From the NCBI GenBank assembly GCA_020849475.1, contig JADLGE010000071.1, positions 18,753 to 82,752 of the forward strand: a DNA stretch of 64,000 nt. The letters run 5' to 3'. Of this stretch, positions 1 to 64,000 are shown piece after piece. A program made the position numbers and the translations under genes. The DNA is from Gammaproteobacteria bacterium. Its GTDB lineage: Bacteria; Pseudomonadota; Gammaproteobacteria; Ga0077536. How positions within the stretch are numbered: position 1 is the stretch's first letter; every line of letters starts with the position of its first letter. The notes under the pieces were generated by a model that was not told the origin of the DNA, did no database searches, and worked only from the letters and a program-made list of their open reading frames with translations.

Positions 1-710
1 ATCTGAACTGCAATTTCACGCCGGCGCAGGGCACGGATGCCAGCCTCCTCACCCATGATGAAGTCACGACCCTGTTCCATGAATTCGGCCATGGCCTGCA
101 TCACATGCTGACCACCGTCGGCCGACCGGCGGTGGCCGGCATCAACGGCGTGCCATGGGACGCGGTCGAACTGCCCAGTCAGTTCCTCGAGAACTGGTGC
201 TGGGAGCGCGAGGCGCTGGATCTTTTATCCGGGCATTTCGAAAGCGGCGAACCCTTGCCGCAGGCCTTGTTCGAACGGCTCAACGCCGCGCGGCATTTCC
301 AGGCGGCCATGATGATGGTGCGTCAGCTCGAATTCGCGCTGTTCGACTTCCGTCTGCACCGCGATTACGCGCCGGGTTGCGATATCCAGGCGTTGCTCGA
401 TGGCGTGCGCGACCAGGTCGCGGTGGTCACGCCGCCGCCCTGGAACCGCTTCCAGCACAGCTTTTCGCACATCTTCGCCGGAGGCTACGCGGCCGGTTAT
501 TACAGTTACAAATGGGCCGAAGTGCTGTCGGCCGACGCTTTCGAGCGCTTCACCGAGGAGGGCATTTTCAATGCCACCACCGGCCACGCGTTTCGTGACT
601 CAATCCTCGCCAACGGCGGCGCCGAGGACGCGCTCGAACTGTTCCGCCGTTTCCGGGGCCGCGAACCACAGGTGACGGCGCTGCTGCGTCAGGCTGGACT
701 CATCGCTTAA
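1..710 (+). CDS. prlC: Oligopeptidase A / M3 family metallopeptidase, C-terminal fragment (5' end outside window)
   Basis: Frame 3 is open from the window start; HEFGHGLHHML zinc-binding motif is encoded at ~nt 78-110; C-terminal region typical of M3 oligopeptidases; stop at 708-710. Confidence 0.85.
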   Translation, partial: LNCNFTPAQGTDASLLTHDEVTTLFHEFGHGLHHMLTTVGRPAVAGINGVPWDAVELPSQFLENWCWEREALDLLSGHFESGEPLPQALFERLNAARHFQAAMMMVRQLEFALFDFRLHRDYAPGCDIQALLDGVRDQVAVVTPPPWNRFQHSFSHIFAGGYAAGYYSYKWAEVLSADAFERFTEEGIFNATTGHAFRDSILANGGAEDALELFRRFRGREPQVTALLRQAGLIA

Positions 711-731
711 GCCGACCGGATAATCGCCCGA

Positions 732-1508
732 ATGCGTCGTCCCGCCCGCCTACTGCCGGCCCTGTTGTTGCTCGTCTGCGGCGCCGCCGCGGCGGCCGAC
801 ACCGCCTATGTCATCGACAAGCTCCTGGTCGGCATCCACGAGAGCCGCGATACCGACAGCGCCATCATCAAGGTCGTGCCTACCGGCACCAAGCTCGACG
901 TATTGAAACGCGACGGCGACGTGGCCAACGTCAGCGAACCGGGCGGCGCCTCGGGCTGGGTGGATGCCGCCTACCTCAGCGCCGAGCCACCGGCGCAGGT
1001 GCGCATCGCCGAACTTGAAAAAGCCAAGGCCGCGCTCGAAGACCAGCTCAAGCACGTCGAGCAGGCTTCGCGCGGTGTCCCGGCAGTCGCCGGCGCGCCG
1101 GTCAGCGAGGTGGCGAGCAGCGAAATCGACGCCCTGACCAAGGAAAACACCGCCCTCAAGGGCAAGCTGTCCGACGAAAAGCTGCGCGCCGAGACCCTGC
1201 AGACCGAGGTCTCGTCGCTGCGCGCCCAGGTCAAGAGCACGGCGGTGCCGCCGGACACGCGCCTGGTCGAGCTGGAACGCTCGCGCGACGAGCTCGAACA
1301 GGATCTCGAAGACGCGCGCGCCAAACTGGCCGAATACTCCGCCCGCGCCTCACTCGACGACGTTGGCGCGCTGGTGCCGGTGGTGCTGCGCGAATATGCC
1401 AAAAGCCTCATCCTGCTGGTGCTGGTGCTGGTCGCGCTCGGCTTCGGCGCCGGTGTTTACGTGATTGATTTGTTGAATCGCCGCCGCCACGGCGGCTTTC
1501 GCGTGTAG
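732..1508 (+). CDS. SH3-domain protein with signal peptide, central coiled coil and C-terminal transmembrane anchor
   Basis: N-terminal signal peptide (LLLLVCGAAAAAD), bacterial SH3-like segment, long Ala/Glu/Leu-rich heptad region, hydrophobic C-terminal helix (LILLVLVLVALGFGAGVYVI). Confidence 0.65.
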   Translation: MRRPARLLPALLLLVCGAAAAADTAYVIDKLLVGIHESRDTDSAIIKVVPTGTKLDVLKRDGDVANVSEPGGASGWVDAAYLSAEPPAQVRIAELEKAKAALEDQLKHVEQASRGVPAVAGAPVSEVASSEIDALTKENTALKGKLSDEKLRAETLQTEVSSLRAQVKSTAVPPDTRLVELERSRDELEQDLEDARAKLAEYSARASLDDVGALVPVVLREYAKSLILLVLVLVALGFGAGVYVIDLLNRRRHGGFRV

Positions 1509-1522
1509 CCACGGCCGCAACC

Positions 1523-2293
1523 ATGACCAGCATCGCGACCTGGAACGTGAACTCGATACGCGCGCGCATCGAACACCTCACCACTTGGCTGAAAGATGCC
1601 GCGCCCGACGTGGTCGGCATCCAGGAAACCAAGGTCCAGGATGCGGATTTCCCGCTCGCGGAACTCGAAGCTCTGGGTTATCACACGCTCTACAGCGGGC
1701 AAAAGTCCTACAACGGCGTGGCCCTGCTGTCGAAAGAGCCGGCCACCCTCATCGCCACCGAACTGCCGGGCTTCGACGACCCGCAGCGGCGGGTGCTGGC
1801 GGCCAAGGTCGCCGGCATCACCCTGCTCAACCTCTACGTGCCCAACGGCTCGGAAGTCGGCTCGGAGAAATACGCCTACAAGCTCGCCTGGCTGGACGCG
1901 CTCGGTGACTGGGTGGCGCGCCTCGCGGCCGACGGTGAGCCCTTGATGCTGGTCGGCGACTTCAATATCGCGCCGGACGACCGCGACGTGCACGACCCCG
2001 ACGCCTGGCGCGGCAAGATCCTGTGCAGTGACGATGAGCGCGAGCGTCTCAATCGCCTGCTGGGGCTGGGTCTGACCGATGTGTTCCGTCAATTCGAGCA
2101 GGCGCCGGGCAGCTTCTCCTGGTGGGACTACCGCGGCGGCGGCTTCCGTCGCAATGAAGGCCTGCGCATCGATCTCATTCTTGCCAGTGCCACGCTGGCC
2201 GAGCGCTGTGCGGCCTGCGCCGTCGACCTCGCGCCACGACGCTGGGAGAAACCCTCGGATCACGCGCCGGTGGTGGCCCGATTGCGGCCTTGA
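1523..2293 (+). CDS. xthA: Exodeoxyribonuclease III
   Basis: 256 aa; conserved ExoIII/AP endonuclease motifs (WNVNS, GIQETK, LVGDFNIAPDDRD, SWWDYR, PSDHAPV). Confidence 0.93.
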   Translation: MTSIATWNVNSIRARIEHLTTWLKDAAPDVVGIQETKVQDADFPLAELEALGYHTLYSGQKSYNGVALLSKEPATLIATELPGFDDPQRRVLAAKVAGITLLNLYVPNGSEVGSEKYAYKLAWLDALGDWVARLAADGEPLMLVGDFNIAPDDRDVHDPDAWRGKILCSDDERERLNRLLGLGLTDVFRQFEQAPGSFSWWDYRGGGFRRNEGLRIDLILASATLAERCAACAVDLAPRRWEKPSDHAPVVARLRP

Positions 2294-2377
2294 AGTGACA
2301 CAATGCTTTACTCAAGTTTCGGCAAATCTGTCGACCAATTCGCGCCACCGCGGTGTCGGCCTCAGTAGGCTTCCTGC

Positions 2378-2740
2378 ATGAACAACGAAAATAACGACGA
2401 AGATTTCCCGTTTGATGAGTGGGCGAGTCTGGCCCGCCACGACCCCCACGGTTTTGAGTCGGCGCGACGTCAGGTGCTGCAAAGCCTCATCGAATCGGCG
2501 CCGCTGACCCAGCGCCGTCGCCTGGAAGGCCTGCAATGGCAGATCGACCGCGAGCGCGAACGGGCCGACAACCCGATGGCGTCGTGCATCAAGATCTCCA
2601 GCATGATGTGGGACCGGGTGCTGGGCGAAGGCGGCCTGGTCGATAATCTCGAGCAGTTGTCGGGGGTGAAACCGCCCCGTGAACAACCGCGTCGACAGGC
2701 GTCGGTGCTGCCTTTCACCCGTCGCGACGATGCCCTGTAA
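2378..2740 (+). CDS. DUF3135-like small acidic protein
   Basis: 120 aa, acidic N-terminus (DEDFPFDEW), resembles DUF3135 family members from memory. Confidence 0.55.
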   Translation: MNNENNDEDFPFDEWASLARHDPHGFESARRQVLQSLIESAPLTQRRRLEGLQWQIDRERERADNPMASCIKISSMMWDRVLGEGGLVDNLEQLSGVKPPREQPRRQASVLPFTRRDDAL

Positions 2741-2813
2741 GTGCAAGCGTCTTGCAATGCCGTGGAGCGAGACCTAGAATTCGGCCCCTTTTGCGAGCTA
2801 TTGAGCAGCGTCC

Positions 2814-3023
2814 ATGAAATCGGATACCCATCCCAATTACCACGACATCGCCGTCAAGTGCAGCTGTGGCAACACCTTCCAGACGCGCTCGACCCTGCAC
2901 GGCGAGCAGCTGCAACTGGACGTCTGCTCGTCCTGCCACCCGTTCTACACGGGCCAGCAGAAGGTCGTCGACACCGCCGGCCGTATCGACAAGTTCCGTC
3001 GCAAGTACGGCGGTCCGGCCTGA
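2814..3023 (+). CDS. rpmE: 50S ribosomal protein L31
   Basis: 69 aa, [12 protein letters not shown]...CSCG...[10 protein letters not shown] zinc-ribbon L31 signature. Confidence 0.93.
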
Positions 3024-3279
3024 GGGCATAGACCCACGCCGATCAGCGGCGTGAGTCATTTAGCATGAGCATGAGGGGCGCGTTTCGACGCGCCGCTTTC
3101 GTTTATGGCGCCTGCGGCTGACGCTGCCGCCTCCCCCCCGGACACCGGTCACACTTTTTTTTCAGTGTGACTCGGAACCAAGCACTCAACGACCAGTCAC
3201 AACATCACGTTCGCCAGAACGAGCCTGCCAACCCCCTCCCAAGGCAGGCGGCGCCCGATCCCCCAATCGGGCAACAAAG

Positions 3280-3330
3280 TGGCCCCGGTCAGTCAGTCCC
3301 CCTAACAGCCTGCACCGGGGCCCTTTTTTT
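3280..3330 (+). terminator. Hairpin (ggccccggt...accggggcc) followed by T8 run; putative rho-independent terminator for a plus-strand transcript
   Basis: GC-rich inverted repeat with ~24-nt loop followed by tttttttt immediately before the engB stop codon. Confidence 0.45.
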
Positions 3331-3954
3331 TCATTCCAACTGCAACCAGTCGGCCAGCACCTGCCAGGCCTGCTCGGCGCCGTCCTGCTTGAGTGCGGAA
3401 AACAGCTGGGCACTCGCCGTCCAGCCGCGCTTGGCGATGGCCGCGGTGACCTGATGCAGCGTTGCGGTCGCAGGTCCGCGGCTGAGCTTGTCGCTCTTGT
3501 TGAGCAGCACGTGGACCGCGACGCCGGCGTGGTTGCACCACTCGAGCACCGCCAGATCCTGGGGCTTGAGCGGGTGGCGGATGTCCATCAGCAGGATAAG
3601 CCCCGCCAGTGACGCGCGGGTCTCGAGATATTCGGGCAGCGCTTCCTCCCAGTGGGCGCGCATCGACTTGGCAACCTTCGCATAGCCAAAGCCCGGCAAG
3701 TCGATGAGGCGTCGCTCCGCATCGAGTTCGAACACCACGATGTGTTGGGTGCGGCCCGGCGTGCGACTGGTGCGGGCCAGGCCGCGCTGCGCGCACAGCA
3801 CGTTGAGGGCGCTGGATTTGCCCGCGTTGGAGCGGCCGGCGAAGGCGATTTCACGCCCGGTATCGGAAGGCAGCAGGCGCGCTTCGGGCACACTCAAGGT
3901 GAAGCGCGCATTCTTGAACAGTTTGCGTGCCCGCTCCGATGCGTTGTCCGTCAT
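3331..3954 (-). CDS. engB: Ribosome biogenesis GTP-binding protein YsxC/EngB
   Basis: 207 aa; G1 GRSNAGKSS, G3 DLPGFG, G4 NKSDK motifs typical of EngB/YihA. Confidence 0.9.
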   Translation of the reverse strand: MTDNASERARKLFKNARFTLSVPEARLLPSDTGREIAFAGRSNAGKSSALNVLCAQRGLARTSRTPGRTQHIVVFELDAERRLIDLPGFGYAKVAKSMRAHWEEALPEYLETRASLAGLILLMDIRHPLKPQDLAVLEWCNHAGVAVHVLLNKSDKLSRGPATATLHQVTAAIAKRGWTASAQLFSALKQDGAEQAWQVLADWLQLE

Positions 3955-4073
3955 TGTCTTTTCCGATCTCGAGTGCGTCGTACCGATTGGCCGTAAGCAT
4001 TAGCAGGTTAGTGCAGATCAAGGCCGCGTCCCGTATATAATCAGCCCTGACTTCCCGCAAGCGAGAGCAAGAG

Positions 4074-4679
4074 ATGCATAAGAGGAACGCGTTCCTGGCG
4101 GTGGCCGCGCTGTGCGTGGCATTCGTTGCCGCTGCCCAGGCGGATGGCAAGGCCAAGGCAATGGTGTGTACTGCCTGCCACGGACCGGATGGTAACAGCA
4201 GCAACCCGATCTGGCCGAATCTTGCAGCCCAGAATCCGAGCTACATCGTTGCCCAGTTGAAGGCCTTCAAGGCCGGCACCCGTCAGAATCCGTCGATGGC
4301 GCCGATGGTGGCACCGCTCACCGAAGGCGACATGGAAGAGATCGCAAATTTCTTCGCGGCCCAGACCTTGAAGGTCAAACCGCTGGCCGCCGACCAGGCA
4401 GCTGCCGCGGCCGCAGGTGCAAAGATTTATCGTGGTGGCGACGCCGAGCGCGCCATCCCCGCCTGCATGGCCTGTCACGGCCCTGACGGCGGCGGCAATC
4501 CGGGCTCGGGTTATCCGGCACTGCGTGGCCAACAGTTCGACTACACCGTCGCCCAGTTGACGAACTATCACAGCGGCGCGCGTCAAACCGATCCTCAGTC
4601 AATGATGCGCACGGTCGCCAAGCGGCTGACCGAGGATGACATCAAGAATCTGGCACGCTACGTATCAGCTCTGCACTGA
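4074..4679 (+). CDS. cc4: Cytochrome c4 (diheme, periplasmic)
   Basis: Signal peptide, two CxxCH heme-binding motifs (CTACH, CMACH), 201 aa; divergent from engB as in pseudomonads. Confidence 0.9.
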   Translation: MHKRNAFLAVAALCVAFVAAAQADGKAKAMVCTACHGPDGNSSNPIWPNLAAQNPSYIVAQLKAFKAGTRQNPSMAPMVAPLTEGDMEEIANFFAAQTLKVKPLAADQAAAAAAGAKIYRGGDAERAIPACMACHGPDGGGNPGSGYPALRGQQFDYTVAQLTNYHSGARQTDPQSMMRTVAKRLTEDDIKNLARYVSALH

Positions 4680-4710
4680 GTACTTGACTGAGTACTTGAC
4701 TGAGTACTTG
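4677..4710 (+). repeat. 12-bp tandem repeat tgagtacttgac x ~2.8 overlapping cc4 stop codon
   Basis: tgagtacttgac tgagtacttgac tgagtacttg read directly at 4677-4710. Confidence 0.9.
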
Positions 4711-4773
4711 CGCTTAAGGTCGGGCACGCGCGGCCGATAGCGAAAGCGGCATGCGACACAACATAGGTATCGG

Positions 4774-5409
4774 ATGACAATGAAGCTACGCAACATCATG
4801 TGTTCGGCAGTGCTGGCATTGCTGGCCATGGCGAACCCGCAGGCGCAAGAGTTCGTTGCCGGCCAGCACTATCAGGAAGTGAAACCGCCGGTGGCGACTT
4901 CGGTCCCCGCAGGCAAGGTCGAAGTGCTGGAACTGTTCTGGTACGGCTGCCCGCATTGCTACGCGTTCGAGCCGCAGTTGACCGAGTGGGTCAAGAACAA
5001 GCCGGATTACGTCGAATTCGTGCGCGTGCCTGCGGTGTTCGCACACAACTGGGAGTTGCACGCGCGCGCCTACTACGCGGCCCAACAGCTCGGCGTCCTC
5101 GATAAAGTGCATCAAGCTTTGTTCGACGCCATCCACAAGCAGGGCCGCAAAGTCTTCTCCGAGGAAGAAATTACGCAGTTCTTTGCCGATCAGGGCGTCG
5201 ACGCGGAAGCTTTCAAGAAGGCCTTCAATTCCTTCGACGTCGATACCAAGACCCGCCACGCCATCGCCCTCACCCGCGAATACGGCATCACCGGCGTCCC
5301 CGCGCTCATCGTCAATGGCAAATACCGCAGCAGCGCCCAGGAAGCCGGCGATCTCAACTCCCTGTTAAAGGTGGTTGAAACACTGGCCGATAAGGAACAC
5401 AAGCGGTAA
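4774..5409 (+). CDS. dsbA: Thiol:disulfide interchange protein DsbA
   Basis: Signal peptide, CPHC active site (WYGCPHCYAF), 211 aa thioredoxin fold. Confidence 0.92.
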   Translation: MTMKLRNIMCSAVLALLAMANPQAQEFVAGQHYQEVKPPVATSVPAGKVEVLELFWYGCPHCYAFEPQLTEWVKNKPDYVEFVRVPAVFAHNWELHARAYYAAQQLGVLDKVHQALFDAIHKQGRKVFSEEEITQFFADQGVDAEAFKKAFNSFDVDTKTRHAIALTREYGITGVPALIVNGKYRSSAQEAGDLNSLLKVVETLADKEHKR

Positions 5410-5413
5410 TCAT

Positions 5414-5484
5414 CCGCGCGTTCGACGCGCGGCCACGTTCGAAGGAGAGATTCTCCTTCGAACGTTTGAATCTCCTCGATTCAA
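5414..5484 (+). promoter_or_regulatory. Three stacked perfect palindromes downstream of dsbA (19-bp ccgcgcgttcgacgcgcgg, 29-bp cgttcgaaggagagattctccttcgaacg, 19-bp ttgaatctcctcgattcaa)
   Basis: Read directly; no T-run follows, so either an atypical terminator or a protein-binding/regulatory element ahead of the GGDEF gene. Confidence 0.4.
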
Positions 5485-5585
5485 GAGACATTACCGACTG
5501 GTGTGCAGCTTGAGTGTCGTGCACGTAATTCATACGGATGCGATGCCAGAGTGGCGCGAACGTCCCTTAAGACGTCGGAACAGTA

Positions 5586-7172
5586 ATGTCGGCCCCGCAA
5601 TTGAACGGCACGATCACCAACTCCAAGGCCCCGCTCCCACGTCGCGATGGGGTGGCTGATCGCGTCGCATCGGAAACGATCTCCAGGCTGCAACGCGGCA
5701 TTCTGCGACTCGCGCTCGCCTACCACGGGCGTAGCCCCGATCTCGACAAGAAGCTCAAGGAAATGGGCGGCCTGGTGCGCGCCGGCCGTCGCGATGCGCT
5801 GTTGCAGCGCCTGATAGACGAAATCGTCAGCACCATCGTCGCACTCGACCTGGAACCGGCTATCGGCGGTGCGACGGCGCCAGCCAGCGTCACTCCCGCG
5901 GGTCCCGAGCAGCCGGATCTGCTTCACCATTTCTTCGATCACCTGCAACTGCCGCCGGCGCTGTTGCTGGAAGTCGAGCGCGTGCGCAAGCGCATCGCCG
6001 CCAAGAGCAACACGGCAGAACTGCTTGAGCAGGTCGAACAGGCTTCGGCGGCAATTTCGGAACGCCTGGCGCTGGCCGCCGACAACAGGCGCAGTATCGA
6101 CAGCGCGCGCCAGTCGCTGCTCGACCTCATCGATCGCATCCCGGTGTCGCGCAACCTGGCCAGCGAAGCCGCGCAGCTGCGTCGCACCATCGAAACCATC
6201 GCCGGGCCCGAGGAAATTCGTCCTTGCACGACCGCGCTCGCGCAATTGGTCGGCAAACTCCGCGAGGAGATGCAGGCCGAGCTCGATCGTCTGGCCGAAT
6301 TCCTGCGCGGCACCGCACGTCGACTGCAGGAATTCGAACAAGTCATGCAGCGCTCGCGCGAGATGTATGCAGAAAGCGAGGCGGATGCCTTGCAGTTGAG
6401 CGAAACCATCTGCGTTGGCGTCAGGGAAGTGCGGCTTAGCGTCGGCGAAGCCGACGATCTCGACGCGCTCAAGGTACTCATTGAGAGCAAACTCGAAGTC
6501 ATCGACAACGGCCTGACGCAATTCGTGTCGAGCCAGTCGGTGCGCGCGGCTGAAGCCGGCGACGTCATCGAGCGCATGACCCATCGCTTGAAGGATCTCG
6601 AACAGCAGGCGCTGCATCTGCGCGAAGATCTGGAAGTCCAGCACGCCCGCGTGCTGATGGATCCCTTGACCGGCATTCTCAACCGCGCCGGTTACACCGA
6701 GATGGCCAGCAAGCATTTTGCGCGCTGGAAACGCTATGGCGGCGCTTTGAGCCTGGGTGTCATCGATCTGGATCTGTTCAAGGAAATCAATGATCGCTAT
6801 GGCCACGCGGCCGGCGACAAGGTGTTGGCCACGGTCGCCTCCAAACTCAAGGAAGTGATCCGCGAAAGTGATGTGCTATGCCGTTTCGGCGGCGAGGAAT
6901 TCGTGCTGCTGCTGCCGGAAACTTCGGTGTCGGACGCACGCACCATGCTCGAAAAGCTGCGCAATCACATCGCCGACTGTCCGTTCCGGCATAAAGACAC
7001 CCCGGTGCGCGTGACCATGTCCTGCGGCGTCGCCCAGTTCCAGGCCACCGACACCATCGACAGCGTATTCGAACGTGCGGATCTGGCGATGTATGCCGCC
7101 AAGCAGGGCGGCCGCAATCGAGTGTGCACCGAGCTCGATCCGATGCCGGAAGCCGCCCCCGCCCACGACTGA
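5586..7172 (+). CDS. Diguanylate cyclase (GGDEF domain) with long N-terminal coiled-coil region
   Basis: C-terminal GGDEF domain with RxGGEEF motif and inhibitory-site RESD; N-terminal ~350 aa are predicted helical/coiled coil with no recognisable sensor domain. Confidence 0.88.
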
Positions 7173-7311
7173 GTTCGCGGTCCCGCGCGGACCGCCCCCC
7201 GAGCCTTCGAGACCACCGCTGCCGAAACAGATTGCTGTTTCGTCACATCTTGGTCATAAAACCATCACATACTCCGCCCAGTTCAAAAGCCCCATGGGAG
7301 AAATCCAAGTG

Positions 7312-8280
7312 ATGAGACGCCAGATTTCAAGCCTTGCCGCGCTGTTGCTCGGCGCGGCATTCGTGACCGCGCAAGCCGATGACACGGCCAGCGATCACCC
7401 GTCCTACCAGACCGAGACCGGCATTTCCGGCAACGTCACCAGTGTCGGTTCCGACACCCTCGCCAACCTCATGACCTTGTGGGCGGAACAGTTCAAGCGC
7501 TTCTACCCGAGCGTCAACATCCAGATTCAAGCCGCGGGCTCGGCCACCGCGCCGCCGGCCTTGACCGAGGGCACCTCGAACCTCGGGCCGATGAGCCGAC
7601 TCATGAAGTCCAATGAGCTCGAAGCCTTTGAAGCGAAGTACGGTTACAAGCCGACCGCCGTGCCGGTCGCAGTCGATGCGCTCGCCGTGTTCGTGCACAA
7701 GGACAATCCCATCAAGGGCCTGACCATTGAGCAGGTCGATGCGATTTTCTCGGCCACCCGTCAGTGCGGTCATGCCAGCGACATCACCAAGTGGGGCGAC
7801 CTCGGTCTCGCCGGTGAATGGGCGAGCCGCACCGTTCAGCTTTACGGTCGCAACTCGGTGTCCGGCACCTACGGCTATTTCAAGGAACACGCGCTGTGCA
7901 AAGGTGACTTCAAGAACAACGTCAACGAACAGCCGGGCTCGGCCTCGGTCGTGCAGGGCGTGACCAAGTCGCTGAACGGCATCGGCTATTCGGGCATCGG
8001 TTACCGCACCTCCGGTGTGCGCGCAGTGCCGTTGTTCGACAAGGCAGGCAAGCTCGAGGAAGCCACCGAAGAGAACGCTCTGTCGGGCAAGTATCCGCTC
8101 AGCCGCTACCTCTTCATCTACGTCAACAAGGCGCCCAACAAGCCGATGGCGCCGCTGGAGCGCGCCTTCCTGCGCATGGTGTTGTCGAAAGAAGGCCAGG
8201 CCATCGTGACCAAGGACGGCTACATCCAGGTGCCGGCCAAGATTGCCGAGAAGCAGTTGAAGGGCGTGCTGGGCGACTGA
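7312..8280 (+). CDS. PstS-family periplasmic phosphate-binding protein (solo)
   Basis: Signal peptide [22 protein letters not shown]; PBP-like_2 motifs (SGSDT, GSATAP, GYSGIGY); start chosen at ATG 7312, 10 nt after GGGAGA. Confidence 0.8.
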
Positions 8281-8304
8281 GCTCAAGCCTTCATCCGCGA
8301 AAAG

Positions 8305-8333
8305 ATACCGGGCCCAGCGCCCGGTATTTTTTT
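8305..8333 (+). terminator. Rho-independent terminator after PstS-like gene
   Basis: ataccgggc-ccagc-gcccggtat stem-loop followed by T7. Confidence 0.7.
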
Positions 8334-8367
8334 GTGCGCGCCGTGTGCCGTCCCGTACCATGTGCGC

Positions 8368-8607
8368 ATGACCAATAACGACGAACCGCGTCGATCGAAC
8401 GACCCACTGCATGGCATCACCCTCGAAGCCGTGCTCACCACCCTGGTCGCACGGCACGGCTGGGCCGAGATGTGGCGCCGCATTCCGATCCGCTGCTTCT
8501 TCAACGACCCCTCGATCAAATCGAGCCTCAAATTCCTGCGCCGCACGCCATGGGCACGGGAGAAAGTCGAAGCCTGGTATGTGGAGGAAGCGAAGCGCGG
8601 TCTCTGA
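8368..8607 (+). CDS. DUF2132 (VF530-like) small protein
   Basis: 79 aa from ATG 8368 (MTNNDEPRRSNDPLHGITLEAVL...); family assignment from memory. Confidence 0.5.
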   Translation: MTNNDEPRRSNDPLHGITLEAVLTTLVARHGWAEMWRRIPIRCFFNDPSIKSSLKFLRRTPWAREKVEAWYVEEAKRGL

Positions 8608-8650
8608 TCGGCCTGCCACCTTCGCTGTCGGCACACTCCCCGACCACGAC

Positions 8651-9189
8651 TCAGGACCGTGGTTTTCTACGCGCCGCGCTCGCCGCCGGCGTCGCGCGCT
8701 CGGGCCGACGAATATGGTCGATGTGTTCCAGCGGCAGTTCGGTCTTGGCGATCACCCGTCGCAGTACGAAACTCGAATGCACGCCGGTCACACCCTCGAT
8801 GCGGGTCAGGCGGCCGAGCAGGAATTCTTCGTAGTAGGTCATGTCGGGCAGCACCGCCTTCAAGAGGTAATCGGCGGCCTGGCCGGTGACGATGCTGCAT
8901 TCGATCACTTCCGGAAAATCCCGCACTTCGCGCTCGAAAGTGGCGAAGCGCTCGGGCGTGTGGCGGTCCATGGAAATGCCGATCATGGCGGTGATGTTGA
9001 GGCCCAGCGCCGCCTGGTTGAGCAGGGTCACATGGCGGTCTATGACCCCCGACTCCTCGAGCTGCTTCACGCGCCGCGAGCAGGGCGTCGGCGACAGGCC
9101 GACCTTGTCGGCCAGTTCCAGATTGCTGATGCGGCCATTGGCCTGCATTTCGGCCAGGATGCGTTTGTCGATGCGGTCGAGTTTCATGG
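8651..9189 (-). CDS. Lrp/AsnC family transcriptional regulator
   Basis: MKLDRIDKRILAEMQANGRISNLELADKVGLSPTPCSRRVKQLEESGVI HTH followed by RAM domain; start at internal ATG 9189 rather than the ORF-track start. Confidence 0.85.
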
Positions 9190-9437
9190 CGAGGCTCTCG
9201 GCTATGGTCAATAGGCGGTCATTGCGGAGATTCCGACAATAATTCCCTAGCAAACTAGCAGAGCTTGGCGAGTTATTGCAAAAGCGGCGCTTACGGATGG
9301 CGAATACGCCATCATTCACTAACGCCGCCTCTTTATACTTCCCCCCGTTCGCGGTGCGCACTCGGCTGCCCTCTGGCAGCGGGCGAGGCCCCGGCATTCA
9401 ACGTCAACCGCGCCGCTGGCGCGTAGCAGGTAATCCC

Positions 9438-11117
9438 ATGAGCGCTTTCGATCATCGCAAGTACCGGCCCTATGCCCCCATCCAATTGCGCGACCGCACC
9501 TGGCCCGACCAGGTGCTGACGGCCGCGCCGCGCTGGTGCAGCGTCGATCTTCGCGACGGCAACCAGGCCCTGATCGAGCCCATGAACGTTGCCCAGAAAC
9601 TGCAGCTCTTTCAGCAGCTGGTGAAAGTCGGCTTCAAGGAAATCGAGATTGGTTTCCCGGCCGCCTCGCAGCCCGACTTCGACTTCGTACGGCGCCTGAT
9701 TGATGGCGGCCTGATCCCCGACGACGTCACCGTGCAGGTGCTGACCCAGGCCCGCGAGGAATTGATCGCGCGGTCGTTCGAAGCCCTGGCCGGCGTCAAG
9801 CGCGCCATCGTGCACTTGTACAACTCGACCTCGACAGTGCAGCGCGAGCAGGTGTTCGAACTCGATCGCGCAGGCATCAAGGGCATTGCCGTGCAGGGCG
9901 CGCAGTGGGTGAAGGCCCATGCCGCGCGACATCCTGCCACCGAGTGGATATTCCAGTACTCGCCCGAGAGCTTCACCGGCACCGAGCTCGATGTCGCGGT
10001 CGAGATCTGCGACGCGGTGGTCGAGGTGTGGCAACCGACGGCTGCCAAGCCCTGCATCCTGAATCTGCCCTCGACGGTCGAGATGGCGACGCCCAATGTC
10101 TATGCCGATCAGATTGAATGGTTCTGCCGCCATGTGCAGCATCGCGACGCGGTCATCATCAGTCTGCACACCCATAACGATCGCGGCTGTGCCGTCGCAG
10201 CAGCGGAACTCGCGACCATGGCCGGCGCGCAGCGCGTGGAAGGCACCTTGCTCGGCAACGGCGAGCGCACCGGCAACATGGACATCGTGACCATGGGCAT
10301 GAATCTTTACAGCCAGGGCATCGATCCCGAGCTCGACTTCTCGCGCATGGACGAAATCATCCGCTGCGTGAAAGAAACCACCCAGTTGCCGGTGCATCCG
10401 CGTCATCCCTATGCGGGCGAACTGGTGTTCACGGCGTTCTCCGGCAGTCACCAGGATGCGATCAAGAAATGCCTGGCCAAGCGCGACGATCGTCAGCCCT
10501 GGGAAGTGGCCTACCTGCCCATCGATCCGGCCGATCTCGGGCGCTCCTACCAGGAGGTCATCCGCATCAACAGCCAGTCGGGCAAGGGCGGCATCGCCTA
10601 TGTGCTGGAGCAAAGCCAGGGCTATCAGTTGCCGCGCTGGTTGCAGATAGACTTCAGCAGCGTGGTGCAGAAATACGCCGAGGACAGCGCCACCGAGGTC
10701 GAACCGCGCAAGATTGTCGAGCTCTTCGAGCAGCATTACGTGAGTGCGCGCACGCCCTATGAATTGATGGGCTACCAGGCGACGCGCGAGCACGGCGAGG
10801 ATCGCCTGGTCGCCAACCTGCGAGACAACGGCAAGGCCACCAGCCTGCAGGGCAATGCCAGCGGCGTGGTCGGCGCCTTCGTCGATGCACTCGAGCGCCA
10901 CACCGGCAAGAAACTGGTGCTGGTCGAATACAGCGAGCACACGCTCTCCAGCAGCGGCGGCGCGGGTGCGGAAGCCGTGGCCTATGTGCAGTTGAACCTC
11001 GACGGCAGCCGCTACTGCGGCGTCGGCCGCAGCAGCGACATCGTCGAGGCCTCACTGCGCGCGATCCTGGGCGCGGTCAATCAGCGCGCACGGCTGGCGC
11101 CGGGGGTGGCGGCCTGA
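9438..11117 (+). CDS. leuA: 2-isopropylmalate synthase, long (LeuA type 2) form
   Basis: 560 aa from ATG 9438; DLRDGNQ, HTHNDRG, LLGNGERTGN motifs and C-terminal LeuA regulatory domain. Confidence 0.92.
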   Translation: MSAFDHRKYRPYAPIQLRDRTWPDQVLTAAPRWCSVDLRDGNQALIEPMNVAQKLQLFQQLVKVGFKEIEIGFPAASQPDFDFVRRLIDGGLIPDDVTVQVLTQAREELIARSFEALAGVKRAIVHLYNSTSTVQREQVFELDRAGIKGIAVQGAQWVKAHAARHPATEWIFQYSPESFTGTELDVAVEICDAVVEVWQPTAAKPCILNLPSTVEMATPNVYADQIEWFCRHVQHRDAVIISLHTHNDRGCAVAAAELATMAGAQRVEGTLLGNGERTGNMDIVTMGMNLYSQGIDPELDFSRMDEIIRCVKETTQLPVHPRHPYAGELVFTAFSGSHQDAIKKCLAKRDDRQPWEVAYLPIDPADLGRSYQEVIRINSQSGKGGIAYVLEQSQGYQLPRWLQIDFSSVVQKYAEDSATEVEPRKIVELFEQHYVSARTPYELMGYQATREHGEDRLVANLRDNGKATSLQGNASGVVGAFVDALERHTGKKLVLVEYSEHTLSSSGGAGAEAVAYVQLNLDGSRYCGVGRSSDIVEASLRAILGAVNQRARLAPGVAA

Positions 11118-11357
11118 GTCAGGCCATAGGCGTAACGGGCTGTCGAAGACGACGGCCCGACATCGCTCCTCCGGCGCGGGTTGGCAGAATGTGAAGTACT
11201 TCCGAAATCGACGGTGGCTTGCTTCAAATGCGGTAACGCATACTCCAGACCACGGTGACACCTGCCACCGCGCCTGCACTGCCAGCATGGCCGACCGCCA
11301 TGAACTCGGCTCGAGGGCCGTGGATTTCGAAACCGAATCTACCGAGGAGCAGTCCCC

Positions 11358-12014
11358 ATGACCGTACATCGCCCACTCGCCGCGGCTGTATTGGCCATGG
11401 CTATTCTAGCCGGTCCCGCCGTTCACGCCGCGCCGGTCGCCATCGTCAACGCCAGCTTTGAAGCTGACGTATTCGGCGACGGCGGCTTCAACCTTACCGC
11501 GCCCAGCGGCTGGACCAACATCGGCGGCACCAGCGTCGGCACCTTCAATCCCCTTGTCAGCCAATTGGTCGCGCCGACTGACGGCGTGCAGGTGCTCTAC
11601 ATCAATGGCACGGGTGACGTTCGCCAGACCTTGGCGGATACCGTCGCCGTCGGCACTTACACGCTGAGCGCCGACTTCGCGTTCCGCAAGGACTGCTGCG
11701 GTACTGGCGACTTCACAATGTCGCTGTTGGCAGGGGGCGACACGCTTGCCAGCGTGACCGGCGGACTGGCCTCTGGCTTCAGCAGTACCGCATTCAAGAC
11801 CGCCGAGTTCAGTGTGGACGTGGTCGCAGGCGCAGCAGGCATCGGCGCACCCCTCGTCATACGCTTCCAGACCACGGCCGGCCAGACCGACATCGACAAT
11901 GTGCGACTGGATTTCGCAGCCGCGGCGCCCGTGCCGGTGCCGGCCAGCGCCTGGCTGCTGCTCCCCGCGCTCGCAGGTCTTGGCCGACTCGCTCGACGCA
12001 AAGCCCACGCCTGA
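11358..12014 (+). CDS. Secreted protein with VPLPA-CTERM / PEP-CTERM-like C-terminal sorting signal
   Basis: Signal peptide; mature N-terminus IVNASFE typical of PEP-CTERM cargo; C-terminus VPVPASAWLLLPALAGLGRLARRKAHA (motif + TM helix + basic tail). Confidence 0.7.
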   Translation: MTVHRPLAAAVLAMAILAGPAVHAAPVAIVNASFEADVFGDGGFNLTAPSGWTNIGGTSVGTFNPLVSQLVAPTDGVQVLYINGTGDVRQTLADTVAVGTYTLSADFAFRKDCCGTGDFTMSLLAGGDTLASVTGGLASGFSSTAFKTAEFSVDVVAGAAGIGAPLVIRFQTTAGQTDIDNVRLDFAAAAPVPVPASAWLLLPALAGLGRLARRKAHA

Positions 12015-12039
12015 ACGAGACCGCTCTCAGCTTCGACAA

Positions 12040-12069
12040 CCCCGGCCGCGCGCCGGGGTTTTTGTTTTG
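12040..12069 (+). terminator. Rho-independent terminator
   Basis: ccccggccgcgcgccgggg hairpin followed by tttttgtttt. Confidence 0.7.
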
Positions 12070-12160
12070 ATGACAGCTTACGCAAGCCGAGCCTTGCCGC
12101 CTTGATTGGCAAGCCACGGCGCGGCGGCGAGAATGGCGCACCGCCCGCTACTCACCGCCG

Positions 12161-14635
12161 ATGTCCGATCCACAACCCATAGACGCCGTCCTGCCCGAGT
12201 TGCTCGCGAGCCTCGCCGTGCAGCCGCGCGTGGTGCTGGAAGCGCCGCCCGGCGCCGGCAAGACCACGCGCGTGCCACTGGCCTTGCTCAAGGCTTCATG
12301 GTGCACGGGCAAAGTCTTGATGTTGGAACCCCGCCGCATCGCCGCGCGCGCCGCGGCCGGCTTCATGGCCGCGCAACTCGGCGAGGCGGTCGGCGAGACG
12401 GTCGGCTATCGCATCCGCTTCGAGCGCAAAGTCTCGGCGCGCACCCGCGTTGAAATCGTCACCGAAGGCATTCTCACGCGCATGCTGCAGGATGACCCGC
12501 TGCTCGACGGTGTGTCGGCGGTGGTGTTCGATGAATTCCACGAGCGTCATCTCGCCAGCGATCTCGGCCTTGCGATGTGTCTCGAAGTGCAGGCTGGCGT
12601 GCGGCCGGAGCTGCGCCTGGTGGTGATGTCGGCGACTTTGGATGGCGAGCGCCTCGCGAGCTACATGGATGCGCCGCGGGTGACGTCGGAAGGCCGCAGC
12701 TTTCCGGTGGACGTAAGTTACCTACCGCTGCAGGCGCGCGAAACGCCGGCGCTGCAATTCAAGCGCGCCGTGCGCCAGGCCTTGCTTGAGACCGACGGCG
12801 ACCTGTTGTGTTTCCTGCCGGGCAAGGCCGAAATCGAACGCTCGGCGCGGCTGCTCGATGACCTCGAGGCGCCGGTGGATATCCTCCACGGCGAGCTCGG
12901 CATGGAGGAACAAGCGCGCGTGCTGCGCCCGTCGAGCACGCGTCGCATCGTGCTTGCCACCAATGTCGCTGAATCGAGCGTCACTCTGCCCGGCGTACGC
13001 GCCGTCATCGACAGCGGCCTCGCCCGCGAACCGCGCTTCGATGCCGCCAGCGGCATGAGTCGTCTTGAAACCGTCAATATCGCGCAGTCCTCGGCGCGTC
13101 AGCGCGCCGGCCGCGCCGGACGTGTCGCCGCCGGCCGCTGCTATCGCCTGTGGTCGCCGTCGACGGTGCTGGATAATGCCGCGCGCCCCGAGATCCAGTG
13201 CGTCGAGCTGTCGTCACTGGCGCTGGAAATGAAAGTGTGGGGCTCGAACGAACTGCGTTTTCTCGACGCACCGCCTGCCGGCGCGCTGGCGCAGGCGCAC
13301 GATCTCCTGCGTGCGCTCGACGCGCTGGATGACGACGGGCGCATCACCGCCCACGGCAACGCCCTGCTCGCGCTCGGCGCCCATCCACGTCTTGCCAACG
13401 CCATGCTGCGCGCGCCCAAGGGCTGGCGCGGCCTCGCCTGCGATGTCGCCGCGCTGATCGAAGGGCGCGATCCGATGCTGGGTGAAGCGCGTCGCAATGA
13501 CGACCTGCGCGTGCGCCTCGCCGCGCTCCATGCGCAGCGCAGCGGGCACGGCGCGGGTAGCGACGTGCACCGTGGCGCGCTCGCGACCCTCGCGCAGGCC
13601 GCGCGGCAGTGGCGCGCGCGTTTGAAAATAGAGGAAGGACACGACGCGACGCGCGACCTCCACGCCCTCGGCGACGTGCTGGCGCTGGCCTATCCCGATC
13701 GCATCGCGCACCAGGACGACAACAATCCGCAGCGCTACGTGATGGCCAACGGCCGCGGCGCACAGCTCGGCGCGCAATCGAGCCTGGTGGGCGAAGCGTG
13801 GCTCGTGATAGCTGAACTGCGCTTCGACGCGCGCGACAGCCTCATACAACGCGCCGCACCGTGTGCGCTGGCATTTCTCGAACAGACCTATCCCAGCCAT
13901 TTCACGCGGCAACGCAAGCGCGCGTTCAACCCCGCCACCCGCGCCGTCGAGGAAAGCGAAGAGACGCGCTTCGCCGCCATCGTGCTCGAGCGTCGCACGC
14001 GGCCGGTGGCGCGTGACGCTGAAACCGCCGCGCTACTGGCTGAAGGCGTCGCGAGCCTGGGACTCGATGGCCTGCCGTGGAGCGATGCCTTGCGCGAATG
14101 GCAGGCGCGGGTGGTCAATCTGCGCGCCTGGTGTCCTGAACTGGCTTTGCCCGATGTCTCCGACGCGGCATTGTTGGCGAGCGCCGATAGCTGGCTCACG
14201 CCGCTGTTCGACGGCAAGGCACGCCTGTCGGACCTCGGCAGCGGCGATCTCGCCCACGCCCTCCATCAGCAACTCGACTATGCCCAGCGCCGCGCCCTCG
14301 ATGAACACGCGCCCGAGCAGCTCACCGTGCCCAGCGGCATGCAGCGCAAGCTCGACTACGCCATCGGTGAACCGCCGGTGCTGGCAGTGAAACTGCAGGA
14401 AATGTTCGGTCTCGCCGAGACCCCGCGCATCGCTCGCGGCCGCGTGCCGGTGCTGCTGCATCTCTTATCGCCACGCCAGACACCGCTGCAGGTGACGCAG
14501 GATCTGAAAGGCTTCTGGGAGCGCACCTACCCGGAAGTCAAAAAAGAAATGAAGGGCCGCTATCCCAAGCATCCGTGGCCCGACGATCCGTGGACCGCGA
14601 CCGCTACCCATCGCGCCAAGCCGCGCGGCACCTGA
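12161..14635 (+). CDS. hrpB: ATP-dependent RNA helicase HrpB
   Basis: 824 aa; DEAH-box helicase motifs (GAGKTT, DEFHER, SATL), HA2 and HrpB C-terminal domain. Confidence 0.92.
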   Translation: MSDPQPIDAVLPELLASLAVQPRVVLEAPPGAGKTTRVPLALLKASWCTGKVLMLEPRRIAARAAAGFMAAQLGEAVGETVGYRIRFERKVSARTRVEIVTEGILTRMLQDDPLLDGVSAVVFDEFHERHLASDLGLAMCLEVQAGVRPELRLVVMSATLDGERLASYMDAPRVTSEGRSFPVDVSYLPLQARETPALQFKRAVRQALLETDGDLLCFLPGKAEIERSARLLDDLEAPVDILHGELGMEEQARVLRPSSTRRIVLATNVAESSVTLPGVRAVIDSGLAREPRFDAASGMSRLETVNIAQSSARQRAGRAGRVAAGRCYRLWSPSTVLDNAARPEIQCVELSSLALEMKVWGSNELRFLDAPPAGALAQAHDLLRALDALDDDGRITAHGNALLALGAHPRLANAMLRAPKGWRGLACDVAALIEGRDPMLGEARRNDDLRVRLAALHAQRSGHGAGSDVHRGALATLAQAARQWRARLKIEEGHDATRDLHALGDVLALAYPDRIAHQDDNNPQRYVMANGRGAQLGAQSSLVGEAWLVIAELRFDARDSLIQRAAPCALAFLEQTYPSHFTRQRKRAFNPATRAVEESEETRFAAIVLERRTRPVARDAETAALLAEGVASLGLDGLPWSDALREWQARVVNLRAWCPELALPDVSDAALLASADSWLTPLFDGKARLSDLGSGDLAHALHQQLDYAQRRALDEHAPEQLTVPSGMQRKLDYAIGEPPVLAVKLQEMFGLAETPRIARGRVPVLLHLLSPRQTPLQVTQDLKGFWERTYPEVKKEMKGRYPKHPWPDDPWTATATHRAKPRGT

Positions 14636-14699
14636 AGAGAAGACGCGCTAAGCTCGCGCTCAACGGTTGTCATCGAGCGCGCGAGCGAGGAGTTTCACC

Positions 14700-15347
14700 A
14701 TGCAGCTTTATTCCTTCGAAGAGTCCGGCAACAGCTACAAGGTGCGCCTGCTTTGCGCGCTGCTGGGCGTCGCGCCCGAGCTCAGGAACGTGTCGCTGCT
14801 GGACGACGAGCAGCACCAGCCGCCCTTCATCGACTTCAATCCGCGCGGCGAAGTGCCGGTGCTGGTCGATGGTGAACTCGTGCTGCGCGACTCATCCGCC
14901 ATCCTGCTCTACATCGCAGGCAAGCACGGCAACGGACTCTGGTGGCCGGCCGACGTCGCGCGACAGGCCAAGGTCATGGAATGGTTGGCCTTCGCCGCGA
15001 GCTGGGTGCAGTACGGTGTGTTCACGGCGCGCGCGCTGGTGTCTTTCGGCATTCCGGCCAACGGCCTGCCGGCGGACTTCCAGGGCGAGGCGCTGGCGGC
15101 GGCGCACATCCGCGCACGACGCTCGCTGGAGATCCTCGAAACCGAACTCGCCACGCAGGCATGGCTGGCGCTCGGCCGTCCCACCATCGCCGACATCGCG
15201 GTCTTCCCCTACATCGCGCTCGCGCCCATGGGCGAGGTCTCGCTTACGCCTTACCCGGCGGTGCGCGCGTGGATAGACCGCATCAAGCAGTTGCCAGGCT
15301 TCGTCAGCATGCCGGGACTCGAAGACCCGATGTATCGGCGCGCTTGA
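14700..15347 (+). CDS. Glutathione S-transferase
   Basis: Start ATG 14700 after GAGG; GST N- and C-terminal domains. Confidence 0.85.
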   Translation: MQLYSFEESGNSYKVRLLCALLGVAPELRNVSLLDDEQHQPPFIDFNPRGEVPVLVDGELVLRDSSAILLYIAGKHGNGLWWPADVARQAKVMEWLAFAASWVQYGVFTARALVSFGIPANGLPADFQGEALAAAHIRARRSLEILETELATQAWLALGRPTIADIAVFPYIALAPMGEVSLTPYPAVRAWIDRIKQLPGFVSMPGLEDPMYRRA

Positions 15348-15390
15348 GCTTGCGTGCCGGACAGGCTGGCGCACAAGTTCCAAGGGCTCA

Positions 15391-15474
15391 TTGAATGTCA
15401 GGCTGAAGTCTGAGCCACGGACCAGCAGAATTCATCGGGGCGCGGATTTCAGTCTGACATTTTGAATGTGCGGG
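15391..15474. repeat. REP-like palindromic element (unit A gaatgtcagGCTGAAgtctga... plus unit B ttgaatgtgcgggg)
   Basis: Inverted copies aatgtcaggctga / tcagtctgacatt; the same family recurs at seven other intergenic sites. Confidence 0.8.
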
Positions 15475-15530
15475 GCTCTCCCCTATGCTGCCCCCCTCCA
15501 ACGCCAAGAACCACTCACGAAGGAAGCCTC

Positions 15531-16187
15531 ATGGATCTCAACACTGTCGATCATCTGCTCACCACCACGCGCTCGGTGCGCAAGCGTCTCGACTTCTCGC
15601 GCCCGGTGGAACGCAGCGTCATCACCCGCTGCATCGAACTCGCACTGCAGGCGCCTACCGGCGGCAACGCCCAGGGCTGGTCTTTCATGGTCGTCACCGA
15701 CGAAGCCAAGCGCGCGGCGATTTCTGCGCTGTACAAGAAGGCCTTCAAGCTCTACAGCAGCGATCCGAACATGCGCGCGCGCTATGGGGATGACGGCGAC
15801 CTGCGCGCCCAGCAGCTCGACCGCGTGCTGAGCTCGGCCGACTATCTGTCCGACAACATGCACAAGGCGCCGGCGCTGGTGATTGCCTGCATCGAAGGGC
15901 GCGTTGAAAAAGGCAGCCCGCTGGAACAGGCCGGTGTGTACGGCTCCATCCTGCCGGCGGCGTGGTCGTTCATGCTGGCGCTGCGTTCGCGCGGCCTCGG
16001 CACCGCCTGGACCACGCTGCACATCATGTATGAACAGGAAGCCGCGAAGATTCTCGGCATCCCCGACACTATCACCCAGGCCGCGCTGTTCCCGGTGGCT
16101 TACTACACCGGCGACGACTTCAAACCGGCCAAGCGTCTGCCGACCGAGCAATTCGTGCATTGGGACAGCTGGGGTTCCAAGGGCTGA
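15531..16187 (+). CDS. Nitroreductase family protein
   Basis: Start ATG 15531 after AAGGAAG; nitroreductase fold motifs. Confidence 0.8.
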   Translation: MDLNTVDHLLTTTRSVRKRLDFSRPVERSVITRCIELALQAPTGGNAQGWSFMVVTDEAKRAAISALYKKAFKLYSSDPNMRARYGDDGDLRAQQLDRVLSSADYLSDNMHKAPALVIACIEGRVEKGSPLEQAGVYGSILPAAWSFMLALRSRGLGTAWTTLHIMYEQEAAKILGIPDTITQAALFPVAYYTGDDFKPAKRLPTEQFVHWDSWGSKG

Positions 16188-16202
16188 GCGAAACGCTGCG
16201 AC

Positions 16203-17129
16203 TCACTGGCCGAGGCGCATGCGCGCCTTGGTCAGGGTGATGAAATTTTTCATGGTCGCGCTGGCCTCGCGCGACCACACGAGGCTGGTCTCGCATTCCG
16301 GTAAAGACAAGCGGTGCTTGCCGCGCTGCGCCGCGATGTCCCGATACACCACGCCCGGCCGCTGAAAGCGGCGCACGCTGGCCGGCACCCACGCCACGCC
16401 CAGGCCGGCCGACACCAAGTTGACGATGGTCTGCATCTGCACCGCTTCCTGTGCGATGCGTGGCGTGTGCTGGGCGCTGTGATAAAGCGCGAAGATGGCG
16501 TCGTACAGTGATGGCGCGATATGGCGTGGAAAGATCACGAGCGGCGTCTGCATGACCTGCGCGGCATCGAGCTTGCCGGCCGCGAGCGAATGACGCTTGG
16601 GCACCGCCAGCAGCAAGGCTTCCCTGTCGACCGCCATCGATTCGAATTCGGCCGGCGCGCGCCCCGGCGAGTGCAACAAAAGACCGCCATCGATGGCGCC
16701 GCGCGCCAGGGCATCCAGCTGTACGTCACCGGTCGCTTCGGTAAGTTCGAGCTGCACGGCGGGATAGCGTTCACGAAATGCGCGCACCCAGGCGGGCAGG
16801 TGCGTGAAGCCGATGGTCGAGACAAACGCGAGGTGCAGATGCCCGCTTTCACCGCCGGCCGCGGCGCGCGCCATCGGCGGCAGTCGCGCGGCATGGGCGA
16901 GCAGGGCCTGCACCTGCGGCAGCAGCGCCGCGCCCGCCGCGCTCAGCTCGACGCGGCGCTTGTTGCGCTCGAACAGGCGCACGTCGAGATGGCGTTCGAG
17001 CAGGGCGATGGCCTGGGTCAGCGGTGGCTGGGTCATATGCAGGCGGCGCGCGGCGCGTCCGAAGTGCAGCTCTTCCGCGACCGCCAGAAACTGGCGCCAC
17101 AGGCGCAATTCGATGTTCGGTTCTTTCAT
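16203..17129 (-). CDS. LysR family transcriptional regulator
   Basis: N-terminal HTH (LRQFLAVAEELHFGRAARRLHMTQPPLTQAIALLE) and LysR substrate-binding domain. Confidence 0.9.
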   Translation of the reverse strand: MKEPNIELRLWRQFLAVAEELHFGRAARRLHMTQPPLTQAIALLERHLDVRLFERNKRRVELSAAGAALLPQVQALLAHAARLPPMARAAAGGESGHLHLAFVSTIGFTHLPAWVRAFRERYPAVQLELTEATGDVQLDALARGAIDGGLLLHSPGRAPAEFESMAVDREALLLAVPKRHSLAAGKLDAAQVMQTPLVIFPRHIAPSLYDAIFALYHSAQHTPRIAQEAVQMQTIVNLVSAGLGVAWVPASVRRFQRPGVVYRDIAAQRGKHRLSLPECETSLVWSREASATMKNFITLTKARMRLGQ

Positions 17130-17236
17130 ATGCGAAGCGTATCACCGGCCACTGAATAATATATTGGACCGGCATCCTGCCCAACGCCGATAGTCTGGGC
17201 CGTCGCGACGCACCCAGCGTCGAGGAGGCCGAGGCC

Positions 17237-17623
17237 ATGCACACCCCACAAGACGACGAGCAGTCCGCGCTGCTCGACACCATCCACAGCTATCTCGACG
17301 GCTTTTACGCAGGCGATGTCGCCAAGCTCGCGACGGTCTTTCATCCGACCTGCGCGCTCACCCAGAGCTGTGACGGCGAATTGCACATCATCAAACGCGG
17401 CCTGTGGCTGGAGATGGTGCAGCAGCGCCCTTCGCCCGCCGCGCTCGGGCTGCCGCGAGTGGATCAAATTCTGTCCGTCGACATGGTCGGGCCACACATG
17501 GCCCACGTGAAACTGAAATGCGCCATCGTGCCGCGCTACTTCACCGACATGCTGTCGCTGCTGAAAGTCGAGGGACGCTGGCAGGTGGTGCAGAAGGTTT
17601 ACAGCACCGCCGACGCGCCGTGA
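17237..17623 (+). CDS. NTF2-like (SnoaL/DUF4440-type) small protein, divergent from LysR
   Basis: 128 aa, fold inferred from length and composition. Confidence 0.6.
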   Translation: MHTPQDDEQSALLDTIHSYLDGFYAGDVAKLATVFHPTCALTQSCDGELHIIKRGLWLEMVQQRPSPAALGLPRVDQILSVDMVGPHMAHVKLKCAIVPRYFTDMLSLLKVEGRWQVVQKVYSTADAP

Positions 17624-17659
17624 TGCACCGCTTATTCATCAACTCACAGGAGAAGCACC

Positions 17660-17941
17660 ATGCCCCATGTCCTGATCATTCATGAAGTCGCGGCTTATCC
17701 CGCCTGGAAGGCCGTGTTCGACAACGCCGCCGAAATGCGCAAGAAGGCCGGCGAGATCAGCTATCAATTGTTACGCCGCGATACCGATGCAAACCACATC
17801 GTGCACTTCTCGCGCTGGTCATCGCTGGAGGAGGCGAGAAATTTTTTCGAATCGCCGGAGCTGGTCGAGATCCGGCGTCAGGCGGGCGTGAAGGCGCCGG
17901 AGTTCATTTATCTAGAACACATCGAAGAAGGCGTGTTGTGA
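17660..17941 (+). CDS. ABM-fold (antibiotic biosynthesis monooxygenase-like) small protein
   Basis: 93 aa MPHVLIIHEV...HFSRWSSLEEARNF; fold call from memory. Confidence 0.5.
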   Translation: MPHVLIIHEVAAYPAWKAVFDNAAEMRKKAGEISYQLLRRDTDANHIVHFSRWSSLEEARNFFESPELVEIRRQAGVKAPEFIYLEHIEEGVL

Positions 17942-17957
17942 GCCGTGCAGGTTTATT

Positions 17958-17987
17958 TTGAATGTCAGGCTGAAGCCTGACATTCAG
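17958..17987. repeat. REP-like element, perfect hairpin gaatgtcaggc-tgaa-gcctgacattc
   Basis: 11-bp stem perfect palindrome read directly. Confidence 0.85.
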
Positions 17988-18002
17988 GGCGAGACGCGGC
18001 CC

Positions 18003-19682
18003 TCAGCCGCGCAACAAGCGCCCCGGCAGCGCGCCGGTGTGCACACCGTTCTCGTAGGTCACTTCGCCTTTGCAGAAGGTGGCGACATAACCGCGCGCCT
18101 TCTGCACCAGACGCTTGCCGCCGGCCGGCAGGTCGTAAACCATCTCGGGGTCTTCGAGCGCCAAGGCATCGAAATCGATGATGTTGAGATCGGCGCGCAT
18201 GCCTTCGGCGATCAGACCCCTGTCGGTCAGGCCATAGACCAGCGCGGTGTCGCGAGTCATCTTGTGCACGGTGTATTCGATGGGAAATATCGGGCCACGC
18301 ACGCGGTCGCGGCTCATGTAGGCGAGCATATAGGTCGGCATGCTGGCGTCACACAGCACGCCGCAATGGGCGCCGCCGTCCGAGAGTCCGAACACTGAGT
18401 GCGGATGGGCAATGCCGGCGTGCTGCTTTTCGAGGCTGCCGCTGTATTCACCCACCAGGTACAGCAGCGGCCGACCGGCAGCCATGATGTCCATCAGCGC
18501 CTCGCGCACGTCGATGCCCTGCGCGGCGGCGATGCCGGCCACCGATTCGTTGAAGCTTGGCTCGTAGCTCAAGTCGGTGGGCAGGATGAACATCTTGTCC
18601 CAGGTTGAAATCATGTTGGCGGTGGTCTCGTCGCGCGGCACCTTGGGCGTGTCGGCCAGCACGCGGGCGCGGAACGCCGGGTCCTTGAGCTTGGCGCGCT
18701 GCTCGGCTACCGACAGCTTCGCGATGTCCTTGTAGCTGCCAAACTGGCGCATGGGGTTGACCGTACCTTCGAGACTCATGAGCACTGAAGCCGGCCGTGC
18801 GCCGACCTGCGGGCGAATCTTCAAACCCTGCGCGTTGAGCTTTTCCGCCATGCCCCACACGTCGGCGCCGATGTTCGACGTGGCGAGAATGGTGACCGGC
18901 CTGCCGGTGCGCTTGGCTATCCATTCCACCCAGTGTTGTTCATCGGGGTCTTCCATGCGGTCGGAAATGATCTCGACGGTGCCGTGGTCGACTTCCGCCA
19001 GCGCATTGCCGATGGCTTTCAGCTCTTCACCGTCGGCGTGCGTACCAGGCACCAGCGCGCCGTGCTTGTCGAAGTGGCCGTAGAAACGGGAGGTGGTGAA
19101 GCCCAGCGCACCGTCCTGCAAGGCCTGCTTGGTGATGGCGGCCATCGCCGCGATGTCGTCGGCGGTGGCGTCGTCATAGCAACGCGCCCCCATCACGTAG
19201 TGACGCACGGCGACATGTGGCACCTGCGCGCCAACGTCCATCACGTAGGGCGTGTCGATGCTGTGCAAATAATCGGCGAAGCTTTCCCAGCCCCACGGAA
19301 TGCCTTCATGCAGCACGGTGCCGGGAATGTCTTCGACGGACTCCATGATTTCGACCAGCTCCGACTCGGTGCCCGGCCGCACCGGTGCGAAACCGACGCC
19401 GCAATTGCCCATGACTATGGTCGTCACGCCATGCCAGCAGCTCGGTGTGAGCTGTTTGTCCCAGCACACCTGGCCGTCGTAATGGGTGTGGATGTCGACG
19501 AAGCCCGGCGTCAGCAATTTGCCGTGGGCGTCGATGCTGCGCTTGGCCGGCCCTGCTATCGGTGCTTCGCCGGCGCGCGCCACCGCCACAATCTTGCCGT
19601 CGGCCACCGCCACTTCGCCCATGAAAGCGGGCGCGCCGCTGCCATCGACGATGCGTGCATTGCGAATGATGAGGTCGTGCAT
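18003..19682 (-). CDS. N-acyl-D-amino-acid deacylase (D-aminoacylase) family amidohydrolase
   Basis: Start ATG at 19682 after GGAG (MHDLIIRNARIVDG...); metal-binding FVDIHTHYDGQ motif; ~559 aa. Confidence 0.85.
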   Translation of the reverse strand: MHDLIIRNARIVDGSGAPAFMGEVAVADGKIVAVARAGEAPIAGPAKRSIDAHGKLLTPGFVDIHTHYDGQVCWDKQLTPSCWHGVTTIVMGNCGVGFAPVRPGTESELVEIMESVEDIPGTVLHEGIPWGWESFADYLHSIDTPYVMDVGAQVPHVAVRHYVMGARCYDDATADDIAAMAAITKQALQDGALGFTTSRFYGHFDKHGALVPGTHADGEELKAIGNALAEVDHGTVEIISDRMEDPDEQHWVEWIAKRTGRPVTILATSNIGADVWGMAEKLNAQGLKIRPQVGARPASVLMSLEGTVNPMRQFGSYKDIAKLSVAEQRAKLKDPAFRARVLADTPKVPRDETTANMISTWDKMFILPTDLSYEPSFNESVAGIAAAQGIDVREALMDIMAAGRPLLYLVGEYSGSLEKQHAGIAHPHSVFGLSDGGAHCGVLCDASMPTYMLAYMSRDRVRGPIFPIEYTVHKMTRDTALVYGLTDRGLIAEGMRADLNIIDFDALALEDPEMVYDLPAGGKRLVQKARGYVATFCKGEVTYENGVHTGALPGRLLRG

Positions 19683-19714
19683 GGCGGTTGCTCCGTGATG
19701 GGCTTGGGTGCGGC

Positions 19715-20140
19715 TCAGGCTTGCTTCAGATCGCGCAGGAAAGTCGCGAGCTCTTCTTTCAAAGCCGGGTCGTCGTCGTGGGCGAGACTCCTCTCGGCCT
19801 GCGCGGCATAGGCCAGCGCGGCATCGAGGTCGTCGAGATCGCGATAGCGCTCGGCGATGGCGAGCTGTATCGAGGCGCGGCAATCGGACTGCTCGAGCTT
19901 GTCGGCCAGTTCCAGCGCCTGTTCGTAGATATCGATGGCGTCTTCGTCATCGAGCGTGAAGTCACCCAGAGATTCCAGGTAGAAAGGATGGGCGGTGCCG
20001 GCGGTCTGCGCTTCGGCGCACAGCGTTTCGAGTTCGGCATACTGCTTGCTGAAAGCGCGATCATCATCGCGTTCGACCGCATCGGTGAGGGCGTTCGCGA
20101 GCGACAGCACGCGGTCATAGAGTTTCATGTCGAGCGTCAT
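19715..20140 (-). CDS. Acidic helical (TPR-like) hypothetical protein
   Basis: 141 aa, Asp/Glu/Ala/Leu-rich, co-directional and 33 bp upstream of the D-aminoacylase gene. Confidence 0.5.
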   Translation of the reverse strand: MTLDMKLYDRVLSLANALTDAVERDDDRAFSKQYAELETLCAEAQTAGTAHPFYLESLGDFTLDDEDAIDIYEQALELADKLEQSDCRASIQLAIAERYRDLDDLDAALAYAAQAERSLAHDDDPALKEELATFLRDLKQA

Positions 20141-20386
20141 GGCGGGTATCCGTGCTGATGAGGGCAGGCGTCGCGGGATGGCGGGCGGGTGCTGGGCATC
20201 GCGCGTCGGCCGGGGCTTTGATTATCGGCCGGGGCCACGGTCGCGGCAATCGCGGCTATCATCGCCCCATCGCGTTCAAGCGGACTTGCGGGGCCGAGAG
20301 CGCGGCGGCGGGCGGCAAACCGGCCAGTACTTGAGCCGCGTGCGCGGCAATCCCTGTGGATGGAATCAGCAATAAAGGAAAGCAGC

Positions 20387-21229
20387 ATGCAGCTCAGCGG
20401 CAAGACCATCGTCATCACCGGCGCCAACAGCGGCATCGGCCTTGAAACCGGCCGCGAGCTCGCGCGCGGCGGTGCAACCGTGGTGATGGCCTGTCGCGAT
20501 CTCGCGCGCGCCAAGGCCGCGCGCGCCGACATTGCCGCGAGCGTGCCGGGCGCGAAGCTCGAACTGGTGTCGCTCGATCTCGCTTCGCTCGCTTCGGTGC
20601 GCGCCTGCGCCGACACCATCAAGAACCAATGGCCACGCATCGATGTGCTCATCAACAACGCCGGCCTCTTTCCGTTCAAAAAGCAGCTGACGGACGACGG
20701 CTTCGAGATGCAGTTCGGTGTGAATCACCTCGCGCACTTCCTGCTGACGCAGAGCCTCATGCCGGCATTGCTGGCCGCCGGCCGTCCACGCGTGGTGAAT
20801 GTCGCCTCGATGATGCATCACCTCGGCAAGCTCGACTTCGACAGCTTTCGTGGTGAGAAACCCTACGGCCCGCTCAAGGCCTATGCGCAATCGAAACTGT
20901 GCAATGTGCTGTTCGCGCGCGAACTGGCGCGGCGTCACGCCGGCGATGGTCTTCTGAGCTGGAGTCTGCATCCCGGCCCGGTAGGCACCAACATCATGGG
21001 TCGCGGCCTCGTCAATCGCACCCTCTATCGCCTGATCGGCGCCTACATGAGCGCCAAGCGTGGTGCTCGCACCAGCGTGTATCTCGCCTCCGCCGATAAC
21101 ATCGAGGGCACGAGTGGCGCCTACTACGACGAATTCCTGAAAGTGAAGCCGGGCTCGAAGCTGTCCCAGGACACGGCGCTGGCAGCGAGGCTGTGGCAGG
21201 CCAGTGAGAGCCTGGTGGCCGGGGCGTAG
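20387..21229 (+). CDS. Short-chain dehydrogenase/reductase (SDR)
   Basis: Start ATG 20387 after AAGGAAAG; TGANSGIG Rossmann motif, YAQSK catalytic motif. Confidence 0.88.
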   Translation: MQLSGKTIVITGANSGIGLETGRELARGGATVVMACRDLARAKAARADIAASVPGAKLELVSLDLASLASVRACADTIKNQWPRIDVLINNAGLFPFKKQLTDDGFEMQFGVNHLAHFLLTQSLMPALLAAGRPRVVNVASMMHHLGKLDFDSFRGEKPYGPLKAYAQSKLCNVLFARELARRHAGDGLLSWSLHPGPVGTNIMGRGLVNRTLYRLIGAYMSAKRGARTSVYLASADNIEGTSGAYYDEFLKVKPGSKLSQDTALAARLWQASESLVAGA

Positions 21230-21314
21230 GGCGCAATCCATGCGGGCAAGCCGACACCCCGCAGTAGGTTAAGCGTCATCACAAACCCGATAGACTGCCG
21301 ACCCGAGAGCAGGC

Positions 21315-22130
21315 TTGCCAAGCTTGCCGATGAAAGAGAGTCGAACACGAATGCTCTGGCAGCGAGAGATGCATCACCATGCGGATGGAGGCCGAGTGCT
21401 TCACGTCGCGCTGCCGGAAGGCTATGGGTCGCGTGCCGAGCCCTACCCGATGCTGGTGTGCCTCGATGCACAATGGACGCTCGGCACCGTGTGCGACGCG
21501 GCATTGAACCTCGGGCTCGCGCGGCTGCTGCCGAGGGTGATAGTCGTCGGTGTGGGCTGGGCAGCGCACACCGCTCGCGAGGTGGTGCATGCGCGGGCAC
21601 GGGACTTCACGCCGACGGTGGGGGCGCTGCCAGCCGCCGTCGTGCGTAACATGGCGGGCGCGCCGGTATTCGGCGAGGCGGCGCAGTTTCAGCGCTGGCT
21701 GCTGGACGATGCGCTGCCCGGCATCGAGTCGACGTATAACATCGATGTCACGCAACGCACGCTGATTGGCCATTCCCTGTCAGGCCTCTTTGCCCTCTAC
21801 ACGCTGCTCACGCAGCCACAGGCGTTTTCGCGCTGGCTCATCGCGAGCCCGTCGTCATGGTGGGACAAGCGCGCGGTATTCGAGCTCGAACAGCATAATC
21901 TCGCCCATGGACCGACGCTCGCAGGGCGCGTGTTCCTGTCCGCGGGTGAACTCGAGCAATGTATCGGCGGCGAGATTCCGATGCTGGCCAATACCGAGGA
22001 GTTTCATGCCCGGCTCGCGATGCGACGCTCCGAGTCGTTCGACACGGCGTTGCGCATCATGCCGGGTGAAATCCATCACTCGACCATGCCGGCCGCCGTC
22101 AGCCACGGGCTGCGCTGGCTGTTTAGCTGA
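21315..22130 (+). CDS. Alpha/beta hydrolase (putative esterase family)
   Basis: GHSLSG nucleophile-elbow motif. Confidence 0.75.
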   Translation: MPSLPMKESRTRMLWQREMHHHADGGRVLHVALPEGYGSRAEPYPMLVCLDAQWTLGTVCDAALNLGLARLLPRVIVVGVGWAAHTAREVVHARARDFTPTVGALPAAVVRNMAGAPVFGEAAQFQRWLLDDALPGIESTYNIDVTQRTLIGHSLSGLFALYTLLTQPQAFSRWLIASPSSWWDKRAVFELEQHNLAHGPTLAGRVFLSAGELEQCIGGEIPMLANTEEFHARLAMRRSESFDTALRIMPGEIHHSTMPAAVSHGLRWLFS

Positions 22131-22255
22131 GGCGCGCCGTCAGGTTCTTGTGTCGTACAGGGCGGATCGCGCTCGCCGTATGGATACGGGATGGGTAGCA
22201 TGTCGCCCTTCATTCAATGCCGAACGCGGCAACGGTTCTCGAAAGGAGACAGGGC

Positions 22256-23446
22256 ATGACAGGACGAATGGGTTTCGGCATCTTTCTCGCGCCATTTCAT
22301 CGCGCCGGGGAAAATCCCACGCTGGCCATCGAGCGCGATCTCGAACTGGTCAAGCATCTCGACGGGCTGGGTTACGACGAGGCCTGGGTCGGCGAGCACC
22401 ATTCCGCCGGCACCGAGATCATCGCCTCTCCTGAGATCTTCATCGCCGCCGCCGCCGAGAGGACCAAACATATCCGCCTCGGCACCGGCGTCATCAGCGT
22501 CGGCTACCACAATCCGCTGTGGGTCGCCGAGCGCATCGTACAGCTCGATCACATGACCCGCGGCCGCTTCATGTTCGGCGCCGGCCCGGGCTCGCTGCCG
22601 ACCGACGCGCACATGATCGGTATCGAACAGTCGGAGACGCGCGACCTGCTCGAGCAGGGCTTCGACATCATCATGCACCTGCTCACCAGCGAAGAACCCA
22701 TCACCTTCAAGAACAGCCGCTGGGATCTGCGCGACGCGCAGCTGCATCTGCGTCCCTATTCGCAGCCGCTGTTCGACTGCGCGGTGGCGGCAGTCGCATC
22801 GCCATCGGGTGCGCGCCTGGCCGGCAAGCACGGTGTGGGCCTGTTGTCGCTGGGCGCGACCATGCAGGCTGGCTTCGACGCCCTCGCGCTGCACTGGAAC
22901 GTGATGGAGCAGCGCGCCGCGCAGTTCGGCAAGGTCGCCGACCGCGCCAAGTGGCGCCTGGTCGGCATGGTGCATTGCGCGGAAACGCGCGAGCAGGCGC
23001 GTGCCGACGTGCATTACGGCATCGCCCACTGGTTCCGCTATTTCCAGACCGTGGCGGGCTTGCCGCACATGGCACTGGAGGGCAACGAAGTCGATGAAAT
23101 GATCGACTATCTCATCGACTCCGGCAGCGGCTGCATCGGCACACCGGATGACGTGCGCGATCAGATCCAGCGGCTCTACGACCAGTCCAACGGCGGCTTC
23201 GGCACCTTTCTCATGCTCGCCCATGAATGGGCCAACACCCAGGCCACGCGGCGCAGCTATGAACTCATCGCCAAATACGTGATGCCGCAATTCCAGGGCC
23301 AGTCGCGCGGCACGCTGAACGCCGTCGATTACGCGCGCAATCTGCGCGAGAAGCTGCGCACCGAGCAGCAGGCGGCGCTCGACGCGATGACCGCCAAACA
23401 CACGGCGGAAATGCAGGCGCTGGAGAAGAAGAAGTCGGGCGGCTGA
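22256..23446 (+). CDS. LLM-class (luciferase-like) flavin-dependent monooxygenase/oxidoreductase
   Basis: Start ATG 22256 after AAAGGAG; luciferase-like TIM-barrel signatures. Confidence 0.85.
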   Translation: MTGRMGFGIFLAPFHRAGENPTLAIERDLELVKHLDGLGYDEAWVGEHHSAGTEIIASPEIFIAAAAERTKHIRLGTGVISVGYHNPLWVAERIVQLDHMTRGRFMFGAGPGSLPTDAHMIGIEQSETRDLLEQGFDIIMHLLTSEEPITFKNSRWDLRDAQLHLRPYSQPLFDCAVAAVASPSGARLAGKHGVGLLSLGATMQAGFDALALHWNVMEQRAAQFGKVADRAKWRLVGMVHCAETREQARADVHYGIAHWFRYFQTVAGLPHMALEGNEVDEMIDYLIDSGSGCIGTPDDVRDQIQRLYDQSNGGFGTFLMLAHEWANTQATRRSYELIAKYVMPQFQGQSRGTLNAVDYARNLREKLRTEQQAALDAMTAKHTAEMQALEKKKSGG

Positions 23447-23625
23447 GGGCGGCGGCGGTCGGGATTGAATCCGCGCGAGTCGCTCACTATGCTCGCAAAC
23501 AGTGTTTTCCCTGCTGGTCATGACTGCACGAACCCTGGCCATTTCTTAATGGCAAACTTCAGTACGGCCATGCAGGGGAACACCTCCCCCTTGCCCACCC
23601 GTCAGATCGGTTCTGGAGCACCTGC

Positions 23626-24519
23626 GTGAAGCACCCGGCGCGCGCGCTCATGGCGCTCGTCGTCATGTCGCTGCTGTGGGGCTATGGCTGGACGGCCATC
23701 AAGATAGGCCTGCTCGACGCGCCGCCGTTCAAGCTGACGGCGGTGCGCATGCTGGCGAGCGCGCTGTGCCTCATGGCGCTGCTGCCGCTGACCGGCAGGC
23801 CGCTGGCGCCACAACGGCTGCCGGAACTCACGCGCCTGGCGCTGGTGCAAACTTCGCTGCTGTTCACGCTGTCGACCTGGGCGGTCGCCCATGGCAGCGC
23901 CGGTCGTGTCGCCTTCATGGTCTACACCATGCCCTTCTTCACCCTGTTGCTGGCGTGGCCGCTGCTCGGCGAGCGTGTGCGCGGCGCGCAGTGGCTGGCG
24001 GTGGTGCTGGCCGCGGCGGGCCTCGTCGCGATCATTCAACCGTGGGCGCTGGGCGACACACTCGCGAGCAGCGTGCTCGGACTCGGCGGCGGCATGGCGT
24101 GGGCGGTGGGCGCCATCCTGGTGAAGCGGCTGCAGCGGCGTGCGCCAATGGACCTGTTATGCATGACGGCCTGGCAGATGCTGCTCGGTTGCGTGCCGCT
24201 CATGATCATCGCGCTGTGGGTGGATGAGCCCGCCATCGTGTGGTCGCCGCGATTCATCGGCATCCTCACCTTGATGGCGGTGGTGATCACGGCTTTCGGC
24301 TGGATGCTGTGGATGTATGCGCTCGACAACCTCGATACCGGCACTGCGGGACTCGCCACGCTCCTCACCCCCACCATCGCGATGGTCAGCTCGCACTACA
24401 CCTTTGGCGAACAGCCCGGCAGGCTCGAACTGCTCGGCATGGGTTTGATCACGCTGGCCTTGCTCAGTTTGAGCGGGCAGGGCTTGTGGAAACGCCGGGC
24501 CGCAATGGCGGCACTTTGA
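23626..24519 (+). CDS. DMT superfamily (EamA-like) transporter
   Basis: GTG start 7 nt after GGAG; ~10 predicted TM helices; two EamA-like repeats. Confidence 0.85.
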   Translation: MKHPARALMALVVMSLLWGYGWTAIKIGLLDAPPFKLTAVRMLASALCLMALLPLTGRPLAPQRLPELTRLALVQTSLLFTLSTWAVAHGSAGRVAFMVYTMPFFTLLLAWPLLGERVRGAQWLAVVLAAAGLVAIIQPWALGDTLASSVLGLGGGMAWAVGAILVKRLQRRAPMDLLCMTAWQMLLGCVPLMIIALWVDEPAIVWSPRFIGILTLMAVVITAFGWMLWMYALDNLDTGTAGLATLLTPTIAMVSSHYTFGEQPGRLELLGMGLITLALLSLSGQGLWKRRAAMAAL

Positions 24520-24682
24520 GGCGCGGCCTGCGCCGCTTGCGGGGCCGCACCACGGCGGCATGACGAAGTGTGACGGACAGGGCATTTAAAACCATCAATA
24601 CCTCAACATTGCTGGGCCAATTATCCGCAGCCTGCGCCGCTATTGGTGGGAGGCGCTGACCATACGCAAGACCGTCGGCCCG

Positions 24683-24699
24683 CGTTCCTTCGAGGAACG
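24683..24699. promoter_or_regulatory. 17-bp perfect palindrome CGTTCCTTCGAGGAACG ~70 bp upstream of MHYT sensor gene
   Basis: Read directly; candidate operator site. Confidence 0.3.
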
Positions 24700-24768
24700 G
24701 CATTTCCCGCCTGTTGCCACGCCCCCCCAAACCAGGGGACTCATTCCACCCCCGCTTGGAATCTCCCC

Positions 24769-26022
24769 ATGTTCCGCGTTGTCGATTGCATTGCCCTCCA
24801 ACATGACCGCTCGCTATTGGTCATTGCCGGGCTCATCTGTCTGTTTGGTTCGGTGGCGACGGTGTTGTCCGCGCGCCGCCTCGATTCCCGTCACCACGCC
24901 TGGCGCTGGCGCGCGCTGGTCGCGGTGTGCGTGTCGTCCACGGTGTGGGCCACGCATTTCCTCGCCATGCTGGCCTACCGGCCGACCTTGTCGGTGGCGT
25001 TCGATCTGCCACAGACCGTGCTCTCGTATTTCATTGGTCTCATGGTGATGGGGCCGGCCCTGGTCAGCGCACGCTGCGTGCAGGGCCTGTGGTTACGGAT
25101 GCTGTGCGGCGTGGTGTTCGGCGCGGGCGTGGCGCTCATGCACTACCTTGGCATGGCGGCGGTGCAGGTCGCGGGCTTGCTGAGCTACGACGCGCCGCAG
25201 GTGGCGCTGTCGGTGATCTTGAGTTGCGCCGGCGGCGCCATGACGGTCAGCGCCCTGTTCGGGCCGCGCACCGCGAGCCGACGCCTGCTCGCCATCTTCG
25301 CGCTGGCGCTGACCATCCTCGCGCTGCATTTCACCGGCATGAGCGCTGTGAGCGTCAGTCTGAATTCCTTGCTGGCGCACACTGACAGCGCGCTGTCACG
25401 CCAGCTGCTGGTGATTGAAACCTGCATGGCCGCCGCCGCCGTGCTCGGCATCACACTGCTCGGCGCGCAGTTCGACGAGCACATGGCGCGCGCCCTGCGT
25501 GAAGAAGCGGCGCGTTTCCGCACGCTCGCCGACGGAGCCTTCGAAGGTCTCATCATCCACCGCGACGATACCATCGTCGATTACAACGCGGTGGCCTGCA
25601 CCCTGCTCGGCCACAGCACCTTGAACATGCCGTTCGCGTCGTTATTTCCCGATGGCCTCTTGCATGAGAGCGCGAACACCGCGGTCAAGACCGCCATGCA
25701 GCATCGCGATGGTCATCACATCGCGGTCGAGATCAATCGTCGGCCGATACACACCCGCACCCATGAATGGGCCGAGCTGGTGGCAATACGCGACCTCACC
25801 GCACAGCAGGCGGTCGAAGGCAAACTCGCCGAGGCCATGGAAAACCTCGGCGCCCTGCGCGCGCTGATCCCGATGTGCGCCTGGTGCAAACGCGTGCGCG
25901 ATGATGAAGGCTACTGGAACGCCGTCGATCACTATCTCAAGGAAGTGACCGGCAATGAGATCACTCATGGCATCTGCCCGACCTGCAGCGACAAGGAATT
26001 GGCGAGGCTCGGCCGTGGCTAG
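24769..26022 (+). CDS. Membrane MHYT-domain sensor with cytoplasmic PAS domain and C-terminal CxxC-x29-(H)GxCPxC module
   Basis: Three MHYT-like helices (ATHFLAML, MHYLGMAA, LHFTGMSA); PAS-like region; C-terminus IPMCAWCKRVRDDEGYWNAVDHYLKEVTGNEITHGICPTCSDKE; no GGDEF/EAL/HisKA/HTH. Confidence 0.8.
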   Translation: MFRVVDCIALQHDRSLLVIAGLICLFGSVATVLSARRLDSRHHAWRWRALVAVCVSSTVWATHFLAMLAYRPTLSVAFDLPQTVLSYFIGLMVMGPALVSARCVQGLWLRMLCGVVFGAGVALMHYLGMAAVQVAGLLSYDAPQVALSVILSCAGGAMTVSALFGPRTASRRLLAIFALALTILALHFTGMSAVSVSLNSLLAHTDSALSRQLLVIETCMAAAAVLGITLLGAQFDEHMARALREEAARFRTLADGAFEGLIIHRDDTIVDYNAVACTLLGHSTLNMPFASLFPDGLLHESANTAVKTAMQHRDGHHIAVEINRRPIHTRTHEWAELVAIRDLTAQQAVEGKLAEAMENLGALRALIPMCAWCKRVRDDEGYWNAVDHYLKEVTGNEITHGICPTCSDKELARLGRG

Positions 26023-26425
26023 CCCGGTGGTGCAGCACTCTGCGGACGGCGCTGAGTTCGGCTATGTCATCGACCGGCAGGCCGGTGTGCTGCGACAGAC
26101 CTGGCGCGGCACCGTGAGCAGTGGCGACGTCGGTGATTTCTGGAGGCAGCTGTTCCACGATCACCACACCCTCGCCCTCAGCCGGCACCTGGATGACCTG
26201 CGCGACTGCCGCTTCATGTTTTCCGGCAACGAGTGGCTGGAACTGGTGAAGAACTTCCTGGCGCCGGCGCCGCCCCATGCACGCTGGAAGGCGGCGTTCG
26301 TGGTCAACAGCTCGGAGATGTACGGGGTGCTGCGGCAGTTCATCGCCTATGCGGGGGATTTGGTCGAGGGCGAGATTTTTTATGAGATGGAGAGTGCGGA
26401 GGCGTGGTTGAGAGGGGAAGATTGA
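26015..26425 (+). CDS. Hypothetical protein translationally coupled to the MHYT sensor
   Basis: ORF in +1 frame relative to sensor; GTG at 26015 overlaps sensor stop (26020-26022) by 8 nt; ~136 aa, no recognised domain. Confidence 0.5.
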
Positions 26426-26475
26426 GTTGCCCGACAGGGTTGATTCGCCCGCGCTTGGGCGCGTGCTTTTAGGTA

Positions 26476-26552
26476 TGGCGCGCCCGACAGGATTCGAACC
26501 TGTGACCTCTGCCTTCGGAGGGCAGCACTCTATCCAGCTGAGCTACGGGCGC
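26476..26552 (-). tRNA. tRNA-Arg (anticodon CCG)
   Basis: Reverse complement gives GCGCCCGTAGCTCAGCTGGATAGAGTGCTGCCCTCCGAAGGCAGAGGTCACAGGTTCGAATCCTGTCGGGCGCGCCA; cloverleaf with 7-bp acceptor stem, T-loop GGTTCGAATCC, anticodon loop CT-CCG-AA, encoded CCA. Confidence 0.9.
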
Positions 26553-26845
26553 TTTGTGAGGCGTAAAGTATAACGGCATTCAGTGCTGTCGGTCGGCCCG
26601 ACAGGATTGATTCGCCCGCGCTCGAGCGCGTGCTCACCCCTGCGGGGCGTCGGCGCGCTGCGCCTCCGTCCAACATCGCTGCGCGATGTTGTCGAACCTG
26701 AGACCTCTGCCTTCGCCGGAAAGCACTCTATCGGGCTTGAGCGACGGGCGCTTTGTGAGGCGTGAAGTACAACGGCATTCAGTGCTGTCGGTCGGCCCGA
26801 CAGGATTGATTCGCCCACGCCTGGGCGCGTGCTCACCCCTGACCA
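26553..26845. repeat. ~190-bp tandem duplication downstream of tRNA-Arg containing a decayed tRNA copy
   Basis: Unit gggcgctttgtgaggcgtRaagtaYaacggcattcagtgctgtcggtcggcccgacaggattgattcgccc...gcgcgtgctcacccctg occurs at 26545-26640 and 26744-26842; a third partial copy lies at 26428-26470. Confidence 0.85.
26688..26751 (-). pseudogene. Degenerate tRNA-Arg fragment (pseudo-tRNA)
   Basis: gttgtcgaacctgagacctctgccttcgccggaaagcactctatcgggcttgagcgacgggcgc aligns with the functional tRNA at 26493-26552 but anticodon arm and D-arm are disrupted. Confidence 0.55.
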
Positions 26846-26986
26846 TGTATCCGCCACCCACACCCAATCCCCTGAGAAGCCTAGTGAATCAGTTCGATTT
26901 GGCTATAATGCCGGCGGCCCGCGTTCGGCAGGAATGCGCGGCATAAGAACAAATCTGGCGCTTGCCTCTTCCTTCGAGAGACCAAA

Positions 26987-27871
26987 ATGAGCAATCAACA
27001 AGACGACTCGGTGTTCGTTAGAAATTTCTCCCTGGTGCTGCTGTTCCTGGTGGTGGTGGGCTTGACGGCCTTCGTATCGGCCAAGTTCGTCAACGGCGGC
27101 GCGCAGGATGAATACGGACCGAGAGGCAATGAAGCGGCCAATGTCGCGCCGGTAGGCGCGGTCAACACCGGCGGCGACGCGGTCGCCGTCGAAGGCGCCA
27201 AGACCGGCGCCGAAGTCGCCAGCACCGCCGCGCCGGCGGCCGCTGCGAGCAGCGACCCGGGCAAATCCACCTACGACAGCGTGTGCTTCGCCTGCCATGC
27301 GCAGGGCATCGCCGGCGCGCCCAAGTACGGCGATGTGGCAGCCTGGGAAAGCCGCGTCGCGCAGGGCCATGACACCCTGGTGCAGCACGCCCTCGCCGGC
27401 TTCACCGGCCAGGCCGGCATGATGCCGGCACGCGGCGGCAACCCGACCCTGACCGACGCCCAGGTCACGGCCGCGGTGGAATACATGATGGCCGCCGTCG
27501 GTGGCAAGAAGGATGGCGCCACAGCGCCGGCCGCGGCCCCCGCCGCCGAGCCTGCCGCCGCCGCACCAGCGGCTGCACCGGCCGCCGATGCCGCCGCAGC
27601 GCCGGCCGTGGCCGATGCGGGCAAGGGCAAGGCCACTTACGATGCGGTGTGCTTCGTGTGCCATACCCCGGGCGCCGCCGGCGCACCGAAGTTCGGCGAC
27701 AAGGCCGCCTGGGAGCCGCGCATCGCCAAGGGCATCGACGTCCTGCATGGCAGCGCCATCAACGGCTTCATGGGCAGCGCCGGCATGATGCCGCCCAAGG
27801 GTGGCCGTCCGGATCTGGCAGACGCGGATATCAAGGCCGCGGTCGACTACATGGTCGAAGCCGCCAAGTAA
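26987..27871 (+). CDS. Membrane-anchored diheme c-type cytochrome (cytochrome c5-like)
   Basis: N-terminal TM anchor, two CxxCH motifs (CFACH, CFVCH), Ala/Pro-rich linkers. Confidence 0.85.
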   Translation: MSNQQDDSVFVRNFSLVLLFLVVVGLTAFVSAKFVNGGAQDEYGPRGNEAANVAPVGAVNTGGDAVAVEGAKTGAEVASTAAPAAAASSDPGKSTYDSVCFACHAQGIAGAPKYGDVAAWESRVAQGHDTLVQHALAGFTGQAGMMPARGGNPTLTDAQVTAAVEYMMAAVGGKKDGATAPAAAPAAEPAAAAPAAAPAADAAAAPAVADAGKGKATYDAVCFVCHTPGAAGAPKFGDKAAWEPRIAKGIDVLHGSAINGFMGSAGMMPPKGGRPDLADADIKAAVDYMVEAAK

Positions 27872-27882
27872 GCTGCAACGAA

Positions 27883-27937
27883 AGAGGCCCTGCCCATCAC
27901 GCTGCGTGCGGCGTGATGGGCAGGGCCTCTTTTTTTG
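27883..27937. terminator. Bidirectional rho-independent terminator between convergent cytochrome c and uvrD
   Basis: agaggccctgcccatcac...gtgatgggcagggcctct 18-bp stem followed by ttttttt. Confidence 0.75.
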
Positions 27938-27964
27938 TGCGACGTTTTTGCGCTTGTGCCGCGC

Positions 27965-30142
27965 TCAGCCGCTCGCTTCCAGGTTGGCATAGGCCGCCAC
28001 CAGCCACTTCACACCGTCGGCTTCGAAGTTGACCTGCACCCGCGAGTGTTCGCCCTGGCCTTCCATGTGCAGCACCACGCCTTCGCCAAAGATCTTGTGA
28101 CGCACGCGCTGGCCGAGCTTCAAGCCATAGGCGTTGGCGCTCTGTTCCATGATGTGCCCTGAACCGCCGCTCACGCCGGTGCGGCCGGCACTGACGCGTC
28201 CACCGAGGCGCACTTCCTCCATCACTTCGCGCGGCAGTTCACGGATGAAGCGCGACGGCTGCGGGTAGAAATCCGCGCCGTGCAGGCGCCGTGATTCGGC
28301 GTAGGTGATGGTGAGTTTCTTCATGGCGCGCGTGATGCCGACGTAGCACAGGCGCCGCTCTTCCTCGAGTTGCACCGGGTCAGCCGCCGAGCGCATGTGC
28401 GGAAAGAGCCCCTCCTCCACGCCGACCAGAAACACCAGCGGAAACTCGAGCCCCTTGGCCGAATGCAAAGTCATGAGCTGCACGCAGTCGCTGTAGGCCT
28501 CGGCCTGACCATCACCGGATTCCAGCGCGGCGTGGGTGAGAAAAGCGGCGAGTATCGGGATCTCTTCGTCATCGATGGCGGGCTTGAAATCGCGTGCCGC
28601 GGTCACGAGTTCCTCAAGGTTCTCGATGCGGTCGAGGCCGCGCTCGCCCTTCTCCTTGCGGTAGTGCTCGATGAGCCCGGAATGCGCAATCACATGCTCG
28701 AGCAGTTCCGCCAGCGGCAGTTCGTTGACCGCGATGCTCATGCGATCGATGAGATCGAGAAAGCGCTGCAAAGCGCCGAGGGAGCGCGCCGACAGTTCCT
28801 TGTTATCGGTCAGACGGCGCGTCGCCTCCCACAGGGTGATGCGCTCGCGCCTGGCCACTTCGCGCAATTCATCGATGGAACGTTGACCGATACCGCGCGG
28901 CGGCACGTTGACGATGCGCTCGAAGGCGGCGTCGTCACCGCGTGAACTCGCGAGCCGCACATAGGCCAGCGCGTCCTTGATTTCGGCGCGCTCGTAAAAA
29001 CGAAAGCCGCCGTACACGCGATAGGGCAAGTCGGCCTGGCGCAGCGCATCTTCCAGCACGCGCGACTGCGCGCTGGTGCGATAGAGCATCGCGCATTCAG
29101 TGAGACGCCCGCCGTGGTCATGCCACAGGCGAATGCGGTCCACGCAGAAGCGCGCTTCGTCGAGATCGTTATAGGCCGCGTAAAGCGTGATGGGGTCGCC
29201 CTTGGCGCCGTCGGTCCACAGCTCCTTGCCGAGGCGAGAAGGATTGTTGGCGATGAGGGTATTGGCGGCCGACAGGATATTGCCCGTCGAGCGGTAGTTC
29301 TGCTCCAGGCGCACCAGTTCGTTGGCGGGGAAATCCTTGCGGAAATGCTGCATGTTCTCGACACGCGCGCCGCGCCAGCTGTAGATGGACTGGTCGTCGT
29401 CGCCAACCACGAAGATGTTGCCGTCATCGCCGACGAGATTCTTCAGCCACGCGTATTGAATGGCATTGGTGTCCTGGAACTCGTCCACCAGCACATGCCA
29501 GAAACGCTCGCGGTAATGGCGCAGGAGGCCAGGATGGGCCAGCCACAGCTCATGGGCGCGCAGCAGCATTTCAGCGAAATCGACCAGCCCGGCGCGCTGG
29601 CAGGCGTCTTCATAGGCGCGATAGATGTCGACCATGGTGTGCAGCGCGCCGTCGCCGTAATCGTCGACGTGCTGCGGGCGCTGGCCGTCGTCCTTGCGCG
29701 CATTGATGAACCACTGCGCCTCCTTGGCCGGCCATTCGTTGTCATCGAGATTGAGACCACGAATGACACGCTTGACCACGCGCAGCTGATCGTCCGAGTC
29801 GATGATCTGGAAATTGTCGGGCAGGTTGGCGTCGCGCGCATGGGCGCGCAGGATGCGATGGGCGATGTTGTGAAAGGTGCCGACCCACATGCCGCCGATG
29901 GGTCGGCCGGTCAGTTGCTCGATGCGGCCGCGCATTTCGGCGGCGGCCTTGTTGGTGAATGTCACCGCCAGGATGCCGAGCGGTGACGCCTGGCCGGTCT
30001 CGAGATACCAGGCGATGCGATGCACCAGCACGCGCGTCTTGCCGCTGCCGGCGCCGGCCAGCACCAGCACTTGATTGGCGTTGGAGGCAACCGCGTCACG
30101 CTGACGCTGATTGAGTTTGGCGAGGATGGGAGAATCGGTCAT
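27965..30142 (-). CDS. uvrD: DNA helicase II UvrD
   Basis: Walker A GAGSGKT, UvrD/Rep helicase motifs, UvrD-type C-terminal (GQRVRHKIFGEG...VKWLVAAYANLE); start at internal ATG MTDSPILAKLNQ (coordinate +/-1). Confidence 0.9.
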   Translation of the reverse strand: MTDSPILAKLNQRQRDAVASNANQVLVLAGAGSGKTRVLVHRIAWYLETGQASPLGILAVTFTNKAAAEMRGRIEQLTGRPIGGMWVGTFHNIAHRILRAHARDANLPDNFQIIDSDDQLRVVKRVIRGLNLDDNEWPAKEAQWFINARKDDGQRPQHVDDYGDGALHTMVDIYRAYEDACQRAGLVDFAEMLLRAHELWLAHPGLLRHYRERFWHVLVDEFQDTNAIQYAWLKNLVGDDGNIFVVGDDDQSIYSWRGARVENMQHFRKDFPANELVRLEQNYRSTGNILSAANTLIANNPSRLGKELWTDGAKGDPITLYAAYNDLDEARFCVDRIRLWHDHGGRLTECAMLYRTSAQSRVLEDALRQADLPYRVYGGFRFYERAEIKDALAYVRLASSRGDDAAFERIVNVPPRGIGQRSIDELREVARRERITLWEATRRLTDNKELSARSLGALQRFLDLIDRMSIAVNELPLAELLEHVIAHSGLIEHYRKEKGERGLDRIENLEELVTAARDFKPAIDDEEIPILAAFLTHAALESGDGQAEAYSDCVQLMTLHSAKGLEFPLVFLVGVEEGLFPHMRSAADPVQLEEERRLCYVGITRAMKKLTITYAESRRLHGADFYPQPSRFIRELPREVMEEVRLGGRVSAGRTGVSGGSGHIMEQSANAYGLKLGQRVRHKIFGEGVVLHMEGQGEHSRVQVNFEADGVKWLVAAYANLEASG

Positions 30143-30241
30143 CGGGGTTTGGGGCTTGAGGCACGCAAAGGCGGCTAGTTTAGGCCATTGCGCCACGCAT
30201 CGCCGATGGTGGGCCCGCGCGATATTTCTTAAAGTAGGGTC

Positions 30242-31588
30242 ATGAAGCAACACGACGCCATTGATTACAACCGCCCCGCCATTCTCGACGAACTCGCGGT
30301 GCGCACCCTGGATGAAGCCCGACGCGCCGGCGCCGAGGCCGTCGAAATCGGGTTAAGTGCCGGCGAAGGCCTGTCGGTGACGGTGCGCGGCGGCGCCTGC
30401 GAGACCGTCGAGCACGAGCGCGACAAGAGCCTCGGCGTGACCATCTACTTAGGGGGCCGCAAAGGCAGCGCCACCACTTCGGATTTTTCGGCGCAGGCAA
30501 TCAGCGAAACCATTCACGCCGCGCTGCGCATCGCCGAGGTCGCCGAGCCCGACCCCTATGCCGGCCTCGCGGCCGCCGAGTTCCTGGCCACGGATCTGCC
30601 CGATCTCGACCTCGATCATCCCTGGGACCTCGATGCCGAGAGCGCCATCGCGCTCGCCATCGAGTGTGAGAAGGTGGCGCGTGGCGTCGATGCGCGCATC
30701 AAGCAGTCCGACGGCTGCAGCGTGAATCGCTATCGCGGCAGCCGCGCCTATGCCAACAGCCACGGCTTCCACGCTGCCTATCGCGGCACGCGCCATGGCC
30801 TGTCGGCGGTGATGATCGCCGAGGACGGCGGCGGCATGCAGCGCGGCTACTGGTTCACCAGCGGTCGCGACGCCGCGCAGCTGGAAGACGCCGAAACCGT
30901 CGGACGCCTCGCCGCAGAACGCACGCTGGCCAAGCTCGGCGCACGCAAGATTGCCACCACCCGCCTGCCGGTTATCTACGAAGCGCGCATTGCCACCGGC
31001 CTGATTGGCCATGTGCTCGGCGCCATCAGCGGCGGCGCGCAGTATCGCCGCGCGTCCTTCCTGCTCGACGCGCTCGGCGAAACCATCTTGCCGGAATTCA
31101 TCACCGTCACCGAAGACCCCTTCCTGCCCGGCGCGCTCGGCAGCGCGGCCTTCGACGACGACGGAGTCGCCACCCGTCGCAAGACCATCATCGAGGCGGG
31201 CCGCCTCGACACCTATCTCCTGAGTGCCTATGCCGCGCGACGCCTCGGCCGCGCACCGACGGGCAATGCCGGCGGCGCACACAATCTTTTTGTCAGCCAC
31301 GGCGAACGCGCACTGGCCGACATCATCGCCGGTTTTGATCGCGCCCTGCTGGTGACGGACCTCATGGGCATGGGCGTCAACGGTGTGACCGGTGACTACT
31401 CACGCGGCGCGAGCGGCTTCCTCATTGAAGGAGGCGAAGTGGCCCACGCGGTCGAAGAGATCACCGTGGCCGGCAATCTCAAGAGCATGTTGAAAGACAT
31501 CCGCGAAATCGGCGCCGACGTCGAGACGCGCGGCACCGTGCATATCGGCTCGGTGGTGATCGGGGAGATGGCGGTGGCGGGGTCGTGA
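30242..31588 (+). CDS. pmbA: Metalloprotease PmbA (TldE)
   Basis: 448 aa PmbA/TldD family, divergent from uvrD. Confidence 0.9.
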   Translation: MKQHDAIDYNRPAILDELAVRTLDEARRAGAEAVEIGLSAGEGLSVTVRGGACETVEHERDKSLGVTIYLGGRKGSATTSDFSAQAISETIHAALRIAEVAEPDPYAGLAAAEFLATDLPDLDLDHPWDLDAESAIALAIECEKVARGVDARIKQSDGCSVNRYRGSRAYANSHGFHAAYRGTRHGLSAVMIAEDGGGMQRGYWFTSGRDAAQLEDAETVGRLAAERTLAKLGARKIATTRLPVIYEARIATGLIGHVLGAISGGAQYRRASFLLDALGETILPEFITVTEDPFLPGALGSAAFDDDGVATRRKTIIEAGRLDTYLLSAYAARRLGRAPTGNAGGAHNLFVSHGERALADIIAGFDRALLVTDLMGMGVNGVTGDYSRGASGFLIEGGEVAHAVEEITVAGNLKSMLKDIREIGADVETRGTVHIGSVVIGEMAVAGS

Positions 31589-31606
31589 ATTTCGGGAAGC
31601 GTTCAT

Positions 31607-31690
31607 TGTAGGTGCGATTTCAATCGCACATTCAGGGCGCGGCTGGGTGTCGGTGGGGCAGTTTTAATGTGCGAATGAATTCGCAGCTAC
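31607..31690. repeat. REP-like element (unit B: gtgcgatttcaatcgcac hairpin and aatgtgcgaatgaattcgcag hairpin)
   Basis: Read directly; overlaps sthA stop. Confidence 0.8.
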
Positions 31691-33069
31691 AACTTGTTCC
31701 ACGCATCCAGCGCCGCAATCTTGTAGGCCTCGGCGAGGGTCGGGTAGTTGAATACCGCTTCGACAAAGAAATCGAGCTTGCCGTCGTGGGCCAGCACCGC
31801 CTGGCCGATGTGGATGAGTTCGGTCGCGCCTTCGCCGACGATGTGCACGCCGAGCAGGCGGCGATCTTCGAGCGACACCAGCAGTTTCAACAAGCCCTCG
31901 CGCAGCCCCAGAATCTGCCCACGTGAAGTCTCGCGAAAGCGCGCAATGCCGGTTTCGTAGGCGACGCCGGCGCTGCGCAGTTCTTCTTCAGTCTTGCCCA
32001 CCACGCTCATTTCCGGCACCGCATAGATGCCGAAAGGGAAGATGTCGTTGGTGGCTTTCACCACGCCGTTGAAAGCATGGGCCGCGGCCTGACGACCCTG
32101 CTCCATGGAGGTCGAGGCCAGCGCCGGAAAGCCGATCACATCGCCGGCCGCATAGATGTGCGGCACGGCGGTGGCGAAATTGGCGTCGACTTCGAGGCGC
32201 CCGCGGCTGTCGGGTGTGAGACCGGCGTTTTCGAGCCGGAGTTTGTCGGTATTGCTCACGCGCCCGGACGCGAACAGCGCCATGTTGGCGCGAATGTGCT
32301 TGCCGCTGGCGAGATGCACGACGAGTTTCTTGTCATCGATGACTTCCACCGATTGCACGGTTTCACCCAGACGCAGGCTCACGCCGCGGTCGCGCAGGTG
32401 ATGGGTGAATTCGTCGACGATTTCGCGATCGAGAAAACCGAGGATGTCGGTGCGGCCGTCGACCAACGTCACGCCGATGTCGAGCGCGCTCAGCATGGCC
32501 GCGTACTCGACCCCGATCACGCCCGCGCCGACCACCACCACGGTGCGCGGCAGTTCCTGCATGTCGAGGATGTTGTCGCTGTCGACCACATTGGGGCAGT
32601 CGAAGGGAATGCCGGGCGGTTGCACGGGGCGCGAGCCGGTCGCGATCAGGATTTTGTCCGCTTCGATGAGTTTGACTTCATCACTGCCGGTCTCGATACG
32701 CAGCACATGGGGCGATTCGAACACCGCGTTGCCGGCGATGGTGTCGACGAAATTCCTGTGCAGCTTGTGCATCAGGATCTCGATTTCGTGACGGATGGTG
32801 ATGTCGAGGCGCTGCATCAAGTCCTCGGCGGTGATGCGCTCCTTGACCCGGTAGCTGCGCCCATAGAAGCCGCGCTGGCGCCAGCCGGACAGATACAGCA
32901 CCGCCTCGCGCAGGGTCTTGCTGGGGATGGTGCCGGTATGCACGCAGGCGCCGCCAATGGAAAAGGAACGCTCGATGAGCGCCACCGTGCGTCCGAGCTT
33001 GGCAGCCTGGATGGCGGCGCGTTGTCCGGCCGGCCCGCTGCCGATGACAACGAAATCGTACTTGGTCAT
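31687..33069 (-). CDS. sthA: Soluble pyridine nucleotide transhydrogenase
   Basis: 460 aa; FAD-binding GSGPAG, CxxxxC redox-like GGACVHTGTIPSK, NAD-binding GAGVIGVE. Confidence 0.92.
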   Translation of the reverse strand: MTKYDFVVIGSGPAGQRAAIQAAKLGRTVALIERSFSIGGACVHTGTIPSKTLREAVLYLSGWRQRGFYGRSYRVKERITAEDLMQRLDITIRHEIEILMHKLHRNFVDTIAGNAVFESPHVLRIETGSDEVKLIEADKILIATGSRPVQPPGIPFDCPNVVDSDNILDMQELPRTVVVVGAGVIGVEYAAMLSALDIGVTLVDGRTDILGFLDREIVDEFTHHLRDRGVSLRLGETVQSVEVIDDKKLVVHLASGKHIRANMALFASGRVSNTDKLRLENAGLTPDSRGRLEVDANFATAVPHIYAAGDVIGFPALASTSMEQGRQAAAHAFNGVVKATNDIFPFGIYAVPEMSVVGKTEEELRSAGVAYETGIARFRETSRGQILGLREGLLKLLVSLEDRRLLGVHIVGEGATELIHIGQAVLAHDGKLDFFVEAVFNYPTLAEAYKIAALDAWNKL

Positions 33070-33273
33070 GGTCTTCCTTTGAGCGCCTTATGTCCTGCCG
33101 TGGCTCGCGCGGCCCCTCACGCTTGTTTAAGCTTTAGCGAAAGGGCGCCCAGCATGGGCTTCACAGGTTGAGATCAACGGAAGATGCGCCGATAACTTGA
33201 GCGCGAGCCCACTGACCCCTGCTCGTCCGCGCGACGCCGGATGGTCCGGCGCACCCCATTGGAGAACCATTGC

Positions 33274-34257
33274 GTGTCACAACGCCCCCTCGAAAACATC
33301 ACCGAACCGCGCCTGCGCGCGACCGCCGCCGGCGAGGCCCAGCGCGCCCTGCTGGCAACGGTCATCAAGACCGCCGAGCAGGTGGTGTTCGGCAAATCCA
33401 ACGAGATTCGCCTGGCGCTGGCCTGCCTGCTGGCGCGCGGCCATCTGTTGATTGAAGACCTGCCGGGGGTCGGCAAGACCACCCTCGCGCACTTGCTGGC
33501 GCGCCTCATGGGCGTCGAATTCCAACGCATCCAGTTCACCAGCGATCTGTTGCCGGCCGATGTGCTGGGCGTCTACGTCTACGAGCGCGACGCCGCGCGC
33601 TTCACGTTTCACCCCGGCCCGGTGTTCACCAACGTCGTGCTGGCCGATGAAATCAACCGCGCCACGCCGCGCGCCCAGAGTGCGCTCCTGGAGGCGATGG
33701 AAGAACGGCAGGTGACGATAGAGAACGAAACCCATGGGCTGCCGCAGCCGTTCTTCGTCATCGCCACCCAAAATCCCAGCGATCAGATAGGCACCTTCGC
33801 GCTGCCGGAGTCGCAGCTCGATCGATTTCTCATGTGCATTTCCCTGGGCTACCCCGACCGCCGCGCCGAGCGCGCGCTGCTGAAAGCGCCGGACCGCCGC
33901 GCGGCACTGTCGGAACTCGCGCCGGTGCTGTCGCGCGAGGATTTGCTCGAACTGCAGGACAAGGTCGATGGTGTGCATGTCAGCGATGCACTGCTCGACT
34001 ACGTGCAGGACTTGCTCGACTACAGCCGCCGCGCGCCGCAGTTCGGCTGTGGCCTGTCGCCGCGCGCCGGCCTGGCCTTGCTGCGCGCGGCGCGCGCCTG
34101 GGCCTTGATCGACGGGCGCAACCACGTGCTGCCCGATGACATCCAGGCGGTGCTGGCGAGCGTGGCCGTGCACCGCGTGCGGCCGCTCGATGCCTCGCGC
34201 GGTGTGGATGCGGCCTTCATACGCGAGCAACTCGCCAACGCCGTGCCGATCCCGTGA
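33274..34257 (+). CDS. MoxR-like AAA+ ATPase
   Basis: GTG 33274 placed 8 nt after GGAGA (alternative ATG 33241); Walker A GVGKTT, Walker B VVLADEINRA. Confidence 0.88.
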   Translation: MSQRPLENITEPRLRATAAGEAQRALLATVIKTAEQVVFGKSNEIRLALACLLARGHLLIEDLPGVGKTTLAHLLARLMGVEFQRIQFTSDLLPADVLGVYVYERDAARFTFHPGPVFTNVVLADEINRATPRAQSALLEAMEERQVTIENETHGLPQPFFVIATQNPSDQIGTFALPESQLDRFLMCISLGYPDRRAERALLKAPDRRAALSELAPVLSREDLLELQDKVDGVHVSDALLDYVQDLLDYSRRAPQFGCGLSPRAGLALLRAARAWALIDGRNHVLPDDIQAVLASVAVHRVRPLDASRGVDAAFIREQLANAVPIP

Positions 34258-35219
34258 GCGCCGTCACCGCGCGGGCCGCGCGGCCCGCGCAACAGCGCCT
34301 GGACAGGCGACAGGTCTATATCTTCCCGACCGCGGCGGGCGTGACCTTCGGCTTCATGCTCGGCGTCATCCTGATCGGCGCCATCAACTACGACAACGCC
34401 TTGGGCTACCTGCTGGCCTTTCTGCTGTTCGGCCTGGTGTTGGTGGCGATGCTGCACACCTATCGCAATCTCAACGGCCTCATTTATCGCGGTGCGCGCG
34501 CGCTGCCGGTGCATGCCGGCAGTGATGCGCTGTTTGAATGCCAGTTCGAGAATTCGTCGCCCTTAGCGCGCCTCGCCCTGCGACTCGGGCCATGGCCACG
34601 CGGCATGGACAAACTGACGCGACGGTTCATGCAAAGCACCCACACGGCCATGGACATCGCGCCTGGCATCGTCGCCAATGTCGGCGTGCCGCGCCTGACC
34701 GAGAAGCGCGGCTGGACAACCCTCGGCCGGCTGCGCGTCGAAAGCGTCTATCCCTTGGGCATTCTGCGCGCCTGGGCCTATTTCGACGGCGACAGCCAAT
34801 GCCTCGTCTATCCCGCGCCGCGCGGCCATCTGCCGCTGCCGTTCGCGCCCGCCACCGCCAGCGGGCTGACGCAGTTGCACGGTGTGGGCAGCGATGAATT
34901 CGCCGGACTGCGGCCCTACACGCCGGGCGATCCGGTGCGCGCCATCGCGTGGAAGACCCTCGCCCGCGAACGCGAGGTGATGGTCAAACGCTTCCACGGC
35001 CAGGGCGCGCTGCGCGTACTGTTGTCGTGGTCGGCGGTCGCTTCATTGGCCGGCGCCGAGCCGCGCCTGTCGCAGCTGTGTCAGTGGGTGCTGGAAGCGC
35101 ATGGCGCCGGCCACAGTTACGCACTCGAACTGCCGGGCGTGTCGGTGGGCTTTGGCCACGGCCGCGAGCACCGTGATGAATGTCTGCGCGTGCTCGCGCT
35201 GTACGAGGCGCCGCCGTGA
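34254..35219 (+). CDS. DUF58 family protein (MoxR partner)
   Basis: Overlaps moxR stop by 4 nt; two N-terminal TM helices; DUF58 core (GSDEFAGLRPYTPGD). Confidence 0.8.
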   Translation: MSAVTARAARPAQQRLDRRQVYIFPTAAGVTFGFMLGVILIGAINYDNALGYLLAFLLFGLVLVAMLHTYRNLNGLIYRGARALPVHAGSDALFECQFENSSPLARLALRLGPWPRGMDKLTRRFMQSTHTAMDIAPGIVANVGVPRLTEKRGWTTLGRLRVESVYPLGILRAWAYFDGDSQCLVYPAPRGHLPLPFAPATASGLTQLHGVGSDEFAGLRPYTPGDPVRAIAWKTLAREREVMVKRFHGQGALRVLLSWSAVASLAGAEPRLSQLCQWVLEAHGAGHSYALELPGVSVGFGHGREHRDECLRVLALYEAPP

Positions 35220-37189
35220 ATCCCACGCCCTTGAGCGCGCGCGAAGTGCTGTGGGTGGCGGTGGTGCTGCTGCTCGCGCTGTTGCCGCACATGCCGCGCT
35301 TTCCGCTGATTCTCGACGCGGGCTTCGTGCTGGCCTGCGGCTGGCGCTACCTCGGCGCGCAGGGCGTGCTGCCCTTGCCGGACCGCGAGCACCGCCTGCT
35401 GTGGTTGTTGAAGCAATTGCTGGCCATCACGGCCTTCGTCACCATCTACATCGCGTTTCGCGGCAAGCTCGGTCGCGATGCCGGTGTCGAACTGCTGGCC
35501 GCGCTGCTGGGTTTGAAACTGCTGGAGATGCGCAGCCCGCGCGATTACTACGTGGTGACCTTGCTGTGCTATTTCCTGGTGGTCACCAATTTCTTTTATG
35601 CGCAGACCATTCCAACCGCGCTCTACATGCTCGGCGTGGTGATTGCCGCGACCGCGGTGCTCATTCAATACAACACGCCGCCCGCCTATCGCCAGCCGCG
35701 CGCCATGCTGCGCCTGTCGGCGCTGATGACCGCGCAGTCGATACCGCTGATGCTGCTCGCCTTCGTGCTGTTTCCGCGCATCCCGGGGCCGCTGTGGGGC
35801 ATGCCGCAGGACGCCTTCGATGCGGTGACGGGCCTCTCCGACAGCATGACGGTCGGCGACATCACGCGCCTCGGCATGTCGAACGAAATCGCATTTCGCG
35901 TGCAGTTCCACGGCCCGGAGCCGCGTGCCCGCGCGCGCTACTGGCGCGGCCCGGTGCTGTGGCACAGCGACGGCCGCGCCTGGCAGGTCGGCGCCTTTGC
36001 CGACCATCCGGCGCCGCTCGAGCATCATGGCCAGCGCTATCTCTACACCGTCACCATGGAGCCTCACCGCAAGCACTGGCTGCTGGGCCTCGATGTCGTC
36101 ACCGCCAAACCGCGCGACGTCATGCAGACCGCCGACTATGCCTTGAAGACCCGCCAGCCGCTGCGCACGCGCATGCGCTACGACCTCGAGTCGGCCATCG
36201 AATATCGCATGACGGGATTAAGCGACGCGGAGCGGCGCGCCGCCCTCGAAATTCCTCGTGGCCACCATCCCCGCGCACGTGAGCTCGGGGCGCAGTGGCG
36301 CGCCGAGACCCGTCAAGAGGATGCCATCATCGCGCGTGCGCTGGATTTCTATCGCGCCGGCAAGTTCGTCTATTCACTGACGCCGCCGACCCTGCCCGGC
36401 GACACCGTCGATGACTTCCTGTTCACGACACACGAAGGCTTCTGTGAACACTTCGCGTCGAGCTTCGTCATGCTCATGCGCGCGGCCGGCATTCCGGCGC
36501 GCGTCGTCACCGGCTACCAGGGCGGTGAATACAACGAAGTGGGTGAATACATGGTGGTGCGTCAGCGCGACGCCCACGCCTGGGCCGAGGTCTATCTCGA
36601 CGGGCGCGGCTGGGCACGTGTCGACCCGACCGCCACCGTCGCGCCCAACCGCGTATCGCTCGGCTTTGCCGATGCCAATCCGCGCGGCGCACCGGGCACG
36701 GGCTTTGCGCGTGATGCCTTGAGCGGCCGCGTGTGGACGCGCCTGCGCGATTCCTTCGACGCCATCACCTATGGCTGGAATCAATGGGTGCTGGGCTATA
36801 CCACGGCGCAACAGCGCAACCTGTTCGAAGAACTCGGCTTCGAAGACCTCGACTACGGCTCGTTGGTGATAGCGCTCACGCTGGCGCTCGCGTTGACCAC
36901 CGGCGCGCTGGCCTGGCTCATGTGGCGCGCGACACGTCGGCCGCGCGATCCGCTCAGCGCCGCCTATGGGACCTTCTGCGCCAGGCTCGCACGCATCGGC
37001 TTCACGCGCGGTGCGAGCGAAGCGCCGCTGGCGTTTGCGGAAAGGGTCTGCCGGCTGCGCGGAGATCTGGCCGACGAAGTGCGCGCCATCACGCGGCTGT
37101 ATGGTCTCTTGCGCTACGGACGCGGCGGTGTGGATGTGAAAGTGCTGCGGCGAAAAGTGGCTAATTTCAGGCCGAAGCGACAGGTGTGA
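35180..37189 (+). CDS. Transglutaminase-like / DUF3488 membrane protein (TgpA-like)
   Basis: Multi-TM N-terminal half, transglutaminase core with Cys/His (GFCEHFASSF...AHAWAEVYLDGRGWARVDPT); in-frame GTG 35216 overlapping DUF58 stop is an alternative start. Confidence 0.8.
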   Translation: MSARARAVRGAAVNPTPLSAREVLWVAVVLLLALLPHMPRFPLILDAGFVLACGWRYLGAQGVLPLPDREHRLLWLLKQLLAITAFVTIYIAFRGKLGRDAGVELLAALLGLKLLEMRSPRDYYVVTLLCYFLVVTNFFYAQTIPTALYMLGVVIAATAVLIQYNTPPAYRQPRAMLRLSALMTAQSIPLMLLAFVLFPRIPGPLWGMPQDAFDAVTGLSDSMTVGDITRLGMSNEIAFRVQFHGPEPRARARYWRGPVLWHSDGRAWQVGAFADHPAPLEHHGQRYLYTVTMEPHRKHWLLGLDVVTAKPRDVMQTADYALKTRQPLRTRMRYDLESAIEYRMTGLSDAERRAALEIPRGHHPRARELGAQWRAETRQEDAIIARALDFYRAGKFVYSLTPPTLPGDTVDDFLFTTHEGFCEHFASSFVMLMRAAGIPARVVTGYQGGEYNEVGEYMVVRQRDAHAWAEVYLDGRGWARVDPTATVAPNRVSLGFADANPRGAPGTGFARDALSGRVWTRLRDSFDAITYGWNQWVLGYTTAQQRNLFEELGFEDLDYGSLVIALTLALALTTGALAWLMWRATRRPRDPLSAAYGTFCARLARIGFTRGASEAPLAFAERVCRLRGDLADEVRAITRLYGLLRYGRGGVDVKVLRRKVANFRPKRQV

Positions 37190-37210
37190 TAGCGCGTGAC
37201 TGTGCTGCCG

Positions 37211-37317
37211 AATTGAATGTCAGACTCAAGTCTGACCCACAAAATCAGCGACCTTCTTCCTGTCGGTCAGACTTGAGTCTGACATTGAGTCGCTTGCATG
37301 TGCGAATGAATTCACAC
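37211..37317. repeat. REP-like element, inverted pair of unit A hairpins plus unit B (gcatgtgcgaatgaattcacacct)
   Basis: aatgtcagac-tcaa-gtctgac ... gtcagac-ttga-gtctgacatt read directly. Confidence 0.85.
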
Positions 37318-39069
37318 CTATGCGGACTCGGACAATTCCTCGAAGCCCGCTGAATACAGCCTCGCATAAGCGCCGCCCGCGGCCAGCAGATCGCGGTGCG
37401 TGCCGCTTTCGATGATACGGCCGCCGTCCAGCACCACGATGCGGTCGGCCTGTTCGATGGTCGACAGACGATGGGCGACGATGAGGCTGGTGCGACCTTT
37501 GCGCACGGTGTTGAGCGCTTCCTGCACTAGGCGCTCGGCTTCGTTGTCGAGCGCGGCGGTCGCTTCGTCGAGGATGAGTATCGGCGCGTCTTTCAACAGC
37601 GCGCGCGCAATCGCCACGCGCTGTCGCTGGCCGCCCGACAGGCGCACGCCGTTTTCACCGATCAGGGTGTCGAGGCCCTGTGGCAGACCGTCGGTGAAGG
37701 CGCTGACCTGCGCTTCGCGGGCCACGCGTTCGACTTCCTCGCGCGGCACGGCGCGCAGCGCGCCGTAGGCGATGTTGTTGTAGAGGGTGTCGTTGAACAG
37801 CACGATGTGCTGACCGACGTAGGCGATGTTGCGTCGCAGTCCGGCGAGGGTGTAATCCTCCACCGGCTGGCCATCAATCAGGAGGCGGCCGCTGGTGAGC
37901 GGGTAGAAGCGCGGCACGAGATTGACCATCGAGGTCTTGCCACCGCCCGAACGCCCGACCAGTGCCACGGTTTCGCCGGCGCCTATGACGAGATTGATGT
38001 CGTCGAGCGCGGTGCGCTCGCCGTAGCGCAGGCTCACATGGTCGAAATGGATGGCGCCTTTGAGGCGTACGTCGTGCCGGCCTTGGTCGACTTCAGGCGT
38101 GACATCCACCAGCGCGAAAATCGAGTCGGCGGCCGCCAGGCCGCGCTGCAGGAATTCGTTGACGCCGGCCAGGCGCTTGGTCGGCGGCAGCACCAGCGCG
38201 GTGGCGGTGACGAAGGCGATGAAATCGCCGCGCGTCATGCTGCCGTCAGCCGCCGCGCGCACCGCCAGCACCACCATGAGCGCGATGCCGAAAGACACGC
38301 ACAGCTGGATCAGCGGCACGATGGTGGCGCTCGACCCCACCACTTTCATGTGGAATTTGCGCGCGTCGTTGATGGCGCGATCGAAGCGCTGGGTCTCGTA
38401 ATCGTAGCCGTCGAAGACCTTGACCTCGCGGTGCCCGCGCACCGACTCCTCGGTGACCTGGTTAATGGCGCCGACCGACTCCTGTAGACGCCGGCTCATC
38501 TGGCGCATGCGCTGCGAGGCGCGGCGCACGATGATGGCAATCGGTGCGGCGAACAGCACCAGCAGCGCGGTCAATTGCCAGTTGAGGTAGAAGAGGTAAC
38601 CGAACAGCACCGTGATGATGGCGGTGTCCTTGATCAGGACTTCGATGACGCGCGTCGCGGCCTGCGCGACCTGGGTCACGTCAAACGTGAATTTCGAAAT
38701 CAGCTCGCCGCTCGAGCGGCTGTCGAAAAAGCTCGCCGGCAGGCGCACCAGGGTCTTGAACATGGCCATGCGCAGGTCCGCGATGGTGCGCTGGGACACC
38801 CATTGCAGGGCGAACATGTCGATGTAATTGAGCAGGCCGCGGGCCGCGAACAAGGCCACCAGGAGGCCGCCCGTGACATAGGCGTTGCGCCCGTTGGCAA
38901 TATCGAAATCTTTGTCGATCAGCGGTTTGAGCAGCGCCGGCAGCATCCATTCGGTGGCGGCCAGGGCCACCATGGCGGCGATGGCCCACGCGAACTGGCG
39001 CCAGTAGGGGCGAACGAAGCCTAACAGTCGATGGTAAATCTCGCGGTCCGCGATGGTCCTCTGGCGCAT
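37318..39069 (-). CDS. msbA: Lipid A export ATP-binding/permease protein MsbA
   Basis: Six-TM ABC exporter domain plus NBD with Walker A GRSGGGKTS, signature LSGGQRQR, Walker B ILILDEAT. Confidence 0.88.
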   Translation of the reverse strand: MRQRTIADREIYHRLLGFVRPYWRQFAWAIAAMVALAATEWMLPALLKPLIDKDFDIANGRNAYVTGGLLVALFAARGLLNYIDMFALQWVSQRTIADLRMAMFKTLVRLPASFFDSRSSGELISKFTFDVTQVAQAATRVIEVLIKDTAIITVLFGYLFYLNWQLTALLVLFAAPIAIIVRRASQRMRQMSRRLQESVGAINQVTEESVRGHREVKVFDGYDYETQRFDRAINDARKFHMKVVGSSATIVPLIQLCVSFGIALMVVLAVRAAADGSMTRGDFIAFVTATALVLPPTKRLAGVNEFLQRGLAAADSIFALVDVTPEVDQGRHDVRLKGAIHFDHVSLRYGERTALDDINLVIGAGETVALVGRSGGGKTSMVNLVPRFYPLTSGRLLIDGQPVEDYTLAGLRRNIAYVGQHIVLFNDTLYNNIAYGALRAVPREEVERVAREAQVSAFTDGLPQGLDTLIGENGVRLSGGQRQRVAIARALLKDAPILILDEATAALDNEAERLVQEALNTVRKGRTSLIVAHRLSTIEQADRIVVLDGGRIIESGTHRDLLAAGGAYARLYSAGFEELSESA

Positions 39070-39198
39070 CGCGCTAGTGTGCCCGCCGGCCACCCTTTTT
39101 GCATCCGCACAGGGCCGCGTGGCAACGGTGGCTGGCCGTGGCTTCTGCCCCTACAATAGCTTCGAGCCTGCATTTCGAACCATAAAACTAGACAGCCC

Positions 39199-40092
39199 AT
39201 GTCCGAATTGCATCCCATCGTGGCCGTCACCGGTTCGTCCGGGGCCGGCACCAGCAGCGTCAAGACTGCCTTCGAGCGCATCTTTCAGCGCGAGGGCATC
39301 AATCCGGCCGTCATCGAGGGCGACAGCTTCCATCGCTACGATCGCAAGCAGATGGCGTGGGAGGTCGAGAAGGCCGCCCTGCAAGGCAAGACCCTCACCC
39401 ACTTCGGCCCCGACGGCAATCTGCTCGGCGAACTCGAAACCCTGTTCCGCACCTACGGCGACAACGGCAGCGGCAAGCGCCGCTACTATGTGCACACCAC
39501 CAAGGAATCGAAGCGCCTGGAGAGCAAACCCGGCAGCTTCACCGAATGGCAGCCCTTGCCGCGCGACACCGACCTGTTGTTCTACGAGGGCCTGCATGGC
39601 GGCTTCATGGGCGACGAGGCCAATATCGCGCGCTTCGTCGATTTGCTGGTCGGGGTGGTGCCGATCATCAACCTCGAATGGATACAGAAGATTCACCGTG
39701 ACCGCGCGGTGCGCGGCTACTCGGCTGAGGCCGCCACCCAGATGATCCTGCGGCGCATGCCCGATTACGTGCATTACATCTGCCCGCAGTTCTCGCGCAC
39801 CGACGTCAATTTTCAGCGCGTGCCGACCATCGACACCTCCAATCCCTTCACCGCCAGCGAGATCCCGAGCAACGACGAGAGCATGGTGGTGGTAAAGATT
39901 GCCAACCGGCGCAAGATCAACCCGGATTACCGCTACCTGCTGGAAATGCTGCAGGGCTCGTTCATGTCGCGCCCGGACACCATTGTGGTGCCGGCGGACA
40001 AGATGGTGTTCGCCATGGAGCTGCTGTTGAACCCGGTCATCGAACGCATGATGGAGCGGCGTGATCAGGCGGTGAAACAAAGCGCGGCCTGA
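39199..40092 (+). CDS. prk: Phosphoribulokinase
   Basis: 297 aa; N-terminal P-loop VAVTGSSGAGTSSV; strong similarity to bacterial PRK from memory. Confidence 0.88.
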   Translation: MSELHPIVAVTGSSGAGTSSVKTAFERIFQREGINPAVIEGDSFHRYDRKQMAWEVEKAALQGKTLTHFGPDGNLLGELETLFRTYGDNGSGKRRYYVHTTKESKRLESKPGSFTEWQPLPRDTDLLFYEGLHGGFMGDEANIARFVDLLVGVVPIINLEWIQKIHRDRAVRGYSAEAATQMILRRMPDYVHYICPQFSRTDVNFQRVPTIDTSNPFTASEIPSNDESMVVVKIANRRKINPDYRYLLEMLQGSFMSRPDTIVVPADKMVFAMELLLNPVIERMMERRDQAVKQSAA

Positions 40093-40176
40093 GGGTTGCG
40101 AGGGATGGGCGCGGCGCGGCCCGGCGGGCGCGCCGCCATGGATACTGGACAGATCAAACCCTTAAGGGGGCTCGCG

Positions 40177-40836
40177 ATGCGCGCGATTCTGGTGCTGAAC
40201 GCCAAAGGTGGCAGCGGCAAGACGACAGTGGCGACCAATCTCGCCGGCTATTACGCGGCCGAGGGCGCCAAGGTGGTGCTGGCGGACTACGACCCGCAGG
40301 GTTCGAGCATGGACTGGTTGCGCCAGCGCGGCACCAACGCGGCAAAGATAGGCGCGGTCGATGCCGCCGCCGGCGCGCTGCGCGTGCCACGCAGCACCGA
40401 TGTCGTCATTTTGGATGCGCCGGCCGGCACCCATGGCGACATTCTCGCCACCCTGCTGCGCAAGGCGCACACCGCCATCGTGCCGGTGGTGCCGTCACCG
40501 GTCGACATCCGCGCCGCGCAACGCTTCTTCGGCGAACTGCGCGAAGTACGGCCGCTGGTGGATAACGACGTCAAGATCTGCACCGTGGCCAGCCGCGTGC
40601 GCGATGGCGCGCGGACCTCGGACGATCTGGAAGACTTCCTCATGGACCAGAAGCTGCCGTCCGGGCGCCGCTTCCCGTTCCTGACCTGGCTGCGCCAGAG
40701 CACGGCCTATTTGAAGGCGGCGGAAAAGGGCCTGTCGATATTCGAACTGCCGCCGTCCCAGGGCGCGGTCGACCGCGAGTACTGGGTGCCGTTGTTGAAG
40801 TGGCTGGCGAGTCCGCGGAGTTTGCCCGAGGGGTGA
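40177..40836 (+). CDS. ParA/MinD-family ATPase
   Basis: Start ATG 40177 after AAGGGGG; deviant Walker A KGGSGKTT. Confidence 0.8.
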   Translation: MRAILVLNAKGGSGKTTVATNLAGYYAAEGAKVVLADYDPQGSSMDWLRQRGTNAAKIGAVDAAAGALRVPRSTDVVILDAPAGTHGDILATLLRKAHTAIVPVVPSPVDIRAAQRFFGELREVRPLVDNDVKICTVASRVRDGARTSDDLEDFLMDQKLPSGRRFPFLTWLRQSTAYLKAAEKGLSIFELPPSQGAVDREYWVPLLKWLASPRSLPEG

Positions 40837-40846
40837 GGAGCGCCGG

Positions 40847-40874
40847 TTGAATGTGCGATTGAAATCGCACCTGC
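40847..40874. repeat. REP-like element unit B (ttgaatgtgcgattgaaatcgcacctgc)
   Basis: gtgcgat-tgaa-atcgcac hairpin. Confidence 0.8.
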
Positions 40875-40952
40875 GGGGGCGTCGAGGGACGGGGCATTTT
40901 ATTTTGTACTTATTAGTACATAATAAAGCCACTCCACCACCGAGGCGCTCCC

Positions 40953-41576
40953 ATGCAGCTCTATTTCTCACCGTTTGCCTGTTCCCTGGCCAGCCACATC
41001 ACCGCCCGTGAAGCCGGTCTCGATATCGATCTGATTGCGGTCACCCTCGCCACCAAGCGCACCGCCGACGGCGGCGACTTCATGGCCGTCACGCCCAAGG
41101 GCCAAGTGCCGGCACTGCGTCTCGACGGTGGCACGGTGCTGACCGAAGGCCCGTCGGTCCTGCAATACCTCGCCGATGCCGCGCCGGCTTCCGGCCTGTT
41201 GCCGGCGCCCGGCAGCGAGCAGCGTTATCGCGTGGTCGAGTGGGTCAACTACGTGGGCACCGAAGTGCACAAGCTGTGTTTCTACTTGATGTTCGCGCCC
41301 GATTCGCCGGCCGAAGCCAAAGCCTGGGGCCGCGGCCTGCTGGACAAGAAGCTCGCCTACATCAACAGCCAACTGGTCGCCCGCCAGTTCCTGGTCGGCT
41401 CGCAGTTCACGATTGCCGACGCCTACCTGACCTGGGCCCTGACCCTGTGCACCAAGATCGGTGTCGACCTCGGCGCCTATGCCGCGGCCGGCGCCTATCT
41501 CACAGCGATGCACGCGCGCCCGGCCGTGCAGGCCGCGATAGCCGCCGAAGCAGCCGCCGCGCAACAGGCGGGCTGA
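40953..41576 (+). CDS. Glutathione S-transferase
   Basis: 207 aa GST N/C domains. Confidence 0.8.
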   Translation: MQLYFSPFACSLASHITAREAGLDIDLIAVTLATKRTADGGDFMAVTPKGQVPALRLDGGTVLTEGPSVLQYLADAAPASGLLPAPGSEQRYRVVEWVNYVGTEVHKLCFYLMFAPDSPAEAKAWGRGLLDKKLAYINSQLVARQFLVGSQFTIADAYLTWALTLCTKIGVDLGAYAAAGAYLTAMHARPAVQAAIAAEAAAAQQAG

Positions 41577-41688
41577 GGCGTGCGGCCGCGTCCGTCATGG
41601 GCGCGGCCGTCGTGGGCCGGCCGTGAAGCCAATGCCGGTTAAGATCCCGCCATGTGCCGCCGCTCACCCGCTACCTTGTTGAAGTCCC

Positions 41689-42303
41689 ATGTCTCCGCCG
41701 CGCGGTAGGCCACGCAAGTTCGAGCACGGGCCGGTACTGCTGCGTGCGCTGGAGGTTTTCTGGCGCCAAGGTTATGCCGCCACCACCATCGACACGCTCG
41801 CCGCCGCCATGGGCCTCAACAAGCCCAGCCTCTACAACGCCTACGGCGACAAGCAACGCATCTACCGTGCGGCCCTCGCCGCCTTCGTCGCGCAGGTCAA
41901 GGAAGAGGTCGGCGCCGCGCTCGCCAGCAGCACGGATATCCGTCAAGCCTTGCAGGCATTCTTCGACGGCGCGTTGATGGTGTATTGCGCGCACGAGCCA
42001 GCGCTCGGTTGCTTTGCGATCTGCACCGCCACCGCCGAGGCGGTGGCTCACGCCGACATCCAGCAGGACCTGGCCGGCGTCATCGCCGGGCTCGATGCGA
42101 TGCTGGCAGCGCGTTTCAGCGAAGCGCGGGACGCGGGTCAGGTGAGTGCGACGCCTTCACCGGCAGACCGCGCGCGTCTTACCCAGGCGGTGTTGCACAG
42201 CCTGGCGGTGCGTTCGCGCGCCGGTGAGTCGCGCGAGAGTTTGAGTGCGATGGCCGCGCAGGGCATCGCGATGGTGTGCGGAGTCGATTCAATGCGCGAC
42301 TAA
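41689..42303 (+). CDS. TetR family transcriptional regulator
   Basis: N-terminal TetR HTH (GYAATTIDTLAAAMGLNKPSLYNAYGDK). Confidence 0.85.
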   Translation: MSPPRGRPRKFEHGPVLLRALEVFWRQGYAATTIDTLAAAMGLNKPSLYNAYGDKQRIYRAALAAFVAQVKEEVGAALASSTDIRQALQAFFDGALMVYCAHEPALGCFAICTATAEAVAHADIQQDLAGVIAGLDAMLAARFSEARDAGQVSATPSPADRARLTQAVLHSLAVRSRAGESRESLSAMAAQGIAMVCGVDSMRD

Positions 42304-42365
42304 ATTCGCATCTACCGGCGCACGCCGACCTCCGCTGCAGGTGCGACAAATTCGCACATTGAACC
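42303..42365. repeat. REP-like element unit B variant (gtgcga-caaat-tcgcacattgaac)
   Basis: Read directly between convergent TetR and AhpD-like genes. Confidence 0.7.
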
Positions 42366-42367
42366 CA

Positions 42368-42922
42368 TCAATCTTTCTTCGGCTGCAGACTTTCCAGCGA
42401 ATAGGTGCCCGCCGTCGGTTCGAGCTCGACTTCGAACACTTCCATCACCCGCGCGGCGAGGCCGTAGAACGCGGTGGCGATGGTCAATTCCACCAACTGC
42501 CGCGGCGGCAGCAACGCGGCCAAGGCCTGAAACGTCGCATCCGACACGCGCACGTTCATGGTCAACTCGTCGGTGAAGGCCAGTACCTTGTTCTCCAGAT
42601 CGTTGAACATTGCCGCGCCCGGCCCCTTGGCTATCGCGTCAATCTGCGCATCGCTCGCTCCACACTGCTTCGCTATTGGCACGTGCTGGGTCCATTCGTA
42701 GTTGGCCTTGGTGAGATGGGCGACGCGCAGAATCGCGAGTTCGCGCAGTTTGCCGTCCAGTTCCTGCTCGGTGAGGATGGACGAGCCGAAAGCCAGGAAG
42801 GGAATGAAGTTCGCCTGCGCGTGGGACAGCATGCGCAGGATGTTGAGCGGCGGCAGTTGTTCAACGCGCGCTCGGACTTTGTCATTCAACTCAGCGCTGG
42901 CGGGATAGGGAATGCGGGCCAT
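42368..42922 (-). CDS. Carboxymuconolactone decarboxylase (AhpD-like) family protein
   Basis: Start at internal ATG (MARIPYP...) ; CMD/AhpD-like helical fold features. Confidence 0.7.
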   Translation of the reverse strand: MARIPYPASAELNDKVRARVEQLPPLNILRMLSHAQANFIPFLAFGSSILTEQELDGKLRELAILRVAHLTKANYEWTQHVPIAKQCGASDAQIDAIAKGPGAAMFNDLENKVLAFTDELTMNVRVSDATFQALAALLPPRQLVELTIATAFYGLAARVMEVFEVELEPTAGTYSLESLQPKKD

Positions 42923-42939
42923 GGGATCTCCTCGGTGCT

Positions 42940-43800
42940 TCAGTTCGACACATGTGGCGCCCAACGATAGACACGCGTGAGCGTGCCGCCCACCAGCGCG
43001 GCGCGTTCGCTGTCGGTCAGTTTGAGATCAGTGCGAAATAGCTCCACGCCCTCGGCGTAATCGAGAAACGCCGTGGCACGCGTCCAGTCGGTGCCCCACA
43101 GGCAGCGCCCGAAGCCGTAAGCGTCGAAGATACGCGCCAGCGGCGCGTGGATATCGGCAAAGGGATAGCCCTGGTGCGACAAGGTGCCGGCGCCCGTCAC
43201 CTTGATCACGACATTGTCGAAGCGCGCCAAGGCCAGCACCTCGTCCAGCGCCGCGAAGGGCTGCGCCGGCGGCGGTGCTTCGAAGTTCTGACGCAGGCCC
43301 AAATGATCGAGCACCAGTTGCGTATCGGGATGCGCGCGCGCCAGCGCGGCGAAAAGATCGAGCTTGTCCCAGGCGAGAATATTGATCGGCAGATCGTGGG
43401 CGGCGCCGGCCTCGAGGATGCGCGCAAGACCGGCGTCGTGCGCGTCGATCACATGGTCGTGCCACAGCACGATGCGCGCGCCGACCGCGCCCGGCGTGCG
43501 CGCCCATTCGGCTATCTCTTCAGCGACCGAGGGTGAGGCCGGGTCGAAAGGCTTGATGAGGCCGAAGCGCGCGCCGTGCCTGGCGTAGACCTCGAGCGCG
43601 TAACTCGCATCGAAACGATAGAGGCTCCAGGGCGAGATCAAGAGCGCGCCGTCGACCCCCACCGCATCCATGGCCGCCACCATGTCATCGCCCGTGACTT
43701 CAACGGGACCATGCAAATGGCCGACCCACGGACGCTGCGCATGATTGCGCTCGTAGGTGTGGACCTGGGCGTCGATGATGGGCGTGGCGCTTAACGACAT
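42940..43800 (-). CDS. Amidohydrolase-2 (TIM-barrel metal-dependent hydrolase) family protein
   Basis: IIDAQVHTY metal-binding motif near N-terminus; start assigned to third ATG (MSLS) 6 nt after GGAG. Confidence 0.72.
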   Translation of the reverse strand: MSLSATPIIDAQVHTYERNHAQRPWVGHLHGPVEVTGDDMVAAMDAVGVDGALLISPWSLYRFDASYALEVYARHGARFGLIKPFDPASPSVAEEIAEWARTPGAVGARIVLWHDHVIDAHDAGLARILEAGAAHDLPINILAWDKLDLFAALARAHPDTQLVLDHLGLRQNFEAPPPAQPFAALDEVLALARFDNVVIKVTGAGTLSHQGYPFADIHAPLARIFDAYGFGRCLWGTDWTRATAFLDYAEGVELFRTDLKLTDSERAALVGGTLTRVYRWAPHVSN

Positions 43801-43828
43801 GGGCATCTCCGCAGGCAAATGCGCGACC

Positions 43829-43897
43829 TTGTGGGTCAGACTTCAGTCTGACATTCAATTGCGCGGCTCAAGTGTCAGGCTGAAGACTGACCCACAA
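43829..43897. repeat. REP-like element, inverted pair of unit A hairpins (tgtgggtcagac-ttca-gtctgacatt ... gtgtcaggc-tgaa-gactgacccacaa)
   Basis: Read directly. Confidence 0.85.
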
Positions 43898-43906
43898 ACC
43901 CATCGC

Positions 43907-45088
43907 TCAACTCGTCGCCAACTCCAACCCACGCTTGCGATAGCGCTGCGCCGCATCGGTGTCGCCGGCGCCCTCCGCCACTTCCGCCAGCAGCCGATAG
44001 AACAGCGGCAGGGGATGTGCGGCCACCAGTTGTTCGAGCTGGGTGCGGGCCGGGCCCCACAGCTGCGAGCGAATGGCGAGGCGCGCGCGCGCCAGGCGCA
44101 GGCCGCCGTCGGCGTCGTGTCGTTGCGCCCATTGTTCGACACGCCGCAGTTGGCGCGCCGCCGGTTCGCAATGAATCTCGCCATAGAGCGCCGCGAGATC
44201 GCTATGCCAGTTGGCATCGAGATGACGGGCCAGCAAGCGTTCGGCTTCATCGTCACGACCGACACGCGCCAGCGCACGGACATAGGCCGCCAGCACTTCC
44301 GGCGTGGCGCGCAGCGACTTGGAAAAACCTTCCCACAAGACCGTCAAGGCCTCACTGGCAAGCGCGCGATCGCCGAGCACCGCCACCGCGCATTGCCTTT
44401 CCAGTGCATCGGCCTGGTCATGGCTCATCACGCGGTCGCGACGCAGGGCCGGCAGCAGGCGCAATACGCCGGCATGATCGCCGCGCTGTTGCAGCAGCTT
44501 CAATTGCAGCGCCAACAAGGCCGGACTCTGTGGCTGCCTGGCTTTCAATTCGTCCAACAGTTGAGCCGCTTCGTCGCCGTGCTGCTGCTCGAGCAGCCAC
44601 GCCGCGCGCTGCATGTCGAGGCTGGCCGCGACGTCCGGCTTAAGATCGCGCGCGAGGCGCAGGTAGTTGTCGCGGCGGCCATGGGCGTGCATGGCCTGCG
44701 CGGCTTCGGCGGCTGCCAGGTAATGCACTTCGGGTTGCGCCTGGTCGTCGGCGCCGAGACTGAACAGGCGCTCGGCACGTGCATGATCGCCGGCCGCGCG
44801 CGCCAACAGGCCATCGGCCAGCGAGCGATAGGCGCGGCGCCGACGATAATCGCCCGACCAGCGTCCGAAACGTCCGCGCAGCGCCAGGAGATGCGCAAGC
44901 AGGCGCAGCACGATGTACAGCGTCAGAACGCTGCCCAGCACCGCGATGACGAAAAAGGCGAAGGTCGTGCGGATGACCTTGCCGCCGATGCCGATGACCA
45001 TGAAGCCCGGATCGACGGCGATGAAATGGCCGGCCAGCACGGCCGCCATCAAGGCCACGAGCGCGACCACGACGACGCGCACGATCAT
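43907..45088 (-). CDS. hemY: HemY-like protein (heme biosynthesis-associated TPR membrane protein)
   Basis: Two N-terminal TM helices then TPR-like repeats; positioned at the end of hemCDXY. Confidence 0.78.
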   Translation of the reverse strand: MIVRVVVVALVALMAAVLAGHFIAVDPGFMVIGIGGKVIRTTFAFFVIAVLGSVLTLYIVLRLLAHLLALRGRFGRWSGDYRRRRAYRSLADGLLARAAGDHARAERLFSLGADDQAQPEVHYLAAAEAAQAMHAHGRRDNYLRLARDLKPDVAASLDMQRAAWLLEQQHGDEAAQLLDELKARQPQSPALLALQLKLLQQRGDHAGVLRLLPALRRDRVMSHDQADALERQCAVAVLGDRALASEALTVLWEGFSKSLRATPEVLAAYVRALARVGRDDEAERLLARHLDANWHSDLAALYGEIHCEPAARQLRRVEQWAQRHDADGGLRLARARLAIRSQLWGPARTQLEQLVAAHPLPLFYRLLAEVAEGAGDTDAAQRYRKRGLELATS

Positions 45089-46176
45089 GGCTGGGCGGGA
45101 ACTTCCGCGGGCGTCGCTTCGACGGCGGCGGCCGGCGCCACCACCTGCGCCGCGCGCGCGGCGCGCACCGCGTCGAGGCTGGCGCCGAGCGTCGGCAGAC
45201 TGGGCGCGAGTTCGATGTTGCGCACCTCGGCGAGCATGGTTGCGAGCGCTTTCACCGCTGCCTCATCGGCGTCGTAATAGCGCGAGACGATGTCCTGCAC
45301 TATCTCGACGGCAACGCGGAAGTTGGTGGTGTCGCGTTCCATGATGGCGAGCCGCGCGCTGGACAGTTCGAGCTTGAGATTCTGTTCGACCAGCTTGCGC
45401 AGCTTAGGATCGAACAGCACGTCGTCGGGCAGTTTGTCGTCCTTGACCTCGACCAGGCTCATGAGGTCATCCCACATCGCCTTCAGCACGCCGCGCCAGT
45501 TGTCCGGCGTGACAGGCTGTTCACGGCTGTGCTTGAACGAGGTGTCGACGGCGGCGATGGCCTTGGTCTGCAACTGATCGACCTTGCGGATCTGCGCGGC
45601 GAATTTCAGCGACAGGCCTTCGATGTCCGGCAGGGCGACGGCGGCCAGCGCCTGCTCATCGCGCGCCAGTTGTTCACGCAGCAGCGCGAGGCTCGGATGG
45701 TCGGCGCCGCGCAGACGGTCATCGGCGGCGGTGAGGGCCGCACGCGCGGTGGCGACGTCATGTGCGAGCGCGAGACGCTGACTGGCCGCGAGGATCAGGA
45801 ACTCACATTCGGCCAGCGCCAGATCCAGCGACCGATCGCCGCGCTGTGCTGCAAGTTCCTTCAGCGCCGCGGACAGCCCTGTGTTGGCAGTGCGCAGGCT
45901 TTCGATGCTGGCGAGCATCTCACCCTGGACGCTTTCGAAGCGGGCGAGGCGCTCGGCGCTGTCGGTCACGCGCTTGGTCAGCGTGTCACGCTCGGCGCCG
46001 GCGTCATCGAGTCGCGCGCGCAGCGCGGCGTTGCCCGGCGCCGCCACGAAGCGTGTCCAGTAGTAGCCACCGGCCGCTACCGCCACGCTCAAGGTCAAGG
46101 CCAGCAGCGCGAGCTTGCCGCCGCGCGCGGGCGCGGCTTGCGGCGCTTTCGCCGCCGGCTGCGGGGTGTCGCTCAT
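45085..46176 (-). CDS. hemX: HemX family membrane protein (annotated uroporphyrinogen-III C-methyltransferase-like)
   Basis: N-terminal Pro/Ala-rich region, single TM, long coiled-coil periplasmic domain; 4-nt overlaps with hemD and hemY. Confidence 0.75.
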   Translation of the reverse strand: MSDTPQPAAKAPQAAPARGGKLALLALTLSVAVAAGGYYWTRFVAAPGNAALRARLDDAGAERDTLTKRVTDSAERLARFESVQGEMLASIESLRTANTGLSAALKELAAQRGDRSLDLALAECEFLILAASQRLALAHDVATARAALTAADDRLRGADHPSLALLREQLARDEQALAAVALPDIEGLSLKFAAQIRKVDQLQTKAIAAVDTSFKHSREQPVTPDNWRGVLKAMWDDLMSLVEVKDDKLPDDVLFDPKLRKLVEQNLKLELSSARLAIMERDTTNFRVAVEIVQDIVSRYYDADEAAVKALATMLAEVRNIELAPSLPTLGASLDAVRAARAAQVVAPAAAVEATPAEVPAQP

Positions 46177-46967
46177 GCTTCGTCGTTCGCCCAGTGGATG
46201 AGTCGTTTAAGAATGCTGTCGTCGGACGGATTCTCGACCACCAGCGCGCGATGGGTGAAGCCGCGCGCTTCGACCTCCTGGCCGACACGCGAACCGACCA
46301 CCAGCATCTGCATGTCGAACAATTGGTCGATGCCTTCCTCTTCGATTTTCTCGACGAGGTTGTCGAGCACTTCGATACTGGTGGCAAGACCGATGTCCGG
46401 CACCTTCACCGCGCTCTTCTTCAAAGTGCTGCCGAGCACCAGCGGCGGCTTGCTGCGTTCATAACATTCGCAATAGACGACGTTGGCGTTGCGCCGTTCG
46501 AGGGTCTTGGCGAGATACTCGCGACCACCGACGCCGCGGAAGATGACGATGCGCTTGTCTTTGATCTTCGCTTCCGACAGACCGTCGAGCCTGAGCAGGC
46601 CTTCGGAGCTGAATTCGCTGGCGGGCGTGATGACATTCTTCACGCCGAGATTCTTCAGGCATGCGGCGGTGCCAAGACCCACCGCGAACACCGGCATGTC
46701 ATCCAATGACTGCCCTTCTTCCTTGATCAGCGCCACACCGAACTCGGCGGCATTACGACTGACGAAAATCACGATGTCGAAACTGCGCAGATCGCGCGCC
46801 ACCGCGCCCGCGACTGAACCGTCATGCAAGCCGGTGATCACGATCATGGGCGCGCGTATGGCGATGCCGCCGGCGCCTTCGATGGTCCGCGCCAGGCTTT
46901 CAGCCTGTTCAGTCGGGCGCGTCACCAGCACCGAGATTCCGTCCAATGCGTCGTCTTCTATCTGCAT
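46173..46967 (-). CDS. hemD: Uroporphyrinogen-III synthase
   Basis: Start at internal ATG (MQIEDDALDGISVLVTRP...); HemD fold. Confidence 0.85.
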   Translation of the reverse strand: MQIEDDALDGISVLVTRPTEQAESLARTIEGAGGIAIRAPMIVITGLHDGSVAGAVARDLRSFDIVIFVSRNAAEFGVALIKEEGQSLDDMPVFAVGLGTAACLKNLGVKNVITPASEFSSEGLLRLDGLSEAKIKDKRIVIFRGVGGREYLAKTLERRNANVVYCECYERSKPPLVLGSTLKKSAVKVPDIGLATSIEVLDNLVEKIEEEGIDQLFDMQMLVVGSRVGQEVEARGFTHRALVVENPSDDSILKRLIHWANDEA

Positions 46968-46974
46968 TCTGGAA

Positions 46975-47931
46975 TTAACTCTGTTCGTGCAATCGACTGA
47001 GAATGCGATCCGCGCCGGCGGCCAGCAGTGCCTGGCCCAATGCATCACCGATGCTGAGGGCGTCGGCGGCCGGGCCGCTGGCAGTTTGCCGCACGATATC
47101 GTCGCCGTCGACCGTGGCGACCAAACCGCGCAAAGTCACATGACCGTCACTGAGTTCGGCATGGCCCGCCACCGGCACCGTGCAACTGCCGCCCAGGCGC
47201 GCATTCATGGCGCGCTCGGCGCGCACGCAGCAGGCGGTGGTTTCATCATGCAGCGGCGCCAGCAGGGTTTCGATGTCGACATCACCGCGACGACATTCGA
47301 TACCGATGGCGCCCTGGCCCACGGCCGGCAACATTTGTGCGGCATCGAGCGTGCACGCGGTGTCGCCATACAGGCCCAGCCGTTTCAGACCGGCGGCGGC
47401 GAGCACGATGGCATCGTAATCACCATTGTGCAGACGACCGAGTCGCGTCGGCACGTTGCCACGCAAATCGAGTAATTGCAGATCGGGTCGCAGCGACAGG
47501 ATCTGGCTGCGACGGCGCAGACTGGAGGTGCCGACCCGACAGCCTTGCGGTAGTGCAGCGAGGGTTTGCGCATTGGCACTCAACAACACATCACGCGGGT
47601 CTTCACGGCGCAGGATGGCGGCGATATGTAGTTCGTCAGGTAATTCGAAGGGTACGTCCTTCATCGAATGCACGGCGAGATCGGCACGCCCCTCCAGCAT
47701 CGCCACTTCGAGCTCCTTGATGAACAGACCCTTGCCGCCGATCAGCGCAAGCGGTCTGTCGAGGCTGCGGTCGCCGGCGGTGGTCATGGGCACGAGCTCG
47801 GTGACCAGTCCCGGCCATGCGGCTTGCAAGGCGGCGGCGACGTGTCGGCTCTGCCACAGCGCCAGTTCGCTGGCGCGCGTGGCGATACGCACGATGGCGC
47901 GGGGCAGGCGCGGAGTATCGGTGCGGCTCAT
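46975..47931 (-). CDS. hemC: Hydroxymethylbilane synthase (porphobilinogen deaminase)
   Basis: Start at internal ATG (MSRTDTPRLPRAIVRIATRASELALWQ...); dipyrromethane cofactor Cys region. Confidence 0.92.
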   Translation of the reverse strand: MSRTDTPRLPRAIVRIATRASELALWQSRHVAAALQAAWPGLVTELVPMTTAGDRSLDRPLALIGGKGLFIKELEVAMLEGRADLAVHSMKDVPFELPDELHIAAILRREDPRDVLLSANAQTLAALPQGCRVGTSSLRRRSQILSLRPDLQLLDLRGNVPTRLGRLHNGDYDAIVLAAAGLKRLGLYGDTACTLDAAQMLPAVGQGAIGIECRRGDVDIETLLAPLHDETTACCVRAERAMNARLGGSCTVPVAGHAELSDGHVTLRGLVATVDGDDIVRQTASGPAADALSIGDALGQALLAAGADRILSRLHEQS

Positions 47932-48124
47932 GGTGTGGGACGGTGCTCGAGTGCGGGCTGTGGCCGGCAATCCTAACGAGCGCGCCAGCGAAAAACTACT
48001 GCGTACAAGCCGCGGCGCGGTAGCGGCCACGCAATACCCTGCAAGGAGCCGGGCGTGGCCACCGGAGCGGCCGGCCGGGTGTGATAAGGTGTGGTCTTCC
48101 GTTACGTCAATAGAGGGTGTTCGC

Positions 48125-49090
48125 ATGTCACGGCGTCTTGGCGTCATCATGGATCCGATAGACGCTATCAAACCCAAGAAAGACACCACGCTGGCCTTGC
48201 TGCTGGCCGCGGCCCGGCATGGCTATGAGCTTCATTACATGGAGATGTCGGACTTGAGTCTGCGCGATGGTCGCGCCTGCGCGCGCACGCGACCGCTGTC
48301 GGTCTATAACGACCTGCATCACTGGTTCGACTTCAGCGGTCCGCAAAGCGAAGTGGCAACGCCGCTGGCCGAGCTCGACGTAGTGTTGATGCGCAAGGAC
48401 CCGCCTTTCGACATGGAGTTCGTGTTCGCGACCTACATGCTCGAGCGCGCACAGGCCGAAGGCGCGCTGGTGGTAAACGACCCGCGCTCGATACGCGATG
48501 CCAGTGAAAAACTCTTTACCGCGTGGTTCGCCGACGTGTGCCCGCCGACCCTGGTGACGCGCAACATGGATGAGCTGCGCGCCTTTCAGCGCGAGCACGG
48601 CGATATCGTCGTCAAGCCATTGGACGGCATGGGCGGCGCCTCGGTGTTCCGCGTGCGTCCCGACGACGGCAATGCCAGCGTGATCTTCGAAACCATCACC
48701 GAACTCGAGCAGCGCTACTGCATGGCGCAGCGCTACCTGCCGGCGATTCTCGAAGGCGACAAGCGCATCCTGGTGGTGGACGGCGAGCCGCTGCCTTACG
48801 CGCTGGCGCGCATCCCGGCCAGCGGCGAACTGCGCGGCAATCTCGCCGCCGGCGGACGCGGCGTGCCGCAGCCCTTGTCGGCCTCGGATCGCGCCATCGC
48901 CGAACGCGTCGCGCCGGAATTGAAAAAGCGCGGGCTGATTTTCGTCGGTCTCGATGTGATCGGCGATCGCCTCACGGAAATCAACGTCACCAGCCCGACC
49001 TGCGCGCGCGAAATCGAAGCGGTGTATGACATCGACGTTGGCGGCCTGCTCATGAACGCCATCGACAGCCGCTTGCGCGCGCGCGGCTGA
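48125..49090 (+). CDS. gshB: Glutathione synthetase
   Basis: Start ATG 48125 after AGAGGGTG; prokaryotic GSH synthetase N-terminal and ATP-grasp domains. Confidence 0.92.
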   Translation: MSRRLGVIMDPIDAIKPKKDTTLALLLAAARHGYELHYMEMSDLSLRDGRACARTRPLSVYNDLHHWFDFSGPQSEVATPLAELDVVLMRKDPPFDMEFVFATYMLERAQAEGALVVNDPRSIRDASEKLFTAWFADVCPPTLVTRNMDELRAFQREHGDIVVKPLDGMGGASVFRVRPDDGNASVIFETITELEQRYCMAQRYLPAILEGDKRILVVDGEPLPYALARIPASGELRGNLAAGGRGVPQPLSASDRAIAERVAPELKKRGLIFVGLDVIGDRLTEINVTSPTCAREIEAVYDIDVGGLLMNAIDSRLRARG

Positions 49091-49130
49091 ACCGCGCGAC
49101 GAGGACGCTTCCACGCATCGCCCGAGCGAC

Positions 49131-50030
49131 ATGAGCGAGGCGCTTTTCGAGCCGCCAGGCCGCACCGACGACCGGCTGCTGCTGACCATCGTGATCGCGG
49201 CCGCGGTGCATGTGATGGTGGTGCTGGGCGTGCGTCTGCCGCCCGAAGCGCCGGTCAAGTCGCGCTTCTCGGCGATGGAAGTCGAGCTGGTGCCGGCCGC
49301 GCCGCCGAGCGCGACCAGCGCCGCACTCACAGCGGCCAGCGATGGCGCCGAGGAACCGCCGCTGCTGCCCATGGCGCCGGTCGAGAAGCCGGCGGTCAAG
49401 GCCGCGCCCATGCCGACCATTGCAGAGGAGAAACCCACGCCTGCGCCGATGGCCACGGTCGCGTCCAAGCCCACACCCACGCCGAAGAGCCGTAGCACCT
49501 CGCCACCGCCCGCGGCCGTCGCGCCCACGGCCGTCGAGCGCGCGCCGCACGCCGAGCCGGCCAGCGACACCGCACCGGCCCTGCCGCTGCCGACGGCCTC
49601 GCAATTGATTGCACGCTCACTCGCCATCGCCGCCACCGGCGCCGGCCTCATTGAAGACAGGACCATCAGCGGTCAGTCCGTCAGCGAGCGCACGCTCTAT
49701 ATCAAGAACAACACCCGCGACCTGACCGAGATGGCCTATGCCGAAGGGGTGCGCAACCGCGCCAAGCGTTTCGGCGAGCTGTTCGAACGCGATGTGCCCA
49801 GCGGCCGCGTCGGCCTCGACGTGGCGGTGGCCAGCGACGGCAGCCTGGCCAAGGTCGTCATCACCAAGTCATCGGGTATCGAGGCGACCGACGCCAAGGC
49901 CATTCGCATCATCGAAAAGGCCGCGCCTTTCGGCGCGCTGCCGCCCGAGATGGCCAGGAAATACGATGTCGCGCACATCGAATTCACCATGAGCATCGTC
50001 GACGACCAGGGCTTCAACGGTGGTCAGTAA
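49131..50030 (+). CDS. TonB family energy transducer
   Basis: N-terminal TM, Pro/Ala-rich spacer, C-terminal TonB domain. Confidence 0.8.
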   Translation: MSEALFEPPGRTDDRLLLTIVIAAAVHVMVVLGVRLPPEAPVKSRFSAMEVELVPAAPPSATSAALTAASDGAEEPPLLPMAPVEKPAVKAAPMPTIAEEKPTPAPMATVASKPTPTPKSRSTSPPPAAVAPTAVERAPHAEPASDTAPALPLPTASQLIARSLAIAATGAGLIEDRTISGQSVSERTLYIKNNTRDLTEMAYAEGVRNRAKRFGELFERDVPSGRVGLDVAVASDGSLAKVVITKSSGIEATDAKAIRIIEKAAPFGALPPEMARKYDVAHIEFTMSIVDDQGFNGGQ

Positions 50031-51024
50031 CGTGCGCGCGCTGCGCCAGGCCACGCGCCCCGGCGACATCAACAGCGACGATCGCCTGGCGCTGACCATC
50101 GTGGTGGCCATCGTGCTGCATGCGATGGTGCTGCTGGGCGTGAGCTTCGCCCCCGAGCCCAATGCGCCGTCGCGCTTCGAATCGATGGAAGTGATCCTGG
50201 TCGCGGAAAAATCCGCCAAGGCGCCCAAGCACGCCAAGCTGCTGTCGCAGGCCAACCTCGAAGGCGGCGGCGACAGCGACGACGATGTGCGGCCGAGCGC
50301 GCCGGTCAAGGCGCCCCTGCCGGCGCCAACCGCGGCGGTGGCGAGTCCGCCGCCACCGCCGGCCCATGCACAGCCGGCGCCACCGGTGGAGCAACCCGCG
50401 CCAGCGCCGGCCCGCGAAGGCCAGCGGCAGGTCAAGGATCACGTGGCGCGGGTCGCCGAACACGGCGAGCTACCGTTGCCGAACAAGAGCGCGACGCGCC
50501 CGACGCAGGTCAGGCCCGAGGCGCCGCCCGAGCCTCAGCCTGAAGCGCAGCCGGTGGTCGACAACGAGCCCTTGCCCGACGGCGCCCAGCAGCTGGTGCA
50601 TTCCTTCGCCATCGCCAACCTGTCGGCCGAGATCCAGGAAAAGCTCGAAAGCCGCGCCAAGCGGCCGCGACGCAAATACGTGTCGGCCACCACCCAGGAA
50701 TACCGCTATGCCGCCTACATGGAAGCGTGGCGCGCCAAGGTCGAGCGCATCGGCAACATCAATTATCCGGAGGAAGCGCGCCGTCGACGCCTGTCCGGCA
50801 CGGTGATGCTGGACGTGGCGGTCAACCGCGATGGCAGCGTCGGCGAGATCAGTGTGCGCAAATCGTCCGGCATCACACTGCTGGACGATGCCGCCGTGCG
50901 CAGCGTGCACCTCGCCGCGCCCTATGATCCGCTGCCGCCGGAGATCCGTAAGGAAGTCGACGAGCTGCACGTGACCCGCACCTGGAAGTTCTTCGACACG
51001 AGTGCGGTGCAGGTCTCGCGCTGA
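50020..51024 (+). CDS. TonB family energy transducer (tandem paralog)
   Basis: GTG overlapping upstream stop; same architecture with (PEPQ) Pro-rich spacer and TonB C-terminal domain. Confidence 0.8.
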   Translation: MVSNVRALRQATRPGDINSDDRLALTIVVAIVLHAMVLLGVSFAPEPNAPSRFESMEVILVAEKSAKAPKHAKLLSQANLEGGGDSDDDVRPSAPVKAPLPAPTAAVASPPPPPAHAQPAPPVEQPAPAPAREGQRQVKDHVARVAEHGELPLPNKSATRPTQVRPEAPPEPQPEAQPVVDNEPLPDGAQQLVHSFAIANLSAEIQEKLESRAKRPRRKYVSATTQEYRYAAYMEAWRAKVERIGNINYPEEARRRRLSGTVMLDVAVNRDGSVGEISVRKSSGITLLDDAAVRSVHLAAPYDPLPPEIRKEVDELHVTRTWKFFDTSAVQVSR

Positions 51025-51086
51025 GGCCGGCTGTCGGCTTGTAAGCGTCGCGCGCGGCGTGAATAATTTCGAGACCAGCGTTAACC

Positions 51087-51647
51087 ATGCAGCACTTCAA
51101 CCTCACCGACCATTTCCTGATCGCCATGCCGCAGATGGCCGATCCGAACTTCGTGCGCTCGGTGACCTACATCTGCGCGCACAACGAGGACGGCGCCATG
51201 GGCATCGTCATCAATCGTCCGCTCGACATGGCGCTCGGCGAAGTGTTGATGCAGATGGAACTCGCGGCCAGCCAGCCCGCCATTGCCGAACGGCCGGTCT
51301 ATCTCGGCGGCCCCGTGCATACCGACCGCGGCTTCGTGCTGCACCGGCCGGCGCAGAGCTGGAACTCGACCATCGCCGTCACGGCGGAAGTGGCGGTCTC
51401 GACCTCACGCGACATTCTCGAAGCCATCGCCCGCGGCCAGGGGCCGGACGATGCGCTGGTGGCGCTCGGCTATGCCGGCTGGGGCGCCGGCCAGTTGGAA
51501 AGCGAGATGGCGCAGAACGCCTGGCTGTCGGGCCCGGCCGATCTCGACATCGTGTTCAAGACCCCGGCCGAACTGCGCTGGCAACGCGCGGCCGCGCGCT
51601 TAGGCGTAGATCTCGCCTCGATTTCCCACGACGTCGGCCACGCTTGA
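51087..51647 (+). CDS. yqgE: YqgE/AlgH family protein
   Basis: 186 aa; conserved YqgE motifs (HFLIAMP, GGPV). Confidence 0.88.
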   Translation: MQHFNLTDHFLIAMPQMADPNFVRSVTYICAHNEDGAMGIVINRPLDMALGEVLMQMELAASQPAIAERPVYLGGPVHTDRGFVLHRPAQSWNSTIAVTAEVAVSTSRDILEAIARGQGPDDALVALGYAGWGAGQLESEMAQNAWLSGPADLDIVFKTPAELRWQRAAARLGVDLASISHDVGHA

Positions 51648-52039
51648 GCACCGTCACCGCGCTTGGTTTCGACTATGGCGAGCGCCGCATCGGCGTGGCG
51701 GTAGGCCAGAGCCAGACGCGCAGCGCGCAGGCGCTCGTGACTCTCACGGTGCGCAATGGCCAGGTAGACTGGCCGGCCATCGCCAGGCTCATCGACGAGT
51801 GGCGGCCGCAGCAACTGGTGGTCGGCCTGCCCGGCAATGACGACGGTTCGCCGCACGCCAACGCCGAGGCCATCGCGCGCTTCGGGCGCCGCCTCCACGG
51901 CCGCTTCCACCTGCCGGTCGCGTTTGTCGATGAACGCCTGTCGTCGTATGCTGCCAGCGAGGATCCGGATACCCGGCGCGTTGGTCTCGACGCGGTGGCG
52001 GCACGGCTGATACTCGAAACTTGGCTGGCCGGGTGCTGA
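51644..52039 (+). CDS. ruvX: Putative pre-16S rRNA nuclease / Holliday junction resolvase-like RuvX (YqgF)
   Basis: TTG 51644 overlapping yqgE stop gives LSTVTALGFDYGERRIGVAVG, the canonical YqgF N-terminus; 131 aa. Confidence 0.85.
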   Translation: MSTVTALGFDYGERRIGVAVGQSQTRSAQALVTLTVRNGQVDWPAIARLIDEWRPQQLVVGLPGNDDGSPHANAEAIARFGRRLHGRFHLPVAFVDERLSSYAASEDPDTRRVGLDAVAARLILETWLAGC

Positions 52040-52135
52040 CGAGCATCCTCGACACCAGCGCCGCCGCCAGGCGTCGCGCGCCAGCACATTCCACTTTTAG
52101 TCCCTGGACGCGGCGCCGGCCGCCACGCTGAACCC

Positions 52136-52651
52136 ATGCACGAACTCGAACAACTCGACGTCGATACCCTGATCGCGGACATCGCCGCGCGTCTGAAAAA
52201 ACGTATCGCGGAGCAGAATCTCTCCAATCCGGCGCTGGTCGGCATACGCACCGGCGGTGTGTGGCTGGCGCAGCGCCTGCAGAAGAAATTGAAACTGGCG
52301 GGCCCTATCGGCGAATTGAACATCGCCTTCTATCGCGATGACTTCAGCCGCATCGGCATGCATCCGACCGTCGAGCCGTCGGCGCTGCCTTTCGATGTCA
52401 ACGACCGGCACCTGCTGCTGGTCGACGACATCCTCTACACCGGCCGCACCATACGCGCGGCCATGAACGAGATTTTTGACTACGGCCGGCCGCGTTCAAT
52501 CAGCCTGGTGGTGCTGATCGACCGCGGCGGGCGTGAACTGCCCATCGATGCCAGCGTCTATGGCGCGCGCGTCACCCTCGCCCCGGGTCAGCATGTTAAA
52601 CTTCTCGGACCCGATCCCCTGCGACTCGAAATTGGCGCGACCAAGTCATGA
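52136..52651 (+). CDS. pyrR: Bifunctional pyrimidine operon regulator / uracil phosphoribosyltransferase
   Basis: 171 aa; PRPP-binding LLLVDDILYTGRT motif. Confidence 0.92.
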   Translation: MHELEQLDVDTLIADIAARLKKRIAEQNLSNPALVGIRTGGVWLAQRLQKKLKLAGPIGELNIAFYRDDFSRIGMHPTVEPSALPFDVNDRHLLLVDDILYTGRTIRAAMNEIFDYGRPRSISLVVLIDRGGRELPIDASVYGARVTLAPGQHVKLLGPDPLRLEIGATKS

Positions 52652-52706
52652 CCAGCGAAGGCGGCCGCTTGTCCGGCGCATATAAGTTCGAAAAGGCCGG
52701 CAGCTG

Positions 52707-53675
52707 ATGGCGCAGGACAGCATCCAACTCGACAGCCAGGGGCGCCTGAAGCACTTCCTGACCACCGAGCATCTGCCTCGCAGCCTGCTCACCGCCATCC
52801 TCGACAATGCCGAACGCTTCACCGTGGTCGGCGACAGGGCGGTCAAGAAAGTGCCTTTGCTGCGCGGCAAGACCGTCGTCAACCTGTTCTTCGAGCCGAG
52901 CACGCGCACCCGCACGACTTTCGAACTGGCGGCCAAGCGCCTGTCGGCCGACGTCATGAATCTCAACATCGAGGCCAGCGCCGCCAAGAAGGGCGAGTCG
53001 CTGGCCGACACCCTGCGCACCCTCGAAGCGATGCAGACCGACATGTTCGTGGTGCGTCATCATGAATCGGGCGCGCCGGAATTCATCGCGCGCCAGGTCG
53101 GACCCGAGGTCAGCGTCATCAATGCCGGCGACGGTCGCCATGCGCACCCGACCCAGGCCATGCTCGACATGTTCACCATCCGCCGCTACAAGCGCGATTT
53201 CACCCAGTTGAAAGTGGCCATCGTCGGCGATGTCGCCCATTCGCGCGTGGCACGCTCCGAAATCCATGCATTGAAGACCCTCGGCGTGCCGGAGATTCGC
53301 GTGGTCGGGCCCAAGACCCTGCTGCCGCGCGGCATCGAGGCGCTGGGCGTCGACGTGCATCATTCCCTCGAGACCGGTCTCGCAGGCGTCGACGTGGTGA
53401 TGATGCTGCGCCTGCAACAGGAGCGCATGCAGAGTGCCTTGCTGCCTAGCGGCCATGAATACTTCCACACCTTTGGCCTGACGCCGGCGCGTTTGAAGCG
53501 CGCCAAGCCCGACGCCATCGTCATGCACCCCGGCCCCATCAACCGCGGCGTCGAAATCGATTCGGCGGTGGCGGACGGCAAGCAGTCGGTGATCCTGCAG
53601 CAAGTCACCCACGGCATCGCGGTGCGCATGGCGGTGATGTCGATGGCGATGGGCACCGCCGCCCAGGCCTCATGA
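52707..53675 (+). CDS. pyrB: Aspartate carbamoyltransferase catalytic subunit
   Basis: STRTR carbamoyl-phosphate motif, HPTQ, HPGP motifs. Confidence 0.93.
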
Positions 53676-53685
53676 AATTCCAAGC

Positions 53686-54966
53686 ATGAAGATTACGATC
53701 AGTGGCGGTCGGGTCATCGACCCGGTCAACCAGCGCGACGAAGTCGTCGATGTGTTCATCGACGGCGACACCATCATCGGCCTCGGCCGCACGCCCGCCG
53801 GCTTCAAGCCGGCACGCGTCATCGACGCGACGGGCGCCATCGTGTGCCCGGGCTTCACCGAAGTCGGCGCGCGCCTGCGCGAACCTGGCGCCGAGCACAA
53901 AGCCACCATCGTCAGCGAACTCGAAGCAGCAGCAGCATCCGGCTTCACCACCGTGTGCTGCATGCCCGACACCAATCCGGTCATCGACACGCCGGCGGTG
54001 GTGGAACTCGTCAACCAGCGCGCGCGCGGCGTGCGCGGCGCGCGGGTCCGTTGCATCGGCGCCTTGACCCAGGATCTCGGCGGCTCGGTGCTGGCCGAAA
54101 TGGCGGCGCTGAAGGACATCGGCTGCGTGGGCGTGGCCAACGCCGGCCATGCGCTGCGCGACAGCAATGTCTTGAAGAACGCCCTCGCCTATGCGGCGAC
54201 GCTCGACATGACGGTGTTCCTCGATGCCGAAGACCCGTGGTTGGCGGCGCAGGGCTGTATGCACGAGGGCGCGGTCAGCACCCGTCTCGGCCTGCCCGGC
54301 ATTCCGGCCGCGGCCGAACTCATCGGCCTCGGGCGCGACCTGGTGCTGCTCGAAGACAGCGGCGCACGCGCCCACTTCCGCACTCTGACCTGTGGCCGCT
54401 CCATCAAGTACGTCAACAACGCACGCAAGACCGGCCTCGAGGTCAGCGCCAGCGTCGGCATCTCACACCTCGTGTTGACCGACGAAGACATCACGCGCTT
54501 CGACGGCCTGTTTCATGTGCGCCCGCCGCTGCGCACGCGGCGCGATCGCGCGCGCCTCATCCGCGGGCTCGCCGAGGGCCAGGTCGAAGTGCTGTCGGCC
54601 CATCATGAACCCCATGACGCCGACGCCAAGGCCGGCCCCTTCGGCGCCACCGCGCCCGGCATCTCGACCTTCGACAGCTTTCTGCCGTCCATGCTGCAGC
54701 TGGTCGAAGCCGGCCATCTCGATCTCATGCGCGCCATCGATGCCGCGGCCGTGCAGCCGGCACGGGTGATTGGCAACGCGTCGGCCAGCCTCGGCGTCGA
54801 CGCGCTGGCCGACATCTGCATCTTTTCGCCGGGCGAGCTCTGGACCTTGAGCGCCGACACCATGATGAGCAGCGGCAAGAACACGCCTCTGCTCGGGCGC
54901 AGCATGAAAGGCCGCGTGCTGGCGACCCTGGTCGGCGGTCGCATCGTCTTCGAACGGAAGGCCTGA
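53686..54966 (+). CDS. pyrC': Dihydroorotase-like protein, probably non-catalytic (PyrC')
   Basis: DHOase fold, but the N-terminal metal-binding HxH position reads PGFTEVGARLREPG (no His pair). Confidence 0.85.
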   Translation: MKITISGGRVIDPVNQRDEVVDVFIDGDTIIGLGRTPAGFKPARVIDATGAIVCPGFTEVGARLREPGAEHKATIVSELEAAAASGFTTVCCMPDTNPVIDTPAVVELVNQRARGVRGARVRCIGALTQDLGGSVLAEMAALKDIGCVGVANAGHALRDSNVLKNALAYAATLDMTVFLDAEDPWLAAQGCMHEGAVSTRLGLPGIPAAAELIGLGRDLVLLEDSGARAHFRTLTCGRSIKYVNNARKTGLEVSASVGISHLVLTDEDITRFDGLFHVRPPLRTRRDRARLIRGLAEGQVEVLSAHHEPHDADAKAGPFGATAPGISTFDSFLPSMLQLVEAGHLDLMRAIDAAAVQPARVIGNASASLGVDALADICIFSPGELWTLSADTMMSSGKNTPLLGRSMKGRVLATLVGGRIVFERKA

Positions 54967-54967
54967 G

Positions 54968-55858
54968 ATGGGTGACGCGGCCAATATCGCCCGTCCGCAC
55001 CGCGGCACGATAGGGCTCACCGACGCGAAGATAATCGCCGTCGAACACTTCGAAGGGGCGCAGCATTATCTGCGTCTCGACTGTCCTGGCATCGCCGCGC
55101 GCGCCCTGCCCGGCAGCTTCGTGCATCTTAAATGCGACAACGAACTGCCGATGCGGCGGCCAATGTCGGTGATGCGGGTATCGGCCCAGGACGGCTGGCT
55201 GGACGTTCTCTACAAGGCCCACGGCCACGGCAGCGGTCTGCTCGCGACACGCGTGGTCGGTGAGACTTTGAGCGTGATGGGCCCCATCGGCCAGCCGTTC
55301 AAATTGCGCGACTACCGGCCGCGCCCCCTGCTGATTGGGGGCGGCGTCGGCATGCCGCCGATGCTGTTCCTGGCCGAACATCTGCGCGCCACCGCGAAGC
55401 AGGTGCAGCCCTTGGTGCTGCTCGGCTCCGAAGTGCCGTTCCCATTCAGCGCACGCCCCTCGACCATCATGGTGCCCGGCGTGCCGCCTCAGGTGATCGC
55501 GGCCATGCCGCTGCTGGAGGACTGGCATATTGCCTCACGGCTCGCGAGCCTCGCTGGTTTTGCCGGCTGCTTTGAGGGTTATGTGACGGATCTCGCGCGT
55601 GAGTGGCTGACTACCAGCGGCGTGGCGCGTGATGACGTCGAGATCTTCGCCTGCGGTCCGACGCCCATGCTGCGCGCCGTGCAGCGACTCGCGGCAGAGC
55701 TCGCGCTGCCCTGTCAGATCTCGCTCGAGGAATACATGGCCTGCGCGGTCGGCGGCTGCGCCGGCTGCACAGTCAAGGTCGAGACCGCCAACGGGCCGGC
55801 CATGAAGCGCGTGTGCGTGGACGGACCGGTGTTCGAAGCGTCGACAGTCGTAATTTGA
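54968..55858 (+). CDS. PyrK-like FAD/NAD(P)-binding oxidoreductase with C-terminal 2Fe-2S cluster
   Basis: FNR-like module (RRPMSV, GGGVGMPP) plus C-terminal CxxxxCxxC...C (CAVGGCAGC...C). Confidence 0.72.
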   Translation: MGDAANIARPHRGTIGLTDAKIIAVEHFEGAQHYLRLDCPGIAARALPGSFVHLKCDNELPMRRPMSVMRVSAQDGWLDVLYKAHGHGSGLLATRVVGETLSVMGPIGQPFKLRDYRPRPLLIGGGVGMPPMLFLAEHLRATAKQVQPLVLLGSEVPFPFSARPSTIMVPGVPPQVIAAMPLLEDWHIASRLASLAGFAGCFEGYVTDLAREWLTTSGVARDDVEIFACGPTPMLRAVQRLAAELALPCQISLEEYMACAVGGCAGCTVKVETANGPAMKRVCVDGPVFEASTVVI

Positions 55859-55891
55859 AGGGCTGCTGGCCTGAAACATCCACGCGCGCCT

Positions 55892-56024
55892 TTGAATGCC
55901 AGGCTGAAGCCTGCCCCACAAAGCGCCCTCGTCGACTGTTGAAACCCATTGTGGGTCAGACTTCAGTCTGACATTCGCATTGATTGGCGCGCCTGCGAAT
56001 GTGCGAATGAATTCGCACCTACAA
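55892..56024. repeat. REP-like composite element (unit A x2 plus unit B aatgtgcgaatgaattcgcacct)
   Basis: ttgaatgccaggctgaagcctgcccca ... tgtgggtcagacttcagtctgacattc ... gtgcgaatgaattcgcac. Confidence 0.85.
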
Positions 56025-56408
56025 ATTCTTCAGCCCCTTCGCCACCAGCGCCTGTTCAATCTGTTCGCGCTCGAAGCCTAAGAAGGTTTCGCCGCGCAGC
56101 ATGAGGATCGGCACCACCTTGTGCGCCTGCTCGGCAAAGCGACGCCTGCCCTCGCTGTCGGTCTCGACGTCGTACTCGCAATACTTGACGTTCTCGCCCG
56201 TGAGATAGCGCCGCGCCTGGCGGCAATAGCCGCACCAGGACGCGCTCAGCATCACCAGCGTGTCAGTGTCGGGGGTGAGTTCGTGACCGCAGCGTATCGG
56301 TGCTGGCGAGCGATTACTTACCATCTGAATCATGGCCCACAGGCCTATCACCACGACCAGCGCATAGGTCGGCAGGTTGTTGCGCGATGCTTTGCCAGGC
56401 TCAGCCAC
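56019..56408 (-). CDS. Membrane-anchored glutaredoxin-like (thioredoxin-fold) protein
   Basis: GTG start overlapping ATL stop; TM helix LPTYALVVVIGLWAMIQMV then SWCGYCRQA redox motif; alternative ATG starts at 56336/56327. Confidence 0.6.
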   Translation of the reverse strand: MAEPGKASRNNLPTYALVVVIGLWAMIQMVSNRSPAPIRCGHELTPDTDTLVMLSASWCGYCRQARRYLTGENVKYCEYDVETDSEGRRRFAEQAHKVVPILMLRGETFLGFEREQIEQALVAKGLKNL

Positions 56409-56730
56409 CGTAGTCCCACTCGTAACGCGTGAGGTCGATGCGCCCGAACGCGTCGAAGGCCACGCCTTCCAGCGCCAGGCGGTCGTATTGTTCGTTCGGC
56501 GCGTCACCGTCACCACGCGGACTGACGCCGCCTTTGACGTTGACCACCCGGTGCCAGGGCACGTCGCTGCCGGTCTTCAACGCGGCCAGGGCGTAGCCGA
56601 CCTGGCGCGCGCCGCTCGGTCCTTCGATGTGGGCCAGCGCCGCGACCTGCTTGTAGGTGGCGACGCGGCCGACCGGGATGGCGCTGACCACGGCCCACAC
56701 CCGCGCATTGCGACCCATGGCCTCACTCAT
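56401..56730 (-). CDS. Alkyltransferase-like protein (ATL; MGMT-fold DNA-binding, YbaZ-like)
   Basis: Active-site position reads PWHRVVN (Trp in place of Cys); C-terminus IDLTRYEWDY matches YbaZ recalled from memory; start at internal ATG 56730. Confidence 0.75.
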   Translation of the reverse strand: MSEAMGRNARVWAVVSAIPVGRVATYKQVAALAHIEGPSGARQVGYALAALKTGSDVPWHRVVNVKGGVSPRGDGDAPNEQYDRLALEGVAFDAFGRIDLTRYEWDYGG

Positions 56731-56752
56731 TGCTGCGCACGTGCCCGGCGCT

Positions 56753-57142
56753 TCAGCACTGCACATCCTTGTCGACCCGCGGCGGGTCGGACAATTCCAC
56801 GCGCACACCATGATGGGCCGCGCCGCGTGGCTTCAGACACATGAGCACGGTGCGCTGCGCGACCCAGGTCAGGCCTATCTGGCGACCTGAGAATGGCGTG
56901 CCGTCGTTGGCGAGCTCGGTGCTCACCACCGGTGCGCCGGCCGCCATGCCGCGCGGCACGAGATAGAGATGGATTTGATCGGCGCCGTCGCTGCCGCGGG
57001 CCGCGACCCGCGTCACGCGCAGCAGGTAATCGCCGTCAGGCGAGGCGAATTCACTCAAGGTTTCTTCCGGCGCGTCGCCGCAAGCGCAGAGCAGGGCCAG
57101 CAGTGCGGCGCCCATGCCCCACCGCTGCGGCCGTCGTTTCAT
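56753..57142 (-). CDS. Putative lipoprotein/secreted hypothetical protein
   Basis: Signal peptide with LLALLCACG. Confidence 0.5.
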   Translation of the reverse strand: MKRRPQRWGMGAALLALLCACGDAPEETLSEFASPDGDYLLRVTRVAARGSDGADQIHLYLVPRGMAAGAPVVSTELANDGTPFSGRQIGLTWVAQRTVLMCLKPRGAAHHGVRVELSDPPRVDKDVQC

Positions 57143-57405
57143 GGTTGTTCGTCGAGGGTCTTGGCGCGCGCGGCCTGGTAATCCTGGTAGCGACTGCGAT
57201 CAGGATGTTGCGAGTCGGCGCACTGGCTGGCGCGGGCCTGGGCGTCGCGCTGGTGGGCGCCGGCCTGCTGGCAGGCGTAGTTGTCGCCAACGTCATAGAA
57301 CAGCTGCTGCCAGCTTGCGGTGCTGCAGCCGCCGAGGCCGGTCAGCATCGCGACCAGGCACAGCCGTCGCAACGGACTTGATCTCACGAAATGCTCAGCG
57401 CGCAC
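57139..57405 (-). CDS. Small putative lipoprotein
   Basis: 88 aa, LTGLGGCS lipobox-like signal. Confidence 0.5.
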   Translation of the reverse strand: MRAEHFVRSSPLRRLCLVAMLTGLGGCSTASWQQLFYDVGDNYACQQAGAHQRDAQARASQCADSQHPDRSRYQDYQAARAKTLDEQP

Positions 57406-57781
57406 GCTCGTGACGCGCGTCGAGAAAATCGACCCACGCTTCCCAGCGCTTGGTGTCGGATGGAAACTTGGGATGATCGAAACGGGCGATCACTACGTGT
57501 TCCGGTCCGGCGCGGTAGGCGATGGCGGCGACGAAGATCAAGCCATCCTTGTAGGCCTGACGCTGTTCGTCCGGCACGCTCTTGTGCGGCGTGTCGGACC
57601 ACAGACCATCCGCGCGCAGCGGCGCTATCCAGTTTTCAGCGTGATTGGCAGTGGTGCCGCGCAGCGTGCAGAAATACAGGCTGCCGTTCAATTTGTCGCC
57701 CGGGTCAAAAGCCAGGTCGTAGTTGTCGACGATGACGGCGTTGCTGAACTCGGCCGGCACGCTGTGCATTTGCGCGCTCAT
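57395..57781 (-). CDS. Hypothetical protein
   Basis: ATG 57781 8 nt after GGGAG; 128 aa; no recognised domain. Confidence 0.45.
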   Translation of the reverse strand: MSAQMHSVPAEFSNAVIVDNYDLAFDPGDKLNGSLYFCTLRGTTANHAENWIAPLRADGLWSDTPHKSVPDEQRQAYKDGLIFVAAIAYRAGPEHVVIARFDHPKFPSDTKRWEAWVDFLDARHERAR

Positions 57782-57876
57782 GAATGATGCTCCCGTGGGA
57801 CGATGCCGCGGCACCAGAGCCGCGGCGCAGACGGTGCACGCTAACCCAGGCGCAGCACCCGATCAATCCTGAAAGT

Positions 57877-58170
57877 TCAGGGTTTCAACTCCACTTCGAC
57901 GAACGACAAGAAATGATCGTTGGCGTTGATGACATTGTGCTCGACGCCGACATTGCGCGAATAGGACACGCCGACCTTGAGCTCGGCGCGCTTCTCGCCA
58001 TCCGGTGTTTCAAGCAGCAAGGTGCCATCGGTGAGCGGCACCACCACGTAATCATGGCCGTGCACATGCCAGCCGGTCTCGGCGCCGGGCGCAAAGCGCC
58101 ACTCGGTGACGATCACGCGCTCGTTCTCGAATTGTTTGACGCCTTCGGCCTGGGGACGGGACGGACTCAT
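57877..58170 (-). CDS. Cupin domain protein
   Basis: 97 aa, GWHVHGHDYVVVPLTDGTL cupin motif. Confidence 0.7.
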   Translation of the reverse strand: MSPSRPQAEGVKQFENERVIVTEWRFAPGAETGWHVHGHDYVVVPLTDGTLLLETPDGEKRAELKVGVSYSRNVGVEHNVINANDHFLSFVEVELKP

Positions 58171-58194
58171 GGGGACTCCTTGGGGTGAATGGGT

Positions 58195-58674
58195 TCAAGC
58201 GAGGGCCGTGGCATCGCTCCATGCCAGCGCCGGAAAACGTTCCACGCCTTCGGCAAGAAATTCGCCGAAGGCATCCATGCACACGCAATGACGGCGCGTG
58301 ATGCGCCAGCCGGCCGGCGTGAGCGCGAAAGTATCGTGGTAGGAGCCGCGCACTTCCCAGCGCGTCAAAGTGCCTTCCGGCAGGCGCTGCAAATGGGTGG
58401 CGATGACACGCGCGCTGGCGTGAGCGCTCTTGCCGGTGATTTCAATCATGGGCGGGGCGATCACATGGTTGGTCCAGTAGCACAAATCCAGAAACTGGCT
58501 GAAAGCCGCCACCGCACCGGCGCCGGTGCAATCGAAGACATGCCCCGACACTTCGTAGTGCAGCGCCGCGCTCGGCGTGAACACCTGCTCGAGATATTCG
58601 AAGCGCTTTTCGTCGATGGCGCGCGCATAGATGGCGTAGGTGTGCGAGATGGCGAGGTGAGCGTCGAGATCCAT
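58195..58674 (-). CDS. NTF2-like (SnoaL-like) protein
   Basis: 159 aa; fold call from composition/length. Confidence 0.55.
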   Translation of the reverse strand: MDLDAHLAISHTYAIYARAIDEKRFEYLEQVFTPSAALHYEVSGHVFDCTGAGAVAAFSQFLDLCYWTNHVIAPPMIEITGKSAHASARVIATHLQRLPEGTLTRWEVRGSYHDTFALTPAGWRITRRHCVCMDAFGEFLAEGVERFPALAWSDATALA

Positions 58675-58743
58675 GGTTCCCCCGGCTGGGCGACACCGCG
58701 TGCCGCGTCGGCGTCAGTGTAGGCGCGATGCGCGGGCGCGTCT

Positions 58744-59388
58744 TTAAAACTGCGCGGGACGCGGCAGCGCCAGCCACGCCTGCACCGACGGCCTTTGCCA
58801 TTGTGCACGCGCAAAGGCCGCCACCGCCGACGGCGTGGCGTCGCCGCTGTTCAACAGCCGCTGCAGCATCAGCGCGAGATCGGTATCGGCTATCGACCAC
58901 TCGTCGAACAACTGCGTGGCGCCGACCGGCAATATCGCTTCGACGAACGCACACAGGCGCTCGGCGTCACCATGCGCGGCATCGGTCAGTGGCGTGGTGA
59001 GCGGCGCGCCGAACACCGCGGTGGTCGGACGCGCCTCGCGCAATGCGCCGAGATCGCTGCGCAGCCAGGCCTGAATCTGCCGCGCACGGGCGCGCGCCTG
59101 ACGGCCCTGCGGATAGAGCGCGCGATAGCCCGGCGCCGGCAGCAGCTCTTCGAGATATTCGGCAATTGCCGATGACTCGCTGAGATGAAAATCAGCGTGA
59201 CTCAGCGTCGGCACGCGGCCGGTCAGGGAGTCGCGCAGGTAGTCCGGCGCGCGATGCGCGGCGGCGCGCAGGTCGACCAGGCGAGTTGTGAACGGCACGC
59301 CCTTTTCGGTCAGTGCAACGAAGGCCGACATGGCATAGGGACTGACGTGGCGGGCATCGACATACAAGACGAAAGGCGAGTCGGACAT
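58744..59388 (-). CDS. Glutathione S-transferase family protein
   Basis: 214 aa, GST N-terminal thioredoxin-like region (SPYAMSAFVALTEKGVPF). Confidence 0.75.
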   Translation of the reverse strand: MSDSPFVLYVDARHVSPYAMSAFVALTEKGVPFTTRLVDLRAAAHRAPDYLRDSLTGRVPTLSHADFHLSESSAIAEYLEELLPAPGYRALYPQGRQARARARQIQAWLRSDLGALREARPTTAVFGAPLTTPLTDAAHGDAERLCAFVEAILPVGATQLFDEWSIADTDLALMLQRLLNSGDATPSAVAAFARAQWQRPSVQAWLALPRPAQF

Positions 59389-59445
59389 GACGGCGGGCGC
59401 TCCGGAGACAATGACAATGGGCGGCGGCGCGCGGGCCGTGCGCGC

Positions 59446-59853
59446 TCAGGGTAGAACGGTCGTGCAGTTGGATGTGCAGCGCGCAATCTGGCCGCGCAGG
59501 CGGTTGTAGAGTCCGTCGCAGACGCCACGCTTCGATTCACACAGCACCCGCGTGACCAAGGTCGGGTTGCCGTTCTTGAACACGATATCTCGACGCACGA
59601 CGGTCGGATAGGCCGGATGGCCCTTGGGCGCGAAGGTCCAGGTGGTGAAATCATCGCCGGCTTCGTCGGTGATGATGGTCCAACCGCTGTGGTCGGCGCT
59701 CTGCACATCGGGCTTGGCGGCGAGGGCCTTGCGCGCGGCGCTGACCGACGCGTAGCCGATACCGCTGACGGTGGTCTGCGCGTGCGCGGCATCGGGCATG
59801 AAGCCCACGGCGAGCACGAGCAGCAGAAAGTGTTGGCGAAATTGACGGCGCAT
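59446..59853 (-). CDS. Secreted hypothetical protein
   Basis: Signal peptide LLLVLAVGFMPDAAHA; 4 Cys in C-terminal part. Confidence 0.5.
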   Translation of the reverse strand: MRRQFRQHFLLLVLAVGFMPDAAHAQTTVSGIGYASVSAARKALAAKPDVQSADHSGWTIITDEAGDDFTTWTFAPKGHPAYPTVVRRDIVFKNGNPTLVTRVLCESKRGVCDGLYNRLRGQIARCTSNCTTVLP

Positions 59854-59951
59854 GGCGAACTTCCCGGGCCGGCACGAAAGAATCAGCGGCAGCCGGCCAC
59901 TAGTCGGTCAAGGATAGCCGCTTTCAGGCACGCGCAGGAACGTCGGGGAGC

Positions 59952-60593
59952 TCAGGGCGTGGCGATGGCCGCCAGCTGGCGGTCATGCCAGCGCGTCAGC
60001 AGCAGCAAAGCGGCGCCGGCGCCGAGCAGCGCGCAAAACATATCCCATTGCGTGTCCCACACATCGCCCTGGGTGCCGAGGAACTGGTCAGCGCCCTGGC
60101 CCAGGATCAGCGCCGCCGCCCATTCGATCAACTCGTAGGAAGCGCTCACCGCCAGCACGATGGCGATGCAAATGAAAGCCAGCATGCGCCGTCCGCGCAC
60201 ATAGGCGCCGCGCAGCAGGATCTCACGCGCCACCATCACCGGCACGAAGCCCTGGAAAAGATGCCCGATGCGGTCATAGGGGTTGCGTTCAAGGTGCAGC
60301 ATTTGCGCGAGCTCGAAACCGAGAGGCACGCGCGCATAGGTGTAGGCGCCGCCCAGCATCAGCACGCAGGCGTGCAGGAAGATGAGGGTGTAAACGAGCG
60401 TGGTGAGCGGCAGTCGGCGATAGGTGAAGGCCATGAGCGGCACGGCCAGCAGCACCGGCATCACTTCCATGAGCCAGGTGCCGCGATCGTAGGGCGCGAC
60501 ACCGGACCACACCAGCAAGGCCAGCAGCGCAAGCGCCGCTCCGACCAGGCGCCGCTCGCGCGCGCCATCTGGCGCCGATGTATGCGTCACCAT
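59952..60593 (-). CDS. DUF2238-like integral membrane protein
   Basis: Start at internal ATG 60593 (MVTHTSAP...), overlapping upstream gene by 7 nt; ~6 TM helices. Confidence 0.6.
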   Translation of the reverse strand: MVTHTSAPDGARERRLVGAALALLALLVWSGVAPYDRGTWLMEVMPVLLAVPLMAFTYRRLPLTTLVYTLIFLHACVLMLGGAYTYARVPLGFELAQMLHLERNPYDRIGHLFQGFVPVMVAREILLRGAYVRGRRMLAFICIAIVLAVSASYELIEWAAALILGQGADQFLGTQGDVWDTQWDMFCALLGAGAALLLLTRWHDRQLAAIATP

Positions 60594-60922
60594 ACGGTGT
60601 AAGCCATCAGCACACCGGTCGCGACCATCAGCGTCATGCCCACTACGAACAAGGTGTCGGCGGTGTGTTCGAGCATGACGGTGACACGCGTGTCGCGCAT
60701 GCGCAAGGCGAAGAAAATAAGGTAAGCGCTGCACAGGAACACCAGCGCGCAAATGGCCAGCAGGTCATCGGCGATGGTCGCGGCGCGCGAAGCACGGCCG
60801 ACGGTGTAGAACAAAGTCACGCCGGTGATGCACAGGCCCGCCATATTGCCGGACAGCGACAACAGGTGCAGCAATTCCTCGCGCAGCCACGGCCGCTGTC
60901 GGGATGGACGATTCATGCGCAA
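60587..60922 (-). CDS. Small integral membrane protein (3 TM helices)
   Basis: 111 aa; translationally coupled to DUF2238 gene. Confidence 0.5.
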   Translation of the reverse strand: MRMNRPSRQRPWLREELLHLLSLSGNMAGLCITGVTLFYTVGRASRAATIADDLLAICALVFLCSAYLIFFALRMRDTRVTVMLEHTADTLFVVGMTLMVATGVLMAYTVW

Positions 60923-60947
60923 GACATTCCTGGCTGTCGGTCGGCGT

Positions 60948-61553
60948 TCATGCCGCGCGCCCGTCGTGGCGCGCGAGCCGCTGTTGAAGATGCCGTTTCA
61001 CGTCCGGCCATTCGCTGGCGAGAATGCTGTACATCACGGTATCGCGCACCGAGCCGTCGCGGCGCGGGGCATGGTGCCGAATCACGCCATCGCGTCGGGC
61101 GCCCAAGGCTTCGATGGCGCGCTGTGAGCGGAAATTGAAATTATCGGTGCGCAGCCCCACCACCTGGCATGCCAGCACCTCAAATGCATGGCCGAGCAAC
61201 AAGAGCTTGCACACGGTGTTCACGGCGCTGCGCTGACAGCGCTCGGCATACCAGGTGTAACCGACCTCGACACGCGACACGGCCGGCACGATGTCGTGAT
61301 AGCGCGTGCTGCCGAGCACCTCGCCGCTGTGCGCGTCACACACCACCCACGGCAACATGTGGCCGGCCGCCTGGCCACTCAAGGCGGTGGCGATGTAAGC
61401 GTCGACGTGATCCGGTTCCGGCACCGAGGTGTACCACAGTTCCCACAGGCGTCCGTCGCGCGCCGCCGCCGCGAGGCCTGCGACGTGCTCAGTGGTCATC
61501 GGCACGAGGCGTACATCGCGCATTGCGAGCGTGACGGGTGTCGGTGTGTTCAT
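60948..61553 (-). CDS. GNAT family N-acetyltransferase
   Basis: ATG 61553 8 nt after GGAGA; GNAT core; ~201 aa. Confidence 0.75.
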   Translation of the reverse strand: MNTPTPVTLAMRDVRLVPMTTEHVAGLAAAARDGRLWELWYTSVPEPDHVDAYIATALSGQAAGHMLPWVVCDAHSGEVLGSTRYHDIVPAVSRVEVGYTWYAERCQRSAVNTVCKLLLLGHAFEVLACQVVGLRTDNFNFRSQRAIEALGARRDGVIRHHAPRRDGSVRDTVMYSILASEWPDVKRHLQQRLARHDGRAA

Positions 61554-61581
61554 TGTGCGCGTCTCCATGGGGGCCAAGCGT

Positions 61582-62040
61582 TCACTCGTAGCGTTTGCCG
61601 GCCAGTTCCAGCCAACCGCCGGCGTGTTTGCCACGTGGGTCATGGTGGGTCCAATGCAGTACGCCGCCGCGCTCGTTCCATTCGTATTCGCCGGCAAAGC
61701 GCACACGGTCACCGACCTCGAGGGTGTCGAGGCGCGGCGCGAGATCGATATTGTGTGCGACCAGCAGCGTCGCGCCTTCGGGCAGACGCAGAATGAAACG
61801 CTGATGGCGACTGCCGCGTGTATCGTCGGCCAGTATTTTCGTCACCACCCCTTCGCCCTCGATCGCGACATCGCTGCGGCGCGCGGCAAACGCCGCCGCC
61901 ACCGCCTGGTCGGCATTGCCGACCGTGGCCGAAGGCGCGGGCGTCACCGTCGACGGCAGGTGATCCTGACCAAACACATAGGCCAGCACCAGTGCCAGCA
62001 CGATGCTGACCAGGCGGCCGCCCAACTTCGAGTTTTTCAT
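61582..62040 (-). CDS. DUF3465-like secreted protein
   Basis: 152 aa with signal/TM anchor; family from memory. Confidence 0.55.
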   Translation of the reverse strand: MKNSKLGGRLVSIVLALVLAYVFGQDHLPSTVTPAPSATVGNADQAVAAAFAARRSDVAIEGEGVVTKILADDTRGSRHQRFILRLPEGATLLVAHNIDLAPRLDTLEVGDRVRFAGEYEWNERGGVLHWTHHDPRGKHAGGWLELAGKRYE

Positions 62041-62095
62041 TGCAGAAAGTCCCTTGGAAACACGCGGCAGTTCAATTCAGGCCTGCGTGTCGCAT

Positions 62096-62527
62096 TCAAT
62101 GCCGCGCGTCGCTCTCGACCTGCCGTTTGAGTCCGCGCGCTTCCTGCGCAAGGTAGCGTCGCGTGGTGCGTCCCGCCAGCCACGCCACGGGTCGCGCCAG
62201 CAGGCCGTCGAAGCACAGGCGCAGACTGACGAGGCAACCGCCATCACGCGCGCCGAGCGTATGTTCAGCGCTGACCCGCAGGCCAGGGCTGGCGGTGAAC
62301 CACGAGAAGCCCAGCGCTTCGCGCCAGTCATCTATCTCCCACACCGCCGACCGCAGGCCGGGCTGCGTGATGCGCACGCGCATGCCGATGGCGGGTGGCC
62401 CCGGCTCCAGGCATTCGAGCGCGGTCATGGTCGGCGTCCAGTTCGGCCAGTGTTCGAGCGCAGCCAACACCGTCCATACCCGCGCCGGCGGCGCATCGAT
62501 CATCACCGTCTCGCGGAACTCGACCAT
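62096..62527 (-). CDS. SRPBCC (START/Bet v1-like, polyketide cyclase-type) family protein
   Basis: 143 aa, IDAPPARVWTVL...HWPNW motif typical of SRPBCC. Confidence 0.7.
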   Translation of the reverse strand: MVEFRETVMIDAPPARVWTVLAALEHWPNWTPTMTALECLEPGPPAIGMRVRITQPGLRSAVWEIDDWREALGFSWFTASPGLRVSAEHTLGARDGGCLVSLRLCFDGLLARPVAWLAGRTTRRYLAQEARGLKRQVESDARH

Positions 62528-62575
62528 GATGGCGCTCTCCTGTTCGCTGGCAATGGACGGTCTTTACGAAGCGCG

Positions 62576-62995
62576 TCAGGGTGAGGCGGCCGGCGCGGCG
62601 CCGGGGGCGACTTCATCGCGCCGCCCGGCGGACGGCGGCCGATGCAGAACGATGTCCTCCTTAGGCTCGTCGGCGTCGCGCAGCACCAGACGATCTTCGC
62701 CAACTTCGACGAGCTGATAGTCGTATTCGATGTCTTCACAGCACGTGATCACGAGCCGCGCGCCGTTCAAGGTCCAGCGCCCATCGACCGCCGATGGGCG
62801 GTCGTGCAGCCATGAGTTGTAAGTGCGCACGCCGTCGTTGTCGGCCAGTTCGATGGCCTCATCCGGACAATCACCGCTGTCGCACAACCAGTAACCGAGC
62901 ACGCCGTGGGCATCCGCTTCTTCCTCGGCCTGCGCCTCGCACAACGCCACAAGGCTGCCCAGCATCACACACAGGACGAGTTTTGCTGTTCGCAT
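62576..62995 (-). CDS. Secreted Cys-containing hypothetical protein
   Basis: Signal peptide LVLCVMLGSLVALCEAQA; acidic, 6 Cys. Confidence 0.5.
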   Translation of the reverse strand: MRTAKLVLCVMLGSLVALCEAQAEEEADAHGVLGYWLCDSGDCPDEAIELADNDGVRTYNSWLHDRPSAVDGRWTLNGARLVITCCEDIEYDYQLVEVGEDRLVLRDADEPKEDIVLHRPPSAGRRDEVAPGAAPAASP

Positions 62996-63115
62996 CGTGG
63001 CGCACTCCCGAGACCGCTGACGTCATGGTAACGCAAGGTAATCTTCAAGTTGGACTTTAAGACGTTGCGCGGCAGGAAGCAGCCCGCGGCACAGCGCATG
63101 CGCCCCGTGCGGCTG

Positions 63116-63574
63116 TCATCGCGGCAGACCCTGCCTGACAGGAAAGCGCGACAGGACATCGCTACAAGCCTGCACCAGGGCATCGAGTTCAGCGGCCTCG
63201 AAGGCGAAACCGAAATCGTGCATTTCAGCCTTGTGGTCGGGCGTGATGCGCACCTTGCCAATGAACTGATCGCCCGGCACCGCCCACAGCTCAATCTTGA
63301 GATTGGGTTCCATGCAGAACAAACCTGCTTCCTGCACCTGGCGCGCGGCGAGCTTGGTGCATCCGTTGTGCAGCGTAACGATTTCGCTGAGGTGCACCAG
63401 CGGTCCGGCCACCGTCACTTGCGACTGCGCACTCTGGTACTGCGCAAGCACCGTCACCCAGTTGCCGTCCCAATAGTCATGGGTATCGGCCTCGTGGCGA
63501 CCGTCTACCCACACACGCAGGCCGGCCAGCTGGATGTCGGGCGCGCGGGAGCGCGGGGCTGTCGATACATTCAT
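63116..63574 (-). CDS. Hypothetical protein (possible immunity-protein-like)
   Basis: 152 aa; no confident family. Confidence 0.45.
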   Translation of the reverse strand: MNVSTAPRSRAPDIQLAGLRVWVDGRHEADTHDYWDGNWVTVLAQYQSAQSQVTVAGPLVHLSEIVTLHNGCTKLAARQVQEAGLFCMEPNLKIELWAVPGDQFIGKVRITPDHKAEMHDFGFAFEAAELDALVQACSDVLSRFPVRQGLPR

Positions 63575-63620
63575 TGCGGAATTTCCGTAAGCACGGGCGC
63601 GATGTTGCGGTGAGCAGGCA

Positions 63621-64000
63621 TTACACCAAGGCCTCGTGCAGTCCTATTTCGAGAAGACGCAGACGCAGATCACTGCGCTGGTCGTCGGAAGGCGCGGCGC
63701 GCAGGGCGCAGCGCGCGCTGGCGTCGGCTGCATCGGCGTCACCCAGCGTGACCCAGGCCTCGGCCGCCGCCAGGTGCAGCAACCACACGCCCGGCCCCTG
63801 GGCGATCAGGAATGGCGTGATGTCATCCACGGCGCGGCGCGCCTCGCCGTGGCGAATCAGGAACCCGGCGAGAAAATAGCGCGCAACATTAGTACTGACA
63901 TCGTCATCTTCAACGGCGCAGGCCAAGGCCGTCCGCAGTTGTTGCTCGGCCTCTTGATCTTTGCCGAGCGCTTCCAACACCGCCGCCAGTTCACTGTGGT
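63621..64000 (-). CDS. TPR-like hypothetical protein, 3' portion (start beyond window end)
   Basis: ORF open to window edge, helical repeat composition. Confidence 0.45.
   Translation of the reverse strand, partial: HSELAAVLEALGKDQEAEQQLRTALACAVEDDDVSTNVARYFLAGFLIRHGEARRAVDDITPFLIAQGPGVWLLHLAAAEAWVTLGDADAADASARCALRAAPSDDQRSDLRLRLLEIGLHEALV

What the first reader, a model, noticed from the sequence alone, without database searches (positions are those of the whole stretch)
11358..12014. Orphan VPLPA/PEP-CTERM-type sorting-signal protein
The C-terminus VPVPASAWLLLPALAGLGRLARRKAHA has the motif-helix-basic tail layout of PEP-CTERM/VPLPA-CTERM sorting domains that exosortases process. The mature N-terminus begins IVNASFE, typical of such cargo. 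No exosortase, EpsH or polysaccharide locus is in the window. The gene lies between leuA and hrpB and ends with a clean terminator.
Basis: partly seen in the sequence, partly recalled or inferred. Interest (0 to 1): 0.5.

Follow-up and report, generated by a model that had tools for sequence, protein, structure and literature searches.

The report
Secreted jelly-roll protein with exosortase-type tail
This is a real gene for a small exported protein whose C-terminal tag is of the kind that membrane enzymes called exosortases cut, and it belongs to a large known class, so it is ordinary.

Summary
The ORF at 11358-12014 (+) is a real 218-aa gene. It has a Sec-type signal peptide (residues 1-24) and an HpiC1-like, CBM-like beta-jelly-roll domain (PF22825, 91.9 bits against a cut-off of 27; AlphaFold pLDDT 92.9).

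Its C-terminal tail is VPVPASAWLLLPALAGLGRLARRKAHA. The tail matches VPLPA-CTERM (TIGR03370) at E 1.9e-5, but its 24.6 bits fall 0.75 bit below the curated cut-off of 25.35. That probably explains why NCBI calls the protein (MCC6709213.1, Gammaproteobacteria MAG) "hypothetical".

The cargo family is large: 1425 cluster representatives. Most are about 220 aa and end in xPEP or VP[LVI]PA tails, and canonical members pass TIGR03370. In the closest clade the tail is at least as conserved as the domain.

The window and 10 kb on each side in sister MAGs contain no exosortase. About 0.63 Mb flanking 79 homologous genes contains none either, so unlinked cargo genes are the norm, as Haft et al. described in 2006. 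A genuine XrtD sits next to VPLPA cargo in another metagenomic contig.

I could not test whether this MAG encodes an exosortase.

This is a new member of a known kind, of low interest.

The parts
11118..11357 (+). 240-nt upstream intergenic region with a conserved block (11188-11204), a perfect 10-bp palindrome GAAGTACTTC (11193-11202) and a GAGGAG ribosome-binding site at 11344-11349
   Evidence: Sequence. The block and palindrome are conserved upstream of the 53%-identical orthologue in L007. The palindrome occurs nowhere else in 857 kb of fetched DNA. The region has no GG-N10-GC sigma-54 site, no sigma-70 consensus hit and no Rfam family.
11358..12014 (+). Coding sequence, 218 aa plus stop: an exported HpiC1-like/CBM-like protein with a VPLPA-type C-terminal sorting signal
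   Evidence: GC3 is 0.77 and whole-gene GC is 0.66, against 0.65 for the window.
11358..11429 (+). Signal peptide, residues 1-24 (MTVHRP / LAAAVLAMAILAG / PAVHA; cleavage inferred after A24)
   Evidence: Direct reading of n-, h- and c-regions. A24 is conserved in at least 90% of 46 homologues. AlphaFold places a helix at residues 6-17. No SignalP-type tool was available.
11433..11912 (+). HpiC1-like beta-jelly-roll domain, residues 26-185, including the clade-invariant vicinal cysteines C113-C114 (11694-11699)
   Evidence: PF22825 at 91.9 bits against a cut-off of 27. The A1 profile hits Stig cyclase 5z53 at E 4.8e-36. The AlphaFold model has pLDDT 92.9. Foldseek ranks Stig cyclases first, then CBM22, CBM16 and porphyran- and alginate-binding CBMs. 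The cysteine pair is invariant in alignment A2.
11931..12011 (+). C-terminal sorting signal, residues 192-218: VPVPAS motif, short hydrophobic helix AWLLLPALAGLG, basic cluster RLARRK, then AHA
   Evidence: TIGR03370 matches residues 192-215 at 24.6 bits, E 1.9e-5. P193 and P195 are invariant or nearly so, and R213 is nearly invariant, across homologues. AlphaFold places a helix at 196-217. Tail identity is 73% against 63% for the domain in the closest four sequences.
12038..12070 (+). Intrinsic-terminator-like hairpin followed by a T-run

Best explanation
The gene encodes a small cell-envelope or matrix protein. Shown: it has a Sec-type N-terminal signal peptide, one HpiC1-like/CBM-like beta-jelly-roll domain, and a C-terminal tripartite signal of the VPLPA-CTERM flavour of the PEP-CTERM class. 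Inferred from what is known of the PEP-CTERM/exosortase class: the Sec pathway exports the protein, and the C-terminal helix holds it in the inner membrane with RLARRK on the cytoplasmic side. A polytopic membrane cysteine transpeptidase then cleaves it at or near VPVPAS. This enzyme is most likely an XrtD-type exosortase encoded elsewhere in the genome. The jelly-roll is then released or transferred to the cell surface or exopolysaccharide matrix, where it probably binds a glycan or another matrix component. The gene is a single-gene unit with its own upstream region and terminator, far from its processing enzyme, which is the usual arrangement for this class.
For: Domain: PF22825 at E 6.5e-26, a high-confidence model, and a fold shared with Stig cyclases and CBMs. 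Tail: the best NCBIfam hit is VPLPA-CTERM at E 1.9e-5. Of 156 homologues examined, about 75 end in xPEP tails and about 30 in VP[LVI]PA-type tails. One homologue carries a VPDSG-CTERM tail instead (PF18205), so the same cargo domain has repeatedly been paired with different exosortase signals. Canonical-tail homologues pass TIGR03370. A profile of this clade's tail retrieves proteins that PGAP names VPLPA-CTERM and that share the PVPLPASAWLLL signature. The tail is as conserved as the domain or more so (73% against 63% in the closest four; 55% against 53% in seven), while the signal peptide is less conserved (47% and 37%). The gene keeps its position between leuA and hrpB in sister MAGs and in a 53%-identical orthologue. 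The VPLPA/XrtD pairing is seen directly in L099: an XrtD (TIGR04152, 576 bits against a cut-off of 400, with an EpsI domain) lies 7 kb from three VPLPA-tailed genes, next to a PrsT-like TPR protein. Unlinked single-gene organisation is typical of the class (PMC1569441).
Against: The tail is 0.75 bit below the curated TIGR03370 cut-off. The closest clade members (P0003, P0077, the L010 paralogue) do not hit the model at all at E <= 0.01. The hydrophobic segment is short (about 12-14 residues) and contains a proline. No exosortase was found in the window, in 10 kb on either side in sister MAGs, or in any fetched cargo locus other than L099. I could not examine the rest of this MAG. No sigma-54/PrsR-type promoter is present upstream. 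Cleavage, attachment and ligand binding have not been shown for any VPLPA-CTERM protein, to my knowledge.
Confidence: 0.8

Rival explanations
1. The tail is a plain C-terminal membrane anchor or a decaying relic. The lineage has no cognate exosortase, and the jelly-roll simply sits tethered to the inner membrane facing the periplasm.
For: The score is sub-threshold (24.6 against 25.35), and the closest clade members miss TIGR03370 entirely. No exosortase appears anywhere in the roughly 84 kb I could inspect around the gene. Only one such tail exists in the window.
Against: The P-x-P-A-S...LL.P.L...R positions are invariant across clade members. The closest of them are only 55-60% identical overall, and the tail is more conserved than the signal peptide and at least as conserved as the domain. 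A generic anchor would drift as the signal-peptide core does. The PVPLPASAWLLL signature is shared with PGAP-named VPLPA-CTERM proteins.
Confidence: 0.1
2. The protein is an enzyme of the Stig-cyclase type, a secreted Ca-dependent terpenoid-indole cyclase or another small-molecule catalyst, rather than a binding module.
For: The family profile matches hapalindole and fischerindole cyclases at E 4.8e-36, and they are the top structural matches. The catalytic acid D214 of HpiC1 (bioRxiv 10.1101/173674) aligns with D178 of this protein in the QTDIDNV strand, by my reading of the alignment.
Against: I saw no isonitrile-synthase or prenyltransferase genes among the window ORFs I scanned. The direct neighbours are housekeeping genes. 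The position aligned with D214 varies across the family (N, D, Y, E). The family has at least 1425 clusters, mostly about 220-aa proteins with sorting tails and including multi-domain surface proteins, which fits a binding or structural module from which the cyanobacterial cyclases branched. Below the cyclases, the nearest folds are mostly CBMs or CBM-like domains of glycoside hydrolases.
Confidence: 0.05
3. The ORF is a chance open frame in GC-rich DNA and not a gene.
For: A 200-aa antisense ORF overlaps it (11406-12008), as is usual in 65% GC DNA.
Against: The Pfam domain scores E 6.5e-26, there are 1425 homologous clusters, orthologues are conserved in synteny, and the gene has a ribosome-binding site and a terminator.
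Confidence: 0.01

Closest known systems
VPLPA-CTERM sorting-domain proteins (NCBIfam TIGR03370) and their exosortase XrtD (TIGR04152)
   Same: The motif is V-P-[LV]-P-A at the start of a C-terminal helix, followed by a basic cluster within a few residues of the stop, on a protein with an N-terminal signal peptide. It shares the PVPLPASAWLLL signature with PGAP-named members. TIGR03370 is the best HMM hit.
   Different: The score is 24.6 against 25.35 bits. The helix is shorter and carries a proline (LLLPALAGLG) where canonical members have G/S-rich LLGSGLLGL. The closest clade members miss the model. The partner XrtD was not seen for this genome.
PEP-CTERM/exosortase (EpsH, XrtA) system of Haft et al. 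2006, including the floc protein PepA (NF033554)
   Same: The architecture is tripartite. The gene is a single-gene unit with more than 200 nt upstream and lies away from the exosortase, and the cargo is fast-evolving (53% identity between syntenic orthologues). Many homologues of this cargo carry true PEP tails. There is weak similarity to PepA (19.7 bits).
   Different: The motif is VPVPA, not PEP. PF07589 is below its cut-off (14.1 against 20.7). The upstream region has no sigma-54 -24/-12 site and no TTTACA motif.
Stig cyclases HpiC1, FamC1 and FilC (Pfam PF22825; PDB 5WPP, 5YVK, 5Z53)
   Same: Clear sequence homology (profile E 4.8e-36) and the same fold (TM 0.64-0.68). Both have an N-terminal leader, the NxxFE first strand and the FDNVRL last strand.
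   Different: The Stig cyclase chains matched (200-227 aa) end just after the FDNVRL strand, with no C-terminal tail. They act in hapalindole biosynthesis. This protein sits among housekeeping genes in a gammaproteobacterial MAG. Here the loop after R110 is shorter and holds a Cys-Cys pair.
Carbohydrate-binding modules of the beta-jelly-roll type (CBM22, CBM16, CBM4/9-like, porphyran- and alginate-binding CBMs)
   Same: The fold is shared (Foldseek E 1e-7 to 1e-6). HpiC1 was itself noted to resemble a xylanase CBM with structural Ca2+.
   Different: Sequence similarity is not significant. This is a stand-alone module with a sorting tail, not appended to a glycoside hydrolase. The ligand is unknown.
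LPXTG/sortase cell-wall anchoring in Gram-positive bacteria
   Same: The same logic applies: signal peptide, then a C-terminal motif, helix and basic tail processed by a membrane cysteine transpeptidase.
   Different: The enzyme family, motif and envelope type are unrelated. The attachment target of exosortase cargo is unknown.

Membership tests
VPLPA-CTERM sorting domain (TIGR03370) | HMM score at or above the curated cut-off (25.35 bits) | tested here: not met
   The score is 24.6 bits, E 1.9e-5, over residues 192-215 and profile positions 1-24 of 25, a miss of 0.75 bit. Canonical-tail homologues score 28.0 and 32.3; clade members P0003 and P0077 give no hit.
VPLPA-CTERM sorting domain (TIGR03370) | VPLPA-like motif, then a hydrophobic helix, then a basic cluster, ending within a few residues of the stop codon | tested here: met
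   The tail is VPVPAS / AWLLLPALAGLG / RLARRK / AHA-stop. AlphaFold places a helix at 196-217. The tail aligns column for column with canonical tails.
VPLPA-CTERM sorting domain (TIGR03370) | N-terminal signal peptide on the same protein | tested here: met
   The n-, h- and c-regions have VHA at -3 to -1, and A24 is conserved in at least 90% of homologues. This was judged by inspection; no SignalP-type tool was available.
VPLPA-CTERM sorting domain (TIGR03370) | Cognate exosortase XrtD (TIGR04152) in the same genome | not testable with these tools
   There is none in the window or within 10 kb on either side in sister MAGs. The rest of the MAG could not be fetched. None of the 10 NCBI-sourced XrtD clusters inspected, out of the 120 best hits, carried an accession from this MAG's block.
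VPLPA-CTERM sorting domain (TIGR03370) | Several proteins with the same tail in one genome | not testable with these tools
   The 64-kb window holds only one. A 47%-identical relative with the same tail type exists in another MAG of the same WGS accession series (L010).
PEP-CTERM (PF07589 / TIGR02595) | HMM above cut-off and a Pro-Glu-Pro motif | tested here: not met
   PF07589 scores 14.1 against 20.7. TIGR02595 was not reported even at E <= 10. The motif is P-V-P, not P-E-P.
HpiC1-like domain (Pfam PF22825) | HMM above the gathering score, with the shared fold | tested here: met
   The score is 91.9 bits against 27 over residues 26-185, covering profile positions 2-174 of 174. Foldseek ranks HpiC1, FamC1 and FilC first at E 1e-11.
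Stig cyclase (functional class) | Catalytic Asp equivalent to HpiC1 D214 in a hydrophobic pocket | tested here: inconclusive
   D178 aligns with D214 by my reading of the alignment. The column varies across the family, and pocket residues were not compared.
Stig cyclase (functional class) | Location in a hapalindole-type biosynthetic cluster | tested here: not met
   The neighbours are leuA, hrpB, a GST, a nitroreductase and a LysR regulator.

The most novel reading that the evidence does not exclude
The small clade containing this protein may carry a distinct sorting signal. The clade has the window gene's close relatives P0002, P0003, P0077 and P0140 and the L010 paralogue. Its tail is invariant at P-x-P-A-S-x2-L-L-x-P-x-L and has a proline inside a very short helix, and the full-length members have a clade-specific vicinal Cys-Cys pair. 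Its tail falls below or outside the VPLPA-CTERM model. It could therefore be read by a dedicated or not-yet-modelled exosortase. Alternatively, the HpiC1-like cargo could be an extracellular catalyst with a redox-active vicinal disulfide rather than a passive binding module.
Probability: 0.08. Interest if true: 0.45.

Novelty: new member of a known kind. Interest (0 to 1): 0.15.

Why it matters
It matters little beyond annotation. The case shows how a curated cut-off missed by 0.75 bit leaves a clear exosortase-type cargo protein labelled "hypothetical". It also shows that the domain known from cyanobacterial Stig cyclases is mostly a widespread, roughly 220-aa surface or matrix module carrying PEP-CTERM-class tails. 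If the source MAG comes from activated sludge, which I only infer, such proteins are candidates for floc-matrix components like PepA. That would need experiments.

Tried and rejected
1. Exosortase in the window. NCBIfam on all multi-TM ORFs gave EamA, a histidine kinase, TgpA transglutaminase, HemX/HemY and others. tblastn with a genuine XrtD gave no hit at E <= 10.

2. Flanks beyond the window, read through sister MAG contigs. Both sides hold housekeeping genes only.

3. Obtaining an exosortase seed.
   - tblastn of the cargo against plasmids found no match.
   - The genome-contig scan returned one 6-kb contig.
   - The metagenome scan returned 79 loci with no exosortase.
   - A seed finally came from the context of a VPLPA-tailed hit (L099).

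4. Finding this MAG's own exosortase through XrtD homologues. The top 120 hits were all at least 72% identical to the L099 query, and the few that carry an organism name are Steroidobacterales or Steroidobacteraceae. None of the 10 clusters I inspected had an MCC67... accession. This is unresolved.

5. A sigma-54/PrsR regulatory signature as in Haft 2006: absent.

6. A known RNA element in the 240-nt leader: none.

7. A first alignment (A1) was too diverse for locus searching.

8. Literature on VPLPA-CTERM or XrtD: essentially none in the held library. Haft 2012 is not held.

Full report
**Observation**

The ORF at 11358-12014 (+) is present as described: 218 aa, an ATG start and a GAGGAG ribosome-binding site 8 nt upstream. 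It lies between a 2-isopropylmalate synthase gene (9276-11117) and hrpB (12161-14635). A G+C-rich hairpin with a T-run follows at 12038-12070.

The exact protein is on record as NCBI MCC6709213.1, [quoted passage not shown], on a 91.8-kb contig. Sister MAGs (GCA_964267835.1, GCA_035909955.1) have a 218-aa HpiC1-like gene in the same position. A 53%-identical orthologue (P0003, locus L007) sits between genes of matching size and position, whose products were not annotated. A six-frame scan of the window found no other convincing motif, hydrophobic and basic C-terminus.

**What the protein is**

- **Residues 1-24** form a typical Sec signal peptide (MTVHRP, a hydrophobic core, then PAVHA). A24 is conserved in at least 90% of homologues.
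- **Residues 26-185** match Pfam PF22825 (HpiC1-like) at 91.9 bits against a gathering score of 27.
- A profile of 46 family members hits the crystallised Stig cyclases at E 4.8e-36.
- An AlphaFold model (pLDDT 92.9) is a beta-sandwich between an N-terminal and a C-terminal helix.
- Foldseek ranks Stig cyclases first (TM 0.64-0.68) and then mostly carbohydrate-binding modules or CBM-like domains of glycoside hydrolases: CBM22, CBM16 and porphyran- and alginate-binding CBMs. HpiC1 itself was described as CBM-like, with two structural Ca2+ ions and a catalytic D214 (bioRxiv 10.1101/173674).

**The tail**

NCBIfam's best hit for the whole protein is VPLPA-CTERM (TIGR03370), residues 192-215, E 1.9e-5. 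The 24.6 bits are 0.75 bit under the curated 25.35. PF07589 PEP-CTERM scores 14.1 against 20.7. This probably explains the "hypothetical" label.

The comparative evidence is stronger than the single score:

- phmmer against 1.84 billion representatives finds 1425 relatives (E <= 0.001), mostly 200-240 aa and aligned through to the tail.
- Of 156 homologues inspected, about 75 end in xPEP tails and about 30 in VP[LVI]PA tails.
- One homologue has a VPDSG-CTERM tail recognised by PF18205.
- Canonical-tail homologues pass TIGR03370 (P0160 32.3 bits, P0164 28.0 bits).
- A profile of this clade's tail retrieves many proteins with the same PVPLPASAWLLL signature. Several are named VPLPA-CTERM by PGAP, from Paracoccus, Rhodosalinus, Psychrosphaera and gammaproteobacterial MAGs.
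- Within the closest clade the tail is 73% identical, against 63% for the domain and 47% for the signal peptide. Across seven sequences the figures are 55%, 53% and 37%. This argues for sequence-specific recognition rather than a generic anchor.

The clade is nevertheless divergent. P0003, P0077 and the L010 paralogue do not hit TIGR03370 at E <= 0.01. The helix is short and contains a proline.

**The partner enzyme**

No exosortase lies in the window. NCBIfam and Pfam on all multi-TM ORFs found none, and tblastn with a genuine XrtD gave no hit at E <= 10. None lies within 10 kb on either side in sister MAGs.

The same holds for the family at large. About 0.63 Mb around 79 metagenomic homologues contains no exosortase. 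This matches Haft et al. 2006. They found that more than 65% of PEP-CTERM genes are single-gene units with more than 200 nt upstream. They also found that PEP-CTERM and EpsH co-occur by phylogenetic profile, genome by genome (abstract). "Orphan" is therefore the expected state.

A bona fide XrtD was found in contig L099. It scores 576 bits on TIGR04152 against a cut-off of 400 and has a C-terminal EpsI domain. It lies 7 kb from three VPLPA-tailed genes, next to a PrsT-like TPR protein and a glycosyltransferase. This shows the pairing in nature.

XrtD homologues are abundant: at least 7989 at E <= 1e-20. The best 120 were all at least 72% identical to the L099 query, and the few with an organism name are Steroidobacterales or Steroidobacteraceae. 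None of the 10 clusters inspected could be tied to this MAG. Whether this genome encodes an exosortase remains untested here.

**Regulation**

The 240-nt leader lacks a sigma-54 -24/-12 site and the TTTACA motif reported for proteobacterial PEP-CTERM genes. It has no sigma-70 consensus hit and no Rfam match.

It does contain a block conserved with the 53%-identical orthologue. The block includes a perfect palindrome GAAGTACTTC (11193-11202), which occurs nowhere else in 857 kb of fetched DNA. This may be an operator.

**Mechanism**

Shown: the ORF, the signal peptide features, the domain and fold, the tail architecture and its conservation, and the single-gene organisation.

Inferred from the PEP-CTERM/exosortase literature and NCBIfam family definitions: Sec export; retention by the C-terminal helix with RLARRK in the cytoplasm; cleavage or transfer at VPVPAS by an XrtD-type exosortase encoded elsewhere; and delivery of a Ca-stabilised jelly-roll to the surface or exopolysaccharide matrix, where it probably binds a glycan.

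I give about 0.8 to "exosortase-class cargo". Within that, I give roughly 0.6 to XrtD being the enzyme.

**Rivals**

- **A relic or plain anchor (0.1).** The sub-threshold scores favour it; tail conservation disfavours it.
- **A Stig-cyclase-like enzyme (0.05).** D178 aligns with catalytic D214. However, that column varies in the family, the genomic context is housekeeping, and most of the nearest non-cyclase folds are CBMs.
- **A chance ORF.** Refuted.

**Comparison and novelty**

The protein is a firm member of PF22825. It works like a VPLPA-CTERM protein, although it narrowly fails the curated cut-off. It is not a PEP-CTERM protein in the strict sense.

I class it as a new member of a known kind, of low interest. 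The only mildly novel aspect is the clade-specific tail variant and the invariant vicinal Cys-Cys (C113-C114). These could mark a distinct sorting flavour or a redox or ligand site. I give that about 8%.

Noticed in passing
window 11188-11204 (palindrome 11193-11202): A perfect 10-bp palindrome GAAGTACTTC sits inside a block conserved upstream of the 53%-identical orthologue in L007 (position 623). It is absent from the other 857 kb of fetched DNA. It may be an operator for an unknown regulator, about 155 nt before the start codon.
   Followed up: partly
window 11694-11699 (residues C113-C114): A vicinal Cys-Cys pair in the motif DFA[FY]R[KL][DN]CC is invariant in the seven closest homologues and absent from the wider family. 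These are the only cysteines in the mature protein. A vicinal disulfide at a loop next to the conserved R110 is possible.
   Followed up: partly
L010 3654-4349 (MAG SJ706, JADZCB010000178.1): A 47%-identical relative with the same tail type (PVPVPASGLLLLPALGWL...) lies in a different context, between a PQQ-dependent quinohaemoprotein alcohol dehydrogenase and an acyl-CoA ligase. PQQ alcohol dehydrogenases are themselves known for a vicinal disulfide (my own knowledge). This is probably coincidence.
   Followed up: no
L099 9172-18888: This is an XrtD locus in an uncultured bacterium whose closest named XrtD relatives are Steroidobacterales. It holds XrtD fused to an EpsI domain, a Glycos_transf_4 protein, an 809-aa PrsT-like TPR protein, a 679-aa protein with a weak GlyGly-CTERM-like hit (20 bits), and two FxDxF-family VPLPA-CTERM proteins plus a short tailed ORF.
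   Followed up: partly
window 33241-37189: An operon of a MoxR-type AAA ATPase, a 321-aa gene with no NCBIfam hit, and a TgpA-like membrane transglutaminase (TgpA_N, Transglut_core and DUF4129).
   Followed up: partly
window 39199-40092: A phosphoribulokinase gene (NF011997, 466 bits), which hints at Calvin-cycle capacity in this uncultured gammaproteobacterium.
   Followed up: no
window about 55900-64000, minus strand: A run of about 20 small genes with slightly lower GC3: glutaredoxin, an MGMT-like DNA-binding protein, cupin, SnoaL, GST, DUF2238, an acetyltransferase, DUF3465, a polyketide-cyclase-like protein, WapI and F420H2-quinone-reductase-like. The same run occurs in sister MAG contig L003.
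   Followed up: no
L093 8382-11079 and L096 8141-10261: VPLPA-CTERM genes can occur in small tandem clusters of three or four tailed genes in a row. In Rhodosalinus sp. FB01 the cluster lies beside Wzy-like, Wzx-like and GT2 polysaccharide genes, yet no exosortase lies within 10 kb.
   Followed up: partly

Follow-up and report, generated by a model that had tools for sequence, protein, structure and literature searches.

The window, by which we mean the whole 64-kb stretch of DNA analysed here, contains 16 units of 28 nt at eight intergenic sites, and these units make up its top repeat families (D1, D5 and D6). Two patterns describe them: that of unit A matches 15 times where 0.04 would be expected by chance and that of unit B 11 times where 0.84 would be, with no shuffle reaching as high for either. 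Run over the 64 kb with filters off, a covariance model places 15 units at 26–47 bits, among them the 13 window units from which it was built, and also recovers a unit outside its build set (42335-42361, minus strand; 19.4 bits). Nothing further scores in the 64 kb except a weak intragenic B-like match at 11897-11925. No units lie in the first 15 kb or the last 8 kb of the window, nor in the flanks outside it (~10 kb upstream and 5.7 kb downstream). Each of the eight sites listed in the initial annotation contains units as described there, with one correction, namely that site 6 begins at 42290 rather than 42303.

Site 1 lies in a tandem gap between a GST gene (stop 15347) and a nitroreductase gene (ATG 15531). 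An A unit, GAATGTCAGGCTGAAGTCTGAGCCACGG, at 15393..15420 on the plus strand (35.7 bits) lies 45 nt past the GST stop, and is followed by a degenerate A half-unit on the minus strand (15435..15462), which keeps the GAATGT-proximal half alone and was detected solely as the pairing partner of the first; together they form a hairpin of ~20 bp (-37 kcal/mol, z -5.8). Site 2, in the convergent gap between an ABM gene (stop 17941) and an amidohydrolase gene (stop 18003), holds a lone headless A unit on the plus strand (17958..17987), extended to a 14-bp palindrome of the form GAATGTCAGGCT-GAAG-CCTGACATTC. At site 3 two B units form a dimer, the left arm on the minus strand (31606..31633; 45.1 bits) lying 17 nt past the pmbA stop and the right arm, also a covariance model match, on the plus strand (31665..31692); the transhydrogenase gene has as its stop codon the TAG within the GTAG head of the right arm (31687-31689, minus strand). 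Site 4 is an A+ A- B+ trimer. Its first A unit (37215..37242, plus), 25 nt past the tgpA stop, forms a heads-inside pair with the second (37260..37287, minus), while the B unit, a covariance model match with the degenerate head ATAG (37296..37323, plus), supplies the TAG that ends the ABC transporter gene (37318-37320, minus strand).

A lone B unit occupies site 5 (40849..40876, plus), in a tandem gap and 12 nt past the stop of a ParA-like gene. Site 6 comprises a heads-inside pair of B units: a degenerate one (42290..42317, plus; 25.9 bits) that overlaps the last codons of a TetR gene, whose TAA stop (42301-42303) falls in the loop, and the unit recovered from outside the build set (42335..42361, minus), which has a one-base deletion and ends 6 nt from the stop of the CMD gene (42368). 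Site 7, in a tandem gap on the minus strand, is a heads-outside dimer of A units with 41 nt from start to start, the left arm matching the consensus exactly (43829..43856, minus; 46.7 bits) and the right arm (43870..43897, plus) lying 9 nt from the hemY stop (43907). At site 8 an A unit with the compensated stem GCCAGGC/GCCTGCC (55894..55921, plus; 42.2 bits), 35 nt past the DHODB-FeS gene stop, precedes a hybrid A/B heads-outside dimer composed of an exact-consensus A unit (55949..55976, minus; a covariance model match) and an exact-consensus B unit (55997..56024, plus; 46.2 bits). This B unit's TAG (56019-56021, minus strand) terminates a glutaredoxin-like gene, so that unit heads supply three TAG stops in all (sites 3, 4 and 8).

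All 16 units are intergenic and overlap genes at stop codons only, in a window that is 9.5% non-coding. No site is more than 45 nt from a stop codon, and the genes neighbouring the units are functionally unrelated. Units occupy 5 of the window's 10 convergent gaps, 3 of its 53 tandem gaps and none of its 9 divergent gaps (Fisher p = 8e-4). Seven of the eight sites had originally been assigned to gene 3' ends or gaps between convergent genes; in fact all eight adjoin one, five in convergent and three in tandem gaps.

A common frame with covarying stems

Read on the head strand, the 28-nt unit consists of TTGT(A/G)G, a 7-bp stem, a TTCA loop, the complementary stem and ATTC. The initial annotation had distinguished two units, and both stem types are indeed present. 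They are not unrelated, however: a single frame, GAATGT-N5-TGAA-N5'-AC-C(C/T)ACAA, underlies A and B units alike, and the sole differences lie in compensatory changes of the stem and in the head, family A having the stem GTCAGAC and the head GTGG, and family B the stem GTGCGAA and the head GTAG. Intact heads are GTGG in five of nine A units and GTAG in four of seven B units in the window, the others being degenerate. Head type also follows stem family among the matches listed in a scan of public genomes, in which the flanks and loop were fixed and the stem was left free.

Nunvar 2010 (PMC2817692) describes a REP as a GT(A/G)G head directly before a perfect palindrome interrupted by 2–4 bases. 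The window units carry an unpaired GT(A/G)G directly 5' of the palindrome; their 28 nt, perfect 7-bp stem and 4-nt loop lie within the REP range of a 20–40 bp palindrome with a gap of 2–4 bases; and their two sub-families are related by compensatory stem changes, as REP sub-families are. Like REPs, they are extragenic and lie near 3' ends in convergent or same-direction gaps, a location pattern with which that of Di Nocera 2013 (PMC3733652) agrees. With their inverted dimers and compensatory stem variation, the units bear out the REP identity first proposed for them. We consider it highly probable that they are REPs of the GT(A/G)G-headed superfamily, of the small perfect-palindrome type, which form hairpins at gene ends and have been spread by a REP-associated tyrosine transposase (RAYT). 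A search of the window against Rfam 15 matched a tRNA-Arg and nothing else, with no unit reaching the gathering score of any family.

Stem variation in the genome scan amounts to strong covariation. At least 15 complementary stem variants were found, and the stems are complementary in nearly all matches listed. Across 33 distinct matches, 88% of cells pair, compared with 70% in shuffles and at most 38% in slid controls; all five free stem pairs covary, and none of 500 shuffles reaches the observed score. A stem free to vary so long as it still pairs marks a folded single strand, as opposed to a duplex recognised by a protein.

This last point bears directly on whether the units could instead be operator sites, in which a 7-4-7 palindrome would bind a dimeric transcription factor controlling the neighbouring genes. 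In favour of this are the perfect dyad symmetry of the units and the strong conservation of their flanks. Yet the stem sequence changes freely so long as pairing is kept, the divergent gaps, which contain promoters, are all empty, all units are at gene 3' ends, and the neighbouring genes have no functional relation to one another. We give this explanation next to no credence, and return to the units as REP hairpins.

In DNA folding, single units form hairpins, and the inverted dimers of the window fold as long hairpins (z-scores -4.7 to -8.6). Singles, inverted dimers and trimers all occur, joined by linkers that vary in length and sequence and are not conserved. In the loci of relatives, which hold 275–287 units in 587 kb, the commonest form is a heads-outside dimer with 57–61 nt from start to start (59 of 92 heads-outside pairs; spacer ~31 nt). 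Site 3, at 59 nt, is the sole window pair with this canonical heads-outside spacing; unlike the usual dimer of the relatives, window pairs are mostly heads-inside or degenerate.

A possible role at transcript ends

Units persist almost solely just past stop codons, and so would be transcribed into 3' UTRs. By analogy with E. coli REPs, their hairpins would most likely block 3'-to-5' exonucleases, and would most likely also damp, in part, read-through into the convergent or downstream gene. A recent preprint (Harris et al. 2026) describes E. coli REPs as both stabilisers and partial terminators, and REP325 as a partly Rho-dependent terminator. It is plausible on this basis that the window units serve as transcript stabilisers or as attenuators or terminators.

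They are not, though, canonical intrinsic (Rho-independent) terminators, in which a G+C-rich hairpin leads straight into a run of T, since the hairpins are followed by tails of CCACAA or CATTC and no unit is followed by a T-run; nor did a terminator scan of 30–45 kb pick up any unit. A true hairpin-plus-T7 terminator does exist in the window, at 27876-27944, in a convergent gap without a REP. These observations weigh against regarding the repeats as a terminator family, some members of which would act bidirectionally between convergent genes, and whose repetition would be explained by selection for termination and not by mobility. Such a family would sit where the units sit, within 45 nt of stop codons and with convergent gaps enriched, and would form stable hairpins as they do; the behaviour of REP325 lends it some further support. 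However, it does not account for a head and loop that are both unpaired and invariant, for 28-mers identical between distant genomes or for the flanking of RAYT genes described below, and we judge it very improbable.

Dispersal and the RAYT link

REPs of the GT(A/G)G-headed type typically number ~100 or more in a genome and are scattered over the chromosome. Related MAGs contain at least 19–30 exact-frame copies on many separate contigs, and the relatives' loci, once the matches by which they were retrieved are set aside, show ~0.9 additional sites per 10 kb. Identical 28-mers are common to distant genomes among the scan matches listed. In the same species, independent short-read contigs terminate precisely within the two A units that match the consensus exactly: three Logan contigs start at 43829..43856, and four short-read contigs end at 55949..55976. 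That short-read assemblies break at these units implies many identical copies. The relatives' copies and the contig breaks together argue, indirectly, against a low copy number confined to this region. There is also turnover, in that the A pair of site 4 is missing from CAXWJM01, which is 96–97% identical and in which the B unit (37296..37323) is present, and in that the orthologous site 3 of a 77% identical relative carries the same dimer with stems of that genome's own family.

The suggestion that the units might be substrates of a RAYT encoded elsewhere holds at the level of the family. In metagenome contigs, RAYTs of a 150-aa clade (NCBIfam NF047646, 147–155 bits against a cut-off of 80) have this REP frame on either side, A-type stems (L137, L143, L153) and B-type stems (L141, L154) included. 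In a set of 63 related RAYT loci, all full-length and with sufficient flanking sequence, the REP core is found on both sides in 17 and on one side in 8. Two further loci, L213 and L214, give additional examples of a RAYT with REPs, and at L019 a REP unit is followed ~160 nt downstream by a RAYT N-terminus. Most REPs beside metagenomic RAYTs lack the GAAT/ATTC tail motif that characterises the window's lineage.

GT(A/G)G-headed REPs characteristically share their genome with a cognate RAYT gene that inverted copies of the REP flank. For this genome itself the suggestion is less secure, because a search for a RAYT gene in the window, ~10 kb upstream and 5.7 kb downstream (~80 kb of the same species) found none, and the copies could therefore be relics. 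On such an account the cognate RAYT has been lost and the units are immobile, kept as harmless or useful sequences at gene ends. Degeneracy is common among the window units (15435, 37296, 42290, 42335 and 17958, which has no head), as would be expected of fossils, and Di Nocera 2013 (PMC3733652) remarks that deletion can remove a RAYT-plus-REP unit. Set against this are the three exact-consensus units (43829, 55949 and 55997), the assembly breaks at two of them, with the many identical copies that these imply, and the difference at site 4 between closely similar genomes. Furthermore, 80 kb is less than 2% of a typical genome, so missing a single-copy gene is expected. We think it unlikely that the units are fossils, and prefer to regard them as REPs spread by a RAYT.

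As in characterised systems, RAYT-driven mobility here would proceed by the RAYT (TnpA-REP, an HUH/Y1 enzyme) binding the folded single-stranded hairpin with its head and loop, then cutting and rejoining the DNA. Recognition of hairpin, head and loop by such an enzyme would keep the element population alike while its stems co-vary.

Comparison with known systems

Escherichia coli REPs are imperfect, bulged palindromes of ~35 nt, and their defined linker motifs contain IHF and gyrase sites. Like these REPs and their BIMEs, the window units are extragenic, lie in 3' UTRs, belong to a RAYT-associated family and comprise two unit types in alternating orientation (sites 4 and 8). They differ in being shorter (28 nt), with a perfect stem and linkers that are not conserved; although A and B alternate at sites 4 and 8, the varying length and sequence of the linkers mean that these are not BIMEs. 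The REPINs of Pseudomonas fluorescens SBW25, reportedly described by Bertels and Rainey in 2011, are said to be two inverted REPs with a spacer fixed in length and variable in sequence, forming one long hairpin, with this doublet as the prevailing form. A REPIN-like doublet (57–61 nt start-to-start) is the commonest form in relatives and occurs in the window at site 3, whereas most window pairs are heads-inside or irregular rather than canonical doublets.

Likenesses are also found among REPs with short perfect palindromes after GT(A/G)G, namely those of 'group 3' of Corneloup 2021 (S. maltophilia, Marinomonas MWYL1) and the SMAG elements of S. maltophilia. Loop bases are critical in these systems, and the loop is invariant in the window units. 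These systems likewise show several families per genome, hybrid dimers and TAG stops supplied by heads; their stem and loop sequences differ from those of the window. The metagenomic RAYTs, at ~150 aa, are without the C-terminal tail of ~20 residues of E. coli TnpA-REP, and their length and REP type would place the clade in group 3.

Identical in layout is the REP of Thioalkalivibrio sp. HL-EbGR7, GTAGGTCGGCCTTCAGGCCGAC, listed with its cognate RAYT 'T_sp' in Table 1 of Nunvar 2010 (PMC2817692) and assigned to family GTAG-5 by Di Nocera 2013 (PMC3733652). Like the window frame, it has a GTAG head, a perfect 7-bp stem beginning with GT, a TTCA loop and a stem complement ending in AC. Our genome scan found GTAGGTCGGCCTTCAGGCCGAC with the GAATGT tail in the MAGs CAZWQK and JAYOBI, and the GTAGGTCGGCCTTCAGGCCGAC unit flanks RAYTs at L134, L136 and L138. 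The window differs in its stems (GTCAGAC and GTGCGAA), in the GTGG head of family A, in the conserved ATTC/GAAT that its lineage adds opposite the head and in its host, a different uncultured gammaproteobacterium. The window REPs are ordinary elements of an already described kind.

Palindromic units of a single frame at gene ends

Direct reading of all eight intergenic repeat sites (sites 1 to 8) bears out the initial annotation, which had placed palindromic units at each of them. Degenerate patterns for its two 28-nt hairpin units, A and B, match 15 and 11 times respectively, where dinucleotide-preserving shuffles predict 0.04 and 0.84 matches; a generic repeat search of the window returns these units as its largest repeat families. 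A covariance model trained on the units was also run over the 64 kb with all filters disabled. It recovers 15 strong units, among them the 13 from the window that went into its build, and additionally one at 42335-42361 from outside its training set. A sixteenth copy, at 15435-15462, is half-degenerate and pairs with 15393-15420. Beyond these, the only hit of the model in the 64 kb is a weak one, a B-like sequence within an HpiC1-like gene (CAATGTGCGACTGGATTTCGCAGCC, 11897-11925; 16.6 bits, E ~0.01). This hit is either an intragenic relic of a repetitive extragenic palindrome (REP) or a chance match.

Both units recur, as had been claimed, but they share one common frame, GAATGT-N5-TGAA-N5'-AC-C(C/T)ACAA. 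Read on the opposite strand, this frame runs from TTGT(A/G)G through one arm of a 7-bp stem, the loop TTCA and the complementary arm to ATTC; that is, an unpaired GT(A/G)G head lies directly 5' of a perfect palindrome whose loop is 4 nt long. The stem is GTCAGAC (or GTCAGGC) and the head GTGG in family A; in family B they are GTGCGAA (or GTGCGAT) and GTAG. Both consensus units are predicted to form DNA hairpins, at -5.5 to -7.1 kcal/mol. An Rfam search at gathering thresholds returned tRNA-Arg only, with no match for the units. The earlier description of the units as REP-like was essentially right, given that their layout is the REP definition of Nunvar 2010. The elements of the window belong to this well-described class, and that one class explains all eight odd palindromes. 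Two other identities, a regulator's operator site and a MITE (the remnant of a transposon, bearing terminal inverted repeats and target-site duplications), were considered for the units and rejected.

On a gene map combining gene calls on same-species contigs with Pfam, units occupy 5 of the 10 convergent gaps, 3 of the 53 same-direction gaps and none of the 9 divergent gaps, an enrichment in convergent gaps with a Fisher p of 8e-4. No site is more than 45 nt from a stop codon, confirming the proposed location at gene 3' ends. Three genes end at the TAG of a head (31687, 37318 and 56019), and a loop contains the TAA of a TetR gene (42301). For annotation, this means that the units should be marked as repeat elements, and that four adjacent genes end within one. 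We also reject a family of intrinsic terminators as the identity of the units: there is no T-run 3' of the units at any of the eight sites, no unit qualifies in a terminator scan of 30-45 kb, and the number of matches in that scan does not exceed that of shuffles. The gap between the convergent genes hyp294 and uvrD, which has no REP, holds a perfect 30-nt inverted repeat followed by TTTTTTT (27876-27944), a canonical and probably bidirectional intrinsic terminator.

The main arrangement in loci from relatives is a dimer of two inverted units with their heads outside. In 59 of 92 such pairs the unit starts are 57-61 nt apart, giving a doublet of ~87 nt in which the length of the spacer (~31 nt) is fixed and its sequence variable; hybrid dimers joining two families are also present. 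In the window, site 3 is a heads-outside doublet with the spacing usual in relatives, site 7 is a shorter one, and heads-inside pairs occur at sites 1, 4, 6 and 8, of which 4 and 8 are A+ A- B+ trimers. Folding predicts long hairpins for all window doublets, with z-scores of -4.7 to -8.6.

Covariation and spread of the frame among other genomes

We scanned GTDB, at one genome per species, with the frame fixed and ten stem positions left free, and obtained at least 98 loci. In nearly all of the matches listed the free positions are complementary, and at least 15 stem versions occur. The non-complementary matches listed are few, single ones in unrelated low-G+C genomes, as chance would produce. 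Among the 33 distinct matches of those listed, pairing is found in 88% of cells, compared with 70% in shuffles; double changes occur at all five free pairs, the observed covariation score is reached by none of 500 shuffles, and pairing falls to 38% or less in a control with the partner columns slid.

Exact-frame copies found by the scan number at least 30 in JAYWAC01, 19 in CAMCBY01, 15 in JAIEQK01 (a more distant relative of the window's species) and 10 in JANLSI01, in each case on separate contigs. Members also occur, among the matches listed, in Zoogloea oryzae and in metagenome-assembled genomes (MAGs) labelled Steroidobacter, Povalibacter, Gallionella and Sideroxydans, and the covariance model identifies 275 units over 587 kb of the scan loci. 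One REP frame, in which the head, the loop and the ends of the stem are constant and the other stem positions vary freely, is common to many uncultured beta- and gammaproteobacteria. As to the bins themselves, CAMCBY01 (loci L001, L003, L010 and others) is labelled 'Klebsiella pneumoniae', but the mean G+C of its 18 fetched loci is 62% and they carry this REP family; it is probably mislabelled.

A transposase clade beside the same frame

A search for a REP-associated tyrosine transposase (RAYT), which the initial annotation had suggested might be encoded elsewhere, finds none in the window, nor in the ~10 kb upstream or 5.7 kb downstream in the same species. None is present in the 98 scan loci either, except for a truncated gene in one of them, L019. 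A phmmer search of all ORFs of the window and the 98 loci with E. coli TnpA-REP (a query identical to PDB 4ER8) and IS200 TnpA returned only an ordinary IS200, in L066, and a motif regex for RAYT gave no match. The L066 gene (116-613, MAG JAYWAC01) is an ordinary IS200/IS605 TnpA; the palindrome at its borders, CCCCGGCAAAGCCGGGGG, is its own and has no relation to the REPs 1.2 kb off. Candidate ORFs lying between REPs a short distance apart, in L068 and L029, are not transposases. A homologue search with E. coli RayT gave Enterobacteriaceae only among the matches listed, and so says nothing about this lineage.

The truncated gene was found with a profile of 108 RayT representatives. It is an ORF from a betaproteobacterial MAG that begins ~160 nt downstream of a REP unit, TTGTAGGTCAGGCTTCAGCCTGACAT, and is cut off at its HUH motif by the end of L019. 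A word-index search with this 66-aa fragment gave no match, and searching JGI metagenome contigs with it gave 80 loci. Their proteins are 149-151 aa long, carry the HUH motif and the tyrosine motif YIVANPLRAGLV, and score 147-155 bits against NCBIfam NF047646, 'REP-associated tyrosine transposase' (cut-off 80). For the 63 full-length genes with enough flank, a REP core lies within 200 nt on both sides in 17 and on one side in 8. The neighbouring units are B-type in L141 and L154 (GTGCGAATGAATTCGCACCTACAA), have A-type stems in L137, L143 and L153, and have JAIEQK-type stems in L166. A profile search for the clade and two look-ups (P0355 and P0361) added more RAYT-plus-REP loci, all from organisms other than the window's species. 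Among these are L213 and L214, the latter with at least 18 REP units in an alternating array of 64-nt period (5421-5954, GC 0.43) just upstream of its RAYT. The A-type stem GTCAGACTGAAGTCTGAC flanks RAYTs in organisms of 40% G+C (L143 and L153, GC 0.40). REP cores are thus conserved across very different genome compositions.

The profile search places more than 7,900 proteins in this clade of ~150-aa RAYTs at E <= 1e-20. Most members are on ~1-kb contigs, as expected if the flanking repeats break assemblies. In L138 and L139 the gene beside the RAYT is 70-75% identical to a homologue at the extreme end of a JAIEQK01 contig (L005, 805-1963), and the ending of that contig at the expected RAYT position fits an assembly broken by repeats around a RAYT. 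The suggestion of a transposase therefore stands in so far as the REP frame travels with a large RAYT clade in other organisms, but not for the window and its adjoining ~10 and 5.7 kb. By analogy with other systems, such a RAYT would mobilise the units by acting on the folded single strand.

Turnover at single gaps and comparison with described REPs

Seven Logan short-read contigs of the window's species start or stop at 43830/31 or 55974/75, positions within the two exact-consensus A units, which is the behaviour of a multi-copy exact repeat in de Bruijn assembly; the non-consensus units are crossed unbroken. Short-read assemblies of this organism are thus fragmented by these repeats. Three assemblies were compared with the window: GCA_035909955.1 (JAMHYK01, 99.8% identity) and GCA_964267835.1 (CAXWJM01, 96-98%), both of the same species, and one syntenic contig of JAIEQK01 (77%). 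In CAXWJM01, sites 1, 2, 3, 5, 6 and 8 are conserved, while site 4 keeps its B unit and has its A pair swapped for unrelated sequence. Comparing window 37136-37290 with locus L103 5751-5911, from a genome 96-97% identical, the tgpA 3' end and the A-unit pair are exchanged for ~150 nt of unrelated sequence in which a broken B(-) unit may be present (TTGTAGG...ATTCGCACATCC), the details being uncertain given the many small indels in L103.

Site 3, in the pmbA/transhydrogenase gap, carries a heads-outside dimer both in the window genome and in JAIEQK01. The two dimers are equal in heads, loops, the 31-nt spacer length and the TTG-TAG gene end in the right-hand head, and their spacers are only weakly similar. 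All four stem arms differ, each being that of its own genome's dominant family (GTCGGAC in JAIEQK01). The ordinary explanation is that separate insertions into one favoured gap produced the dimers of both genomes. A second reading, which on these sequences we consider rather doubtful, is that REP dimers are overwritten in place, beyond plain gain and loss. Were the site 3 dimer ancestral, the stems of both arms would have been replaced, through gene conversion from dispersed copies or through RAYT-catalysed exchange, and site 3 would be a direct case of concerted REP evolution at a fixed locus.

Other repeats of the window include ~199-nt tandem repeats at 26429-26841, after a tRNA-Arg(CCG) gene (26476-26552, minus strand). 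They include an incomplete copy of the 3' half of the tRNA (26692-26737, 85%) and three occurrences of a 39-nt motif. Colinearity with CAXWJM01 is lost in 24.5-26.9 kb and JAMHYK contigs break at these repeats, which look like attachment-site scars of an integrative element. Two adjoining TonB-family genes (49131-51024) have an 84-nt stretch in common at 76% identity, suggesting a tandem gene duplication.

The exact A and B sequences had no match in the library of papers searched. REPs are defined by exactly the layout seen here, and GTAGGTCGGCCTTCAGGCCGAC is listed as the REP of Thioalkalivibrio sp. HL-EbGR7 together with its RAYT (Nunvar 2010, PMC2817692). Heads decayed to GTRG or GTGG, complementary changes within stems of 6-9 bp, dimers of the heads-outside, heads-inside and hybrid kinds, sites between convergent or same-direction genes adjoining 3' ends, and TAG stops provided by heads have all been described (Di Nocera 2013, PMC3733652). 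Current understanding is unchanged by these REPs. In 3' UTRs, judging from other systems, of which E. coli REP325 is the clearest source (Harris et al. 2026 preprint), the units would block exonucleases and partly attenuate read-through. Finally, the loop bases of small perfect-palindrome REPs are recognition determinants (Corneloup 2021), and the invariant TTCA loop of the window's frame fits such loop recognition.

Follow-up and report, generated by a model that had tools for sequence, protein, structure and literature searches.

A widespread four-cysteine module at the C-terminus of an MHYT-PAS membrane sensor is a candidate output domain of bacterial signalling proteins

Within the 64-kb stretch of DNA that was analysed (the window) lies a gene for a membrane-embedded sensor protein that begins with an MHYT region, continues through a PAS-like domain and a heptad helix, and ends in a module with four cysteines; a second, shorter reading frame follows it directly (Table 1). 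The sensor is 100% identical to the NCBI MAG protein IT492_16845, which is annotated as a hypothetical protein of a Gammaproteobacteria bacterium. Pfam family PF03707 matches it in three stretches (E 9.7e-22; 77.2 bits against a cut-off of 21) and so identifies the N-terminal region as MHYT, the alignment to NCBIfam model NF038348 spans residues 37-239, and the motifs of the three repeats (HFLAM, HYLGM and HFTGM) can be read in the translation. MHYT has been proposed to sense gas or metal by way of its conserved His and Met residues. According to a 2022 review (PMC8846402), the activity and ligand of MHYT itself are still unknown. The PAS-like region is matched just below threshold by the Pfam families PAS_8 (E 2.6e-4; 21.2 bits against a cut-off of 21.8) and PAS_4 (E 0.013; 16.2 bits against 23.1) and by the NCBIfam model TIGR00229 (E 1.1e-4; 22.3 bits against 22.9). 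Its position, its alignment with the PAS region of an MHYT-PAS-GGDEF homologue (P0006) and its homology to PAS-bearing MHYT relatives support the reading of residues ~248-353 as a divergent PAS domain. A search of the whole 417-residue protein against Pfam and NCBIfam at E<=1 found no HisKA, HATPase, GGDEF, EAL, HD-GYP, MCP or HTH domain, and its last ~75 residues are covered by no family of either library. These results bear out the initial annotation of this DNA, which had described three MHYT repeats, a PAS-like region (here seen near threshold only) and a cysteine-rich tail, and had found no GGDEF, EAL, HisKA or DNA-binding output.

Table 1. Features of the sensor gene and its downstream neighbour, in window coordinates.
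Feature	Position	Strand	Basis
Sensor gene, 417 aa: three MHYT repeats, PAS-like domain, heptad helix, Cys4 tail	24769..26022	+	ORF list and sequence
MHYT integral-membrane region, residues ~37-239, three repeats	24877..25485	+	Pfam PF03707, NF038348
PAS-like domain, near threshold, residues ~248-353	25510..25827	+	PAS_8, PAS_4 and TIGR00229, below cut-off
Heptad (leucine-zipper-like) signalling helix running directly into the first Cys knuckle	25795..25875	+	AF2, conservation
Cys4 core CxxC-x29-CPxC, residues 370-406, putative zinc-binding output module	25876..25986	+	motif scan
Downstream ORF, 136 aa, SpoIIAA/STAS-like (DUF3478-type), lineage-confined; GTG overlaps sensor stop by 8 nt	26015..26425	+	
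Terminator-like hairpin and T-run after the downstream ORF, probable end of two-gene transcript	26446..26475	+	

The downstream reading frame opens at a GTG (26015) that overlaps the sensor's TAG stop (26020-26022) by 8 nt, as first annotated, and it is a real, conserved gene. Gene callers choose the same start in P0216 (136 aa, 99% identity), and GC content by codon position is 0.66/0.42/0.82 in the downstream frame versus 0.65/0.47/0.83 in the sensor. Its homologues are 71-99% identical (70-76% in amino acid sequence for close relatives), and the differences among them are enriched at third codon positions. The initial annotation had given its product ~136 amino acids and no recognisable domain; the length stands, but a weak match to the SpoIIAA-like family PF11964 (15.1 bits, below the 25-bit cut-off) and a predicted model with a STAS-type fold (pLDDT 52) suggest what kind of protein it may be. 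Because no terminator-like site lies between the two genes and a terminator-like hairpin follows the second, sensor and downstream frame are probably co-transcribed. The hairpin belongs to a 199-nt unit that is repeated three times. At the junction of the two genes the sequence reads GTGGCTAG in the window and GTGGCTGA in the related locus L004, and the overlapping GTG is present in both. Loci L001 and L003 carry an 81-nt in-frame insertion that leaves the frame open, and there the gene callers place the start ~100 nt past the sensor stop; by these calls, the 8-nt overlap does not appear to be a fixed feature.

The sensor's tail (CAWCKRVRDDEGYWNAVDHYLKEVTGNEITHGICPTC) has the exact spacing CxxC-x29-CPxC, which can also be written CxxC-x26-HGxCPxC, with a His-Gly pair two positions ahead of the third Cys. 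The four-Cys motif that was initially reported is therefore real, although its notation as "x29-(H)Gx" was slightly off, and a motif scan found this to be its sole plausible instance within the window. The initial reading also depended on the cysteines being conserved, and in a set of 235 tails all four, at fixed spacing, are 100% conserved, as is W14. The proline directly before the first Cys (Pro-1) is conserved in 99% of the same tails, R8, D10 and H31 in 97% each, Y20 in 92%, G12 in 91%, and E18, G32 and P35 in 89% each; in all, 12 tail positions reach at least 90%. The family consensus is LxGLLPICAWCKKIRDDxGYWxxVExYIxxHSxAxFTHGICPxC, and the invariant residues within it, polar and aromatic, resemble an interaction surface. 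Conservation extends into the helix, where the heptad a/d positions of the 16 residues before the core (L-16, A-13, L-12, V/I-9, L-6 and L-2) are kept family-wide. An AF2 model of the tail (pLDDT 77) places a long helix (tail residues 2-24, pLDDT 90-94) ahead of the first knuckle; a second helix follows, and the second knuckle sits where a third helix begins.

Homologues that cover the full length of the sensor are rare (P0002 at 78% and P0003 at 44% identity, plus the fragments P0004 and P0005), and comparisons with more distant proteins separate its body from its tail. P0006 aligns with 85% of the sensor at 35% identity and shares its MHYT-PAS body, but the helix of P0006 leads into GGDEF, so that the tail of the present sensor stands where P0006 has a GGDEF output. 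Further MHYT relatives terminate in HisKA/HATPase, EAL or MCP domains. P0057 (MASE1-PAS) and P0053 (a multi-pass membrane protein), which are otherwise unrelated to the sensor, match it in the tail and nowhere else. Because the 75-aa tail is too short a query for a word-indexed search, which returned one protein, its homologues were sought by an exhaustive profile search. Profile A1, made from seven tails and searched against 1.84 billion cluster representatives, matched 24,503 of them at E<=1e-3 and 18,374 at E<=1e-10, numbers that place the motif far beyond chance. The initial annotation had mentioned similar Cys-rich tails on otherwise unannotated PAS proteins; this was correct, and such tails are far more numerous than was suspected. 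In the 148 best matches of the 24,503 (a set from which P0002 and P0005 were left out), the Cys-to-Cys span is 37 residues in nearly all, and the module ends 8-35 residues short of the C-terminus except in proteins that have a second, internal copy.

We also located tail genes by scanning one genome per species with eight of the closer tails as query, which confirmed at least 589 loci. The best 80 of these at least 589 loci are spread over Verrucomicrobiota, Nitrospirota, Desulfobacterota, Spirochaetota (including Leptospirales), Acidobacteriota, Chloroflexota, Bacteroidota, Ignavibacteriae, Myxococcota, Gemmatimonadota, Chlamydiae and Gammaproteobacteria, and include one bin that carries an archaeon label. 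One tail locus, L041, belongs to Desulfacinum infernum DSM 9756, and Leptospira and Geobacter probably encode the tail as well. A tblastn search of plasmids gave one match, which is unannotated. Domain architectures were determined by Pfam scans of 147 representatives and of the 80 host proteins encoded at the best 80 of the at least 589 loci. PAS is the commonest domain preceding the tail, and REC, GAF, MASE6, MASE1, DUF4118, HAMP, Cache, PocR, CHASE3, Reg_prop/Y_Y_Y and MHYT are also found there. The N-terminal partners are inputs or transmitters throughout. REC is joined to the tail in 14 of the 147 representatives and 18 of these 80 host proteins, and in such proteins the tail thus sits in the output position of a response regulator. 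Kinase, cyclase, phosphodiesterase and HTH domains are absent from the 25 most frequent Pfam families in the two sets. Only one domain, the c-di-GMP receptor PilZ, was seen C-terminal to the tail; four proteins have the order PAS-PAS-tail-PilZ, an arrangement that fits a regulated effector flanked by inputs. The position of the tail, the domains that it accompanies and its replacement of GGDEF relative to P0006 place it where output domains sit, joined to the rest of the protein by a signalling-helix-like coiled coil. Judged by position, then, the tail has the attributes of an output domain: it is C-terminal to sensor or receiver domains, is preceded by a signalling helix and stands in for GGDEF.

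No family in the libraries searched accounts for the tail. It has no match in Pfam or NCBIfam and no sequence relative in the PDB, so that this check of the C-terminal segment against characterised output domains came out as the initial annotation supposed, and a structural search with the AF2 model gave no significant neighbour. When ten isolated tails were compared with Pfam at E<=10, only scattered sub-threshold zinc-ribbon matches appeared (E 0.004 to 2), the best of them at E 0.004 and 17.6 bits against a cut-off of 34.4; none of the ten matched Zn_ribbon_8, DZR, zf-dskA_traR, Rubredoxin, zf-HC2 or HalOD-type families above the gathering score. DUF7558 was matched at E 3e-4, below its cut-off, in 2 of 147 tail proteins. 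Our literature searches found no description of a CxxC-x29-CPxC module, the only related item being HalOD2, and ten family members bear only the names "response regulator", "PAS domain S-box-containing protein" or "hypothetical protein". Three specific identities were considered and rejected. CAWCK as a CXXCK haem-c site is incompatible with the cytoplasmic location of the domain; a zinc-binding anti-sigma (ZAS) domain would have HxxxCxxC where the tail has HxxCxxC, and the tail is too short and has no zf-HC2 match; and a DksA/TraR finger differs in spacing and gives no profile match. The part of this locus worth pursuing is the tail, which represents a very large, sharply conserved family in the output position; neither the libraries nor the papers searched contain an entry for it.

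One explanation for the tail, put forward in the initial annotation, is that it passes the signal to the downstream protein, the two forming a signalling module. In such a dedicated module the tail would dock the co-expressed protein, much as in partner switching. Homologues of the downstream protein are confined to three close relatives of the locus (L001, L003 and L004); the protein is missing downstream of the 44% orthologue (L002) and of the 47% full-length orthologue (L006), and tblastn found none within +/-6 kb of 80 other tail genes (the best 80 of at least 589 loci), so that tail and partner gene do not pair outside close relatives. Within those relatives the pairing is explained by plain synteny, since the cytochrome c gene further downstream is also conserved in L003, where the flanking DNA suffices. 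The called starts in L001 and L003, well past the sensor stop, likewise speak against docking. We compared the downstream protein with SpoIIAA-like/DUF3478 proteins (PF11964; PDB 2q3l) and with the STAS partner-switch proteins SiaC and SpoIIAA; such systems have a cognate kinase and phosphatase, whereas none lies in the flanks of the present locus, where the genes encode an EamA transporter, a luciferase-like monooxygenase, a tRNA and the cytochrome c. A more general partner was sought by all-vs-all clustering of 2,099 flanking ORFs and by scanning with Pfam the same-strand neighbours of tail genes (64 downstream, 53 upstream), in each case at the best 80 of the at least 589 loci. Only a loose PAS/REC/kinase signalling cluster recurs (30 of the 80 loci); no specific partner, small protein family or STAS family recurs beside these 80 tail genes, and the immediate same-strand neighbours are heterogeneous, with a few REC and kinase genes among them. 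The search thus gave the tail no conserved partner in its operons and no support to a dedicated module of tail and partner, and we regard docking of the downstream protein as distinctly unlikely. On the genomes compared, the downstream gene is best described as a local neighbour and not the general partner of the tail; it may nevertheless act in the same pathway, or interact with the tail, in the present lineage.

Two further explanations place the function of the tail elsewhere than in an output that binds a protein. The tail could be an input, that is, a sensor of redox state or metal based on thiols, zinc or iron (rubredoxin-like), or it could be a zinc-stabilised dimerisation cap that has no signalling role of its own. 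The four invariant Cys and the 97% conserved His speak for this, the CxxC-x29-CPxC spacing is one that we take to be that of the rubredoxin Fe(Cys)4 site, and the weak sub-threshold matches are solely to generic zinc-ribbon and rubredoxin-like knuckle models. Nevertheless, no rubredoxin or metal-sensor family is matched significantly, the central helix of the AF2 model is unlike rubredoxin, and the invariant residues that are not ligands (R8, D10, G12, Y13, W14, E18 and Y20) exceed the needs of a structural metal site; moreover, an input or cap would leave the REC-tail and PAS-only proteins without any output domain. We consider this explanation unlikely. Alternatively, the tail could be a dimeric zinc finger that binds nucleic acid, which would make its hosts membrane-tethered or soluble regulators of transcription or RNA. 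DNA-binding domains are the usual C-terminal part of one-component systems and response regulators, and the order of coiled coil and zinc module is reminiscent of dimeric DNA binders. HalOD2, which also has a helical part and two CXXC motifs, is a predicted DNA or RNA binder (PMC5847659). Against this stand the net acidic core of the tail (mean charge -1.6 in 235 tails), the many hosts that are polytopic membrane proteins (MHYT, MASE1, MASE6, DUF4118 and Cache-HAMP) and, for ten tails in Pfam, the lack of above-threshold similarity to any DNA-binding zinc-finger family. Nucleic-acid binding thus seems to us very unlikely.

We favour the idea that the tail is probably an unnamed, zinc-bound, dimeric output module, a reading that draws, among other things, on the GGDEF domain found in its place in a related MHYT-PAS protein; we infer that the module binds zinc, dimerises, serves as the output and acts on a protein. 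The sensor would be a membrane-embedded protein of the one-component type, in which a six-helix MHYT region feeds the cytoplasmic PAS-like domain and the conserved heptad helix links PAS to the ~45-residue Cys4 module. Each module would bind one zinc ion, and two of them would sit side by side where a parallel coiled coil ends. A signal-dependent change of helix register could then alter how the invariant R-D-D-x-G-Y-W...E-x-Y...H-G surface is presented to a target, which is most likely a protein whose gene lies elsewhere in the genome. We would give this scheme, in which MHYT senses, PAS and heptad helix transmit and the paired zinc-stabilised modules offer a conserved surface, acidic and aromatic, to a target encoded at another locus, about an even chance of being right. 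Somewhat short of even are the chances of the broader proposal that the helix and CxxC-x29-CPxC together make up an undescribed, phylum-spanning output domain of one- and two-component systems whose mechanism differs from phosphotransfer, from cyclase or phosphodiesterase activity and from HTH-mediated regulation; it might, for example, bind a conserved cellular target from another locus in a zinc-dependent manner gated by the coiled coil.

Censuses of bacterial signalling sort proteins by output domain, and tail proteins, under names such as "PAS domain S-box protein", "response regulator" or "hypothetical", look output-less. Should the Cys4 module be an output, tens of thousands of sensor and response-regulator families would gain a defined endpoint, in Nitrospirota, Verrucomicrobiota, Desulfobacterota, Leptospirales, Acidobacteriota, Chloroflexota and other groups, and a single identified target could explain all of the families that bear the tail. 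The PAS-PAS-tail-PilZ fusions suggest a link to c-di-GMP control, and at the present locus a candidate output is assigned to an MHYT sensor.

Among known systems, zinc ribbons and treble-clef fingers (such as Zn_ribbon_8 and the C4 fingers of DksA/TraR, which follow a coiled coil) share with the tail two CxxC knuckles; as in such fingers, a long helix lies ahead of the module and the second knuckle is predicted to sit where a helix begins, whereas the RDDxGYW / ExY / HG signature is specific to the tail family and unlike the generic zinc ribbons and treble clefs. HalOD2, an output domain of haloarchaeal response regulators whose two conserved CXXC motifs are predicted to bind zinc (Galperin et al. 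2018, PMC5847659), is like the tail in being a small C-terminal domain in the output position with a helical segment and then two CXXC motifs. It differs in that 20-25 residues separate its CXXC motifs, compared with a fixed 29 in the tail, and in that its reported occurrence is limited to a few halobacteria and to the position behind REC (PMC5847659), whereas the tail spans many phyla and inputs. No Pfam family matches the tail above threshold, and the resemblance is one of kind and not of membership. The whole protein stands closest to the MHYT signalling proteins of PF03707 (MHYT-GGDEF-EAL, MHYT-histidine kinase and MHYT-PAS-MCP), with which it has the N-terminal three-repeat MHYT region in common and, in several homologues, also the PAS domain that follows. 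These MHYT proteins end in GGDEF/EAL, HisKA/HATPase or MCP, whereas the present one ends in the Cys4 module.

The reading frame of the downstream ORF reaches back into the sensor gene. There the conserved His-Gly codons CAT GGC of the sensor's HGICP motif give rise to an ATG at window 25967-25969 that is in frame with the downstream ORF. Among the loci with ORFs listed, no stop codon separates this ATG from the downstream gene in the window or in the close relatives L001 and L004. Thus, some gene callers place the start of the downstream protein inside the sensor, as in L004, where the called protein is 155 aa long; the sequence of the resulting N-terminal extension is not conserved.

Directly 3' of the downstream ORF lies a unit of about 199 nt in three tandem copies, a 23-mer of which occurs three times against zero expected. 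A terminator-like hairpin forms part of the repeated unit, and the repeat region carries two tRNA-Arg(CCG) sequences, one intact and one decayed. No functional link to the sensor is evident among the genes of the two flanks in the table, and of these genes the cytochrome c is the only one that is syntenic in relative L003.

Features surrounding the sensor and downstream ORF (window coordinates)
Feature	Position	Strand	Remarks
Flanks of sensor locus	21315-24519 and 26987-30253		esterase, luciferase-like monooxygenase, EamA transporter, dihaem cytochrome c, UvrD/Rep-type helicase
Tandem repeat	26429-26841		~199-nt unit
Terminator-like hairpin	26446-26461
tRNA-Arg(CCG) gene	26476-26552	minus	intact
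tRNA-Arg(CCG) copy	26692-26737		partial, decayed; 85% identity
Dihaem cytochrome c	26987-27871
UvrD/Rep-type helicase		minus	named from sequence motifs only

Among the best 80 of at least 589 tail-bearing loci, a single one (L033, CAZEPC010000028.1) belongs to a bin that carries the label 'uncultured archaeon'; the locus may be a rare archaeal member, or it may have been binned wrongly. When the tail consensus was compared with 72,556 plasmid records, the sole match (NZ_CP028898.1, 36166-36303) was on a Dongshaea marina plasmid, in a stretch without a listed gene.

Roughly 44 of the 148 best-matching proteins contain two Cys4 modules, one internal and one C-terminal. These two-copy proteins (P0066-P0106; for example P0068, P0070 and P0073) are about 500-550 aa long, and MASE6 is the commonest membrane domain of this set; the internal module often lacks the His-Gly pair and has ..VSSGxC.. 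in its place. Finally, when cluster representatives and genome-encoded hosts were scanned with Pfam, PilZ was the sole domain to follow the Cys4 module, in proteins of PAS-PAS-tail-PilZ architecture (P0116, P0175, P0181 and the product of 5068-6558 in tail-bearing locus L017). PilZ is a c-di-GMP receptor domain, and its position in these fusions hints that c-di-GMP might control the activity of the Cys4 module.
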